Shown here piece after piece: positions 1 through 64,000 of a stretch of DNA of 64,000 nucleotides. Below the pieces are notes generated by a model. It searched no databases and was not told the origin of the DNA. It saw nothing but the letters and a program-made list of their open reading frames with translations. Positions within the stretch are counted from its first letter, which is position 1. Every line of letters begins with the position of its first letter. The stretch comes from the human T2T-CHM13v2.0 reference genome, Homo sapiens, in assembly GCF_009914755.1 (NCBI RefSeq), contig NC_060946.1. One strand, 5' to 3'. The position numbers and the translations under genes are program-made.

Positions 1-1931
1 TTGTGATGTGTGCATTCAACTCACAGAGAAAAACATTTGTTTTCTTTGATCAGTTTGGAAATTCTGTTCTTGTAGCATCTGCTAAGGGATAATTGTGAGC
101 AGATGGAGGCCTATGGTGAAAAAGGAAATGTCTTCATATAAAAGTTAGACAGAAGCCTCCTGCGAAACTTCTTAGTGATTTGTGTATTCATCTCAGAGTT
201 GAAACTTTCTATTCATTGAGCCATTTGGAAACAATCTTTTTGTAGACTCTGCAAATGGATATTTGGAGCACTTTGAGGCCTATGGTGAAAAATGAAATAT
301 ATTCACATAAAAACCAGACTGAAAGTTTCTGAGAAACTTCTTTGAGATGTGTGCATTCATCTCACAAAGTTCAATAATTCTTTTTATTGAGTGATTTGGA
401 AAAATCTTTTTGTAGAACCTGCAAAGAGATATTTGTGAGGGCTTTGAGGCTTATGGTGAAAAAGGAAATATCTTCACAGAAAAACCATAAAGAAGGTTTC
501 TGAGAAACTTCTTTGTGATGTGTGCATTCATCTCACACAGTTCAACCTTTCTTTTGATTGAGCAGTTTGGAAACAGTCTTTTTAAATATTCTTCAAGTGG
601 ATACTTGTGAGCACGTTGAGGCTCATGGGGAAAAAGGAAACATTCACATAAAAAATTAATAGAAGCTTTCTGAGAAACCACTTTTTGACATGTGCATTCA
701 TCTCACAGAGTTGAACCTTTGTTTTGATTGAGCCATTTGGAAACAGTCTTTTTGTAGACTCTGCAAATGGATATTTGGAGCACTTTGAGGCCTATCACGA
801 AAAAGGAAATATATTCACATAAAAACTAGACTGAAGGATTCTGAGAAACTTCTTTGAGCTGAGTGCATTCATCTGACAGTGTTCAATAATTCTTTTTATT
901 GAGTGGTTTGGAAACAGTCTTTTTGTAGAATCTGCAAAGGGATATTTTTGAGGTCTTTGAGGCCTATGTTGAAAAAGGAAATATCTTCACAGAAAAACCA
1001 TAAAGAAAGTTTCTGAGAAACTTCTTTGGATGTGTGCATTCATCACACAGAGTTGAAATATTCTTTGGATTGAGCAGTTTCCAAACAGTCCTTTGTAGAA
1101 TCTACAGAGGGATATTTGTAGCACTTTGAGGCCTATGGTGAATAAGGAAATATATTCACATAAAAACTAGACAAAAGTTTTCTGAGAAACTTTTTTTGAT
1201 GTGTGCATTTATCTCGTAGAGTTTAACATTTGTTTTGATTGAGCAGTTTGGAAACAGTCTTTTTGTAGAATCTGCAAAGGGATATTTAGGAGCAAGTTGA
1301 GGCCTATGGTGGAAAAGGAAATATCTTCACATAAAAACTAGAAAGAAGCATTCTGAGAAGCTGCTTTAAGATATGTGTACTCATCTCACAGAGGTAAACA
1401 TTTCTTTTCATTGAGCAGTTTGTAAACTCTGTTATTCTGGAGTTTGCAAGGGATATTTTTGAGTGTTTTGAGACCCATGTTGAAAAAGGAAGTATCTTCA
1501 CATAAAAACTAGTGAGAAGCTTGCTGAGAAACTACTTTCTGATGTGTGCAGTCATCTAACAGAGTTGAAACTTTCTTTTGATTGAGCAGTTTGGAAACAG
1601 TCTTTTTGTAGACTCTGCAAAGGTATATTTGGGAGTTCATTGAGGCCTATATTCAAAAAGGAAATATCTTCAAATAAAACTGAGAAGGAAGTTTTCTGAG
1701 AAACTTCTTTGTGATGTACACATTCATCTCACAGGGTTGAACCATTCTGTTTATTGAGCAGTTTGGAAACAATCTTTTTGTAGAATCTGCAAAGGGATAT
1801 CTGTGAGTGCATTGAGGCATATGGTGAAAAAGGAAATATCTTCTTAAAAGTAGAAAGAAGTTTTCTGAGTAACTCATTTGTGACATGTGCATTTATCACA
1901 GAGAAGTAAAAGTTTCTTCCCATTAAGCAGT
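1..1931 (+). repeat. Monomeric alpha satellite (ALR/Alpha), forward orientation, ~11 divergent monomers
   Basis: ~171-bp periodic motifs TTTGTGATGTGTGCATTCATCTCACAGAGTTGAAC, TTTGATTGAGCAGTTTGGAAACAGTC and GAGGCCTATGGTGAAAAAGGAAATATCTTCACATAAAAACTAGA. Neighbouring monomers are clearly divergent. The box position reads CTATGGTGAAAAAGGAA (A-type/pJalpha), not a CENP-B box. Confidence 0.97.
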
Positions 1932-4142
1932 TAGTTTTTATGTGAAGGTATTTCCTTTTTCATCATAGACCTCAAACCGCCTACATATATCCCTTTGCAG
2001 ATTCTACAAAAAGACTGTTTCCAAACTACTCAATCAAAGAAAGCTTCCACTCTGTGAGATGAATGCCCACATCACAGAGAAGTTTCTCAGAAAGTTTCTG
2101 TCTAGTTTTTATTTGTTGATACTCCCTTTTTCACCATAGACCTCGAACTGCTCATTAATAACCCTTTGCAGATTCTACAAAAAGACTGTTTTCAAACTAC
2201 TCAATCAAAAGAAAGCTTCTACTCTGTGAGGTGAATGCACACATCACAAAGAAGTTTCTCAGAAAGCTTCTGTCTAGTTTTTATTTGAAGATGTTTCCTT
2301 TTTCAATATAGGCCTCAAAGTGCTCACAAATGTCCCTTTACAGATTTTACAAAAAGACTGTTACCAAACTGCTCAACTGAAACAAAGCTTCAACTCTTTG
2401 AGATGAATGCACACATCACAAAGAAATTTCTCAGAAAGCTTCCGTCCAGTTTTTATGTGAAGCTATTTCCTTTTTCACCATAAGTCTCAAAGCATTCAAA
2501 TTATCACTTTGCAGATTCTACAAAAAGACATTTTCCAACCTGATCTATCTAAAGAAAGGTTTAACTCTGTGAGAAGAATGCACACATCAAAAATAAGTTT
2601 CTCAGAATGCTTCTGTCTAGTTTTTATCTGAAGACATGTCCTTTTTCACCATAGGCCAAAAAGGGATTCCAAATATCCCTTTGTACATTCTACAAAGGAC
2701 TGTTTCCAAATTGCTCAATCCAAAGACAGGTTCACCTTTTGGGATGAATGCACACATCACAACGAAGTTTCTCAGAAAGCTTCTGTCTCGTTTTTGTGTG
2801 AAGATATTACTTTTTTCACCATAGGCTTCAAAGGGCTCACAAATATCGTAAAGCAGATTCTACAAAAAGACTCTATCCAAACTGGTCAAGGAAAAGAATA
2901 CTTCAAATCTGTGAGATGAATGTGCACATCTCAAATAATTTTCTCAGAAAGCTTCTGTCTAGTTGTTATGTGAAGATATTTCCGTTTTCACCATAGACCT
3001 GAAACCGCCTATATATAACCCTTTGCAGATTCTACAAAAAGACTGTTTCCAAATGGCTCAATCAAAGGAAGCTTCTACTCTGTGAGATGAATGCACATAT
3101 CAGAGAGAAGTTTCTCAGAAAGTTTCTGTCTAGTTTTTATTTGTCGATACTCCCTTTTTCACCATAGGCCTCAAACAGCTCATAAATAACCCTTTGCAGA
3201 TTCTACAAAAGGACTGTTTCCAAACTGCTCAATCAAATGAAAGTTCAGCTGTGTGAGATGAATGCACACATCAAGAAGAAGTTTCTCAGAATGTTTCTGT
3301 CTAGTTTTTATGTGAAGACACTTCTGTTTCACCATAAGCCTGAAAGTGTTCCCAAATTTTCCTTTGCAGATTCTATGAAAAGACTGTTTCCAAACTGCTC
3401 AATCAAAAGAAAGGTTCAATTCTGTGTGATGAATGCACACATCACAACGAAGTTTCTCAGAAGGCTTCTGTCTAGATTTTATTTGTGGATATTTCCTTTT
3501 TCACAATAGGCCTCAGAAAGCTCACAAATATCGCTTTGCATATTCTACAAAAAGACTGTTTCCAATCTGCTCAATGAAAGAAAATTAAACTCTATGAGAT
3601 GAATGCATGCATCCCAAAGTGGTTTCTCAGAATGCTTCTGTCTAGTTTTTATATGAAGATATTTCCTTTTTCATTACATGCCTCAAACCACTCAAAAACA
3701 TCCATTTGCAGATTCTCCAAAAAGACTGTTTCCAAACTGCTCAATCAAAAGAAAGATTCAAGTCTTTGAGATGCATACACCCATCACAAAGAAGTTTCCC
3801 AGAAAACACGAGTCTAGTTTTTATATGAAGATATTTCCTTTTTCACCATAAGCATCAAAGCGTTCACAAATATCACTTTGCAGGTTCTACGAAAAGACTG
3901 TTTCCAAACTGGTGAATCAAAGGAAAGTTTCAACCCTGTGAGATGAATGCACACATCACAAAGAAGTTCTTCAGAAAGCTGCTGTCTACATTTTATTTTT
4001 CGAGATTTCCTTTTTCACCATTGGATTCAAACCACTGAAACATATCACTTTGCAGATTCTACAAAAAGACTGTTCCCAAACTGCTCAATCAAAAGAAAGG
4101 TTCAACTCTGTGAGATGAATGCACACATCACAAAGAAGTTCC

Positions 4143-4144
<2 letters not shown>
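1932..4144 (-). repeat. Monomeric alpha satellite, reverse orientation (~13 monomers)
   Basis: Reverse-complement motifs TCTAGTTTTTATGTGAAGATATTTCCTTTTTCACCATAGGCCTCAAA and CAACTCTGTGAGATGAATGCACACATCACAAAGAAGTTTCTCAGA recur every ~171 bp. Confidence 0.97.
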
Positions 4145-5725
<1,581 letters not shown>

Positions 5726-8700
5726 GAAAGTGCATGTCACAAAGAAGTTTCTCAGAAAGTTTCTTTCTAGTTTTTATGTGAAGATATTTCCTTTTTCAAC
5801 ATAGTCCACAAAGTGCACCAAATATCTTTTGCAGATTGTACAAAAAGAGTTTTTCCAAACTGCTCAAAGAAAAGAAAGTTTCAACTCTGTGAGATGAAAT
5901 CACAATCACAAAGAAGTTACTCAGAATGCTTCTGTCTAGTTTTTAAGTGAAGGTATTTCCTGTTACACCATGGGCCTCAAAGGGCTCACAAATATCCTTT
6001 TGCAGATTCTACAAAAAGACTGTTACAGAACTGCTCAATGAAAAGTAAGTTTCAACTTTGTGAGATGAATTCACACTTAAAAAAGAAGTTTCTCAGAATG
6101 CTTCTGTCTAGTTTTTATGTGAAGATATTTCTTTGTCACCATAGGCCTCAAACCACTCAGAAATATCCCTATGCATCTGTTACAAAAAGACTGTTTCCAA
6201 ACTGCTCAATGAAAAGAAAGATTCTACTTTGTGAGATGAAAACACACATCACAAAGAATTTTCTCAGAAAGTTTTTAGCTAGCTTATATGTGAAGATATT
6301 TCCTCTTTCAGCATAGGCCTCAATGGGCTCAAAAATATCTCTTTTCAGATACTACAAAAGGCCTCGTTCCAAACTGCTCAATCAGAAGAAAGTTTCAACT
6401 CTGTGAGATGAAAGCACACATCACAAATAAGTTTCTCAGAATATTTTTCTAGTTTTTATGTGAAGATATTTCCTATTTCACCATAAGCCATAAAGGTCTC
6501 ACAAATATCCCTTTGCAGACTCTACAAAAAGCCTGTTTCCAAACAGCTCAATCAAAACAAAGTTTCAACTCTGTGAGATGAATGGACATATCACAAAGAA
6601 GTTTCTCAGAAGGCTTCTGCCTAGTTTTTATGTGAAGATATGACTTTTTCACCATAGGCCTCAAACGGCTAAGAAATATCCTTTTGCAGATTGTACAAAA
6701 AGACTGTTTCCAAATTGCTCAATGAAAAGACAGGTTCAACTCTGTGAGATGAATGCGCATATCATAAAGAAGTTTCTCAGAATGCCTCTGTCTAATTTTT
6801 ATGTGAAGATATTTCGTTTTTCACCATAGGCCTTAAATGGCTCCCAAATATCCCTCTGCAGATACTACAAAAAGACTACTTGAAAACTGTTCAATCAAAG
6901 GAATGCTTCATCTCTGTGAAATGAATGCACATATCACAAAGAAGTTTCTCGTAATGCTTCTGTCTAGTTTTTATGTGAAGATATTTCCTTTTTCACCACA
7001 GGCCTCAAAGTCCTCCAAATATCCACTTGCAGATTCTACAAAAAGACTGTTTCCAAACAGCTACATGAAGAGAAAGGTTCAATTCTGTGAGATAAATGCA
7101 CACATGAAAAAGAAGTTTCTCAGAATGCTTCTGTTTGGTTTTTATCTGACATAATTATTTTTCACCATAGGCCTCAAACCATTCAAAAATATCCCTTTGC
7201 ATATTGTACAAAAAGACTGTTTCTAAACTGTCAAATACAAAGAAAGGTTCAACTCTGTGAGATGAAACCACACATCACAAAGAAGTTCCTCATAATGCTT
7301 CTGTCTGGTTTTTATGTGAAGATATTTCATATTTCACCATAGGCCTCAAAGAGCTAACAAATATCCCTTTGCAGACTCTACAAAAAGACTGTTTTCGAAC
7401 TGCTCCATGCAAAAAAAGGTTCAACTCTGTGAGATGAATGCACACATAAAAAAGAAGTTTCTCAGAATGCTTCTGTCTAGTTTTTATGAGAAGATATTTC
7501 TTTTTCACCATAGGACTCAAACCCCTCAGAAATATCCCTTTGCAGATTGTACATAAAGAATGCTTCCTAACTGCTCAATCAAAAGAACAGTTCAAGTCTG
7601 TGAGATGAAAGCACACATCACAAAGAAGTTTCTCAGAAATCTTCTGTCTAGTTTTTATGTGAAGATATTTCCCTTCAAACGATAGGCCTCAAAGAAATCC
7701 AAATATCGATTTGAAGATTCTACAAAATAGTGTTTCCAAACTGCTCAATCAAAAGAAATTTTCAACTCTGTGAGATGAAAACACACATCACAAAGAAGTC
7801 CTTCAGAAAGTTTCTCACTAGATTTTATGTGAAGATATTTAGTTTTTCACCACAAGCCACAAAGTGCTCCAAATATCCATTTGCAGATACTTCAAAAAGA
7901 GTTTTTCCAAACTGCTCAATCAAAAGAAAATTTCAACTCTGTGAGATGAATGCAAACATCACAAGGAAGTTTCTCGGAATGCTTCTGTATATTTTTTCTG
8001 TGAAGATATTTCCCATTTCACCATTGGCCTCAGAGGGCTCTCATATATCCTTTTGCAAATTCTACAAAAGATTGTTTCCGAATTTCTCAATGAAAAGAAA
8101 GGTTCATCTCTGGGAGATGAATGCACACATGAATAAGAAGTTTCTCAGGATGACTCTGTCTAGTTTTTGTGTTAAGATATTTGTTTTTCACCGTAGGCCT
8201 CAAACTGCTCAGAAATATTCCTTTGCAGATTGTACAAAAAGATGGTTTCCAAACTGCTCAATGAAAACAAAGGTTCAACACTGTGACATGAATACTCACA
8301 TCACAGAGAAGTTTTTCAGAAAGTTTCTGTTTAGTTTTTAAGTGAAAATATTTCCTTTTTCACCATAGGCCTCAAAGCACTCCAAATATCCTTTTGCAAA
8401 CTCTACAAAAAGAGACTTTCCAAACTGTTCAATTAAAAGAAAGATTCAAATCTGTGAGAAGAAATTACACATCACGAAGAAGTTTCTCATAATACTTCTC
8501 TCTACTTTTTTTGTGAAGATATTTCCTATGTCACCATGGGCCTCAAAGATCTCACAAATATCCCATTGCAGATTCTACAAAAAGACAGTTTTTGAACTGC
8601 TAAATGAAAAGAAAGGTTCAACTCTTTGAGACGAATGCACACATAATAAATTAGTTTATCATAATGCTTCTGTCTAGTTTTTATGTGAAGATATTTCTTT

Positions 8701-8838
8701 TTCACCATAGGCATCAAACCGTTCAGAAATATCCCTTTGTAGATTGTACAAAAAGACTGTTTCCAAACTGCTCAATCAAAAGAAAGTTTCAAACTGGTGA
8801 GATGAATGCACACATAACAGACGAGTTTCTCAGGAATC
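5726..8838 (-). repeat. Monomeric alpha satellite, reverse orientation
   Basis: Continuous ~171-bp monomers with the TTCCTTTTTCACCATAG A-box. Both CTCCAAATATCCA and CTCACAAATATCCC monomer variants are present. Confidence 0.97.
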
Positions 8839-9286
8839 TTTTTTTTATTTTCAACACTTTATTTTACTTTTTTTAAAGTTAGTTGTTTTTAATTTATTAT
8901 TATTATACTTTAAGTTTTAGGGTACATGTGCACAATGTACAGGTTTGTTACATATGTATACATGTGCCATGCTGGTGTGCTGCACCCACTAACTCGTCAT
9001 CTAGCATTAGGTATATCTCCCAATTCTATCCCTCCCCCTTTCCCGCACCCCACAACAGTCCCCAGAGTGTGATGTTCCCCTTCCTGTGTCCATGTGTTGC
9101 TCTCATTGTTCACTTCCCACCTATGAGTGAGAATATGCGGTGTTTGGTTTTTTGTTCTTGTGATAGTTTACTGAGAATGATGATTTCCAATTTCATCTAT
9201 GTCCCTACAAAGTACATGAACTCATCATTTATTATGGCTTCATAGTATTCCATGGTGTATATGTGCCACATTTTCTTAATCCAGTC
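8839..9286 (-). mobile_element. Short 5'-truncated LINE-1 3' end (L1PA2-like) with ~60-bp interrupted A-tail
   Basis: ATTATACTTTAAGTTTTAGGGTACATGTGCACAATGT at ~8902 is the reverse complement of the L1 3' end. CACTAACTCGTCATCTAGCATTAGG is the reverse complement of CCTAATGCTAGATGACGAGTTAGTG (GAG type, not the L1HS-Ta ACA). L1 similarity ends at TTTTCTTAATCCAGTC (9286). Confidence 0.93.
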
Positions 9287-12200
9287 GTCTGTCTTGTTTT
9301 TAGTGAACATATTACCTTTCTCAACATAGGCCTCAAAGCAATCCAAACATCCATTTGCAGATTCTGCAAAAAGACTGTTTCCAAACTGATCAATCAAAAC
9401 AAATTTTTACCTCTGTGAGATGAAAGCACACATCACAAAAAAGTTACTCAGACAGCTTCTCTCTAGTTTGTATGTGAAGATATTTCCTATTTTACCTGAG
9501 GCTATAAAGGGCTCACAAATATCCCTTTGAAGGTTCTACAAAAAGGCTGTTTCCAAACTGCTCAATCAAAAGAAAGGTTCAACTCTGTGAGATGAATGGA
9601 CACATCACAAAGAAATTTCTTGGAATGATTCTGTATAGTTTTTATGTGAAGATATTTCTCTTTCACCATAGGCCTCAAAAGGATCATAATTATCCCTTTG
9701 CAGATTGTACAATAAGCCTCTTTCTAACCTGCTCAATCAAAAGAAAGGTTCAACTCTGTGAGATGAATGCACACATCACAAGGAAGTTTCTCAGAAAGCT
9801 TCTGTTTAGTTTTTATGTGAGGATATTTCGTTTTCCACCATGGGACTCAATAGCGCTCAAAATATCCATTTGCAGATTCTAGAAAAAGGGTGTTTCCAAA
9901 CTCCTCAATCAAAAGAAAGTTTCAATTCTGTGAGATGAAAGCACACATCACAAAGGAGTTTCTTAGAAAGCTTCTTTCTATTTTTTATGTGAATATATTT
10001 CACATTGCACCATAGTACTCAACGCTCTCAGAAATATCCCTTTGCAGATTCTACAAAAGGGCTGTTTCCAAACTGCTCAATCCAAAGAAAGTTTCAACTA
10101 TGTGAGATGAATGCACACATCACAAAGAAGTTTCTCAGAATGCTTCTTTCTAGTTTATATATGAAGAAAATTCCTATTTCACCATAGGCAATAAAGGGCT
10201 CACAAATATTTTTTTGCAGATCCTACAAAAAGACTGTATCCAAACTGCTCAATGAAAAGAAAGTTTCAACTCTGTTAGATTAATGGACACATCAAAAAGT
10301 AATTTCTCAGAAAATTTCTGTTTAGTTTTTATGTGAGGATATTTCCTTTGTCACCATTGGCCTCAAAGCACTCCTAATATCCATTTACAGATATCACAAA
10401 AAGAATGTTTCCAAACTGCTCTATCAAAAGAGAGTTTTAACTCTGTGAGATGAAAGCACACATCTCAAAGAACTTTCTCAGAAAGATTCGGTCTAGTTTT
10501 CATGTAAAGATATTTCCAGTTTCACCATAGGCCTCAAAGGGCCAAGAAATATCCCTTTCCAGATTCTAAAAGACAACCACTTCCATACTGCTCAATCAAA
10601 AGAAAGCTTAAATTCTGTGAGGTGAATGCACACATGAGAATGAAATTTCTCAGAATTCTCCTGTCTAGTTTTTATGCGACGATATTTACTATGTCACTAT
10701 AAGCTTCAAATGTCTCAAAAATATCCCTTTGCAGATTCTACAAAAATATGGTTTCAAAAGTGTGAATTAAAAGAAACCTTCAACTCTGTCAGATGAATGA
10801 AGACATCACAAAGAAGTTCCTCAGAATGCTTCTGTCTAGTTTAAATGTGAAGATATTTCTTTTTCACATAGACCTCAAATGGCTCAGAAATACACCTTTG
10901 CAGAATGCAGGAAAAGACTGTTTCTAAACTGCTCAAACAAAATAAAGTTTCAACACTGTGAGATGAATGCACACATCACAAAGAAGTTTCTCAGAAATCT
11001 TCTGTCTAGCTTTTATCTCTAGATAATTCCTATTTTGTCATAGGAATCAATGTGCTCACAAATATCCCTTTGCAGATTCTACAAAAGTTCTGTTTCCAAG
11101 CTGCTCAATCAAAAGAAACGTTCAACATTGTGAGATGAATGCACATATCACAAAGAAGTTTCTCAGAATGCTTCTGTCTGGTTATTATGTGAAGATATTT
11201 CCTTTTTCACCATGGGCCTGAAAACACTCCAAATATCCACTTGCAGATTCTACAAAAAGAGGGTTTTCAAACTGCTCAATGAAAAGAAAGGTTCAATTCT
11301 GTGAGATGAAAGCACACTTCACAAAAGTGTTTCTTAGAAACCTTCTATCTAGTTTTTATGTGAAGATATTTCATATTTCAAAATAGGTCTCAATGGGCTC
11401 AGAAGTATACTCTTGCAGATGCTACAGAAAGAGTGTTTCCAAAAAGCTCAATCAAAAGAAAGGTTTAACACTGTAAGATAAATGCACACATTACAAAGAA
11501 GTCTCTCAGAATTCTTCTGTATAGTTTTTTTGAGAAGCCACTTCTTTTTTCACTATAAGCCTGTCTGCTCACTAATAGCCTTCTGCAGATACTACAAAAT
11601 ACTCTTTCCAAACTGCTCAATCAAAGTAAAGGTTCACATCTGTGAGATGAAAGCCCACGTCACAAAGAACTTTCTCAGAAAGTTTCCGTCTAGTTTTTAT
11701 GTGAAGATATTTCCTATTTCTCCTTAGGCCTCAAAGGGATCACAAATATCCCTATTCAGATTCTACAAAAAACTGTTTCCAAACTGCTTCATCAAAAGAA
11801 AGGTTCAACTCTGTGAGATCAATGCACACATACAAAATTAGTTTCTCAGAATGCTTCTGTCTAGTTTTTATGTGAAGTTATTACTTTTTCACCATAGGTC
11901 TCAAACCGCAAACAAATATTCCTTTGCAGATTGCACAAAAAGTATGTTTCCACACTGCTCAATGAACAGAAAGGTTCAACTCAGTGAGATGAATGCAAAC
12001 ATCACAAAGAGTTTTCTCAAAATGCTTCTGTCTAGGTTTTAGGTGAAGATATTTACTTTTTCACCATAGGCCTCAAACTGCTCACAAATATCCCTTTGCA
12101 GATTCTACAAAACGACTTGTTGCCAAACTGCTCAATGAAAAGCAAGGTCCAAATCTGTGAGATGAAAGCACACATCACAAAGAAGTTTCTCAGAAAGTTT

Positions 12201-15200
12201 CTGTCTAGTTTTTAAATGCAGATATTTTCTTTTTCACTATAGGCCTCAAAGCACTCCAAATATCGGTTTGCAAGTTCTACAAAAGAGTGTTTCCAAACTG
12301 CTCAATCAAAAGAGAGGTTCAACTCTTTGTGGTGAAAGCACACAGCACAAAGAAGTTTTACAAAAAGCTTCTGTCTAGTTTTTATGTGAAGACATTTCCT
12401 ATTTCACCATAGGCCCCAGTGGGCTCACAAACATCCCTTTGCAGATTCTACAAAAGAATTCTTTCCAAACTGCTCAATCCACGGAAAGTTTCAACTCTGT
12501 GACATGAGTGCATACATCACAAAGAAGTTTCTCAGAATGCTTCTCTCTAGTTTTTATGTGAAGAAATTTCTTGTTCACCATAGGCCTGAAATGCTGCAAA
12601 TATCCATCTTCAGATTCTACAAAAAGAATGTTTCCAAACTGCTCAATCAAAAGAAAAGTTCAACTCTGTGAGATGAAAGCACACATCACAAAGAAGTTTC
12701 TCAGAAAGCTTCTGTCTAGTTTTTTTGTGAAGATATTCCCTATTTCACCATAGTCCTGAAAGGGCTCACAAATATCCTTTTGCATATTATACAAAAAGAC
12801 TGTCCCCAAACTGCTCAATCAAAAGAAAGTTTCAACTCTGTGTGATGAATGCACACATTACAAAGAAGTTTCTCAGAATGCTTTTGCTAGTTTTTATATG
12901 AAGATATTTCTCTTTCACAGTAGGCCTCAAATGGCTCAGAAATATCCCTTTGCAGATTGTACAAAAAGACTGTTTCCAAACTTCTCAATCAAAAGAAAGG
13001 TTCAACCCTGTGACACGGAAGCAAACATCACAAAGTAGTCTCTCAGAAATCTTCTGTCTATTTTTTATGTGATGATATCTCCTATATCATCATGGGCCAT
13101 TTAGGGCTCACAAATTTTTTTTTGCAAATTCTACAAAAAGACTGTTTCCAAACTGCTCAATCCAAAGGAAGTTTCAACTCTGTGAGATGAATGGACACAT
13201 CACATAGATGTTTCTCACAATCCTTCTGTCTATTTTTTATGTGAAGGTATTTCCTTTTTCACCATAGGCCTCCAAGCACTCCAAACATCCATTTGCTGAT
13301 TCCACAAAAAGACTGTTTCCAAACCCCTCAATCAAAGAAGGATTCAACCGTATGAGATGAATGCACACATCACAGAGATGTTTCTCACAATGCTTCTGTC
13401 TATTTTTTATGTGAAGGTATTTACTTTTTCACCATAGGCCTCAAAGCGCTCCAAACATCCATTTGCTGATTCCACAAAAGGACTGTTTCCAAACTGCTCA
13501 ATCAAAAGAAAGGTACAACTCCTTGTGTTGAAAGCACACATCACAAAGAAGTTTCTCAGAAAGCTTCTGTCTAGTTTTTCTTTGAGGATATTTCCTGTTT
13601 CACCATGGGCCATAAAGGGCCCAAAAATATTTTTCACAGATTCTACAAAAAGACTGTTTCCAAACTGCTCAATCCAAAGAAAGTTTCAACTCTGTGAGAT
13701 GAATGGACACAAGACAAAGTAGTTTCTCAGAATACTTCTGTCTAGGGTTTATGTGAGATATTTCCTTTTTCACCATAAGCCTCAAAGTGCTCAAATATCC
13801 ATTTGCAGATTCCACAAAAAGACTGTTTCCAAGTTGCTCAATGAAAAGAAAGTCTCAACTCTATGAGGTGAAAGCACACATCACAAAGAAGTTTCTCAGA
13901 ATGTATCTTTCTAGATATTTTGTGAAGATATTTCCTTTTTCAACATAGGCCTCAAATCACTCCAAGTATCCATTTGCAGATTCTACCAAAAGACTGTTTA
14001 CAAACTGCTAAATCAAAATAAAGTTTCAGCTCTGTGATATGAATGCAGGCATCACAAAGAAGTATCTCAGAAAGCTTCTGTTTAGTGTTTATCTGAAGAT
14101 ATTTCCTTTTTCTCCATAGACTTCAAAGCTCTCCAAATATGCATTTCCAGATTCTATAAAAAGTCTGTTTCCAAACTGCTCAATGAAAAGAAAGGTTCAA
14201 CTCTGTGAGATGAAAGCACATATCACAAAGAAGTTTCTCAGAATGTTTCTTTCTAGTTTTTTTTTGAAGATATTTCCTTTTTCACCATAGGCCTCAAAAC
14301 ACTCCCAATATCCATTTGCAGATTCTACAAAAAGAGTGTTTACAAACTGCTCAATCAAAAAAAGTTTTCAACACTGTGAGATGAATGCACACATTACAAA
14401 GTAGTTTCCCAGAAAACTTCTGTTTAGTTTTTATGTGAAGATATTTCCTTTTTCACCATAGGCCTCAAAACACTCCAATTATCCATTTGCAGATTATGCA
14501 AAAAGAGTGTTTCCAAACTGTTCATTCAAAAGAAACACTTAACTCTTTGAGATGAAAGCAATCATTAAAAATAAGTTTCTCAGAAAGCTTCTGTCTAGCT
14601 TTTATGTGAAGATATTTCCAATATCACCAAAGGCCTCAATCGGCTGAGAAGTATCCCTTTGGCATTCTACAATAGGACTGTTTCCAAAGTGCTCTAGCAA
14701 AGGAAAGGTTCAACTCTGTGAGATGAATGCACGCATCACTAAAAAGTTTCTCAGAAAATTTCTGTGTAGTTTTTATGTGAAGATATTTCCTACTTCACCC
14801 AAGGCCTCAAAGGATTCACAATTATCCCTTTGTAGATTTTACAAAAAGACTGTTTCCAAATCTTCAATCAAAGAAATGTTCAAATGTGTGAGATGAATGC
14901 AAACCCTCACAAAGAAGTTTCTCAGAATTCTTCCATCAAATTTTTATGTGATGATATTTCCTTTTTTACCATAGGCCTCAATAAGCTCCAAATATACATT
15001 TGCAGATTCTACAAAAAGAGGGTTTCCAAACTGCTCAATCAAAAGAAAGGTTCAACTCTGTGAGATGGAAGCACACATCACAAAGAAGTTTCTTAGAAAC
15101 CTTCTGTCTAGTTTTTATGGGAAGATATTTCGTTTTTCACCATAGGCCTCAATGGGCTCAGAAATATACCTTTGCAGATTCTATAAAAGGATTGTTTACA

Positions 15201-16595
15201 AACTGCTCCAACCAAAGAAAGGTTCAACACTGTGAGATGAATTCACACATCACAAAGAAGTTTATCAGAAAGCTTCTGTCTAGTTTTTATGTGAAGATAT
15301 TTCCTTGTTCACCATAGGCCTCAAACTGCTTGCAAACATCACTCTACAGATACTACAAAAAGACTGTTTCCAAACTGTTCAATCAAAAGAAGGGTTTAAC
15401 TCTGTGTGATAAATTCACACGTCACCAAGAAGTTTCTCAGAATGCTTCTGTCTAGTTTTTATGTGAAGATATTTCCTTTCTCACGAAGGCCTCAAACCAC
15501 TCCAAATATCCATTTGCAGATTCTACAAAAAGATGGTTTCCAAACTGCTCAATGAATAGAAATGTTCAACTTTGTGAGATGGAAACACACATCACAGAGA
15601 AGTTTCTTAGAAACCTTCTGTCTTGTTTTTATGGGAAGATATTTCATATTTCACCATAGGTCTCAATGGGCTCAGAAATATACCTTTGCAGATTCTACAA
15701 AATGATTGTTTACAAACTGCTCAATCCAAAGACAGGTTCAACACTCTGAGATTAATTCACACATCACAAAGAAGTTTCTCAGAAAGCTTCTGTCTAGTTT
15801 TTATGTGAAGATATTTCCTTGCTCACCATAGGCCTCAAACTGCTCACAAACATCCCTCTACAGATACTACAAAAAGACTGTTACCAAACTGTTCAATCAA
15901 CAGAAGGGTTCAACTCTGTGTGGTAAATGCACACGTCACCAAGAAGTTTCTCAGAATGCTTCTGTCTAGTTTTTATGTGAAGATATTTCCTTTCTCACGA
16001 AGGCCTCAAACCACTCCAAATATCCATTTGCAGATTCTACAAAAGATGGTTTCCAAACTACTCAATGAATAGAAAGGTTCAACTATGTGAGATGAAAGCA
16101 CACATCACAAAGAAGTTTCATAAAATGTTGCTTTCTAGTTTTTAAGTGAAGATATTTCCTTTTTCACCATAGTCCTCAAAGTGCTCCAAATATCCATTTG
16201 CAGATTCTACAAAAAGTGTGTTTTCAAACTACTCAATCAAAAGAAAGGTTCAACTCTGTGAGATGAAAGCACACATCACAAATAAGTTTCCAGAAATCTC
16301 CTGACTAGTTTTTATCTGAAGATATTTCCTATTTCACCGTAGGCCTCAATGAGCTCACAAATATCCCTTTGCAGAATCTACAAAAGGACTGTTTTGAAAC
16401 TACTCAATGAGAAGAAAGGTTCAACTCTGTGAGACGAATGCATACATCACAAAGAAGTTTCTCAGAATGCTTCTGTCTAGTTTTTAGGTGAAGATATTTC
16501 CTTTTTCACCATAGGCCTCAAAGTGCTCACAAATATCTCCTTGCAGATTCTACAACAACAGAGTATCCAAATTGATTAATCAAAAGAATGCTTCA
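9287..16595 (-). repeat. Monomeric alpha satellite, reverse orientation (~43 monomers) with local monomer and trimer duplications
   Basis: Same ~171-bp motifs, all A-type boxes, no homogeneous higher-order repeat visible by eye. Confidence 0.97.
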
Positions 16596-17770
16596 CATAA
16601 AATCTGTAGAAGAAAACCTAGGCAATACCATTCAGGACATAGACATGGGCAAGGACTTCATGTCTAAAACATCTAAAGCAATGTCAACAAAAGCCACAAT
16701 TGACAAATGGGGTCTCATTAAACTAAGGAGCTTCTGCACAGCAAAAGAAACCACCATCAGAGTGAACAGGCATCCTACGGAATGGGAGAAAATTTTTGCA
16801 ACCTACTCATCTGACAAAGGGCTAATATCTAGAATCTACAATGAACTCAGACAAATTTACAGGAAAAAGCAAACAACCCCATCAAAAAGTGGGCAAAGGA
16901 TATGAACAGACATTTCTCAAAAGAAGATATTTATGCAGCCAATGAACAAATGAAAAAATGCTCATCTCCACTGGCCATCAGATAAATGCAAGTCAAAACC
17001 ACAATGAGATACCATCTCACACCAGTTAGAATGGCGATCATTAAAAAGTCAGGAAACAACAGGTGCTGGAGAGGATGTGAGAAATAGGAACATTTTTGCA
17101 CTGTTAATGGGACTGTAAACTAGTTCAACCATTGTGGAAGTCGGTATGGAGATTCCTCAGGGATCTAGAACTAGAAATACCACTTGACCCAGCCATGTCA
17201 TTACTGGGTATATACCCAAAGGATTATAAATCATGCTGCTATAAAGACACATGCACACGTATGTTTATAGTGGCACTATTCACAATAGCAAAGACTTGGA
17301 ACCAACGTAAATGTCCAACCACGATAGACTGGATGAAGAAAATGTGGCACATATACATCATGGAACACTATGCAGCCATAAAAAATGATGAGTTGATGTC
17401 CTTTGTAGGGACATGGATGAAGCTGGAAACCATCATTCTCAGTGAACTATCACAAGGACAAAAAATAAAACACCACATGTTCTCAATCATAGGTGGGAAT
17501 TGAACAATGAGAACACATGGACACAGGAAGGGGAACATCACACACCACACACCAGGGACTGTAGTCAGGTGTGGGGAGGGGGAGGGATATCCTTAGGAGA
17601 TATACCTAATGCTAAATGATGAGTTCATGGGTGCAGCACACAAACATGGCACATGTATAAATGTGTAACAAACTTGCACGTTGTACACATGTTCCCTAAA
17701 AATTAAAATATAATAATAATAAAAGTAAATAAATAAATAAATAAACCCAGAGCTCCAAAAAAAAATAGAG
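16596..17770 (+). mobile_element. 5'-truncated LINE-1 (L1PA4-like), ~1.1 kb of 3' end with A-tail and target-site duplication
   Basis: ORF2 C-terminal peptides [35 protein letters not shown] and WRFLRDLELEIPLDPA...SIIGGN*, broken by frameshifts and stops. The 3'UTR and A-rich tail lie at 17701-17765. TSD is AAGAATGCTTCA (16584-16595) / AAGAATGGTTCA (17771-17782). GAAGCTGGAAACCATC and GGCAATACC suggest L1PA4 (tentative). Confidence 0.95.
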
Positions 17771-18541
17771 AAGAATGGTTCAACTCTATGAGAAGAATGC
17801 ACACATCACAAATAAATTTCTCAGAAAGCTTCTGTCTACATTTTATATGAAGATATTTCCTTTTTCACCATAGGCCTCAAAGCACTCACAAATATCCCTT
17901 TGCAGATTCTACAAGACAAGAGTTTCCCATCTTCTCAATGAAAAGAAACGTTTACCGCTGGGAGATGAATGCACACATTACAAAGCAGTTTCTCAGAAAC
18001 CTTCTGTCTAGTTTTTATGTGAAGATATTTCCTTTTTCGCCATAGGCCTGAAAGCACTCACAAATATCTCATTGCTGATCCTACAAAAAGACTGTTTCCA
18101 CACTGCTCAGTCAAAAGAATGGTTCAACTGTTTGAGATGAGTGCACTCCAAACACAGAAGTGTCTCAGAAAGATTCTCTCTAGTTTTCATGTGAATATAT
18201 TTCCTTTTTCACCATTGGCCTCCAAGTGTTCACAAATATCCCTTTGCAGATTCTACAAAAAGACGATTTCCAATATGTTCAATCAACAGAAAGGTTCAAA
18301 TCTCTGAGACTAATTCACAAATGACAAAGCAGTTTCTCAGAAACATTCTTTCTAGTTTTTCTCTGAAGATATTTCCTTTTTCACCATAGGCTTCAAAGTG
18401 CTCACAAATATCCTTTTGCAGATTCTACAAAAAAAAGTTACCAAACTGCTCAAACAAAAGAATTGTTCACATCTGTGAGATGAATGCACACATCACAGAA
18501 AACTTTAGCAGAAAGCTTCTGTCTACATTTTATGTGAAGAT
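17771..18541 (-). repeat. Monomeric alpha satellite, reverse orientation (~4.5 monomers), truncated at the HSat3 junction
   Basis: Alpha motifs continue to ...GTCTACATTTTATGTGAAGAT (18541) and then stop abruptly mid-monomer. Confidence 0.96.
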
Positions 18542-20006
18542 CACAGTACAGTGGAGTGGAATGGAATGGAATGGAATGGAGTAGAGTGAAGTGGAGTGGT
18601 GTGGATTGGAGTGGAGAGGAGTGAAATGGAATGGAGTGGATTTCAAAAAAATGGAATGGAATGGAGTGGTGTGTAGTGGAATGGAATGGAGCAGAGTGAA
18701 GTGGAATAGAATGGAGTGGAATGGAATGGAGAGGAGTGGAATGGAATGGAGTGGAGTGGAGGGGATTGGAGTGGAGTGGAGGGGATTGGAGTGGAGTGGA
18801 GTGAAGTGGAGTTAAATGGAGTGGAATGGTATGGAATGGAAATGAATGGAATGGAGTGGAATGGAATGGAATGGAGTGGAGTGGAGTGGAATGGAGGGGA
18901 ATGGAGTGAAATGGAGTGGAGTGGAATCGAGTGGAGTGGAATGGAATGGAGTAGAATTGAACGGAGAGGAAATGAATGAAACGGAATGCAACACATTGGA
19001 ATGAAGTGGAGTGGAGTGCAGTGGAGTTGAGTGGAGTGGATAGGAATTCAGTGCAATGGAATGGAATGGAATGTAAGGGAGTGGAGTGGAGTGGAGTGGA
19101 GTGGATTGGAGTGGAGTGGAGTGGAGTGGAATGGAGTGGAATGGCATGGAGTGGAGTGGAATGGAATGGAATGGAATGAAATTGAATGGAATGGAAAGGA
19201 ATGGAATGCAACGGAATGGAACAGAATGGAGTACAGTGGAGAGGAGTTGAGTGGAGTGGATCGGAGTGCAGTGGAATGGAATGGAATGGAATGGAATGGA
19301 ATGGAATGGAATGGAATGGAAAGGAATGGGATGGAGAAGAGTGGAATGGAAAGGAGTGGAGTGGAATGTAATGGAATGTAATGGAAAGGAATGGGATGGA
19401 GTGGAGTGGAATGGAAAGGAGTGGAGTGGAATAGAATGGAGTGGAGTGGAATGGAATGGAGTGGAGTGGAGTGGAATGGAGTGGAGTGGAGTGGAATGGA
19501 ATGGAGAGGAGTGCAGAGTAATGGTATGGATTGGAATGGAATGGAAGGGAGTGGAGTGCAGTGGAGTGGATAGGAAGGCAGCGGAATTGAATGGAGTGGA
19601 ATGGAATGGAGTGGAGTAGAGTGGAGTGGAGTGGAGTTGAGTGGAATGGATCAGAGTGAAGTGGAATGGAATGGAATGGAGTGGAGTTTAGTGGAGTGGA
19701 GAGGAATTTAATGGAAAGGAGTGGACTGGAAAGTTTTGGAGTGGATAGGAAGGAATGGAACATAAAGGAATGGAATGGAATGGAAAGGAATGGAACGGAA
19801 TGGAGTGGAGTGCAGTGGAGTTGAGCCGAGTCAATGTGAGTGCAGTGGAAAGGAAAGGAATGGAATGGAACAGAATGGAACGGAATGGAACGGAATGGAA
19901 TAGAGTAAAGTGGGATGGAAGGGAGTGCAGGAGAGTAGAGTGGAGTGGAGTGCAGTGGAGTGGAGTGGAATGGAATGGAATGGAGTTGAATGGAATGGAA
20001 AGTAAT

Positions 20007-23000
20007 GGTGAAATGCATTGTGAGCTAAGATTTTGCCACTGCACTCCAGTCTGGGTGACAAAGTGAGATCCAAATGAAATAAACTAATCGAATGGAATGC
20101 AGTAGAATGGAAGGGAATGGAGTGGAGTGGAGTGGAGTGGAGTGGAGTGCAGTGGACTGGAGTGGAACGCAGGGAATGGAATGGAGTGGAGTGGAACGGA
20201 GGGGAATTGAATGGAGTAGAGTGGAATGGAATGGAAAGGAACAGAATGGAATGGAATGGAACAGAATAGAATGGAAGGTAACAGAATGAAGTGGAGTGGA
20301 GAGGAGTGCAATTGAGTGGAGTGGATCGGAATGGAGTGGAATGCAATGGAATGAAATGGCATGGAATGGAGTGGAATGGAATGGAGTGGAGTGGAGTGGA
20401 GTAGAGTGGAGTGGAGTGGAGTGGAGTGGAGTGGAGTGGAATGGAATGGAATGGAATGCAATGGAATGGTGAAATGTAATGTGAGCTAAGATTGTGCCAC
20501 TGCACTACAGTCTGGGTGACAGAGTGACATCCAATAGAAATAAAGGAATGGAATGGAATAGAGTAGAGTGGAATGGAATGGAGTGGAGTGGAATGGAATG
20601 CAGTGGAACGAAGTGGAATGGAGTGTACTGGAATGGAGTAAAGTGGAATTGAGTGGAACGAAAAGAAATGGAATAGAGAGGAATGGAATGGAATGGAGTG
20701 GAATGGAATGAAGTGGAATGGAGCATAATGGAATGGAGTGGAGTGGAATGGAGAGGAATGGAGAGGAAAGGAATGGAATGGAATGGATGGAATGCAATGG
20801 AATGGAATGGAATGGAATGGAATGGAATGGAATGGAATAGAGTGGAATGGAATGGAATGGAATGGAGTGGAATGGAACGCAAATCAGTGGCATGGAATGG
20901 AGTGGAGAGGAATGGAGTGGAATGAAGTGGAATGGAGTTGAATGGAGTGGAATGGAGTGAAATGGAGTGGAATGGAATGGAGTGGAGTGGAATGGAATGG
21001 AGTGGAATAGAAAGGAACGGTACAGAATGAAAAGGAACGGAATGGAACAGAGTGCAGTAGAGTGGAGTGAGAGGAGTGGATCGGAGTGCAGTGGAACGGA
21101 ATGGAATGGAATGGAGTGGAGTGGAGTGCAGTAATGGAATGGAGTAGAATGGAGTGGAGTGGAGTGGAGTGGAGTAATGGAATGGAGTAGAATGGAGTGG
21201 AATGGAAGGGAGTGCAGTGGATTGGAGTAGAATGCCGTGGAATGGAATGGAGTGGAGTGGAATGGAGTGGAATGGAATGGAATGGAATGAAATAGAATGG
21301 AATGGAAGGGAAAGGAGTGGAGTGGAATGGAGTGGAATGGAATGGAATGGAATGGAATGAAATAGAATGGAATGGAAGGGAAAGGAGTGGAGTGGAATGG
21401 AGTGGAATGGAATGGAATGGAATGGAATGGAATGGAATGGAATGGAATGAAATATAATGGAATGGAAGGGAACGGAGTGGAGTGAAGTGGAGTTGAGTGG
21501 AGTGGATTGGCCTGTAGTAGAATGGAATGGAATGGAAGGGAATGAAATGGAATAGAGTGGAGTGGAATGGAATGGAGTGGTATGGAGTGGAGTGGAGTGG
21601 AACGGAGTGAAGTGGAATGGAGTGGAGTGGAATGGAGTGGGATGGAATGAAATGGAATAGAGAGGAATGGAATGGAATAGAATGGAATGACGAGGAATAT
21701 AGTATAATGGAGTGGAGTGGAGTGGAATGGAGTTTAGTGGAATGGAGTGTAATGGAATGGAAAGGAATGGAAAGGAATGGAAAGGAATGCAATTGAGTGG
21801 AATGGAATGGAGTGGAGTGGAGGGGAGTGGAGAGGAGTGGAGTGGCGTGCAGTGGAATGGAGTGCTATGGAGTGGAGTGGAGTGGAATGGAATAGAGTGG
21901 AATGGAATGGAATGGTACAGAACGGAATGGAACAGAATGGAAAGGAGTGGAGTTGAGTGGATTGTAGTGGAGTAGAGTGGAGTGGGTTGGAATGCAGTGG
22001 AATGCAAGGGAATGGAATGGAATGGAGTGGAGTGGAGTGCATTGGAGTGGAGTGGATTGGAGGGGAATGGAGTAGAATGGAGTGGAATGGAATGGAGTGG
22101 AGAGGAATGGAGTGCAACGGAATGGAAGGAATGAAATGGAACCGAATGGAAGGGAATGGAGTGGAGTGGAGTAGATTTGAGTAGAGTGGAATGGAGTGCA
22201 GTGGAATGGATTGGAATGGAATGGAGTGGAGTGGAATGGAATGGAATGGAATGGAATGGAATGGAATGGATTGGAGTGGAGGGGAATAGAGTGGAGTACA
22301 GTGGAGTGGACAGGAATGGAGTGGAGTGGAATGGAATGGAATGGAATGGAGTGGAGTGGAAAGGAATGGAGTGGAGTGGAATGGAAGGGAGTGCATTGGA
22401 GTGGAATTGAGTGGAGTGGAGTGGAATGGAATGGAGTGGAGTGCAGCAGAATATAATGCAGTGGAATGGAATAGAATGGAGTGGAGTGGAGTGGAGTGGA
22501 ATGGAATGGAGTGGAGTGCAGCAGAATATAATGCAGTGGAATGGAATAGAATGGAGTGGAGTGGAGTGGAGTGGAATTGATTGGAGTGCAGTGGAATGGA
22601 ATGGAATGGAATGGAGGGGAGTGGAGTGGAGTGGAATGGAGAGGAACGAAATGGAGTGCAGTGGAATGGAATGGAATGGAATGGAGCGAAATGGAATGGA
22701 ATGGATTGGAATGGAATGGAATGGAATGGAAAGGAGTGGAGAGGAGTGGAGGGGAATGGAGTGGAGTGGAGTTGAGTGGAGTGGATCACAGTGCAGTAGA
22801 CTGGAATGGAATGGAATGAAATGGAATGGAGTGGAGTGGAGTGAAATTTAATGGAATGAAGTGGATTGGATTGGAGTGGAGTGGAGTGGAGCAGAGTGTA
22901 GTACAATGGAATGGAGTGGAGTGTAGTACAATGGAATGGAGTGGAGTGGAGTACAATGGAATGGAGTGGAGTGGAGTACAATGGAATGGAGTGGAGTGCA

Positions 23001-26000
23001 ATGGAATGTAATGGAATGGAGTGGAGTGGAGTGCAATGGAATCCAGTGGAGTGATGTGGAGTGGAGTGGAACGGAGTGGAGAGGAATGGCATGGAATGGA
23101 ATGGAATGGAATGGAATGGAATGGAATGGAATGGAATGGAATGGAATGGAAAGGAATGCAATGGATTGTTGAAGTGAAATATGAGCTAAGATTATGCCAC
23201 TGCACTCCGGTCTGGGTGACAGAGTAAGATCCAGTCGAAATAAACAACTGGAATGGAATGGAGTAAAATCGAAAGAAATGGAGTATACTGGAACAGAATG
23301 GAGTGGAATTGAGTGGAGTGGAGTGGATTGGAGTGGAGTGGAATGGAGTAAACTGGAATGGAGTAGAATAGAGTGAAATGGAATGGAATGAAAACAAGTG
23401 GAATGGAATGGAATGGAGTGGAATGGAGTTTAGTGGACTGGAATGCAGTGGAGTGGAATGGAGTTGAATTGAGTGGAATAGAATGGAATAGAATAGAGTG
23501 GAGTGGAATGGAATAGAGTGGCATGGAGTGGAGTAGAGTGGAGTGGAATGGAATGGAATAGAATGGAGTGAAATGGAGTGGTGGGGAATGGAGTGGACTG
23601 GAACGGAATGGAGTGGAATGGAACAGAAATGAAGGGAAGAAAATGGAATGAAGAGGAGTGCAGTGGAGTGGAGTGGAGTTGAGTGGAATGGATCAGAGTG
23701 GAGTGGATTGGAATGAACTGGAATGGAATGGAATGGAGTGGAGTGGAGTGAAGTAGAGTGGAGTAGAGTGGAGTGGAATGGAATGCAGTGGAGTGGAATG
23801 GAATGGAATGGAACGGAAAGCAATGGAATGGAACAAAATGGAATGGAACGGAAAGGAAAGGAGTGGTGTGGAGTGAAGTGGGGTGGAGTAGATGGAGTTG
23901 TTCAGAGTGCAGTGGAATGGAATTGAATTGAATTGAGTGCAGCAGAATGGAATGGAATGGAGTTGAGTGGAGTGGAGTGGATTGGAATGGAACGGAATGC
24001 AATGGAATGGTATTGAATGGAATGCAATGGAATGGAATGGAATGGAATGGAATGGAATGGAATGGAATGGAGTGGAATGGAATGGAATGGAATGGAATGG
24101 AATGGAATGGTGAAATGAAATGTGAGCAAAGATTGTGCCCCTTCACTGCACTCTAGGTGACAGAGTGAGATCAAGTCGAAATAAAGGAATGGAATGGAAT
24201 GCAGAAGAATGGAATGGAATGGAATGGAGTGCAGTGGATTGGAATGGAATGGAGTGGAAGGGAGTGGAATAGAGTGGAATGGAGTAAAGTGGAACAGAGC
24301 GGAGTGGAATGTAGTGGAATGGAGGACAATGGAGTAGAATGGAGTGGAATGCAATGGAACGAAATGGAATGGCATTTAATGGAGGGGAATGGAGTGGAAT
24401 GGAGAGGAGTGGAAAGAAATGGAAAGGAATGGAAGGGAATGGAGTGGAGTGGAGAGGAGTGGAATTGAGTGGAGTGGATTGCAGTGCAGTGAAATGGAAT
24501 GGAATGCAGTGGAGTGGAGTGAAGTGGAATGGAGTGGAATGGAATGGAGTAGAGTGTAAAGGAATGGAATGGAATGGATTAGAGTGTAAAGGAATGGAAT
24601 GGAATGGAACGGAATGGAATGGAATGAAAAGAAATGGATCAGAGTGGAGTGGAGTCCAGTGGAGTTGAGTGGAGTGGATCTGAGTGTACTGGAATGGAAT
24701 GGAATGGAATGGAATTGAATGGAATGGAATGGTATGGGATGGGATGGGATGGAATGGAATGGAATGGAATGGGATGGAAAGGAATGAAATGGAATGGAGT
24801 AGAGTGGAGACGAATGTAATGGACTGGAAGGAATTGGAGTGGAATGGAAGGGAATGGAATGGAGTGGAAAGGAATGGAAAAGAGTGGAATGGAATGGTGA
24901 AATGAAATGTGAGCTAAGATTGTGCCACTGCATTCCAGTATGGGTGACAGGATGAGATTCAATTGAAATAAAGGAATCGAAAGGAATGCAGTAGAATGGA
25001 ATGGAATGTATTGGAGTGGAGTGGTGTGGAGTGGAGTGGAGTGGAATGGAAGGGAGTGGAATGGAATGGAGTGGAGTAGAATGGAATGGAATGGAACAGA
25101 ATGGAATGGATTGGAACAGAATGGAATCGAACTGAAGGGAACGGAGTAGATTGGAGTGGAGTTGAGTTGAGAGGATCAGAGTGCAGTGGAATGGAATCAT
25201 TGGAATGGAATGGAATGAAATGGATTGGAGTGGAATGGAATGGAGTGGAGAGGAGTGGGGTGGGGTGGAGTGGAGTTGAACGGAAAGGAATGGAATGGAA
25301 TGGAATGGAATGGAATGGAATGGAAAGGTGAAATGTAATGTGAGCAAAAATTATGTCAGTGCACTCCAGTCTGGGGGTCAGAGTGAGATCCAATCGAAAT
25401 AAAGCAATGGAATGGAATGGAGTTGAATGGAATGGAATGGAGTGGATTGGCATGCAACAGAGTGGAATGGAGTGGAGTGGAGTGGAATGGAATGTAGTGG
25501 AGTGGAGTGGAGCGCAGTATAATGGAGTGGAATGGAGTGAAATGGAGTGAAATGGAATGGAGTAGATTGGAGTAGAATGGAACGGAATGGCACGGAATGC
25601 TATGGAATGAAATGGAATGAAATGGAACGTATTGGAGTGGAGTGGAGATGAGTGGATTGGATTGGAGTGCAGTGGAATGGAATGGAATGGAATGAAATGG
25701 AATAGAATGCAATGGAGTGGAATGGAGTGGAGTGGAGTGGAAAGGAATGGAATGGAGTGGATTGGAATGGAATGGAACGGAATTCAGTGGAATGAAAGGG
25801 AACGGAGTGGAGTGGAGTGGAACGGAGTTGAGTGGAGTGGATCAGAGTGCTGTGGAAAGGAATGGAATGGAATGGAAAGGAGTGGAGTGGAATGGAATAA
25901 AATGGAGTGGAGAGGAGTGGAGTGGAGTAGAGTGGAGTGGAATGGAATGGAAAGGAGTGGAATGGAGTGCAATGGAATGGAATACAGTGGAATAGAATGT

Positions 26001-29000
26001 AATGGAGGGAAGTGGAATGGAATGGAATGGAATGGAATGGAATAGAGTGGAGTGGAATGGAATGAAGTGGAGTCGAACTGAATGGAGTGGAGTGGAGTGA
26101 AATTGAATGGTGTGGAGTGGAAGGCAAAGAATGGAATGGAATGAAGTGGAGTGGACTGGATTGCAGTGGAGTGGAATGAATTGGAATGGAGTGGAATGAA
26201 ATGGAATGCAATGGAAAGGAAAGCAGTGGAGTGGAATGGAATGGAATGGAGTGGAGGCCAGTGGAGTGGAGTGGAATGGAAAGGAGTGGAAAGAAATGGA
26301 ATGGAATGGAACGGAATGGAGTGGTGTGGAGTGGAGTGGAATTGAGTGCAGTGGATCAGAGTGCAGTTAAATGGAATGGAATGGAGTGCAGTGGAGTGGA
26401 ATGGAGTGGAATGCAATGGAGTGGAGCGGAAAGGAATGGAATGGAAACAGAATGGAATTTAATGGAATGAAAAGGAATGGATTGGAGTGTAGTGGAGTGC
26501 AGTGGAGTTGATTGGAGTGGATCTGAGTGTAGTGTAATAGAATGGAATGGAATGGAATGGAATGGAATGGAATGGAATGGAATGGAATGGAGTGGAATGG
26601 AATGGGGTGGAGTGGAGTGGAGTGGAATGGAATGGAGTGGAGTGGAATGGAATGGAGTGGAGTGGAATGGAATGGAGTGGAGTGGAGTGGAATGGAATGG
26701 AATGGAATGGAGTTGGATGGAATGGAATGGTGAAATGAAATGTGAGCTAAGATTGTGCCACTACACTCCAGTCTGGGTGTCAGAGTGAGATCCAATCAAA
26801 ATAAAGTAATGGAATGGAATGGAGTTGAATGGAATGGAATGGTGTGGATTGGCATGCAACGGAGTCGAATCGAGTGGAGTGGAGTATAGTGGAGTGGAAT
26901 GGAGTGAAATGGTGTGGAATGGAATGGAGTGCAGAAGAATGGAATGGAGTGGAATGGCACAGAATGGTACAGAATGAAATGGAACTGAATGGAAAGTATT
27001 GGAGTGGAGTGGAGTTGAGTGGACTGGATCGGAGTGCAGTGGAATGGAATGGAATGGAATGGAATGGAATGGAATGGAATGGAAGAGTGGAGTGGAGTGA
27101 AGTGGAGTGGAATACAGTAGAATGCAGTGGAATGGAATGGAGTGGATTGGAGGAGAATGGAACGGAATGGAATGGAATGGAAAGGATTTGAGTGGAATGT
27201 AAGGGATCGGAGTGGAGTGGAGTGGAACGGAGTTGAGTGGAGTGGGTCAGAGTGCAGTGGAATGGAATGGAATGGAATGGAGTGGAGTGGAGTGGAACGG
27301 AATGGAGTGGAGTGGAGTGGAATGGAATCGAATGGAATGGAGTGGAGTGGAGTGGAGTGGAGTGGAATGGAATGCAGTGGAATGGAATAGAATGGAGTGG
27401 AATGGAATGGAATACAGTGGAATAGAAAGGAATGGCGGGGAGTGGAATGGAATGGAATAGAATGGAATGGAATGGAATGGAATGGAATGGAATGGAATGG
27501 AATGGAATGGAATGGAGTGGAATGGAATAGAGTGAAGTGGAATGGAATGGAGTGGAATGGAATAGAGTGAAGTGGAATGGAGTGGAGTGGAGTGGAGTAA
27601 AATAGAGTGGAATGAAGTGGAATGGAATGGAGTGGATTGAAATGGAGTGAAGTGGAGTGTAATGGAATGGAGTGGAATGGAATGAATTGGAGGAGATTGG
27701 AGTGAAGTGCAGTGGAGTGGATTGGAGTGCTGTGGAATGGAATGGGATGGAATGGAGTGGAGTGGAGTGGAGTGGAATGGAGTGGAATGGAATGGAATGG
27801 AATGGAACGGAACGGAATGGAACAGAATGGAAAGGAGTGGAGTGGAGTGTAGTTGAGCGGAATAGATCGGAGTACAGTGGACTGGAATGGAAAGGAAAGT
27901 AATGGAGTGGAGTGGAGTGGAATGGAATGGAGTGGAGTGGAGTGAAGTGGAGGGGAGTTGAGTGGAGTCGAATGGAATGAAATGGAGTGGAATGGAGTGG
28001 AATGGAATGGAATGGAATGGAATGGAATGGAAAGGAATGGAAAGGTGAAATGAAATGTAAGCTAAAATTCTGCCACTGCACTCCAGTCTGTGTCACAGAG
28101 TGAGATCCAGTCGAAATAAAGGAATGGAATGCAATGGAGTAGAATGGAATGGAATGGAGTGGAGTAGAATGGAATGGTGTGGAATAGAGTGTAATGGAGT
28201 GGAATGGAATGGAGAGGAGTGGAATGGATTGGAAAGGTGTGGAATGGAATGGTATGGAAGGGAGTGGAATGGAATGGAATGGAGTAGAATGGAGTGGAGT
28301 GGAATGGAAAGGAGTGGAAAGAGTGGAGTGTAATGGAGTGTAATGGAGTGAAATGGAGTGACGTGGAAAGGAGTGGAATGGAGCTGCATTGACAGGAATG
28401 GAATGGAGTGGAGTGGAATGGAATGGAGTGGAGTGGAGTGGATGGAAGTGGAATGAAGTGGAATAGAGTGAAATGAAGTAGGGTGGACTTTAGTGGAGTG
28501 GAATGGAATGGAGTGAAAAGTAATGGAATGGAATTGATCTGTGTAGAGTGGAGTGGAGTTCAGTGCAGTGGATCGGAGTTCAGTGAAATGGAAAAGAGTG
28601 GAATGGAATATAGTGGAGTGGAGTGCAGTACAGTGGAGTAGAGTGAAATGGAGTGGAATGTCATTGAATAGAATGCATTCGAGTGGAATGGAATGGAATG
28701 GAAAGGAATGGAAAGGAATGGAACGGAATGGAATGGAACGGAAAGGAACATAGTGCAGTGGAGGGTAGTTGATTGAAGTGGAGCGGAGTGCAGTGGAATT
28801 GAATGGAATAGAATTAATTGGAATGGAGTAAAGTGGAATGGAATGGAATGGATTGGAATGGATTGGAGTGTAGTGAGTGGATCAGATTGCAGTGGAATGG
28901 AATGGAATGGAATGGAAAGGAGTGAAGTGGAGTGGAGTGGATTGGAGTGGAATGGAGTAGAATGGAGTGGAATGGAATGGAGTGCATTGGAATGGAATGG

Positions 29001-32000
29001 AATGGAAAGGAACGGAATGAAATGTGATGGAATGGAATGGAACAGAAGGGAACGGAGTGGAATGGAGTGGAGTGCAGTGGAGTTGAGTTGAGTGGATCAA
29101 AGTGAAGTGTTATGGAATTGAAAGCAATGGAATAGAATGGAATGCAGGAGAGTGGAATGGAATGGAGTGGAGTGGAATGGAATGGAATGGAGTGGAGTGG
29201 AGTGGATTGGAGTGGAATGGAATGGAGTGGAGTAGTGTGGAGTGGAGTGGTGTGGAGAGTATAGGAGTGACGTGGAGTGGAATGGAATGGAATAGAATGG
29301 AATCGTATGGAATGCAGTGCAGTGGAATGGAATTTCATGGAATGGAGTGGGGTGGAGTGAAATTGAATGGTGTGGAGTGGAAGGGAATGGAACGGAATGG
29401 AATGAAGAGGAGTGGAGTGGATTGGAGTGGAGTGGAATGGATTGGAATGGAGTGGAATGAAATGCAATGCAAGAGAATGGAAAGCAGTGGCATGGAGTGG
29501 AATGGAATGGAGTAGAATGTAATGGAGAGGAGTGGAAAGAAATGGAATGGAACGGAAGGGAATGGAGTGGAGTGGAGTGGAATTGAGCAGAGTGGATCAG
29601 AGTACAATGAAATGGAATGGAATGGAGTGGAGTGGAGTGGAATGGAGGGGAATGGAATGGAGTGGAGTGGAAAGGAATGTAATAGAACGTAATAGAATGG
29701 AATGAAATGAAAAGGAATGTATCAGAGTGGATTGGGGTGCAGTGGAGTTCAATGGAGTGGATCTGAGTGTAGTGGAATAGAACGGAATGGAATGCAATGG
29801 AATGGAGTGGAGTGGAATTGAATGGAGTGGAGTGGAGTCGAGTGGAATGGAATGGTGAAATGAAATGTGAGCTAAGATTGTGCCACTGCACTCCAATCTC
29901 GGTGACAGAGTGAGATTCAGTTGAAATAAAGGAATCGAATGAAATGGAACAGAATGGAATGGAATGGAATGGAGTGGAGTGGTGTGGAGTGTAGTGGAAT
30001 GGAATGGAATGGAACGGAATGGAATGGATTGCAATGGAATGGAATCGAACCGAATGGAATGGAGTAGAGTGGAGTGGACTGGAGTTGAGTGGAGTGGATC
30101 GGAAAGCAGTGGAATGGAAACATTGGAATGGAATGGAATGGAATGGAATGGAATGGAATGGAGTGGAGTGGAGTGGAATGGAATGGAGGGGAGTGGAGTG
30201 GAATGGGGTGGAGTGGAGTGGAATGCAAAGGAATGGCATGGAATGGAATGCAAAGGTGAAATGTAATGTGAGCTAAGATTGTGCCACGGCACTTCAGTCT
30301 GGGTGTCGGAGTAAGATCCAATCGAAATAAAGTAGTGGAATGGAATGCAGTTGAACGGAATGGAATGGAGTGGATTAGCATGCAACGGAGTGGAATGGAG
30401 TGGAGTGGAGTGGAATGGAATCGAGTGGAGTCGAGTGGAGTACAGTGGAGTGAAATGGAGTGGAATGGAATGGAGTGGATTGGAATAGAATGGAGTGGAA
30501 AGGCACGGAACGGTATGGAATGAAAAGGAATGGAATGGAACATATTGGAGTGGAGTGGAGTTGAATGGTGTGGATCGGAGTGCAGTGGAGTGGAATGGAA
30601 TAGAATGGAGTGGAGTGGAGTGGAGTGGAATGCAGTAGAATGGAGTGGAATGGAATGGAATGGAGTGGATTGGAGTGGAATGGAACGGAATGGAATGGAA
30701 TGGAATGCAATTGAGTGGAATGGAAGCGAACGGAGTGGAGTAGAGTGGGACGGAGTTGACTGGAGTGGGTCGGAGTGCAGAGGAATGGAATGGAATGGAG
30801 TGCAGAGGAATGGAATGGAATGGAAGGGAAAGGAATAGAGTGGAGTGGAGTGGAAAGGAATGGAATGGATTGGAGTGGAGTGGATTGGAGTGGAGTGGAA
30901 AGGAACAGAAGGGAGTGCAATGGAATGGAATACAGTGGAATAGAATGGAATGGAGGGGAGTGGAATGGAATGGAATGGAGTGGAATGGAAAGGAGTGGAG
31001 TGGAATGGAATGGAATGGAAAGGAATGGAATGGAATGGAGTGGAGTGGAATGGAATGGAGTGAAGTGGAATTGAATGGAGTGAGTAAAATGGAGTGGAGT
31101 GAAGTAGAATGGAAGGGAGTGGATTGAAATGGAGGGAAGTGGAGTGTAATGAAATGGAGTGTAATGGAATGGAGTGGAGTGGACTGGAGTGCAGTGGAGT
31201 GGATCGGAGTGCTGTGGAATGGAATGGAATGGAATGGAACGGAATGGAATGGAATGGAGTGGAGTGCAGTGGAGTAGAGTGGAGTGGAGTGGAATGGAGT
31301 GTAAAGGAATGAAATGGAATGGAATGGAATGGAATGGAATGGAATGGAATGGAATGGAAAGGAGTGGACTGGAGTGAGGTTGAGAGGAATGGATTGGAGT
31401 GCAGTGGACTGGAATGGAAAGGAAAATAACGGAGTGGAGTGGAATGGAATGGAGTGGAGTGGAATGGATTGGAATGGAGAGGTATGAAATGGAGTGCAAT
31501 ATAATGGAAAGCAGTGGCATAGAGTGAAATGGAATGGATTGGAGTGCAGTGGAGTGGAGTGGAATGGAGTGGAGTGCAGCGGATTGGAGTGCAGTGGAGT
31601 GGAGTGGAACGGAGTGGAATGGAAAGGAATGGAATGGAATGAAATGGAATGGTGAAATAAAACGTGAGCTAAGATTGTGCCACTGCACTCCAGTATGGGT
31701 GACAAAGTAAGATCCAGTCTAAATAAAGGAATGGAACGGAATGGAGTAAAATGCAATGGAATGGAGTGATGTGAAATGCAATGGAGAGGAAAGGAGTGGA
31801 GTAGAGTGGATTAGAATGGAGTGGAATGGAATGGAGTGGAGTAGAACGGAACAGAACAAAACGGAATGGAACGGAAGGGAACAAAGTGGAATAGAGTGGA
31901 GTGGAGTTGATTGGAGGGGATCGGATTGCAGTGGAATGTAATGGAAGGTAATGGAATGGTATGGAGTCGAGAGGAGTGGAGTTTAGTGGAGTGGAGTGGA

Positions 32001-35000
32001 GTTTCGTGGAGTGGAGTGGAATGGAGAGGATTGGAGTGGAGTGGAGTGGAGTGGAATGGAGTGGAGTGGAAAGGAATGGAATTGAGAGGAATGGAATGGA
32101 GTGGAGTGCAATGCAGTAGAGTGGAATGGACTGAAATGGAGTGGAATGGAATGGAGTTCAGTGGAGTGGAGTGGAATGGATTAGAATGGAGTGGAGTGGA
32201 ATGGAGTGGAATGGAATGGACTGAAATGGAGTGGAATGGATTGGAGTTTAGTGGAGTGGAGTGGAGTGGAATGGAGTGAATTGGAGTGGAGTGGAGTGTA
32301 ATGGAGTTGAATGGAAAGGAACAGAATGGAATGGAATGGAACGGAGTGTAGAAGAGTTGAGTGGATTGGAGTTGAGTGGAGTGTGTCGCAGTACAGTGGA
32401 ATGGAATGGAATGGAATGGAATGGAATGGAATGGAGTGTAGTGGAGTGGAGTTTAATGTAGTGGAGTGGAATGGAGTGTAGTAGAGTGGAGTGGAGAGGA
32501 CTGGAGTGGAATGTGAAGTTACGGAGTGGAATGGCGTGGAGTGGAGTGGAATGGAATGGAATGGAATAGAATGGAATGCAATAGAAAGGAATGGAATGCA
32601 ATAGAAAGGAATGGAATGCAATGGAATGGAATGCAATGCAATGCAATGGAATGGAATGGAATGGAATGGAATGGAATGGAACGGAATGGAACGGAATTGA
32701 GTGGAGTGGAGAGTAGTGGAGTGGCATGGAATGGAATGGAATGGAAAGGAATGGAATGGAATGGTGAAATGTAATGTATGCTAAGATTGTGCCACTGCAC
32801 TCCAGTCTGGGTGACAGAGTGAGATCCGATTAAAATAAGGGAATGGAAAGGAATGAAGTAGAATGGAATGGAATGGAATAAAGTGGAATGGAATGGATTG
32901 GAATGGAGTGGAGTGGATTGGAATGGTGTGTAAAGGAGTGGAATGAAATGGAATGCAATGGAGTGGAATGTAATGGAGAGAAATGGAATGGAGTCGAGTG
33001 GAGAGGAATGGATTGAGGTGGAATGAAGTGGATTGGAACACAGTGGAATGGAGTGGAATGGAATGGAGTGGAGTCAAGTTGAGTGGAGTGGAGTGGAATG
33101 GAATGACGTAGAATGGAATGGAACGGAACAGAACAGAATAGAATGGAATGGAATGGAATGGTTGGAGTGGAGTGGAGTTGGGTGGAGTTGGGTGGAGCAG
33201 AGTGGAGTGGGGTGGTGTTGATTAGAATGGAACAGATTACCATAGAATGGAATGGACTGGAATAGAAAGGTGTGCACAGGAATGGAGAGGAGTTGAGTGG
33301 AATGAAGTGGAATGGAAAGGAATGGAATGGAATGAAATGGAATAGTGAAATGTAATGTATTCTAAGATTGTGCCACTGAACTCCAGTCTGGGTGACAGAG
33401 TGAGATCCAGACGAAACAAAGGAATGCAATGGAATGCAGTAGAATGGAATTGAATAGAGTGGAGCGAAATGGAATGGAGTGGAATGGAGTAGAGTGGAAT
33501 GGAATGGAGTGGATTGGAGTGGTTTGGAAAGGAGTGGAATGGAGTGGAATGGAATGGAGTTCAGTAGACTATAGTGGAGTGGAGTGGAATAGAGTGAAAT
33601 TGTGTTGAGTGGAGTGGAATTGAATGGCATGGAATGGAATGGAACAGAACAGAACAGAATGGAACAGAATGGAAAAGAGTGGAGTGGAGTGGAGTTGCGT
33701 GGAGGGTATCGGAGTGCAGTGGAATGGAATGGAATGGAATGGAATGGAATGGAGTGGAGTGGAGTGGTGTTTAGTGGAGTGGAGTGGAGTGAAGTGGAAT
33801 GGAGTGTAGGGGGTGGAGTGGATTGGAGTGGAATGGAGTGGCATGGAGTGGAGTGGAGTGGAATGGAATGGAATGGAACAGAATGCAATGCAACGGAAAG
33901 GAATGGAATGGAACGGAACGGAACACAGTTGAGTGGAGTGGAGTGGAGTTGAGTGGAGTGGAGTGGGGTTGAGTGGAATGGAATGGAATGGTGAAATGGA
34001 ATGTGAGCTAAGATTGTGCCACTGCACTCTTCTCTGGGTGACAGAGTGAGATCCAGTCGAAATAAAGGAATGGAACGGAATGGAGAAGATTGGAATGGAA
34101 TGGATTGAAGATGAATGGAATGGAGTGGCATGGAGTGGAGTGCAGTGGAATGGACTGGAGTGGAATGGATTGCAGTATAATGAAGTGGAATTGAGTGGAA
34201 TGGAATGGAATGGAATGGGATGGAATGGAATGAAATGCAGTGGAATGGAGTGGAGTGGAATGGAGGAGAATTTGGTGGAATGGAGTAGAGTGGAGTGGAA
34301 TGGAGTAGAGTGGAGTGGAATGGAATGGAATGGAGTGGAGTCGAATGGAGTAAAGTGGAATCGAATGGAGTGGAATGGAAAGGAACGGAACAGAATGGAA
34401 GGCAATAGAACGGAGTGGAGTGGAGTGAATTGAATTGGAGTTTTCTGGAGGGGATAGGAGAGCACTGGAATGGAATGGAATTGAATGGAATGGAATGAAG
34501 TGGAGTGGAGTGGAATGGAGTGGAGTGGAATGAAGTGGAGTGGAATGGATTGGAATGGAATGGAGTGGAATGGCATGGAAATGAATGGAATGAAAAGGAA
34601 TGGAATTGAACGGAATGAAACGGAATGGAATGGAACAGAATGGAATTCATTGGAACAGAACATAGTGGAGTGGAGTGGATTTGACTGGAATGGAATTGGA
34701 CGGAATGAAACGGAATGGAATGGAACAGAATGGAATTCAATGGAACAGAACGTAGTGGAGTGGAGTGGAGTGGATTTGACTGGAGTGGATCGGAATGAAG
34801 TGGAATGGAATGGAATGGAAAGGAATGGAATGGAAAGGGGTGGAATGGAATGGAATGGAGTGGAGTGGAATCGAGTGGAATGGAATGGAATGGTGAAATG
34901 TAATGTCAGCTAAGATTGTGCCACTGCACTCCAGTCTGGGTGACACAGCGAGATCCAATCGAAATAAAGGAATGGAATGGAATGGAGTAAAGAGGAATGG

Positions 35001-38000
35001 AATGAAGTGGAATGGAGTGGAATGGAGTGGAGTGGAGTGGAATGGAGTGGAATGGAATGGAATGGAATGGAATGGAATGGAGTGGAATGAAATCGAATGG
35101 AGCAGAATGGAGTGCAGTGGAGTGGAGTGGAACGGATTCAAATGGAATGGATTGGAATGGAATGGAGTGGAATTGAGTGGAATGGAATGGAGTGGAATGG
35201 AATGGAGTGGAGTGAAGTGGAGTGGAATGGAGTGGAATGGAGTGAAATGGAATGGAATGGAGTGGAATGGAATGGAGTGGAATGGTATGGAGTGGAGTGA
35301 AGTGGAGTGGAATGGAGTGGAATGGAGTGAAATGGAGTGGAATGGAATGGAATGGAGTGGAATGGAACGAAACAGAATGGAATGGAATGGAGTGAAATGC
35401 AGTGTTTCGGAGTACAGTGGAATGGAGTGGAACGGAATGGAGTGGTGTGGAATGGAATGGAATGGAGTAGAATGGAATGGAATGGATTGGAATGTAGTGG
35501 AGTGGAATGGAGTGAGTGGAACGGAGTGAAATGGAGTGGAATGGAATGGAGTTTAGTGGTGTGGATTGGAGTGGAATGGAGTGGATTGGAACGGATTGAA
35601 ATGGAGTGGAATAGAATGTAATTTAGTGGCGTAGAGTGGAGTGGAATGGAGTGGAATGGAGTGGAGTGGAGTGGAGTGCAATGCAGTTGAATGGAATGGA
35701 ACAGAACGGAATGGAATGGAACAGATTGGAACAGAGTGTAGTGGAGTTGAGTGGAGTGGAGTTGAGAGGAGTGTATTGGAGCACAGTGGAATGTAATGTA
35801 ATGTAATGTAACGGAATGGAATAGAAGGGAATGTAGTGGAGTGGAGTTTAATGTAGTGGAGTGGAATGGAGTGTATTGGAGTGGATTGGAGTGGAGTGGA
35901 CAGGAGTGGAATGGAGTCTATTGGAGTGGAGTGGAGTGGAGTGGACAGGAGTGGAATGGAGTGGTAGAGAGTGGAATGGAGTGGAGTGCAGTAGAGTGGA
36001 ATGGAATGGAACGGAAGGCAATGCAATGGAAAGGAATGGAATGGAATGGAATGGAATGGAACAGAATGGCGTTGAGTGGAGTGCAGTGGAGTTGAGTGGA
36101 GTGGAAAGGAGTGGACTGGAGTGGAGTGGAATGAACTGGAATGGCATGAAATGTAACGGTGATATGAAACGTGAGCTAAGATTGTGCCACTGCATTCCTG
36201 TCTGGGTGACAGAGTGAGACCCAGTCAAAATAAAGGAATGGAATGGAATGGAGCAGATCGTAACTGAGTAGAGTGGAGTGGAATGGAATGGAGTGGCATG
36301 GAGTGGAGTGGAGTGGAATGGAGTAGAGTGGAATGGATTGCAGTATAACGGAGTGGAATTGAGTGGAGTGGAATGAATGGAATGGAGTGGAATGGAATGG
36401 AATGCAGTGGAATGGAGTGGAATAGAGTGGAGTGGAGTGGAGAGGAATGGAGTGGAATGGAATGGAATGGAATGGAATGGAACGGAGTGGAGTGGAATGG
36501 ACTGGAGTGGAATGGAATGTAGTGGAATGGAATGGAATGGAACAGAACGGAATGGAATGGAATGGAATGCAGTGGAGTGGAGTTGTGTGGAGTGGATGGG
36601 AGTACAGTGGAATGGAATAGTATGGAATGGAATGGAGTGGAGTGGAGTGGAGTGAACTAGAGTAGAATGGAGTGGAATTGAATGGAGTGGAGTGGATTGG
36701 AATGGAATGGAATGGAATGGAGTGGAATAGAAAGGAATGGAATGGAACAGAACAGAATGGAAAGGAACAGAATGGAATGGAACGGAACGGAACATAGTGG
36801 AGTGGAGTGGAGTGGAGTGGAACGGAGTGCAGTGGAATGAAATTCAATGGAATGCAATGGAATGGAATGGAGTGGAGTGGAATGGAATGGAGTGGACTGG
36901 AGTGGAGTGGAGTGTCATGGACTGGAACGGAATGGTATGGAATGGATTGGAATGCAATGGAATAGAATGGAATGGAATGGTGAAATGTGACGTATGCTAT
37001 GATTGTGCCCCTGCACTTCAGTCTGGGTGACAGAGTGAGATCCAATTGAAATAAAGAAATGGAATGGAATGAAGTAGAATGGAATGGAATGGAGTAAAGT
37101 GGAATTGAATGGATTGGAATGGAGTGGAGTGGAGGGGAATTTAGTGTAATGGAGTTTAATGAAAAGGAATGGAATGGAGTGGAATGTAATGGAGAGGAAA
37201 GGAATGGAGTGGAGAAGAATTGAATGGATTGAGGTGGAATGGAGTGGAATGGAATGCCGTGGAATGGAGTGCAATGGAATGGAATGGAATGCAGTGGAAT
37301 GGAATGGAATGGAGTGGAATGGAACGGAATGGAATGGAGTGGAATGGAATGGAGTGGAGTGGAGAGGAGTGGAGTGGAATGGAATGGAGTGGAATCGAAC
37401 GGAACAGAACAGAATGGAACGGAATGGAATGGAACGGAATGGAGTGTAGGAGTAGATCAGACTGCAGTGGAATGGAATGGAATGGAATGAAGTGCAGTGG
37501 AGTTTAGGGGAGTGAAGTGGAATTGAGTTGATTGGAGTGGAGCGGAGTGGAGGGGAATGGACTGGAATGGAGTGGAATCAAAAGGAGTGGAGTGGAATGC
37601 AATGAAATGTAATGTAATGGAATGGAATGGAATGGAGAGGAGTGGAGTGCAGTGGAGTGGAATATAGCGGAATGGAGAGAAGTGGAGTGCAGTGGAATGG
37701 AGTGGAGTAGAATAGAATGGTTGGGTATGGAACGCAACGGAACAGAATGGTAGGGAACAGAATTGAACTTAGTAGATTGGAGTGGAATGGAGTTGAGTGG
37801 AGTGGAGTTGAGTGGAGTGGATTGGAGTGCAGTGGAATGGAATGGAATGGAATGCAATGGAATGGAATGGAATGCTGAAATGAAATGTGAGCTAAGATTG
37901 TGCCACTGCTCTCCAGTCTGGGTGACAGAGTGATATCCAGCTGAAATAAAGGAATGGAATGGAGCATAAAAGAATGGAATTGAGTGGACTGGAATGGAAT

Positions 38001-41000
38001 GGAGTGGAATGGAGTGGAATGGAATGGAGTGGAGTGGATTGGAGTGGAATGGAGTGGAATGGAATGGAGTGGAGTGGATTGAAGTGGAGTGGATTGGAAT
38101 GGAGTGGAATGGATTGGAATGGAGTGGAATGAAGTGGAGAGGATTGGAATGGAGTCGACTGGAATGCAGTGGAGGGGAATGGCTTGGAATGAAGTGGAAT
38201 GGAGTGGAATGGAATGGAATGGTGAGGAATGGAATGGAATGGAATGGAGTGGATTGGAGTGGAGTAAAGTAGAGTGGAGCGGAGTAGAGTGGAATGGAGT
38301 GGAATAGAGTGAGAAGGAGAGGAGTAGAATAGAGTGGCGTGGAACGGAATGGAGTGGAATGGAATGGAAAGCAAAGGATTGGAACCCAATTGAACGGACT
38401 GCAGTCGAGTGGATTGGAAAGGAATGGAATGGAACCGAAAGGACTGGTGTGCAATGGAATGGAATGGAATGGAATGGAATGGAATGGAATGAAATGGAGT
38501 GCAAGTTAGTGGAGTGGAGTGGAGCAGAATGCAGTGGAATGGAGTGGAGTGGAGTGGAATGGAATGGAATGGAATGGAACGCAAAGGAATGGAATGGAAC
38601 GGAAAGGAATGGAACGTAACGGAATGGAGTGGAGCGTAGTGGAATGGAGTGGAGTTAAGTGTAATGGATCGGATTGCTGTGGAATGGAATGGAATGCAAT
38701 TGAATGGAATGGAATGGAATAGAAAGGCGTGTAGAGGAATGGAGAGGAGTGGAGTGGAGTGGATTGGAATGGAAAGGAATGGAGAGGAGTGGAGTGGAGT
38801 GGATTGGAATGGAAAGGAATGGAAAGGAATGAAATGGAATGGTGAAATGCAATATGTGCTAAGATTGTGCCACTACACTCCAGTCTGGGTGACAGAGTGA
38901 GATCAAGACAAAATAAAGGAATGCAATTGAATGGAGTAGAATGGAATGGAATGGAGTGGAGTGGAATGGAACGGAGTGGAATGGAGTGGAGTGGAGTGGA
39001 ATGCAATGGAGTGATATGGAGTGGTTTGGAATGGAGTGGAAAGGAATGGATTTTAGTAAAATGGAGTAGAGTGGAGTGGAATGGAGTGGAATGGAGTGAA
39101 ATTGAGTGGAGTGGAGTGGAATGGAATGGCATGGAATGGAATGGAAAAGAAACGAACGGAATGGAACGGAATGGATTGGAGTGCAGTTGCATGGAGTGTA
39201 TCGGAGTGCAGTGGAATGGAATGGAATGGAATGGAATAGAACGGAATGGAATAGAAAGGGGTGGAGTGGAGTGGTGTTTAGTGAAGTAGAGTGGAGAGCA
39301 ATGGAGTGTAATGTAGAGGAGTGGAGTGGTGTGGATTGGAGTGGAATGGAGTGGTAAGGAGGGGAGTGGAGTGGAATGGAAAGGAATGGAGCAGAATGCA
39401 GTGCAATGGAAAGAAATGGAATGGAAAGGAATGCAACACAGTTGAGTGGTGTGGAGTGGAATGGAATGGAATGCAGTGGAGTGGAGTGGAGTGGAATGAA
39501 ATGGAATGTAATGAAATGGAATGGTGAAATGAAATGTGAGCTATGATTGTGCCACTGCACTCCTCTCTGGGTGACAGAGTGAGATCCAGTCGAAATAACG
39601 GAATGGAATGGAGTAGTTTGGAATGGAATGAAATGCAGTGGAATGGAATGGAGTAGTTTGGAATGGAATGAAATGCAGTGGAATGGAATGGAGTGGCATG
39701 GAGTGGAGTGGAGTGGAATGGAGTGGAGTGGAATGGATTGCAGTATAATGGAGGGGAATGGAGTGGAATGGAATGCAATGGAACGGAATGGAATGGAGTG
39801 GAATGGAATGGAACGCAGTGGAATATAGTGGAGTGGAGTGGAATGGAGTGGAGTTGGGATGAAAGGAGAGGAGTGGAGTGGAATGGAATGGGATGGAATG
39901 GAATGGAATGGAATGTATTGGAATGGAATGGAAAGGAGAGGAGTGGAATGGATTGGAGTGGAATCGAATGGAGCGGAATGGAACAGAACGGAATGGAAAA
40001 GAAGGCAATAGAATGGAGTGGAGTGGAGTGCATTGGAGTGGAGTTGTGTGGAGTGGATAGAAGTGCACTGGAATGGAATGGAATGGAATGGAATGGAATG
40101 GAATGGAATGGAATGGAGTGGAGTGGAGTGGAATGGAGTGGAGTGGAGTGAAGTGGAGTGGAATGGAGTGGAATGGAATGGAGTGGAGTGGCATGGAATG
40201 AAATGGATTGAAACGGAATGGAATGGAATAGAATGGAATTCAAAAAAACGGAATGTAGTGGAGTGGAGAGGAGTGGATTTGACTGGAGAGGATCAGAGTG
40301 CAGTGGAATGGGATGGAATTTAGTGGAGTGGAATGGAATGGAATGGAATGGAAAGTGGTGGAGTGGAATGGAATGGAGTTGAGTGGCATGGAATAGAATG
40401 GAATGGAATGGAATGGAATGGAATGGAATAGAATGGAATGGTGAAATGTAATGTTACCTAAAATTGTGCGACTGCACTCCAGTCTGGGTGACACAGTGAG
40501 ATCCAATGGAAAAAAAGGAATGCAATGAAATGGCGTAAAGAGGAATGGAATGAAGTGGAATGGAGTGGAGTGGAGTAAAATGGAGTGGAATGGAATGGAA
40601 AGGAATGGAGTGGAATGAAATAGAATGGAGTAGAATGGAGTGGAGTGGAGTTGAACGGATTGAAGTGGAATGGAGTGGATTGGAATAGAGTGGAATTGAG
40701 TGAAACGAAATGGAATGGAGTGGAATGGAAGGGAATAGAGTGGAATGGTATGGAGTGGAGTGGAGTGGAATGGAGTGAAATGGAATGAAATGGAGTGGAA
40801 TGGAAGGGATTGGAGTGGAATTGAATGGAGTGGAATGGAACGGAACAGAACGGAATGGAATGGAATGGAGTGGAGTGGAGTGGAGTTGATCAGAATGCAG
40901 TGGAATGGAATGGAAAGCAGTGGAATGGAGTTGAGTGGAGTGCAGTGGAGTGGATTAGAGTGGAGTGGAATGCAGTAAACTGGAGTGGAATGGAATGAGT

Positions 41001-44000
41001 CGAGTGGAATGGAATGGAATGGAATGGATCGGAAGGGAACGGAGTGGAGTGAAGTGGGGTTGAGTGGAGTGGATAAAAGTGCAGTGGAAAGGAATGGAAT
41101 TGAATATAATGGAATGGAGTGAAGTGTAAAGGAACGGAATGGAATGGAGTGGAGTGGAATGGATTGTAGTGGAATAGAGTGGAGTGGAGTGGAATGGAAT
41201 GGAGTCGAGTGGAATTGAAAGGAATGGAGTGTACTGGAATGGAATGTAGTGGAATGAAGTGGAGTCAAATGGAACGGAGTGGAGTGGAGTGGAGTTCATC
41301 AGAGTGCAGTGGACTGGAATGTAATGTAATGTCATGGAATGGACTGGAGTGGAATGGAATTTAATGGAGAGCAGTGGAGTGGAGTGCAGAGGAGATTAAT
41401 GGAATACAGTGGAGTGGAATGGAGTGCAGAGGAGATTAATGGAATAGAGTGGAGTGGAATGGAATGGAATGCCATGGAATGACATGGAGTAGAGTTTAGT
41501 GAAATGGAATGGAGAGGAGCGGAGTGGAGTGGAATGGAGTGGACTGCAGTGGATTGGAGTGGAGTGGAACGGAGTGGAGTGGACTGCAGTGGATTGGAGT
41601 GCAGTGGAATGGAGTGGAGTGGAACGGAGTGGAATGGAAGGGAATGGAATGGAACGGAATGCAAAGGAATGGTGAAATGAAATGTCAGCTAAGACTGTGC
41701 CACTGAACTCCAATCTGGATGACAGAGTAAGATCCAGTCGAAATAAAGGAATGGAATGTAATGGAGTAAAATCCAATGGAATGGCAGTGGAGTGGATTGG
41801 AATGGAGTAGAAAAGAGTGGACTGGAGTGGACTGGAGTGGAGTGGAATGGAGTGGAGTGGAATGGAGTGGAATGGAGTGGAATGGAATGGAATGAGGTGG
41901 AATGGAATGCAATGGAGTGGAACAGAATGGAGTGCTGTGGAGTGGAGTGGAATGGATTTGAATGGAGAGAAAGTAGTGGAGAGGAATGGAGTGGAGTGGA
42001 ATGGAATGGATTAGAATGGAACAGAATGGAACAGAACAGAACGGAATGGAATGGAATGTTTAGGACTGGAGTGGAGTTGAGTGGAGGGGATCAGAGTGCA
42101 GTGGAATGGAATGGAATGGAATGGAATTGAGTCGAGTGGAGTGAAGTGGAGTGCAGTGTAATGGAGTGAAATGGAATGGAGTGGAGTGGAATGGAATGGA
42201 ATGGAATGGAATGGAACGGAACGGAATGGAATGGAATGGAATGGAATGGAACGGTGGAATGAAATGTGAGCTATTAATGAAGTAAAATGCAATGGCATGG
42301 AGTGGAGTGCAGAGAGTGGAATGGAGTGGAGTGCAGTGGAATGAAATGGAATGGAATGAAGAGGAATGGAGTGCAGTTTAGTGGAGTGGAGTAAAATGGA
42401 GTTGATTGGAGTGGAGCAGAGTGGAGTGGAATGGAATGGAGTGGAGTGGAATGGAATGAAATGAAATGGAAAGGAATGCAATGGAATGGAATGGATTTGA
42501 ATGGAATGGAATGGAACGGAGTGGAGTGGAGTGCAGTGGAGTGGAATGGATTGGACTGTAATGTAGAGAACTGGATTGGAGTGGAATGGAGTGGAGTGGA
42601 ATAGAGTGGAGTGGAATGGAGTGGAGTGTAGTGGAGTGGAATGGAGTGAAATGGAGTGGCGTGGAAAGGAGTGGAAGGGAGTGAAATTGAGTAGCATGGA
42701 ATGGAGTGGAATGAAATGGAATGGAGTCGAGTGGAATGGAGTGAAATGGAGTAGAATGGAGTGGAGTGGAGAGGAGTGAAATGGAGTGAAATGGAGTGGA
42801 ATTTAGTGGAGTGGAGTGGAATGATGTGGAATGGAGTGAAATGGAGTGGAGTGGAGTGGCGTGGAGTGGAATGGAGTGGAATGGAATGGAACATAACAGC
42901 ACGGAATGGAACGGAATGGAATGGAGTGTATTGGAGTGGAGTGGAGTGTATCAGAGTGCAGTGGAATGGAATGGAATGGAATGGAATGCAGTGTCGTGGA
43001 GTGGGGTTTAATGTAGTGGAGTGGAATGGAGTGTAGTGGAGTGGAGTAGAGTGGACTGGAGTGGAAGGGAGTGTTATGGAGTGGAATGGAGTGGAGTGGA
43101 GTGGAATGGAATGGAATGGAAAGGAAGAAAATGCAATGGAAAGGAATGGAAAGGAAAGGAATGGAATAGAGTTGATTGGAGTGCAGTGGAGTTGAGTGGA
43201 CTGGAGTGGAGTGGAAAGAAATGGAATGGAATGGAATGGAACTGTGAAATGAAATGTGAGCTAAGATTGTGCCACTGAATTCCTGTCTGGGTAAAAGAGT
43301 GAAACCAAGTCGAAATGAAAGAGTGGAATGGAATGCAGTAGAATGGAATGGAATGGCGTGGAGTGCAATGGAATGGAGTGGCATGGAGTGGAGTGGAATG
43401 GAATGGAATGGAATGGAGTGGAGTGGAGTGGAATGGAATGGAGTGGAATGGATGGCAGTATAACGGAGTGGAATGGAATGGAATGGAATGGAGTGGAATG
43501 GAATGGAATGTAGTGGAAAGGAGTGGAGTGGATTGGAATGGAGTGGACAGGAGTGGAGTGGAACTGAATGGAAAGGAATGGAGTTGAATGGAATGGAATG
43601 GAGTGTAGTGGAATGTACAGGAGTGGAATGGAATGGAGTGGAATGGAAAGAAATAAAATGGAATGGAATGGAACGGAGTGGAGGGGAGTGCAGTGGAGTG
43701 GAGTTGTGTGGAGTGGATGGGAGTGCAGTGGAATGGAATGGTATGGAATGGAATGGAGTGGAGTGGAGTGAAGTGGAGTGGAATGCAGGGGAACAGAATG
43801 GAGTGGAGTTGAATGGAATGGAATGGAACAGAATGGAATGGAACAGAATGAAATGGAACGGAATGGAAAGTAGTGGAGTGGAGTGGAGTGGAGTGGAGTG
43901 GAGTTGAGTGGAGTGAAGTGGATTGGAGTGCAGTGGAATGGAATGGAATGAAATGGAAAGGAATAGAATGGAATGGAATGAGGTGGAGTGGAATAGAATT

Positions 44001-47000
44001 GAGTGGAGTGGAGTGGAGTGGAGTGGATTTCCATGGATAGGAATGGAATGGAATGGAATGGTGAAATGTAAGGTGAGCTAAGATTGTGCCACTGCACTCC
44101 AGTCTGGGTGACAGAGTGAGATCCAATCGAAATAGAGGAATGGAATGGAATGGAGTAGAATGGAATGGAATGGAATAAAGTGGTATGGAATGGAGTGGAA
44201 TGGAGTGGAGTGGAGTGGAATGGAGTGAAATGGAGTGGCATGGAATGGAATGGAGTGGAATGAAGTGAAGTGGAGTGAATGGAGTGAAGTGAAGTGGAAT
44301 GGATTGAGGTGAAATGGAGTGGATTGGAATTCAATGGAATGGGATGGAATGGAAAGCAATGGAATGGAGTGGAATGGAATGGAATGGAGTTGAATGGAAT
44401 GGAGTGGAGTGGAGTGAAGTGAAATGGAGTGGAGTGTAGTGGAATGGAATGGAATGGAGTGGAGTGGAGTGGAATGGAGTGGAGTGGAGTGGAAAGAAAT
44501 GGAATGGAATGAAGTAGAGTGGAGTGGAGTTGATTGGAGTGGAGTGGAATGGAGTTGATTGGAGTGGAGCAGAGTGCAGTGGAGTGGAGTGGAATGGAGT
44601 TGACTGGAGTGGAGCAGAGTGCAGTGGAGTGGAGTGGAATGGACTGGAATGGAGTAGAATGGAATGGAGTGGAGTAGAATGGAATGAAATGGAATGGAAT
44701 GCAATGGAATGGAACAGAGTGGAATGGAATGCGATGGAACGGAGTGGAGGGGAGTGGAGTACAGTGGAGTGGAATGGAATGGAGTGTAATGCAGAGAAAT
44801 GGAGTGAGGTGGAATTGAGTGGAGTGGAATAGAATGGTCAGGTATGGAATGGAACGGAACAGAATGGAAGGGAACGGAATTGAACTTAGTGGATTAGACT
44901 GGAGTGGAGTGGAGTGGAGTGGATCGGAGTACAGTGGAATGGAATGGAATGGAATGGAATGGAATGCAATGGAGAAATGAAACGTGAGCTTAGATTGCGC
45001 CACTGCTCTCCAATCTGGGTGAGAGAGTGAGATCCAATCGAAATAAAGGAATGGAATGGAATGGAATGGAGTAGAAAGGAATGGAATGGAGTGGAGTGGA
45101 ATGGAATGGAAGGGAATGGAGTGGAACGGAATGGAATGGAGTGGAATGGAGTGGAATGGATTGAAGTGGAATGGATTGGAAAGGAACGGAATGGAGTGGA
45201 GTGGAATGGAATGGAAGGGAATGGAGTGGAATGGAATGGAATGGAGTGGAATGGAGTGGAATGGATTGAAGTGGAATGGATTGGAAAGGAATGGAATGGA
45301 GTGGAGTGGAATGGAATGGAAGGGAATGGAGTGGAATGGAATGGAATGGAGTGGAATGGAGTGGAATGGATTGAAGTGGAATGGATTGGAAAGGAATGGA
45401 ATGGAGTGGAATGGAACGGAATGGAGTGGAATGGAGTGAAGTGGGCTGAAGTGGAATAGATTGGAATGGAATGGAATGGAATGGAGTGGAATGGAATGGA
45501 ATGGAATGGAGTGGAGTGGAATGGAATAGAGTGGAACGGAGTGGAATAGATTGAAGTGGAATGGACTGGAAAGGAATGGAATGGAGTGGAATGGAATGGA
45601 ATGGAGTGGAATGGAGTGAAGTGGACTGAAGTGGAATGGATTGGAATGGAATGGAATGGAGTGGAATGGAATGGAATGGAGTGGAGTGGAATGGAATGGA
45701 AGGGAATGGAGTGGAATGGAATGGAATGGAATGGAGTGGAATGGAGTGGAATGGATTGAAGTGGAATGGATTGGAAAGGAATGGAATGGAGTGGAGTGGA
45801 ATGGAATGGAAGGGAATGGAGTGGAATGGAATGGAATGGAGTGGAATGGAGTGGAATGGATTGAAGTGGAATGGATAGGAAAGGAATGGAATGGAGTGGA
45901 ATGGAATGGAATGGAGTGGAATGGAGTGAAGTGGGCTGAAGTGGAATAGATTGGAATGGAATGGAATGGAGTGGAATGGAATGGAATGGAATGGAGTGGA
46001 GTGGAATGGAATAGAGTGGAACGGAGTGGAATAGATTGAAGTGGAATGGACTGGAAAGGAATGGAATGGAATGGAGTGGAATGGAATGGAATGGAGTGGA
46101 ATGGAGTGAAGTGGACTGAAGTGGAATGGACTGGAATGGAATGGAATGGAGTGGAATGGAATGGAATGGAGTGGAGTGGAATGGAATAGAGTGGAACGGA
46201 GTGGAATAGATTGAAGTGGAATGGACTGGAAAGGAATGGAATGGAATGGAGTGGAATGGAGTGAAGTGGATTGAAGTGGAATGGATTGGAATGGAATGGA
46301 ATGGAAGGGAATGGAGGGGAGTGGATTGGAATGGAGTGGAGTGGAATGCTGTGGAGGGGAATGGCGTGGAATGAAGTGGAAAGTAGTGGAATGGAATGGA
46401 ATGGAGTGGAATGGAGTGTAATGGAATGAGGTGGAATGAAAGGGAGTGGAGTGGAGTGCAGTGGAGTGGAGTGGAGTCGAGGTGAATGGAGTGGAATGGA
46501 GTGAAATGGAGAGGAGTGGAAAGGAGTGGAGTGGAACGGAATGGAGTGGAATGGAACGTAAAGGAAAGCACTGGAACAAAATTGAAAGAACTGCAGTGGA
46601 GTGGAATAGTATGCAATGGAATGGAATGGAAAGGAATTGAATGGAATGGAATGGAGGGCATTGGAGTGGAGTGGTGTGGAATGGAGTGGAGTGGAATGGA
46701 GTGGAAGGGATTGGAATGGAGTGGAATGGAATGGGGTGGAATGGAGTGGAATGGAGTGGAATGGAGTGCAATGGAATGGAGTGGAATGGAATGGAATGGA
46801 ATGGAACGGAAAGGAATGAAATGGAATGGAATGGAATGGAATGGAAAGTAACGGAACGGAATTGAGCGCAGTGGACTGCAGTGGTTTTGAGTGGAATGGA
46901 TTGGATTGCCGTGGAGTAAAATGGAATGCAATGGAAAGGAGTGTAGAGCAATGGAGAGGAGTGGAGTGGATTGGAGTGGAATGGAATGGAATGAAATGGA

Positions 47001-50000
47001 TTGGTGAAATGAAATGTGTGCTCAGATTGAGCCACTTCACTCCAGTCTGGGTGACAGAGTGAGATCCAGTCGAAATAAAGGAATGCAATGGAACAGAGTA
47101 GAATGGAATGGCATGGAGTGCAGTGGATTGGAAGGGAGTGGAATGGAGTAGTGTGGAGTGGAATGGAATGGAGTGGAACGGAGTGGATTGGAATGGAGTG
47201 TAATGGAGTGGAATGGAATGCAGTTTAGTAAAGCGGAGTGGAATGGAGTGGAATGGAGGGAAATGGATTGGAGTGTAGTGGAGTGGAGTGGAATGGAATG
47301 GATTGCAATGGAATGGAAAAGAATGGAACGAAATGGAACAGAATGGAATGGAGTGGAGTGGAGTGGAGTTGCATAGAATGTATTGGAGTGCAGTGGAATG
47401 GACTGGAAAGGAAAGGAATCGAATGGAATGAAAGGGAATGGAGTGGAGTGGACTGGTGTTTAGTGGAGTGGAGTGGCGTGGAGTGGAGTGGAATGGAATG
47501 GTATGGAATGGAACAGAGTTCAGTGGAGTGGAGTGGAGTGGAGTTGAGTGGAGTGGAGTGGAATGAAATGGAATGGAATGGTGAAATGAAATGTGAGCTA
47601 AGATTGTGCCACTGCACTCTGCTCTGGGTGACAGAGTGAGACCCAGTCAAAATAAAGGAATGGAATGGAATGGAGCAGAACGTAACTGAGTAGAGTGGAG
47701 TGGAATGGAATGGAGTGGCATGGAGTGGAGTGGAGAGGAATGGAAATGGAGTGGAATGGATTGCAGTATAACGGAGTGAAATGGAAGTGGAGTGGAATGG
47801 ATTGTAGTATAACGGAGTGGATTGGAGTGGAAAGGAATGGAACTGAAAGGAGTGGAATGGAATGCAATGTAGTGGAATGGAGTGGAATGGAGTGGAATGT
47901 AGAGGAGTGGGGTGGAATGGAGTGGAGTGGAGTGGAATGGAATGGAATGGAGTGGAACAGAATGGAATTGAATGGAATGGAGTGGAACGGAATGGAATGG
48001 AGTGGATTGGAATGTAGTGGATTGGAAACGAATGTAGTGGAATGGAATGGAATGGAACGGAATAGAACGCAATGAAACGGAGTGGAGTGGAGTGCAGTGA
48101 AGTGGAGTTGTGTGAATGGGGTGGGAGTGCAGTGGAATGGAATGGAATGGAGTGGAGTTGAGTGAATTGGAGTGGAATGGAGTGGAATGGAATGGACTGG
48201 ATTGGAATGGAATGGAGTGGAGTTGAGTGAATTGGAGTGGAATGGAGTGGAATGGAATGGACTGGATTGGAATGGAATGGAGTGGAGTTGAGTGAATTGG
48301 AGTGGAATGGAGTGGAATGGAATGGACTGGATCGGAATGGAATGGAATGGAATGAAATGGAATGGAATGGAAGAGAATGGAGTTGAACGGAATGGAACGT
48401 AGTGGAGTGGAGTGGAGAGCATTTGACTGGAGTGGACTGGAGTGAAGTGGAATGGAATGGAATGGAATGGAATGGAAAGGAATGGAATTGAAAGGAAAGG
48501 AAAGGAAAGGAAAGGGGTGGAGTGGAATGGAATGGAGTGGAGTGGAGTGGAGTAGAATATAATAGAATGGAATGGAATGGAATGCCATGGAATGGAATGA
48601 TGAAATGTAATGTGCGCTAAGATTGTGCCACTGCACTCCAGTCTGGGTGACAGAATGAGATCCAATTGAAATAAAGGAATGGAATGGAATAGAGTAAAGA
48701 AGAATGGAATGGAGTGGAGTGGAGTGGAGTGGAGTGGAATGGAGTGGAATGGAATGGAGTGCAATGACATGAGGTGGAGTAGAATGTAGCGAGTGGAGTG
48801 GAATGGACAGAAGTGGAATGGAGTGGAGTGGAGTGGAATAGAGTGGAGTGGAGTGGAAAGTAGTGGAGCGGAGAGGAATGGAATCGAATGGAATGGAATG
48901 GAAAGGAATGGAATGGAATGGAATGGAATGGAATGGAATGGAATGGAATGGAATGCCATGGAATGGAATGATTAAATGTAATATGCGCTAAGATTGTGCC
49001 ACTGTACTCCAGTCTGGGAGACAGAGTGAGATCCAATCGAAATAAAGGAATGGAATGGAATAGAGTAAAGAAGAATGGAATGGAGTGGAGTGGAGTGGAG
49101 TGGAATGGAGTGGAATGGAATGGAGTGGAATGACATGAGGTGGAGTAGAATGTAGCGGAGTGGAGTGGAATGGATAGAAGTGGAATGGAGTGGAGTGGAA
49201 TGGGGTGTAGTGGAATGGAAAGGAGTGGAGTGGAGAGGAATGGAATGGAGTGGAATGGAATGGAATGGAATGCAATGGAATGGAATGGAGTGGAGTGGGA
49301 TGGAATGGAATGGAGTGGAGTGGAATGGAATGGAATGGAGTGGAGTGGAGTGGAGTGGAATGGAATGGAATGGAATGGAATGGAGTGGAGTGGAATGGAA
49401 TGGAATGGAGTGGAATGGAATGGAGTGGAATGGAATGGAATGGAATGGAATGGAATGGAGTGGAATGGAATGGAATGGAATGGAGTGGAGTGGAACGGAA
49501 TGGAATGGAATGGAGTGGAATGGAATGGAATGGAACGGAATGGAATGGAATGGAATGGAGTGGAATGGAATGGAATGGAACGGAATGGAGTGGAATGGAA
49601 TGGAATGGAGTGGAGTGGAGTGGAATGGAATGGAATGGAGTGGAGTGGAATGGAATGGAATGGAGTGGAATGGAATGGAATGGAATGGAATGGAATGGAG
49701 TGGAATGGAATGGAATGGAATGGAGTGGAATGGAATGGAGTGAAATGGAAGGGAGTGGAGTGTAGTGGAGTGGAATGGAGTGTAATAGAGTGTAATGGAG
49801 TGGAATGGAACAGAATGGAACGGAATGCAATGGAACGGAGTGGAGTGAGTTGGAGTGGAGTTGAGTGAAGTGGATTGGAGTGCAGTGGAATGGAATGGAA
49901 TGGAGTGCAGTGGAGTGCAGTGGAGTGGAGTGGCATGGAGTGGAGTGGAGTGGAGTAAAATGGAGTGGAATGGAATGGAGTCGAGTGGAATGGAATGGAA

Positions 50001-53000
50001 TGGAATGAACGGAATGGAATTGATCAGAAGGGAACAGAGTGGAGTGCAGTGGAGCTGTGTGGAGTGGATAAAAGTGCAGTAGAAAGGAATGGAATGGAAT
50101 TTAGTGGAATGGATAGAAGTGGAATGGAATGGAATGGAATGGAGTAGAATGGAGTGTCGTGGAATGTAGTGGAGTGGAGTGGAATGGAAGGGAGTGGAGT
50201 GGAATGGAATGGAATGGGGTGGAAAGGAATGGAATGAAGTGGAATGGAATGGAGTGCTGTTGAGTCGAGTTAAATGAAGTGGAATGGAGTGAAATGGAGT
50301 GGAGTGCAATGGAGTGGAGAGGAAAGGAATGGATTAGAATAGAATGGAAGGGAACAGAATGGAACGGAATGGAATGGAGTGTAGAGTAGTGGAGTGGAGT
50401 GGAGTTGAGTGGAGTGGATCAGAGTGCAGTGGAATGGAATGGAATGGAATGTAGTAGAGTCGAGTGGAGTGAAGTGGAGGCAGTGGAATGGAGTGGAATG
50501 GAATGGAGTGGAATGGAATGGAAGGCAATGGAATGGAATGGGGTGGAGTGGAATGGAAAGGAGTGGAGTGTAATGGAATGGAATGGAGTGGAGTTGTGTG
50601 GACTTGAGTGGAGTGGAGGGGACTGAAGTGGAATGGAATGGAATGGAATTCTGAAAAGAAATGTGAGCTAAGATTATGTCACTGCATTCCAGTCTGGGTG
50701 ACAGAGTGAGATCCAATTGAAATAATGGAGTGGAATGGAATGGAGTAGAATGGAATTGAATGGAGTGGAGTGGAATGGAATGGAGTGGAACGGAGTGGAA
50801 GGGAGTGGAATGGAACGGAATGGAATGGAGTGGAATGCAATGGAATGGAGTGGAGTTGAATGGAGTGGAGTTGAATGGAATGGAGTGGAATGCAATGGAA
50901 CGGAACAGAATGGAACAGAATGGAACAAAATGAAACGGAGTGCAGTGGAGTGCATCAGAATGGAGTTTAGAGTAGTGGATTGGAGTGCAGAGGAATGGAA
51001 TGGAATGGAATGGAATGGAATGGAATGGGGTGGAGTGGAATGGAGTGGAACGGAGTGTAATGGAAAGGAGTGGACTGGAATGGAATGGAAAAACGGAACG
51101 AAATAGAATGAAAAGGAATGGAATGGAATGGAATGGAATGGAATGGAATGGAACGGAATGGAATGGAATGGAACGGAATGGAGTGGAGTGGAGTGGAGTG
51201 GAATGGATCAGAGGGCAGTGGAATGGAATAGAATGGAACGGAAAATAATGAAGTGTAGTGGAATGGAACAGGGTAGAGTGGAGTGGATTGGAGTGGAATG
51301 GAGTGCCATGGAATGGAACAGGGTAGATTGCAGTGGATTGCAGTGGAATGGAGGGCCGTGGAGTGAAATGGAGTGTAGTGGAATGGGGTGGAGTGGAATG
51401 GAGTGGAATGGAGTGAAATGGAATAGAATGGATTGGAGTGTAATTAAATGGAATGGAGTGGAATGGAGTGAAGGGGAGTGGAGTGGAGTGAAATGGAGTG
51501 CAACGGAATGGAGTGGATTGGAATGGAATGGAGTGTAATGGAAAGGAATGGAACGGAAATGAACAGAGTGGAATGCAGTGGACTGGAGTGGATTGGAGTC
51601 TAGTGGAGTGAATCGGAGTGCAGTGGGTTGGAATGGAATGGAAAGGAGTGGAGTGCTGTGGAGTGGAGTGGATTGGATTGGAGTGAAGTGGAAAGGAGTG
51701 GAATGGAGTGAAATGGAGTGGAATGGAATGGAGTGGAGTGGAAAGGAATGGAGTGAAATGGAACAGAATGGAATGGAAGGGAATGGAAAGGAATGGAATG
51801 GAAGGAACGGAATGGAGTGGTGTGGAGTTGAGAGGAATGGATCAGAGTGCAGTGGAATGGGATGGAATGGAATTGAGTGCAATGGAATGGAATGGAGTGG
51901 AATGAAATGCAATGGAAGGCAGTGGACTTTTGTGGAGTTGAGTGGAATGGAGTGGATTAGAGTGGGATGGAATGGAATGGAAGGGAATAGAATGGAATGG
52001 AATGGAATGGAATGGAGTGGAATGGAATGGTGAAAAAATGTGAGCTAAGGTTGTGCCACTACACAACAGTCTGGGTGACAGAGTGAGATCCAGTAGAAAT
52101 AATGGCATGGAATTTAATGGATTAGAATGGAAAGCAATGGAGTGGAATGGAAAGGAATGGAGTGGAATGGAGTGCAGTGGAGTGGAATGAAGTGGAGTGC
52201 AATGGACGGGAATGGAGTGGAATGAAATGGAATGGAAGGGAGTGGAATGGAAAGGAATGGAGTGGAGTGGAATGGAGTGGAGTAGAAAGGAATGGAGTGC
52301 AACGGAATGGAACAGAACGGAGCAGAACGGAACAGAATGCAATGGAGTGGAGTTGAGTGGAGTGGATTGGAGTGAAATGTAATGGAATGTAATGGAATTG
52401 AACAGAGTAGAGAGGAGTGAAGAGTAGTGGAGAGGAATGGAGTGGAATGGAATGGAGTGCAATGGAATGGAATGGAATGGACCAGAACGGAATGGAATGG
52501 AATTGAATGGAGTGGAATGGAATAGAATGCAATGCAATGGAATGCAGTGGAGTCGAGTGGAATGTAATGGAGTGAAGTGGAATGGAATGGAATGGAGTGG
52601 AATGCAATGGAATGGATTGGAGCGGAATGGAATGGAATGGAATGGAATGAAGTGGAGTGGAATGGAATGGAGTGGAGGGGAATGGAATGGAATGTAGTGG
52701 AATGGAATGGAGTGGAGTGGAATGGAATCGAGTGGAGTGGAATGGCATGGAATGGATTGGAGTGCAGTGGAATGGAATGCAATGGAATAGAATGGAATGG
52801 AATGGAATGGAATGGTGCAATGAAATGTGAACTAAGATTGTGCCACTGCACTCCAGTATGGGGGCAGAGAGAGATCCAGTCAAAATAAAGGACTGGACTG
52901 GAATGGAGGAAAATTGAATGGAATGGACTGTGTGGAAAGGAGTGGATTGGAATTGAATGGAGTGTAACGGAGTGGAGTTCAGTGGAATGGAATGGAATGG

Positions 53001-56000
53001 AATGGAATGGAGCAGAATGGAGTGGAGTGGAGTGGAATGGAGTGGAGTGGTGTGGAATGGAGTGGAATGGAATGGAGTGGAGTGGAGTGGAATGGAGTGG
53101 AATGGAGTGGAGTGGAATGGAGTGGAATGGAATGGAGTTTAGTGGAAAGGAATGTAATCGAATGGAACTTAATGGAATGAAACGGAATGGAAGGGAACAG
53201 AAAGGAATGGAGTGGATTGGAATGGAGTGCAGTGGAGTACAGTGGAGTCTATCAGAGTGCAGTGAAATGGAATGTAAGGGAATGGAGTGGAATGGAGTGG
53301 AGTCGAATGGAAATTAATGGAGTGGAGTGGAGTGGAGTGGAGTGGAATGGAATTGAGTGGAGTGGAATGGCATGGAATGGATCGGAGTGCAGTGGAATGG
53401 AATGCAATGGAATAGAATGGAATGGAATGGAATGGAAAGGAAAGGAATGGTGAAATGAAATGTGAGCTGAGACTGTGCCACTGCACTCCAGTATGCGGAA
53501 AAGAGTGAGATCCAGTCGAAATAAAGGACTGGAATGGAATGGAGTAAATTTGAAAGGAATGGACTGCTGTGGAATGGAATGGAGTGGAAAGGAAAGGAGT
53601 TGTGTGGAATGGAGAGGAGTGGAATAGAGTAGAGTGTAATGGAGTGGAGTAAAGTGTAATGGACTGAAACGGAATGGAATGCAGTGGAATGGAATGGAAT
53701 GGAATGGAGTGGAATGGAGTGGAGTGGAGTGGAATGGAGGGTAGTGTAATGGAGTGGAGTGGAATGGAGAGGAATGGAATGGAGTGGGGTGGAAAGGAAT
53801 GGAATCCAATGGAACTTAATGGAATGAAACGGAATGGAAAGGAACAGAATGGAATGGAGTGGATTGGAGTGGAGTGTAGTGGAGTTGAGTGGAGTGTATA
53901 GGGGTGCAGTGAAGTGGAATTTAAGGGAATGGAGTGGAATGGAGTGGAGTTGAATGGAATGGAATGGAATGGAGTGGAGTGGAGTGGAGAGGAGTGGAAT
54001 GTAATGGAGTGAAGTGGAGTGGAATGCAATGGAATGGAATGGAATGCAATGGAGTGGAGTGGAGTGGAATCGAGTGGAATGAAATGGCAAGGAATGGAAT
54101 GGAATAGAATGGAATGCAATGGAATGGAATGGTGAAATGAAATGTGAGCTAAGACGGTGCCACTGCACTCCTGTCATGGAGACAGAGTGAGATCCATTCG
54201 GAAATAAGGAATGGAATGCAATGGAGTAGAATGGAATGGAATGGAGTGGAGTGGAATGGAATGGAGTGGAATGCATGGGAGTGGAGTGGAATGGAGTGGA
54301 GGCAAATGGAGTGGTGGAATGGTGTATAGTGAAGTCTAATGGAGTGAAATGGAGTGGAACGGAGTGAAATGGCATGGAGAAGAATTCGGTGGAATGGAAT
54401 GGAATGGAATGGAATGGAATGGAATGGAATGGAATGGAATGGAGTGGAGTGGAATGGAGTGGAGTGCAGTGGAATGGTATGGATTGGAGTGGAATATAAT
54501 GGGGTGGAGTGGAATGGAATGGAAAGAGTGAAATTGAGTGGAGTGGAATGGAAGAGAATGCAATGGAACAGAATGGAATGGAATGGAAAAAGGCGTGGAG
54601 GGGATTGGAGTTGACTGGAGTGGATTGGAGGGCAGTGAAGTGGAATGGAATGGAATGGAGTGGTGTTTAGTGGACTGGAGTGGAGAGCAGTGGAGTGAAG
54701 TGGAATGGAATGGAGTGGAGCGGAATGGAATTGAATGGAGTGGAGTGTAGCGGAATGGAAAGGAGAGGAATGGAATTGAATAGAATGGAATGGAAAGGAA
54801 TGCAATGGAATGGATTGGAGTGAAGTGGAGAGGAATGAAGTGGAATGGAGTAGAAAGGAATGGAATGAGGTGGTTTGCAATGGAATTGATTTTAAAGGAA
54901 TGGAGTCAAGAGCAGTGGAGTGAAGTGCAGTGGAGCAGAAAGGAGTGAAATGCAGTGAAAAAGAGTGGAGTGGAATGGAATGGAACAGAATGGAATGGAG
55001 AGGAGTGGAGTGGACAGGAGTGCAGTGGAATGTAATGGAGTGGAGTGCAGTGGAGTGGAGTGGAGTAGAGTGAATTGGAATGGAAGGGAATGGACTGTAG
55101 TGGAGTGGAATGGAATTGAGTGGAGTGGAGTGGAATGGAATTGAGTGGAGTGGAATGGAATGGAATGGAATGGAATGGAATGGAATGGAGAAGAGTGGAA
55201 TGGAAAGAATAGGAATGGAATGGAATGGAATGGAATGGAATGGAATGGAATGGAATGGAATGGAATGGAATGGAATGGAATGAAATGGAATGGAATGGAG
55301 AAGAGTGGAATGGAAAGAATAGGAAAGGAATGGAATGAAGTGGAATGAAATGGAGTGGACTGGACTGGATTGAAGTTAAGTGGAATGGAATGGAGTGGAA
55401 TGGAATGGAGTGCAATGGAATGGAGTGGAGTGGATCGGAGTGCAGTGGAATGGAATGGAATGGAGTGAAGTGGAGTGGATTGGAATTGAGTGGAGTGGAG
55501 TCGAATGGAGCGGAATGGAATGGAGAAGAATGGAATGGAAAGGATTGGAATGGAATTGAATGAAGTGGAATAGAATGGAGTGGACAGGAGTGGATTGAAG
55601 TTAGGTAGAATGGAATGGAGTGGAAACGAATGGAGTGGAATGGAGTGGAGTGGATCAGAGTGAAGGGGAATGGAATGGAATGTAGTGAAGGGGAATGGAA
55701 TGGAATGTAGTGCAGTGGAATGGAATGGAATGCAGTGGAGTGGAGTGGAGTGAAGTGGATTCGAGTGGAGTTGATTGGAGTTGAATGGAATGGAATGGAG
55801 AGGAATGGAATGGAAGGGAGTGGAGGGGAATGGAAAGGAATGGAAGGAAATGGAATGGAAATTAGTGGAGTGGAATGGAATGGAATGGACTGGACTGGAA
55901 TGGAGTGGAGTGGAATGGAATGGAGTGGATTGGAGTGGAGTGGAGTGGAGTGGAGTGGAGTGGACTGGAGTGGAGTGGAGTGCAGTGGACTGCAGTGCAA

Positions 56001-59000
56001 TGAAGGGGAGTGGAGTGGAGTGGAATGGAGAAGAATGGAATGGAGTGTACTGTAATGGAAGGGAATGGAAACGAATGGGATGGAATGGAACAGAACGGAA
56101 TGGAAGAGAATGGAATGAAGTGGACAGGAGTGCAGTGGAGATGAATGGAGTGGATCGCATTGTAGTGGAATGGAATGGAGTGGAGTGGAGTGGAATGGAG
56201 AAGAATGGAATGGAATGGAGTAGAATGGAAAGGAATGGAGTGGAGTGGAGTGGAATGGAGAAGAATGGAATGGAATGGAGTAGAATGGAAAGGAACGGAT
56301 GGAGTGGAATGGAAAGTAATGGAATGGAACAGAATGGAATGGAGTGTACAGGAGTGGAGTGGAGTTGAGTGGAGTAGATCGCAGCACAGTGGAATGGAAT
56401 GGAATGGAATACAATGGAGTGGGGTGGAGTGTATTTCAGGGGACTGGAGTGGAGTGGAGTGGAATGGAATGGAGTGGAGTGGAATGGAGTGGAATGGGAC
56501 AGAACGGAATGGAGTGCAACTGAGTGGATAGGAGTGGATTGGAGTTGAGTGGAGTGGATCAGAGTTCAGTGGAATGGAATGGAATGGAATGGAATGGAAT
56601 GGAATGGAATGGAGTGGAGTGGAGTGGAGTGGAATGGAGTGGAATGGAGTGGAATGGAATGGAGTGAAGTGGAATGGAGTGGAATGGAAGGGAATGCAAT
56701 GGAATGTTTAAATGAAATGTCAGCTAAGATTGTCCCACTGCACACCAGTCTGGTTGACAGAGTGAGATCCAGTCGAAATAAAGAAATGGAATATAACAGA
56801 GTAAAATGCAAAGGAATGGGAGGGGGGTGGAATGGAATGGAGTGGAAAGAAGGGAGTGGAGTTGTTAGGAGTAGAGTGGAATGGAGTGGAGTGGAATGGA
56901 TTGGAGTGGAATGGAGTGTAATGAAGTGGAGTGGAATTGAATGGAATGGGGTGGAATGGAATGGAATGAAGTGGAATGGAATTGAGTCCCGTTGAGTCAA
57001 GTGGAATGGAGTGAAATGGAGTAGAGTGGAATGGAGTGCAGTGGAATGGAAAGGATTAAAATGGAATGGAATGGAACGGAGTGTACAGTAGTGGAGTGTA
57101 GTGGAGTTGAGTGGAGTGGATCAGAGTGCAGTGGAATGCAATGGAATGGAATGTAGTAGAGTCGAGTGGAGTGAAGTGGATTGCAGTGGAATGGAGTGGA
57201 ATGGAATGGAGTGGAGAGGAATGGAATGGAATGGAATGGAACGGAATGCAGTGGAGTGGATTGGAATGGAATGGAGTGGAGTTGTGTGGAGTTGAGTGGA
57301 GGGGAGTGGACTGAAGCGGAATGGAATGAAATGGTGAAATGAAATGTGAGCTATGATTGTGCCACTGCATTCCAGTCTGGGTGACGGAGTGACATCCAAT
57401 TGAAATGATGGATTGGAATGGAATAGAGTGGAGTGGAATGGAATGGAGTGGAATGGAGTGGAATGGAGTGGAATCGAATGGAATGGAATGGAGTTGAATG
57501 CAATGGAATGGAGTAGAGTGGAATGGAGCAGAGTTGAGTGGAATGAAGTGGAATGGAATGGAACGGAATGGAACAGAATGGAATGGAGTGCAGTGGAGCG
57601 CATCATAATGGAGTTTACAGTAGTGGATTGGAATGCAGTGGAATGGAATGGAATGGAGTGGAGTGGAGTGGATTGGAGTGGATTTTAACAGAGTGTAATG
57701 GAATGGAGTGGAGTGTAATGGAATGGAACCGAACGGAATGAAACGGAGTGGAGTAGAGTGGAGTTCAGTGGAGTGGATCAGAGGGCAGTGGAAAGGAATA
57801 AAATGGAATGGAATGGAAAGAAGTGTAGTGGAATGGAATAGGGTAGAGTGGAGTGGCTTGGAGGGAATGAAGTGCCATGGAGTGAAATAGAGTTTAGTGG
57901 AATGGCGTGGAGTGGAATGGAGTGGAATGGAATAGAAAGGAATGGAGTGGAATGGAATGGAATGTAGTAGAATGGAGTGGAGCGGAGTGGAATTCAGTGA
58001 AATGGAGTGCAATGGAATGGAGTGGAATGGAAAGGAATGGAACGGAACTGAACAGAGTGGAACGGAGTGGATTGGAGTGGATTGGAGTGGAGTGGAGTGG
58101 TTCAGAGTGCAGTGGAAAGGAATGGAATGCAAAGGAGTGGAGTGCTGTGGAGTGGAGTGGATTGGAGTGGAGTGGAAAGGAGTGGAATGGAGTGAAATGG
58201 AGTGGAATGGAATGGAGTGGAGTGGAATGGAACAGAGTGGAACGGAACGGAATGGAATGGAATGGAACGGAATGGAATGAAACGGAAGGGAACGGTATGG
58301 ACTGGTGTGGAGTTGAGTGGAATGTATCAGAGTGCAGTGGAAAGGGATGGAATGGAATTGAATGCAATTGAATGGAATGGAGTGGAGTGAAATGGAATGG
58401 AATTGAATGGAATGCAATGGATTGGAGTGAAATGGAATGGAATTGAATGGAATGCAATGGAATGGAAAGGAATGAAATGGAACGTAATGGAATGGAGTGG
58501 AGTGGAGTGGAGTTTAATAGAGTGGAGGGGGCTGTTGTGGATTGGAATGAAATGCAATGCAATGGAGTGGAATGGAGTGGAGTGGCATGGAGTGCAATGA
58601 AATAGAACGCAGTCGAATGGAAAGGAGATGAGTGGAATGGAGTGGAGGGTAATGGAGTGGAGGGGAGTGGAGAGGAATGGAGTGGATTGGAGTCGAGTGG
58701 AGTGGAATGGAGTGGAATGGAATGGAAAGGAATGGAATGGAATGGGTTGGAATGGAGTGGGTTGGAGAGGAATGGATTGGAGTGGAGTGGAATGCAATGC
58801 AATGGAACAAAATGGAATGAAATGGAAGGAAACAGAGTAGAGTGGAGTGGAGTTCAGTGGAGTTGACGGAACGGGATCGGAGTTCAGTGGAATGGATAGG
58901 AATGCAATTGAATGGAAAGAGGTTGAGTGGAATGGAATGGAATGAAATGGAAAGGAATGGAAAGGAGTGGAGTGGAGTGGAGTGGAGAAGATTGGAGTGG

Positions 59001-62000
59001 AAGGGAGTGGAGTGGAGTAGAATGGAGTGGAATGGAATAGAGTGGAGTGGAATGGAATGGAATGGAAAAAAATGGAATGGAATGGAATGGAATGCAACGG
59101 AACGGAGTGGAGTGCCTTGCGGTGGACTTGAGTGGAGTGGAGTGGAATGGATTGGAAAGGAGTGGAATGGAATGGAAAGGAATGCAGTGGAATGGAAACG
59201 AATGTAGTGCAATAGAATGGAGTGGAGTGGAGTGGAGTGGAATTGAGTGGAATTGAGTGAAATGGAGTGGACAGTTATGGAGTGGAGTTAAATGGAGTGG
59301 AGTGGAATGGAATGGAATGGCACGAAATGGAACGGAATGGAATGCAATGGAATGGAGTGGAGTGTAATGAAGTTGATTGGAGTAGATCGGAGTGCAGTGG
59401 AATGGAATGGAATGGAATGGAATGGAATGGAAAGGAATGGAATGGAATGGAATAGAGTGGAGTGGAGTGGAGTGGAATTGAGTGGACTGGAGTAGTGTGC
59501 AGTGGAGTTTAGAGGAATGGATTGGAGTTGAGTGGAATGGAAAGGAATGTATTGGAATGAAATGTAACGGAGTGGAATGGAATGGAATGGAGTGCAGTGG
59601 AGTGGAATGGAATGCAATGGAATGGAATGGAATGGAATGGAATGGAATGGAATGGAATGGAATGGAATGGAATGGAATGGAATGGAGTGGAATGGAATGG
59701 AGTGGAGTGGAATGGAATGGAATGGAGTGGATTGGAATGCAACGTAGTGGAGTGGAGTGGAATGGAGTGGAGTGGAGTGCACTGGAGTGGAATTGGGTGA
59801 AATGGAGTGGAGTGGAGTGGAGTGGAATGTATTGTAGTGGAATGGAGAGGAGTGGAGTGGAGTAGAGAGGAGTGGACTGGATCGGAGTTCAAAGGAATGG
59901 AATGGAATGGAATGGAATGGAATGCAGTGGAGTGGAGTGGAATGGAGTGGAAAAGAATGGAATGGAGTGGAATTGAGTGGACTGGAAAGGAGTGGAAAGG
60001 AGTGAAATGGAATGGAGTGGAATGGAGTAAAATGGAATGGAAAGGAGTGGAATGGAGTGGAGTGGAATGGAGTGCAGTGGAATGGAGTGGACTGGAAGGC
60101 AGTTGAATAGAGTGGAATGGAATGGAATGGAATGGAATGGAATGGAATGGAGTGTAATGTAGTGGAATGGAGTGGAGTGGAGTGGAATGAAGCGCAGTCT
60201 AATGGAGTGGAGAGGAATGGAGTGGAATCGAGGAAAACGGAGAGGAGTGGAATGAAGTGGAGTGGAATGGAATGGAGTGGAATGGAAAGCAACAGAACGG
60301 AATGGATCAGAATGGAATATAACGCAGTGGAGAGGAGTGGACGGTAGTGAAGTTGAGTGAAGAGGACTAGAGTGTAGTGGAATCGAATGGAAATAAATGG
60401 TATGGAATGGAGTGAAGTGAAGTGGAGTGGAGTAGAGTGGACTGGAGTGGAATGGAGTGGAATGGAATGGAATGGAGTAGAGTGGAATTGAATGGAATGG
60501 AATGGAAAGGAATGGTATTCTGAAATGTAATGAGAGCTAAGATTATGCCTCTGTACTCCAGTGTGTGTGACAAAGAGAGATCCAGTCAAAATAAAGGAAT
60601 TGAATGCAATGGAGTAGATTGGAATGGAATGGAGTGGAGTGGAATGGAATTGGGTGGAATGGAGTGGAGTGGAATGGAGTGGGTTGGAGAGGAATGGATT
60701 GGAGTGGAGTGGAATGCAATGTAATGGAAAAGAATGGAATGGAATGGAAGGGAACAGAGTGCAGTGGAGTGGAGTGCAGTGGAGTTGACTGAAGTGGATG
60801 GGAGTGCAGTGGAATGGATAGGAATGCAATCAAATGGAAAGAGGTTGAGTGGAATGGAATGGAATGAAATGGAAAAGAATGGAAAGGAATGGAGTGGAGT
60901 GGAGTGTAATTGAGTGGAGAACAGTTGGGTGTAGTTGAGTTGAATGGAGTGGAGTTGAGTGGAGTGGAATGGAGTGCAATGGAACGGAATGGAGTGGAAT
61001 GGAATGGAATGGAGTGAATTTCAAAGGAGTGGAATGTAACGGAGTGGAATGCAATGGAATGGAATGGAATGGAATGCGACGGAATGGAATGGACTAGACT
61101 AGAGATGAGTGGAGTAGAATGGATTGCAGTGGCCTGGAGTGGAGGGGAGTTGAGAGGAGCGGATCAAAGTGCAGTGGAATGGAATGCAATGGAATGTAAT
61201 GGAATGAAGTGGAGTGGAATAGAATGGAATGGAGTGGAGTGGAGTGGCATGGAATGGAATGGAAGGGAATGGAATGGAATGCAATGGAATGGAACGGAAC
61301 GGAACGGAATGGAATGGAATGGAATGGAATGGAATGGAATGGAATGGAATGGAATGCAATGGAATGGAATGGAATGCAATGGAATGGAATGGAACGGAAT
61401 GGAATGGAATGCAATGGAATGGAACGCAATGGAATGGAACGGAATGGAATGGAACGGAATGGAAGGGAATGGAATGGAATGGAATGGTGAAATGAAATGT
61501 GAGCTAAGATTGCGCCACTGCACTCCAGTCTCGGTGACACAGTGATATCCAGTCGAAACAAAGGAATGGAATGGTATGGAATGGAATGGAGTAGAATGCA
61601 ATGGAATGGAGTGGAGTGGAATGGAATAGAGTGGAATGTAGTGGAGTGGAATTGAGTGGAATGGAATGGAGTGGAGTGGAATGGAATGGAATGGAGTGGA
61701 AGGGAAAGGAGTGCCTTGGAATGGATTGCAATGGAACGGAATGGAAAGGAATGGAAAGGAACGGAACGGAGTGGAGTGGAGTAGATTGGACTGGATTGGA
61801 ATGCACTGGAATGGAATGGCATGGAATGGAATAGAGTGGAATGGAATGGAGTCGAGTGGAGTGGAGTGGATTGGAGTGGACTATAGTGGAATGGAGTGAA
61901 ATAGAGTGGAGTGGAAATGAGTGGAGTGGAATGGAATGGGGAGGATTGGATCGGAATGGAACAGTACGGAAAGGAACGGAATGGAAAGGAGTGGAGTGGA

Positions 62001-62489
62001 GTGGAGTTGATTGGAGTGGATCACAATGCAGTGGAATGGAATGGAATGGAATGGAATGGAATGGAATGGAATGGAAGGGAGTGGAGTGGAGTGGAATGGA
62101 GTGGAATGGAATGGAGTGGAGTGGGATGAAATGAAATGGAAAGGAACGGAGTGGAATGCCATGGAAGGGAATGGAATAGAATGGAATGGAATGCAACGGA
62201 ATGGAATGGACTGGAGTGGAGTTGAGTGGAGTAGAATGGATAGCAGTGGACTGGAGTGGAGGGGAGTTGAGAGGAGTGGATCAAAGTGCAGTGGAATGGA
62301 ATGCAATGGAATGTAATGGAATGAAGTGGAGTCGAATGGAATGGAATGGAGTGGAGTGGAGTAGAGTGGCGTGGAATGGAATGGAGTGCAATGGAATGCA
62401 ATGGAATGGAATGGTGAAATGAAATGTGAGCTAAGATTGTGCCACTGCACTCCAGTCTGGGTGACAGAGTGATATCCAGTCGAAACAAA
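20007..62489 (+). mobile_element. ~40 dispersed copies of a 77-bp Alu-3'-end-derived cassette, amplified as part of the satellite (span gives first to last copy)
   Basis: Consensus GGTGAAATGAAATGTGAGCTAAGATTGTGCCACTGCACTCCAGTCTGGGTGACAGAGTGAGATCCAGTCGAAATAAA versus the Alu right-arm end GTGAGC(TAT/CGA)GATCGCGCCACTGCACTCCAGCCTGGGCGACAGAGCGAGAC(CCT/TCC)GTCTCAAAA. Approximate TGAGC positions: 20021, 20482, 23182, 24123, 24910, 25341, 26743, 28058, 29868, 30269, 31665, 32777, 33358, 34004, 34906, 36172, 36993, 37888, 38855, 39537, 40454, 41685, 42267 (truncated), 43257, 44074, 44985, 47017, 47594, 48613, 48984, 50664, 52041, 52828, 53463, 54145, 56720, 57347, 60533, 61500, 62427. Confidence 0.92.
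45050..46330 (+). repeat. Locally homogenised tandem expansion within HSat3 (105-bp and 490-bp periods)
   Basis: GGATTGAAGTGGAATGGATTGGAAAGG recurs with TTGAAG at ~45161, 45266 and 45371 (105 bp). GTGGGCTGAAGTGGAATAGATTGG occurs at 45441 and 45931 (490 bp). Confidence 0.85.
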
Positions 62490-63000
62490 GGAATAGAATG
62501 AATGGAAAAGAGTAGAATGGAATGGAAAGGAATGGAGTGGAGTGGAATGGAATAGAGTGGAATGTATTGGACTGGAATTGAGTGGAATGCAATGGAATGG
62601 AGTGGAATGGAATGCAATGGAGTGGAAGGGAAAGGAGTGCCTTGAAATGGATTGCAATGGAACGGAATGGAAAGGAATGGAAAGGAAAGGAATGGAATGG
62701 AATGGAGTGGAGTGGAGTAGATTGGACTGGATTGGAGTGCACTGGAATGGAATGGAATGGAATGGAATAGAACGGAAAGGGAATGGAGTGGAATGGAATG
62801 GAGTCGAGTGGAGTGGAATGGATTGGAGTGGACTATAGTGGAATGGAGTGGAATGGAGTGAAATGGAGTGGAGTGGAAATGAGTGGAGTGGAACGGAATG
62901 GGGTGGATTGGATCGGAATGGAACAGTACGGAAAGGAACGGAATGGATAGGAGTGGAGTGGAGTGGAGTTGATTGGAGTGGATCAGAGTACAGTGGAATG
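61050..63000 (+). repeat. ~930-960-bp tandem duplication of a complete cassette-plus-pentamer unit
   Basis: Shared rare variants GATATCCAGTCGAAACAAAGG, AAAGGAGTGCCTTG (~61705/62632), GGACTATAGTGG (~61878/62829) and ACAGTACGGAAAGG (~61961/62922). Confidence 0.85.
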
Positions 63001-64000
63001 GAATGGAATGGAATGGAATGGAATGGAATGGAATGGAAGGGAGTGGAGTGGATTGGAGTTGAGTGGAGTGGAATGGAGTGGAATGGAGTGGAGTGAAATG
63101 GAGTGGAATGGAGTGGAATGGAATGGAGTAGAGTGAGATGAAATGAAATAGAATGGAATGGAATGGAACGGAGTGGAGTGGAATGGACATGAGTGGAGTT
63201 GACTGGAGTGGAACGGAGTGCAGGGGAAAGGAATGGTATAGATTGGAATTGAATGTAATGGAATGGAGTGGAATGGAATACAAAGGAATGGTGTGGAGTG
63301 GTGTGCAGGGGAGTTGAGTGGAGTCGAAAGGAGCGGAGTGGAATGTAGTGGAGTGGAGTGTAATGGAATGGAATGGAGTGGAATGTATTGGAATGGAATG
63401 GTATGTAGTGGAGTGGAACGGAATGGAGTGTAATGGAATGGAATGGAGTTGAGTGAAATGGAATGCAATGGATTGGAATGGAACAGAACGGAGTGAAGTG
63501 GAGTTGAGTGGAGTGGAATGAAAAGGAGTGTAGTAGAATGGGAGGCAATGGAATGGAGTGGAGTGGAGGTGAGTTGCATGGAATGAAGTGCAGTGGAATG
63601 GAGTGGAGTTGAGTGGAATGGAATGGAGTGGAATGGAATAGAATGGAGTGGAGTGGCAAGGAATGCAGTGGAGTCGAGTAGAGTGGAGTGGAAAGGAAAG
63701 GGGTGGAGTAGAATGGAAGGAATGGAAAGGAGTAGAGTGGAGTGGAATGGAATGGAGTGGGGTGGAGAGGAATGGAATGGAGTGGAGTGGAATAGAATGG
63801 AGAAGAATGGAATTGAATGGAGTGGAATGTAATGGAGAAGAATGGAATGGAATGGAATGGAGTGGAATGGAATGAATTGGAGTGGAGTCGAGTGGAGTGG
63901 AATGGAGTGGAATGAAGTGAAACTGAGTGGAGGGAAAAGGAGTGGAGTGTAATGGAATGGAGTGGAATGGAACGGAATGGAATGGAATGGAATGGCATGG

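What the first reader, a model, noticed from the sequence alone, without database searches (positions are those of the whole stretch)
19946..31694. Cassette core is the exact reverse complement of the satellite's own recurrent motif, giving built-in fold-back potential
Seen: the cassette is essentially the only C-rich island on the G-rich strand. Its core CCACTGCACTCCA (20036-20048) is perfectly complementary to TGGAGTGCAGTGG at 19946-19958 and 20143-20155. A 15-bp perfect pair occurs at 31183-31197 / 31680-31694. The motif recurs throughout the array. The cassette's departure from Alu (CCAGCC to CCAGTC, or CCAATC in some copies) extends complementarity to the satellite's GACTGG/GATTGG variants. 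Inference: a G-strand transcript or ssDNA could form many alternative 13-16-bp stems (looped, multivalent RNA-RNA contacts). Alternatively, this complementarity mediated the original Alu capture or seeded the GCAGT/GGAGT pentamer variants.
Basis: partly seen in the sequence, partly recalled or inferred. Interest (0 to 1): 0.7.

Follow-up and report, generated by a model that had tools for sequence, protein, structure and literature searches.

The report
Alu fragment complementary to satellite pentamers
A short piece of an Alu element, copied many times inside a human satellite-3 array on chromosome 22, really is complementary to a common variant of the satellite, but this looks like an accidental property of every Alu and not a selected fold-back device.

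Summary
Every coordinate is exact, with 12 intact cores (CCACTGCACTCCA) and 48 exact complements (TGGAGTGCAGTGG) in the 45.5-kb HSat3 array (window 18541-64000).

The cassette (39 copies, all on +) is the last ~62 nt of an Alu plus an A-rich tail remnant. The core is the ordinary Alu 13-mer, found at least 393,344 times in this genome. Four dispersed Alus show the same complementarity.

The satellite motif differs by one base from the commonest 13-mer, TGGAGTGGAGTGG (432 copies). It is about as frequent as other one-base variants (52, 48, 42, 42, 38...).

The motif also occurs in cassette-free stretches of the same satellite type, at 28 per 370 base 13-mers against 146 per 1385 in cassette-bearing stretches (Fisher p=0.14). 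A weak positive trend remains. The underlying GCA[AG]T pentamer makes up 4-11% of in-register pentamers in all HSat3 sampled, including chr9, chr15 and Y.

The core is no better conserved than the rest of the cassette (intact in 37 of 202 copies, the median for cassette 13-mers). Motifs lie no closer to cassettes than random.

In silico the stem forms, but mostly because a C-rich island sits in G-rich RNA.

Verdict: real, physically plausible, no evidence of selection, seeding or capture. Low interest.

The parts
18541..64000 (+). GGAAT/GGAGT-rich HSat3 array, G-rich on the + strand; runs off the window end
   Evidence: Pentamer density and C content switch at about 18541. GC skew jumps to about +0.8. 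Of 8498 tokens, 33% are GGAAT, 25% GGAGT and 2.3% GCAGT. TRF reports period 5/20 from 18550.
20007..20083 (+). Cassette copy named in the finding: about 77 nt, an Alu 3' end fragment plus A-rich tail remnant, with intact core at 20036-20048
   Evidence: Alignment to four dispersed Alus.
19946..19958 (+). Satellite motif TGGAGTGCAGTGG, 90 nt upstream of the core; its MFE partner
   Evidence: The stem is in the MFE.
20143..20155 (+). Satellite motif TGGAGTGCAGTGG, 107 nt downstream of the core
31651..31727 (+). Cassette copy with intact core at 31680-31692 (CCACTGCACTCCAGT at 31680-31694)
31183..31197 (+). ACTGGAGTGCAGTGG, the only 15/16-nt complement of the CCAGTC form in the array
28044..28120 (+). 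Cassette with intact core (28073)
29854..29930 (+). Cassette with intact core (29883) followed by CCAATC; the only copy whose 16-mer matches the 11 GATTGGAGTGCAGTGG sites
32763..32839 (+). Cassette with intact core (32792)
34892..34968 (+). Cassette with intact core (34921)
44060..44136 (+). Cassette with intact core (44089); the copy used as query for other loci
48599..48675 (+). Cassette with intact core (48628)
52814..52890 (+). Cassette with intact core (52843)
53449..53525 (+). Cassette with intact core (53478)
61486..61562 (+). Cassette with intact core (61515)
62413..62489 (+). Cassette with intact core (62442)
20468..60595 (+). Span holding the 27 further cassettes, whose cores carry at least one substitution. 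Starts: 20468, 23168, 24109, 24896, 25327, 26729, 30255, 33344, 33990, 36158, 36979, 37874, 38841, 39523, 40440, 41671, 43243, 44971, 47003, 47580, 48970, 50650, 52027, 54131, 56706, 57333, 60519. Each is about 77 nt.
   Evidence: blastn and alignment. For 11 of the 39 core variants no perfect 13-nt complement exists anywhere in the array.

Best explanation
The cassette is the 3'-terminal ~62 nt of an Alu element plus a decayed A-rich tail. It entered a GGAGT-rich HSat3 array once, with the Alu sense strand on the G-rich strand. It was then co-amplified with its flanking pentamers and spread to arrays on many chromosomes.

Its 13-nt core is the ordinary, highly conserved Alu sequence CCACTGCACTCCA. 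Read on the other strand this is GGAGT-GCAGT-GG, which happens to look like two HSat3 pentamers. The satellite partner TGGAGTGCAGTGG differs by a single G-to-C change from the array's commonest 13-mer. It belongs to a position-2 C pentamer variant (GCAAT/GCAGT) found in all HSat3.

The complementarity is therefore an accidental by-product of inserting any sense-oriented Alu into this satellite type. A G-strand transcript or single-stranded DNA would be expected to form such stems. Nothing in the sequence shows that the pairing is maintained, that it created the motif, or that it mediated the capture.

Shown: the identity of the cassette, the counts, the conservation and the predicted folds. 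Inferred: a single insertion by retrotransposition followed by co-amplification, and the absence of function.
For: 1. Alu identity.
- A 37-nt stretch of the cassette matches 939 genomic sites at up to 2 mismatches, most of them dispersed; the reversed control gives 0.
- Alignment with four dispersed full-length Alus covers their last ~62 nt up to the A tail.

2. The core is generic Alu.
- It occurs 195,346 + 197,998 times in the genome, against 22 for the reversed control.
- In each of the four dispersed Alus, the core and up to three windows overlapping it are the only 13-mers in 305 nt whose complement occurs in the satellite.

3. Single origin.
- 39 of 39 cassettes in the window and all 206 counted across the sampled loci lie in the same orientation relative to the G-rich strand.
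- Boundaries are shared and the GGAAT-type flanks are conserved.

4. The motif is an ordinary variant.
- It has 48 copies against 432 of the base 13-mer. Other single substitutions have 52, 42, 42, 38, 37, 37 and 32 copies.
- GCAGT is the 6th most common pentamer at 2.3%. The 1.5x excess over a pentamer shuffle falls within the 0.8-1.9x range of other variants in GGAGT context.

5. The motif does not depend on the cassette.
- Cassette-free 10-kb stretches on chr1 and chr9 carry 9, 6 and 4 motifs and 44, 40 and 31 GCAGT. The window has 10.6 and 44 per 10 kb.
- TGCARTGG makes up 4.0-11.4% of in-register pentamers in all 18 loci, including the chr9 main array (8.3%), chr15 (5.3%) and Y (9.0%).

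6. No selection on the core.
- Mean column identity is 0.919 against 0.913 for the rest of the cassette; rank 39 of 127 windows; intact in 12 of 39.
- Over 202 cassettes from 11 loci the values are 0.888 against 0.884, rank 22 of 65. The core is intact in 37, which equals the median of all cassette 13-mers.

7. No spatial coupling. The median motif-to-core distance is 291 nt, against 304 nt for random placement (5-95% range 226-389).

8. Folding is mostly compositional.
- Cassette-centred 480-nt RNAs fold at -54.1 kcal/mol, against -25.5 for cassette-free satellite.
- Permuting or reversing the core costs only 8-10 kcal/mol.
- Cassettes with mutated cores fold almost as well (-53.4 against -55.9).
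Against: - A random sequence of Alu composition rarely has a 13-mer matching an abundant satellite 13-mer (101 of 20,000 shuffles). The coincidence between Alu and HSat3 is therefore not trivial, though it is judged after the fact.
- Cassette-bearing stretches have somewhat more motif per base 13-mer (0.105 against 0.076, Fisher p=0.14). Cassette density correlates with that ratio (Spearman rho 0.62, p=0.017, 14 non-independent loci). GCAGT/GGAGT is 0.087 against 0.071, nominal p=0.047. A small contribution of the cassette to motif abundance is not excluded.
- The specific order of the core does add 8-10 kcal/mol.
- The local fold is modestly better than shuffles: z -1.99 for RNA (6 of 200 shuffles as good) and z -2.67 for DNA (1 of 200).
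- Only 185 kb of GGAGT-rich HSat3 was sampled, and 40 kb of that was cassette-free or cassette-poor.
- No transcript or structure-probing data could be examined.
Confidence: 0.85

Rival explanations
1. Functional fold-back. G-strand HSat3 transcripts use the C-rich Alu core as a built-in pairing site for many alternative 13-16-bp stems. These would give looped, multivalent RNA-RNA contacts that matter for the RNA's behaviour, for example in nuclear stress bodies.
For: - The stem is predicted in the MFE.
- At least 10 of 13 core bases pair with outside satellite in 38 of 39 cassette-centred folds.
- Cassettes roughly double the predicted folding energy.
- There are 662 inverted pairs of at least 15 nt, and the 25 longest all involve the core.
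- HSat3 is transcribed from the G-rich strand under stress (abstract of PMC2241877; passage of PMC10505914). Such a transcript would carry both partners.
Against: - The core is no better conserved than the rest of the cassette.
- For 11 of the 39 core variants no perfect partner exists anywhere in the array.
- Motifs are not placed nearer to cassettes than random.
- Mutated cores fold nearly as well as intact ones.
- The MFE has an ensemble frequency of 0.0001 and z is only -1.99 (aside).
- Stems of 13-16 bp are shorter than the duplex lengths usually cited for dsRNA sensors and ADAR (recalled, not checked here).
- The papers seen place stress-induced transcription mainly at 9q12. Transcription of this chr22 array was not examined.
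Confidence: 0.07
2. Seeding. The inverted Alu core templated the GCAGT (and GGAGT) pentamer variants in the satellite by fold-back-mediated conversion, so the motif descends from the cassette.
For: - GCAGT is the commonest C-containing pentamer and the most frequent change to C among single substitutions.
- There is a weak positive association between cassette density and the motif/base ratio.
- Cassettes were found only in GGAGT-rich arrays.
Against: - The motif differs from the base 13-mer by one substitution, so no template is needed.
- Cassette-free stretches carry it at about 70% or more of the density.
- GCAAT/GCAGT makes up 4-11% of pentamers in HSat3 types that have no cassette at all.
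- Complementarity does not extend beyond the pentamer-compatible 13 nt. TGGAGTGCAGTGGC occurs 0 times and the GACTGG 16-mer once.
- The link between cassette and GGAGT-richness is confounded by common descent.
Confidence: 0.04
3. Capture. Pre-existing complementarity between the Alu core and the satellite motif mediated the original capture of the Alu fragment, by annealing or template switching and not by ordinary retrotransposition.
For: The complementary motif is a general HSat3 variant and so probably predates the insertion. The coincidence is unlikely for a random sequence.
Against: - The core lies in the middle of the fragment, with about 29 nt of cassette on its 5' side and about 35 nt on its 3' side. 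It is not at a junction.
- The fragment ends in an A-rich tail remnant and is truncated at its 5' end. By general knowledge, not tested here, this is the usual signature of L1-mediated insertion.
- Target-site duplications could not be read in the decayed pentamer flanks.
Confidence: 0.03

Closest known systems
Human satellite 3 (classical satellite III, (GGAAT)n) of the acrocentric short arms, GGAAT/GGAGT type
   Same: - It is a pentameric G-rich/C-poor tandem array lying next to alpha satellite on chr22p.
- Arrays of the same type occur on chr1, 3, 4, 7, 9, 10 and 13.
- HSat3 acrocentric subfamilies and the 1366-bp pTRS-47 unit (HSat3A4) are described in PMC4022460 (passages).
   Different: - None of the eight subfamily-marker 24-mers printed in Table 1 of PMC4022460 occurs in the window array, so the subfamily is undetermined.
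- Cassette spacing is irregular (371-3186 bp), not a fixed higher-order unit.
HSat1B (DYZ2-type), a composite satellite of AT-rich sequence and Alu fragments
   Same: An Alu-derived piece has become part of a tandemly amplified satellite unit (passage of 10.1101/2021.07.12.452052, citing Frommer 1984).
   Different: Here the host is HSat3. Only about 62 nt of Alu are kept, the period is irregular, and the fragment is complementary to a host-repeat variant.
Inverted-repeat Alu pairs (IRAlus) forming long dsRNA in transcripts (recalled from general knowledge, no call)
   Same: Alu-derived sequence gives intramolecular duplex potential in a transcript.
   Different: IRAlus give duplexes of roughly 300 bp between two Alus. 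Here a single 13-16-nt stretch pairs with non-Alu satellite. The longest imperfect arms are 27 nt at 74% and 19 nt at 95%.

Membership tests
HSat3 (classical satellite III) | Tandem (GGAAT)n-derived pentamers with strong strand asymmetry | tested here: met
   8365 of 8498 tokens are 5-mers; 33% are GGAAT and 25% GGAGT. GC skew is about +0.8.
HSat3 (classical satellite III) | Assignment to a named subfamily by its marker 24-mer (Table 1 of PMC4022460) | tested here: inconclusive
   0 hits for 8 marker 24-mers in the window array. Positive controls worked: 3B5 in chr9:50M, 3A6 in chrY:30M, 3A4 in chr10:38.98M. Only the single most common marker per subfamily was available.
Alu SINE (fragment) | Sequence homology to the Alu right-arm 3' end | tested here: met
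   Alignment to four dispersed Alus over their last ~62 nt. The 37-mer matches 939 mostly dispersed sites.
Alu SINE (fragment) | Full dimeric ~300-nt structure | tested here: not met
   Homology starts near GTGAGC; upstream is satellite. It is a fragment, not an element.
Alu SINE (fragment) | Poly-A tail and target-site duplication of a retrotransposition event | tested here: inconclusive
   An A-rich remnant (GAAATAAA) sits where the tail should be. No duplication could be called in the pentamer flanks.
Composite satellite with embedded transposon fragment (HSat1B-like) | The fragment is amplified with the satellite, in one orientation and with shared boundaries | tested here: met
   39 of 39 cassettes in the window and all 206 across the sampled loci are in + orientation. 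Flanks are conserved.
Composite satellite with embedded transposon fragment (HSat1B-like) | Regular higher-order period | tested here: not met
   Spacing in the window is 371-3186 bp. Density varies from 0 to 25 per 10 kb among loci.
Selected RNA/DNA fold-back element | Pairing bases conserved above background, or compensatory change | tested here: not met
   Core 0.919 against 0.913 and 0.888 against 0.884, with 37 of 202 intact, equal to the median. For 11 of the 39 core variants no perfect partner exists in the array.
Selected RNA/DNA fold-back element | Fold clearly more stable than composition explains | tested here: inconclusive
   z -1.99 for RNA and -2.67 for DNA. The native core is worth 8-10 kcal/mol over a permuted core, out of a cassette effect of about 29 kcal/mol.
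Selected RNA/DNA fold-back element | Duplex observed in cells | not testable with these tools
   No RNA or structure-probing data are available.
Rfam RNA families | Match to any curated family (for example SRP RNA) | tested here: not met
   0 matches at E up to 10 in 19900-20700.

The most novel reading that the evidence does not exclude
GGAGT-rich HSat3 G-strand RNAs carry two mutually complementary words. One is the sense-Alu core in the cassette. The other is UGGAGUGCAGUGG, about 10 copies per 10 kb of satellite. Together they could act as a multivalent RNA-RNA interaction platform. In cis this would loop the transcript between cassettes and motifs. In trans the satellite motif could pair with the same core in sense-Alu-containing nuclear RNAs, since the genome holds at least 393,000 copies. 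This could influence condensate formation or the retention of Alu-bearing RNAs. The weak excess of the motif in cassette-bearing arrays would then be a trace of co-amplification favoured by this pairing.
Probability: 0.05. Interest if true: 0.6.

Novelty: new member of a known kind. Interest (0 to 1): 0.15.

Why it matters
It matters little as it stands. The result documents that one HSat3 type, spread over at least seven chromosomes, has an Alu 3' fragment built into its repeat. It also explains a striking-looking complementarity as a by-product of Alu sequence and ordinary pentamer variation.

It is useful as a caution. Any sense-oriented Alu in GGAGT-rich HSat3 will show this 'fold-back' signature, and antisense Alu words can be mistaken for satellite pentamers, and the reverse.

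If the pairing were ever shown in cells, it would give HSat3 RNAs a defined structural element and a possible link to Alu-containing RNAs.

Tried and rejected
- Fuzzy-regex cassette search and a first folding run with 680-nt windows both timed out with no output. I replaced them with blastn and 480-nt folds.
- Rfam scan of 19900-20700 at E up to 10 gave no match, so there is no curated-family label for the cassette.
- Subfamily typing with the eight 24-mers of PMC4022460 Table 1 gave 0 hits in the window. The subfamily is left open.
- The idea that motifs cluster near cassettes is rejected: median distance 291 nt against 304 nt for random placement. Twelve of the 48 motifs do lie 80-117 nt from a core.
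- The idea that CCAGTC co-evolved with GACTGG is rejected. There is one 16-mer site in the array. Across 202 cassettes the canonical CCAGCC (48) is commoner than CCAGTC (30).
Four regions were obtained instead.
- Literature searches and passages read found no description of an Alu fragment inside HSat3 or of this complementarity. Supplements of the T2T centromere and repeat papers, and RepeatMasker tracks, were not seen and may list these fragments.
Full report
**What is there**

The window is CHM13 chr22:11842001-11906000, as the hub annotation states and one search confirms.
- Positions 1-18541 are divergent 171/342-bp tandem repeats, i.e. alpha satellite.
- From about 18541 to the window end the sequence is a G-rich pentameric satellite.
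- When the satellite between cassettes is tokenised, 8365 of 8498 units are 5-mers: 33% GGAAT, 25% GGAGT, then GGAAC, GGAAA, GGATT and GCAGT (2.3%, 6th).
- This is HSat3 of the GGAAT/GGAGT type.
- Its named subfamily could not be fixed. None of eight marker 24-mers from Table 1 of PMC4022460 occurs in it, although positive controls worked.

**Check of the observation**

- Every coordinate in the finding is exact.
- The window holds 12 exact cores (CCACTGCACTCCA, all +) and 48 exact complements (TGGAGTGCAGTGG), all within the array.
- blastn with the copy at 20007-20095 finds 39 cassettes, all +, 81-100% identical, spaced 371-3186 bp apart.
- Of 40 islands with at least 6 C in 20 nt, 39 are cassettes.
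- The repeat finder lists 662 inverted pairs of at least 15 nt. The 25 longest all involve the core, with best arms of 27 nt at 74% and 19 nt at 95%.
- The claimed extension through CCAGTC/CCAATC is true but rare. The 16-mer GACTGGAGTGCAGTGG occurs once. GATTGGAGTGCAGTGG occurs 11 times, but only one cassette (29854) has the matching intact 16-mer.

**What the cassette is**

- A 37-nt stretch of it matches 939 sites in the genome at up to 2 mismatches. Most are dispersed over all chromosomes, and the reversed control gives 0.
- Aligned with four dispersed full-length elements (L005-L008), the cassette covers their last ~62 nt up to the A tail. An A-rich remnant (GAAATAAA) sits where the tail should be. 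Upstream of GTGAGC the sequence is satellite.
- It is therefore a 5'-truncated Alu 3' end with the sense strand on the G-rich strand.
- Flanks of about 25-40 nt on each side are conserved and of GGAAT type, so the amplified unit is larger than the Alu piece.
- All 206 cassettes counted across the sampled loci have the same orientation relative to the G-rich strand. This fits one insertion followed by co-amplification and spread.
- A passage of the T2T centromere preprint describes a precedent for an Alu piece inside a human satellite unit, HSat1B.
- My searches and the passages read found no description of this HSat3 cassette. Supplements and repeat tracks were not seen.

**Is the complementarity special to this cassette?**

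No.
- The core occurs at least 393,344 times in the genome, against 22 for the reversed control.
- In each of the four dispersed Alus, the core and up to three windows overlapping it are the only 13-mers in 305 nt whose reverse complement is present in the satellite. The core has the same 48 partners there.
- Any sense-oriented Alu placed in this satellite would show the same feature.

**Is the satellite motif special?**

- It differs by one G-to-C change from TGGAGTGGAGTGG, the array's commonest 13-mer of that register (432 copies).
- Among the 39 single-substitution variants it ranks 4th. The first two are the GGAAT/GGAGT alternations (434, 394). Then come 52, 48 (the motif), 42, 42, 38, 37, 37 and 32.
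- It is the most frequent change to C.
- A pentamer shuffle gives 31.7 +/- 4.9 against 48 observed; 2 of 1000 shuffles reach 48. Other variants flanked by GGAGT range from 0.8x to 1.9x, and four of them are 1.3-1.9x. Mixed GGAAT/GGAGT combinations are depleted (0.4-0.64x).
- The excess therefore reflects the block structure of GGAGT-rich and GGAAT-rich zones.

**Cassette-free arrays**

- The 22-mer with the motif in satellite context occurs 417 times genome-wide. The 100 listed sites lie on chr1, 3, 4, 7, 9, 10 and 13; the other 317 were not listed.
- I sampled 24 stretches of 10 kb.
- Thirteen stretches are GGAGT-rich like the window.
  - Three have no cassette (chr1:128.02M, chr1:128.03M, chr9:76.655M) and one has two cassettes. 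They carry 9, 6, 4 and 9 motifs, and 44, 40, 31 and 33 GCAGT.
  - The window has 10.6 motifs and 44 GCAGT per 10 kb.
- Pooled, the motif per base 13-mer is 28/370 (0.076) in cassette-free or cassette-poor stretches and 146/1385 (0.105) in cassette-bearing ones (Fisher p=0.14).
- GCAGT/GGAGT is 0.071 against 0.087 (nominal p=0.047).
- Cassette density correlates with the motif ratio (Spearman rho 0.62, p=0.017, 14 loci).
- These counts are not independent, so I read this as a weak residual trend. It is compatible with sub-lineage differences and does not show dependence.
- HSat3 of other types (chr9 main array, chr15, Y) has almost no GGAGT, so it lacks the 13-mer. Even so, the in-register share of position-2 C pentamers (TGCARTGG) is 4.0-11.4% in all 18 loci, including those types.
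- The GCA[AG]T variant is thus a general HSat3 feature that does not need the cassette.

**Conservation**

- In the window, the core columns average 0.919 identity to the consensus, against 0.913 for the rest of the cassette. The core ranks 39th of 127 sliding windows and is intact in 12 of 39 copies.
- Over 202 cassettes from 11 loci (2 of 204 were dropped for lying at a locus end) the values are 0.888 against 0.884, rank 22 of 65. The core is intact in 37, exactly the median of all cassette 13-mer windows, which range from 15 to 80.
- For 11 of the 39 core variants in the window, no perfect 13-nt partner exists anywhere in the array.
- Outside the window lineage the canonical CCAGCC (48 of 202) is commoner than CCAGTC (30). 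The 'departure from Alu' is therefore a local transition and not a shared adaptation.

**Placement**

The median distance from a motif to the nearest core is 291 nt. Random placement gives 304 nt (5-95% range 226-389). Twelve of the 48 motifs lie 80-117 nt away, just outside the conserved flanks.

**Folding**

- The 241-nt stretch 19930-20170 folds with the 13-bp stem between 19946 and 20036.
  - RNA: -46.4 kcal/mol, z -1.99, 6 of 200 shuffles as good, MFE frequency 0.0001.
  - DNA: -16.6 kcal/mol, z -2.67, 1 of 200 shuffles as good.
- In 480-nt RNA folds centred on each cassette, at least 10 of 13 core bases pair with satellite outside the cassette in 38 of 39 cases, including mutated cores.
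- Cassette-centred RNAs average -54.1 kcal/mol, against -25.5 for 39 cassette-free stretches.
- For the 12 intact cores, the native sequence gives -55.9, a permuted core -47.6 and a reversed core -45.9.
- Mutated-core cassettes average -53.4.
- So a C-rich island in a G-rich RNA will pair whatever its order. The exact word adds roughly a third of the effect.

**Chance**

- Against random sequence the match is unusual. Of 20,000 mononucleotide shuffles of an Alu, 1592 shared any 13-mer (either strand) with the satellite. Only 101 shared one that occurs at least 10 times.
- This coincidence is between the Alu family and HSat3 pentamers, and it was noticed after the fact.
- From general knowledge, not tested here, the Alu 3' region descends from 7SL RNA and so cannot derive from the satellite. 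The results above argue that the satellite variant does not derive from Alu.

**Mechanism and rivals**

- Most likely (0.85): one Alu insertion that is 5'-truncated and oriented sense-on-G-strand, followed by co-amplification, with accidental complementarity.
- The capture hypothesis is disfavoured. The core sits mid-fragment, with about 29 nt of cassette on its 5' side and about 35 nt on its 3' side, and the fragment ends in a tail remnant.
- The seeding hypothesis is disfavoured by the cassette-free data and by the lack of any extension beyond the pentamer-compatible 13 nt. TGGAGTGCAGTGGC occurs 0 times.
- The functional fold-back hypothesis cannot be excluded without RNA data. HSat3 is transcribed from the G-rich strand under stress (abstract of PMC2241877; passage of PMC10505914), so a transcript would carry both partners. 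The sequence shows no sign of maintenance, however.

**Verdict**

The feature is ordinary in kind, a transposon fragment amplified within a satellite. Interest is low.

Noticed in passing
window 1-18541: Divergent alpha satellite (171/342-bp periods, 70-80% matches). The consensus orientation flips at about 1932, and there are gaps in the tandem rows at 4152-5737 and 16595-17771. It abuts the HSat3 array directly at 18541-18550.
   Followed up: partly
window 22579, 25660, 31392, 31537, 31582, 37820, 41592, 43174, 43921, 49873, 52755: The 16-mer GATTGGAGTGCAGTGG recurs 11 times. GGATT precedes the motif in 9 of 48 cases although GGATT is only 2.4% of pentamers. This points to a longer amplified sub-unit (GGATT-GGAGT-GCAGT-GG) within the array.
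   Followed up: partly
L009, L030 (chr1:128.02-128.04 Mb), L032 (chr9:76.655 Mb) versus L010 (chr1:128.595 Mb), L031 (chr9:76.675 Mb): Cassette density in the same satellite type ranges from 0 to 25 per 10 kb, even between stretches 10-20 kb apart on chr9. The shortest spacings in the window (371-461 bp) resemble the roughly 400-bp spacing of the dense arrays.
   Followed up: partly
window 38383-38404: The only C-rich island outside a cassette (AACCCAATTGAACGGACTGCAG). Its origin was not examined.
   Followed up: no
window cassette flanks, e.g. 44035-44059 and 44137-44175: About 25-40 nt on each side of the cassette are conserved and of GGAAT type, with GGAGT depleted in the 50 nt upstream. 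A recurrent GGAGTAGAATGG lies about 30 nt downstream. The amplified unit is at least about 140 nt.
   Followed up: partly
L025 (chrY:40.00 Mb) and L028 (chr21:9.50 Mb): These non-HSat3 stretches share a few 13-mers with the satellite (for example TGGAGTGCAATGG, GTGGAGTACAATG). I suspect, without checking, that these are decayed antisense-Alu words, which would show how antisense Alu can mimic HSat3 pentamers.
   Followed up: no
202 cassettes from 11 loci: The six bases from core position 11 onward (the last three core bases plus the next three) fall into several states: CCAGCC 48, CCAGTC 30, ACAGCC 25, CCAGGC 14, CCAGAA 11. These may mark cassette sub-lineages that could be used to trace the spread of this satellite between chromosomes.
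   Followed up: no

What the first reader, a model, noticed from the sequence alone, without database searches (positions are those of the whole stretch)
20007..62489. Composite satellite: a constant 77-bp Alu-derived cassette punctuates HSat3 about 40 times, separated by variable pentamer spacers
Seen: 39 full copies and 1 truncated copy of one cassette, all co-oriented, separated by ~370-3200 bp of GGAAT/GGAGT. All copies share the same breakpoints and the same non-Alu substitutions (CAGTCT, GAGATCCAGTCGAAATAAA), and none has a TSD or poly-A tail. Inference: these are not independent Alu insertions. One ~60-bp Alu 3' fragment was captured and then co-amplified, so the true repeat unit is [cassette + variable pentamer tract]. 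HSat1B is a known precedent for an Alu-containing satellite, and GGAGT-rich satellite III families are known. I cannot tell from the sequence alone whether this cassette architecture has been described in detail.
Basis: partly seen in the sequence, partly recalled or inferred. Interest (0 to 1): 0.8.

Follow-up and report, generated by a model that had tools for sequence, protein, structure and literature searches.

The report
Alu-tail fragment repeated inside satellite III
A 77-base piece made mostly of the tail end of one Alu element was caught once in a GGAAT/GGAGT satellite and copied along with it, which is real and neatly shown here but is an already reported feature of satellite III on the human acrocentric and Y chromosomes.

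Summary
The window has 39 co-oriented full copies of a 77-bp cassette (37 are exactly 77 bp) and one 22-bp stub, between 20007 and 62489. They sit in GGAAT/GGAGT satellite III and are spaced 371-3186 bp apart.

Cassette positions about 14-77 are the last ~64 bp of an Alu right arm plus a stub of its A-tail. All copies share both edges.

Genome-wide, the 3' junction 30-mer occurs 1,098 times and the 5' junction 2,286 times, against 0 for reversed controls. The copies lie on chr13, 14, 15, 21, 22 and Y and at the edge of 9q12. The 5' edge is also found on chr1, 3, 4, 10 and 20. One capture followed by co-amplification is therefore well supported.

The array is old. Copies are 85% alike pairwise, neighbours are no closer, and there is no regular higher-order period.

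The window is one copy of a large duplicated block. The chr14 copy differs by 0.57% in substitutions, and 16 of 16 indels are multiples of 5.

Novelty is refuted. The T2T-Y preprint describes HSat3 intermingled with Alu fragments that cluster between Y and the acrocentrics. The T2T centromere preprint notes TE fragments inside HSat3 units. Interest is low.

The parts
1..18541 (.). Monomeric/dimeric alpha satellite (171/342-bp periods) flanking the array. It has a strand switch near 1904-1932 and two LINE-1 fragment interruptions (4152-5737, 16595-17771).
   Evidence: TRF; GC-skew sign change; RVT_1 match in the 4143-5228 minus-strand frame; thousands of dispersed genomic matches
18552..64000 (+). 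GGAAT/GGAGT satellite III (HSat3) array. It runs off the window end. Cassette junction matches continue to at least window-equivalent position 97766 (chr22:11,939,766).
   Evidence: TRF period 5; GGAAT 31.4% and GGAGT 23.6% of bases; junction hits beyond the window
20007..20083 (+). cassette copy 1 (77 bp)
20468..20544 (+). cassette copy 2 (77 bp)
23168..23244 (+). cassette copy 3 (77 bp)
24109..24185 (+). cassette copy 4 (77 bp)
24896..24972 (+). cassette copy 5 (77 bp)
25327..25403 (+). cassette copy 6 (77 bp)
26729..26805 (+). cassette copy 7 (77 bp)
28044..28120 (+). cassette copy 8 (77 bp)
29854..29930 (+). cassette copy 9 (77 bp)
30255..30331 (+). cassette copy 10 (77 bp)
31651..31727 (+). 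cassette copy 11 (77 bp)
32763..32839 (+). cassette copy 12 (77 bp)
33344..33420 (+). cassette copy 13 (77 bp)
33990..34066 (+). cassette copy 14 (77 bp)
34892..34968 (+). cassette copy 15 (77 bp)
36158..36234 (+). cassette copy 16 (77 bp)
36979..37055 (+). cassette copy 17 (77 bp)
37874..37950 (+). cassette copy 18 (77 bp)
38841..38917 (+). cassette copy 19 (77 bp)
39523..39599 (+). cassette copy 20 (77 bp)
40440..40516 (+). cassette copy 21 (77 bp)
41671..41747 (+). cassette copy 22 (77 bp)
42253..42274 (+). truncated copy: only the first ~22 nt of the cassette, then pentamer-like sequence
   Evidence: nhmmer E=0.36, model positions 2-22; read directly
43243..43319 (+). cassette copy 23 (77 bp)
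44060..44136 (+). cassette copy 24 (77 bp). It is 100% identical to chr14:9084609-9084686 and was used as the query.
44971..45047 (+). cassette copy 25 (77 bp)
47003..47079 (+). cassette copy 26 (77 bp)
47580..47656 (+). cassette copy 27 (77 bp)
48599..48675 (+). cassette copy 28 (77 bp). With copy 29 it forms a recent 371-bp local duplicate (89.9% over cassette plus flanks).
48970..49046 (+). cassette copy 29 (77 bp)
50650..50726 (+). cassette copy 30 (77 bp)
52029..52103 (+). cassette copy 31 (75 bp; 2-bp internal deletion)
52814..52889 (+). cassette copy 32 (76 bp; 1-bp internal deletion)
53449..53525 (+). cassette copy 33 (77 bp)
54131..54207 (+). cassette copy 34 (77 bp)
56706..56782 (+). 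cassette copy 35 (77 bp)
57333..57409 (+). cassette copy 36 (77 bp)
60519..60595 (+). cassette copy 37 (77 bp)
61486..61562 (+). cassette copy 38 (77 bp)
62413..62489 (+). cassette copy 39 (77 bp)

Best explanation
The array is old, decayed satellite III (HSat3). Its ancestral repeat unit was a GGAAT/GGAGT pentamer tract plus one 77-bp cassette. The cassette is about 13 nt of degenerate pentamers followed by the last ~64 nt of one Alu right arm, including a stub of its A-tail.

Inferred history: a single Alu, either 5'-truncated at insertion or cut down later, came to lie in pentamer satellite. It was then amplified passively with its flanks by unequal exchange. It has no role of its own: no Pol III promoter part is present and there is no sign of constraint.

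Shown: spacer length drifts by gain and loss of whole pentamers. Large blocks (alpha satellite + LINE-1 fragments + this array) have since been duplicated and exchanged among acrocentric short arms, so the chr22 window has a near-identical twin on chr14.

This is the HSat3-Alu-fragment association already reported for chrY and the acrocentrics. The array most likely belongs to the acrocentric GGAGT-rich subfamily HSat3A4 (the pTRS-47 kind).
For: Shared edges: 39 of 39 window copies have the same left and right edges, and 37 of 39 are exactly 77 bp. Flank consensus is conserved and in pentamer phase out to +-400 bp.

Alu origin: cassette positions 14-62 hit 17 places in 2 of 3 arbitrary euchromatic 10-kb stretches at 86-100% identity. 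In L010 all 8 hits lie in the 3' part of Rfam Metazoa_SRP-like Alu arms, 7 of them in 144-151-nt arms and 1 in a 117-nt arm. L010:5848-6140 reads as a complete dimeric Alu with A-tail. Alignment A1 shows homology starting at GTGAGC and running into the tail. The chr3 variant keeps a more Alu-like ...TCTCAAAAGA end.

Single origin: the 3' junction 30-mer (<=3 mismatches) has 1,098 genome matches and the 5' junction has 2,286. Reversed controls give 0 and 0.

Age and lack of homogenisation: copies are 91.5% identical to their consensus and 84.9% pairwise, and adjacent pairs are 84.7%. Identity is flat (0.776-0.797) over index lags 1-15. The 24-mer spacing spectrum has no dominant period. Two linked sites define two interspersed cassette subtypes (10/2/5/16, Fisher p=0.0014). 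Both forms of the 3'-junction site (the position written as R in the pattern) occur on other chromosomes.

Pentamer drift and block duplication: chr14:9,080,001-9,090,000 is collinear with window 39452-49335. Over the first 8,000 alignment columns there are 45 substitutions in 7,850 aligned bases (0.57%), and 16 of 16 indels are multiples of 5. Spacer lengths mod 5 are 0:16, 4:14, 3:6, 2:2, 1:0. The two LINE-1 fragments in the window's alpha satellite recur at 100% and 99% identity on chr14 at the same offset, and at 91-97% beside cassette arrays on chr13, 15, 21, 22, 20 and 16.

In print: passages seen. HSat3A4 localises to 13, 14, 15, 21, 22 and Y, and pTRS-47 is assigned to it. The published 3A4-specific 24-mers that I could see are rich in the complement of GGAGT.
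Against: The Rfam scan of 10.5 kb of the array gave no SRP/7SL match; the fragment is too short for that model.

Subfamily assignment is not proven. The most common HSat3A4-specific 24-mer of Altemose 2014 has 0 matches in the window, as do those of 3A1, 3A2, 3B3, 3B4 and 3B5. A fuller k-mer test could not be run. The 1,366-bp unit reported for pTRS-47 is not a period of this window.

The direction of events (Alu into satellite, or satellite growing from the Alu tail) is not settled by the sequence.

Unequal exchange as the amplifying process is inferred, not observed.

The cassette is more alike between copies (84.9%) than ungapped flanks are (74.3% at +1..+77). I put that down to pentamer indels in the flanks, but it does not exclude weak constraint.
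Confidence: 0.85

Rival explanations
1. The Alu came first. Its A-tail degenerated into an A-rich pentanucleotide repeat that expanded to (GGAAT)n. Tandem duplication of [Alu 3' fragment + tail-derived pentamers] then founded this lineage of satellite III, so the cassette would be the seed rather than a passenger.
For: The cassette ends exactly at the A-tail and passes straight into GGAAT repeats. The chr3 variants show purine-rich intermediates between tail and pentamers. [quoted passage not shown]
Against: Pentamers flank the cassette on both sides in one register. The listed junction matches on chr9 (0-1 mismatch) lie only at the distal edge near 76.68 Mb, not inside the 27.6-Mb array. Only the first 100 of 1,098 and of 2,286 matches were listed, so this is not a full survey. 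HSat2/3 are described as derived from an ancestral (CATTC)n repeat.
Confidence: 0.08
2. The cassette is kept because it does something, for example as a protein-binding site or a boundary that punctuates the pentamer array.
For: Constant length (37 of 39 at 77 bp) and higher pairwise identity than the ungapped flanks (84.9% against 74.3%).
Against: Copies have 243 substitutions over 37 copies, spread along the whole cassette, with transitions 115 and transversions 128. One copy has lost all but 22 nt. Spacing varies nearly ninefold. The flank figure is depressed by pentamer indels. No promoter part of Alu is present.
Confidence: 0.04
3. The copies are independent Alu insertions into a satellite that is a preferred target.
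For: None found. Alus are abundant and satellites can accumulate insertions.
Against: Identical 5' and 3' edges in 39 of 39 copies, shared derived substitutions, one orientation, conserved flanks, and more than 1,000 genome copies of each junction against 0 in controls.
Confidence: 0.01

Closest known systems
HSat3-associated Alu fragments on chrY and the acrocentric short arms (T2T-Y preprint 10.1101/2022.12.01.518724, section on Yq heterochromatin; passages seen)
   Same: Same chromosomes (Y pericentromere and chr13, 14, 15, 21, 22) and the same kind of object: HSat3 blocks intermingled with Alu fragments. The paper reports that these fragments cluster together phylogenetically, with no local homogenisation and no clustering by chromosome. 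That matches the flat identity profile found here.
   Different: In the passages I saw, the paper gives no unit, length or breakpoints. It calls the fragments AluY. I could not test the subfamily, because the last 64 nt are not enough with the sequences I was allowed to use. Here the fixed 77-bp form, the shared edges, the junction counts and the wider spread of the 5' edge (chr1, 3, 4, 9, 10, 20) are added.
Acrocentric satellite III subfamily HSat3A4 / clone pTRS-47 (Altemose 2014, PMC4022460, passages and Table 1; Choo 1990 and Bandyopadhyay 2001 seen only as citations)
   Same: The localisation 13, 14, 15, 21, 22, Y equals the cassette's 3'-junction distribution apart from one chr9 edge array. 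The subfamily-specific 24-mers I saw are GGAGT-rich on the other strand, and the window is 23.6% GGAGT. pTRS-47 is a chr14/chr22 subfamily, and the window has a 99.4%-identical twin on chr14.
   Different: The 1,366-bp unit reported for pTRS-47 is not a period here. The top 3A4 24-mer is absent from the window. Whether pTRS-47 itself carries the cassette could not be checked, because the paper is not held.
HSat1B / DYZ2, the Alu-containing composite satellite
   Same: An ancient Alu piece is a fixed subunit of a tandem repeat found on Y and the acrocentrics.
   Different: HSat1B has a regular ~2.5-kb unit of three parts with a large Alu subunit and is highly homogenised on Y. Here the piece is 64 nt, the companion is pentamer satellite, spacing is irregular and copies are not homogenised. 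The published tree separates the two Alu clades deeply.
WaluSat and composite repeats of the T2T repeat preprint (10.1101/2021.07.12.451456; passages seen)
   Same: Another case of an Alu tied to a satellite that spread by segmental duplication and expanded on acrocentric short arms.
   Different: In WaluSat a 64-nt non-Alu monomer next to an AluSx3 is what amplifies. Here the Alu fragment itself is the repeated landmark inside another satellite. The preprint's text has no occurrence of HSat3, HSATII, GAATG, 'Alu fragment' or 'pentamer'.

Membership tests
Human satellite III (HSat3) | Arrays derived from the pentamer GGAAT/CATTC | tested here: met
   TRF period 5 from 18552. GGAAT makes up 31.4% and GGAGT 23.6% of bases in 18552-64000. 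Pentamer phase is kept +-400 bp around cassettes.
HSat3A4 / pTRS-47 acrocentric subfamily | Localisation to chr13, 14, 15, 21, 22 and Y | tested here: met
   Exact 3'-junction matches: chr13 3, chr14 6, chr15 14, chr21 3, chr22 17, chrY 4, making 47 of 47. The first match outside these chromosomes is on chr9, at 1 mismatch. This tests the cassette's distribution, not the array's label.
HSat3A4 / pTRS-47 acrocentric subfamily | Subfamily-specific 24-mers of Altemose 2014 Dataset S2 | tested here: inconclusive
   The single most common 3A4 24-mer has 0 matches in the window, and so do the top 24-mers of 3A1, 3A2, 3B3, 3B4 and 3B5. Only 65 3A4-specific 24-mers exist, each in 1-3% of reads. A test with more of them could not be run.
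HSat3A4 / pTRS-47 acrocentric subfamily | 1,366-bp (1.37-kb) higher-order unit | tested here: not met
   No dominant period appears in the 24-mer spacing spectrum. Cassette periods are 371-3186 bp, with only 4 of 38 between 1315 and 1402. Cassette-to-cassette spacings of 1365-1366 bp do occur at other loci (L013, L018, L030).
Alu (7SL-derived SINE) | Sequence homology to the Alu right arm | tested here: met
   17 hits at 86-100% identity in two euchromatic 10-kb stretches. All 8 hits in L010 lie within the 3' part of Rfam SRP-like Alu arms. Alignment A1.
Alu (7SL-derived SINE) | 3' A-tail | tested here: met
   The cassette ends in an A-rich 7-8 nt that aligns with the first bases of the tails of three genomic Alus. 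Only a stub remains.
Alu (7SL-derived SINE) | Dimeric ~300-bp body with internal Pol III promoter in the left arm | tested here: not met
   Homology starts at GTGAGC, ~64 nt from the end. Upstream sequence is pentamer-like and does not align with Alu. It is a fragment, not an element.
Alu (7SL-derived SINE) | Target-site duplication | not testable with these tools
   Both flanks are pentamer repeats, so any short direct repeat is expected anyway.
Composite repeat as defined in the T2T repeat papers | [quoted passage not shown] | tested here: not met
   The unit has two components, an Alu fragment and pentamer satellite. It fits 'satellite whose unit includes a TE fragment' better.
Higher-order or nested tandem repeat | A regular multi-unit period with copies more alike at that lag | tested here: not met
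   Mean identity by cassette index lag is flat at 0.776-0.797 for lags 1-15, and there is no dominant 24-mer spacing. Denser sister arrays do show ~2.0-2.4-kb periods.

The most novel reading that the evidence does not exclude
The Alu fragment is the founder of this lineage of satellite III rather than a passenger. Under this reading an Alu A-tail turned into a pentanucleotide repeat, as in disease-type (TGGAA)n expansions. The unit [Alu end + tail-derived pentamers] then seeded arrays that now carry more than 2,000 copies of one 5' breakpoint on at least 12 chromosomes. That would give a datable, single-event origin for a sizeable part of HSat3.
Probability: 0.1. Interest if true: 0.45.

Novelty: already known. 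Interest (0 to 1): 0.15.

Why it matters
It matters little for discovery, because the association of HSat3 with Alu fragments on Y and the acrocentrics is published. The details measured here have practical use. The cassette and its two junctions are unique-sequence landmarks inside otherwise low-complexity pentamer arrays. They can anchor read mapping, check assemblies, and trace exchange between acrocentric short arms, the region involved in Robertsonian translocations. The shared 5' breakpoint offers a single-event marker for ordering the diversification of HSat3 arrays across chromosomes and, if searched in ape assemblies, for dating it. The chr14/chr22 comparison gives a clean measurement of how these arrays change: 16 of 16 indels were whole pentamers, against 45 substitutions in 7.85 kb.

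Tried and rejected
- A fuzzy regular-expression search found only 2 copies. This was a method artefact, and blastn and nhmmer replaced it.
- An Rfam E-value scan of 19900-30400 gave no SRP/7SL match, only a chance snoRNA hit at E 2.7. Alu origin was tested instead against Alus fetched from the same genome. One of the three euchromatic stretches (L009) gave no hit.
- Cassette-derived 18-20-mers and the four most frequent window 24-mers are absent from Altemose 2014 Datasets S1-S4. The label 'HSat3A4' is not used there; the files say '3A4'.
- The top Table-1 24-mers of six HSat3 subfamilies have 0 matches in the window.
- A wider k-mer test with published 24-mers was not run.
- A higher-order repeat was looked for in three ways and not found in the window.
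- The target-site duplication test is uninformative in a pentamer repeat. A possible GAAAT-type direct repeat at both edges is as well explained by the A-tail.
- The Alu subfamily (Y, S or J) was not assigned.
- Sampling of the chr1, 4, 10 and 20 arrays was not possible. Only 1 kb of chr3 could be added.
- The notes of earlier readers were closed.
- Choo 1990, Choo 1992 and the Science version of the repeat paper are not held.
- Bandyopadhyay 2001 was seen only as a reference.
- Assembly artefact was rejected: the same structure recurs with graded divergence on many chromosomes.
Full report
**What is there**

The first 18.5 kb of the window is monomeric/dimeric alpha satellite with 171- and 342-bp periods. 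From 18552 to the window's end the sequence is pentamer satellite. TRF gives period 5, strong G-over-C skew starts there, and GGAAT and GGAGT make up 31.4% and 23.6% of the bases.

A blastn search with one copy found 39 matches, all on the + strand. A profile search found the same 39, all full length, and none elsewhere in the window. In the alignment 37 of 39 are exactly 77 bp, one is 75 bp and one is 76 bp. The first begins at 20007 and the last ends at 62489.

A relaxed search added one + strand stub at 42253-42274 that keeps only the first ~22 nt. Its other 29 weak matches were short, on the - strand and at E 1.5-9.8, and I set them aside as noise.

Periods are 371-3186 bp with a median of 922. 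A 37-nt core matched 28 times at up to 3 mismatches, against 0.00 expected from shuffles.

**What the cassette is**

Rfam did not recognise it. I therefore fetched three arbitrary euchromatic 10-kb stretches of the same genome.

- Cassette positions 14-62 hit 17 places in two of the three stretches at 86-100% identity, and none in the third.
- In L010 all 8 hits lie in the 3' part of Rfam Metazoa_SRP-like Alu arms, 7 in 144-151-nt arms and 1 in a 117-nt arm.
- L010:5848-6140 reads as a complete dimeric Alu ending in an A-tail.
- Alignment A1 shows homology beginning at GTGAGC and continuing through the end of the Alu body into the first bases of the tail.
- Upstream, the cassette's first ~13 nt look like degenerate pentamers and do not align with Alu.

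So about 64 of the 77 nt come from an Alu 3' end, and a tail stub is present. A cassette variant on chr3 keeps a more Alu-like ending. A target-site duplication cannot be assessed, because both flanks are the same short repeat.

**One origin**

All window copies share both edges. The flanks are conserved, with a recognisable pattern of GGAAT and GGAGT units on each side, and they stay in pentamer phase for at least 400 bp both ways.

In the whole assembly the 3' junction 30-mer (up to 3 mismatches) occurs 1,098 times and the 5' junction 2,286 times. The reversed control patterns give 0.

The exact 3' matches are on chr13 (3), chr14 (6), chr15 (14), chr21 (3), chr22 (17) and chrY (4). One array lies at chr9:76.68 Mb, the distal edge of the large 9q12 block. 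The 5' edge is also found in pericentromeric arrays on chr1, 3, 4, 10 and 20, usually with a variant one step closer to Alu. In 1 kb of chr3, three different cassette subtypes share that same 5' edge.

Independent insertions are excluded. A single capture that predates the split of many HSat3 arrays is the simplest reading.

**State of the array**

The copies are old.

- They are 91.5% identical to their own consensus and 84.9% identical pairwise. Adjacent copies (84.7%) are no closer than distant ones.
- Identity over cassette plus flanks is flat (0.776-0.797) for index lags 1-15.
- The 24-mer spacing spectrum has no dominant period.
- A few reciprocal best pairs lie at ~5 kb, ~11.4 kb and 371 bp, which points to scattered old local duplications.
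- Two linked sites define two interspersed cassette subtypes (Fisher p=0.0014). Both forms of the 3'-junction site occur on other chromosomes, so this cassette variation is not private to the window.

**How it changes and spreads**

Chr14:9,080,001-9,090,000 is collinear with window 39452-49335. Over the first 8,000 alignment columns there are 45 substitutions in 7,850 aligned bases (0.57%) and 16 indels. All 16 are multiples of five, from 5 to 25 bp. The last 2 kb of that alignment is rearranged, and I left it out of these counts.

Spacer lengths in the window are strongly non-uniform modulo 5 (0:16, 4:14, 3:6, 2:2, 1:0). Variable spacing is thus explained by gain and loss of whole pentamers.

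The two interruptions of the window's alpha satellite are LINE-1 fragments. This rests on an RVT_1 match in one frame and on thousands of dispersed genomic matches. They recur at 100% and 99% identity on chr14 at the same offset as the cassettes. They also recur at 91-97% beside cassette arrays on chr13, 15, 21, 22, 20 and 16.

The whole window is therefore one copy of a large duplicated block shared among acrocentric short arms, and much of the present copy number comes from that.

**Two spacing classes**

Sampling 24 further 9-10-kb stretches showed two classes.

- About 850-1170 bp median spacing: the window and its paralogues.
- About 380-416 bp median spacing: chr13:9.60, chr14:3.08 and 5.58, chr22:8.45, chrY:10.94 and 11.01, and chr9:76.68 Mb.

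Two of the four dense arrays examined (L016, L031) show a ~2.0-2.4-kb higher-order period.

**Mechanism, with what is shown and what is inferred**

Shown:
- the Alu 3'-end identity
- the shared edges
- the genome distribution
- the lack of local homogenisation
- the pentamer-unit indels
- the block paralogy

Inferred:
- that one Alu was inserted into, or truncated within, pre-existing pentamer satellite
- that unequal exchange amplified the unit
- that the cassette is a neutral passenger

The main rival is that the Alu tail itself grew into the pentamer repeat and seeded these arrays. The sequence does not exclude it. I rate it low because pentamers flank the cassette on both sides in one register, and because HSat2/3 are described as deriving from an ancestral (CATTC)n repeat.

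**Comparison with what is known**

[quoted passage not shown] Among its citations for this is Bandyopadhyay 2001 on acrocentric satellite III subfamilies, a paper I saw only as a reference.
[quoted passage not shown] It says those on Y cluster phylogenetically with those on the acrocentrics, and that there is no local homogenisation and no clustering by chromosome. That is this object, and my measurements agree with it.
- Altemose 2014 (passages, Table 1 and Dataset S2) places subfamily HSat3A4 on 13, 14, 15, 21, 22 and Y and assigns clone pTRS-47 (1,366 bp) to it. A review places pTRS-47 on chr14/22.

The window fits HSat3A4 by distribution, by GGAGT richness and by its chr14 twin. It fails the 1.37-kb period and lacks the top 3A4 24-mer, and a fuller k-mer test could not be run. 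I therefore give the subfamily as probable, not proven.

My six literature searches found no text that gives the 77-bp form, its breakpoints or its counts. The older clone papers and the supplements of the T2T preprints could not be read and may well contain them.

**Verdict**

The feature is real, cleanly delimited and correctly interpreted, and it is already reported in substance. The added value is descriptive:

- the exact edges
- the A-tail stub
- the junction counts
- the wider reach of the 5' breakpoint
- the two spacing classes
- the pentamer-only indel spectrum between chr14 and chr22

Noticed in passing
window 1-64000 versus chr14:9.04-9.10 Mb: The whole window appears collinear with chr14 at a near-constant offset of about 2,801,255-2,801,451 bp. 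The LINE-1 fragments are 100% and 99% identical. The satellite differs by 0.57% in substitutions over 7.85 kb. This looks like a very recent chr14/chr22 exchange or duplication.
   Followed up: partly
window 1904-1932: The alpha-satellite monomers switch strand here. The TRF consensus of 1-1904 is the reverse complement of that of 1932-4152, and the GC skew changes sign. This is an inversion breakpoint in the monomeric alpha satellite.
   Followed up: no
window 4152-5737 and 16595-17771: Two interruptions of the alpha satellite are LINE-1 fragments. A 361-aa minus-strand frame at 4143-5228 matches Pfam RVT_1 (E 6.7e-17). Both stretches have more than 12,000 first-look genomic candidates. The same pair recurs beside cassette-bearing HSat3 on chr13, 14, 15, 21, 22, 20 and 16.
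   Followed up: partly
L016 (chr13:9.60 Mb), L031 (chr22:8.45 Mb), L020, L021, L012, L013, L035: A second class of arrays carries the same cassette about every 380-416 bp, with many partial or more diverged copies. L016 and L031 show a ~2.0-2.4-kb higher-order period of about five cassettes. These arrays may be closer to the ancestral unit.
   Followed up: partly
L036 (chr3:95,524,401-95,525,400): Three different cassette subtypes lie within 1 kb. All share the window's 5' edge but have different 3' ends, and one is clearly more Alu-like. The 5' junction is about twice as frequent genome-wide as the window-type 3' junction (2,286 against 1,098).
   Followed up: partly
chr21:10,221,546 / 10,249,193 / 10,276,855 (listing): Exact 5'-junction matches recur in pairs about 27.65 kb apart, three times in a row. 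This suggests a tandem ~27.6-kb duplication of cassette-bearing satellite on chr21.
   Followed up: no
window 18541-18552: The alpha satellite meets the pentamer satellite abruptly, with about ten bases between the two TRF arrays. The first 1.45 kb of HSat3 (18552-20006) has no cassette.
   Followed up: no
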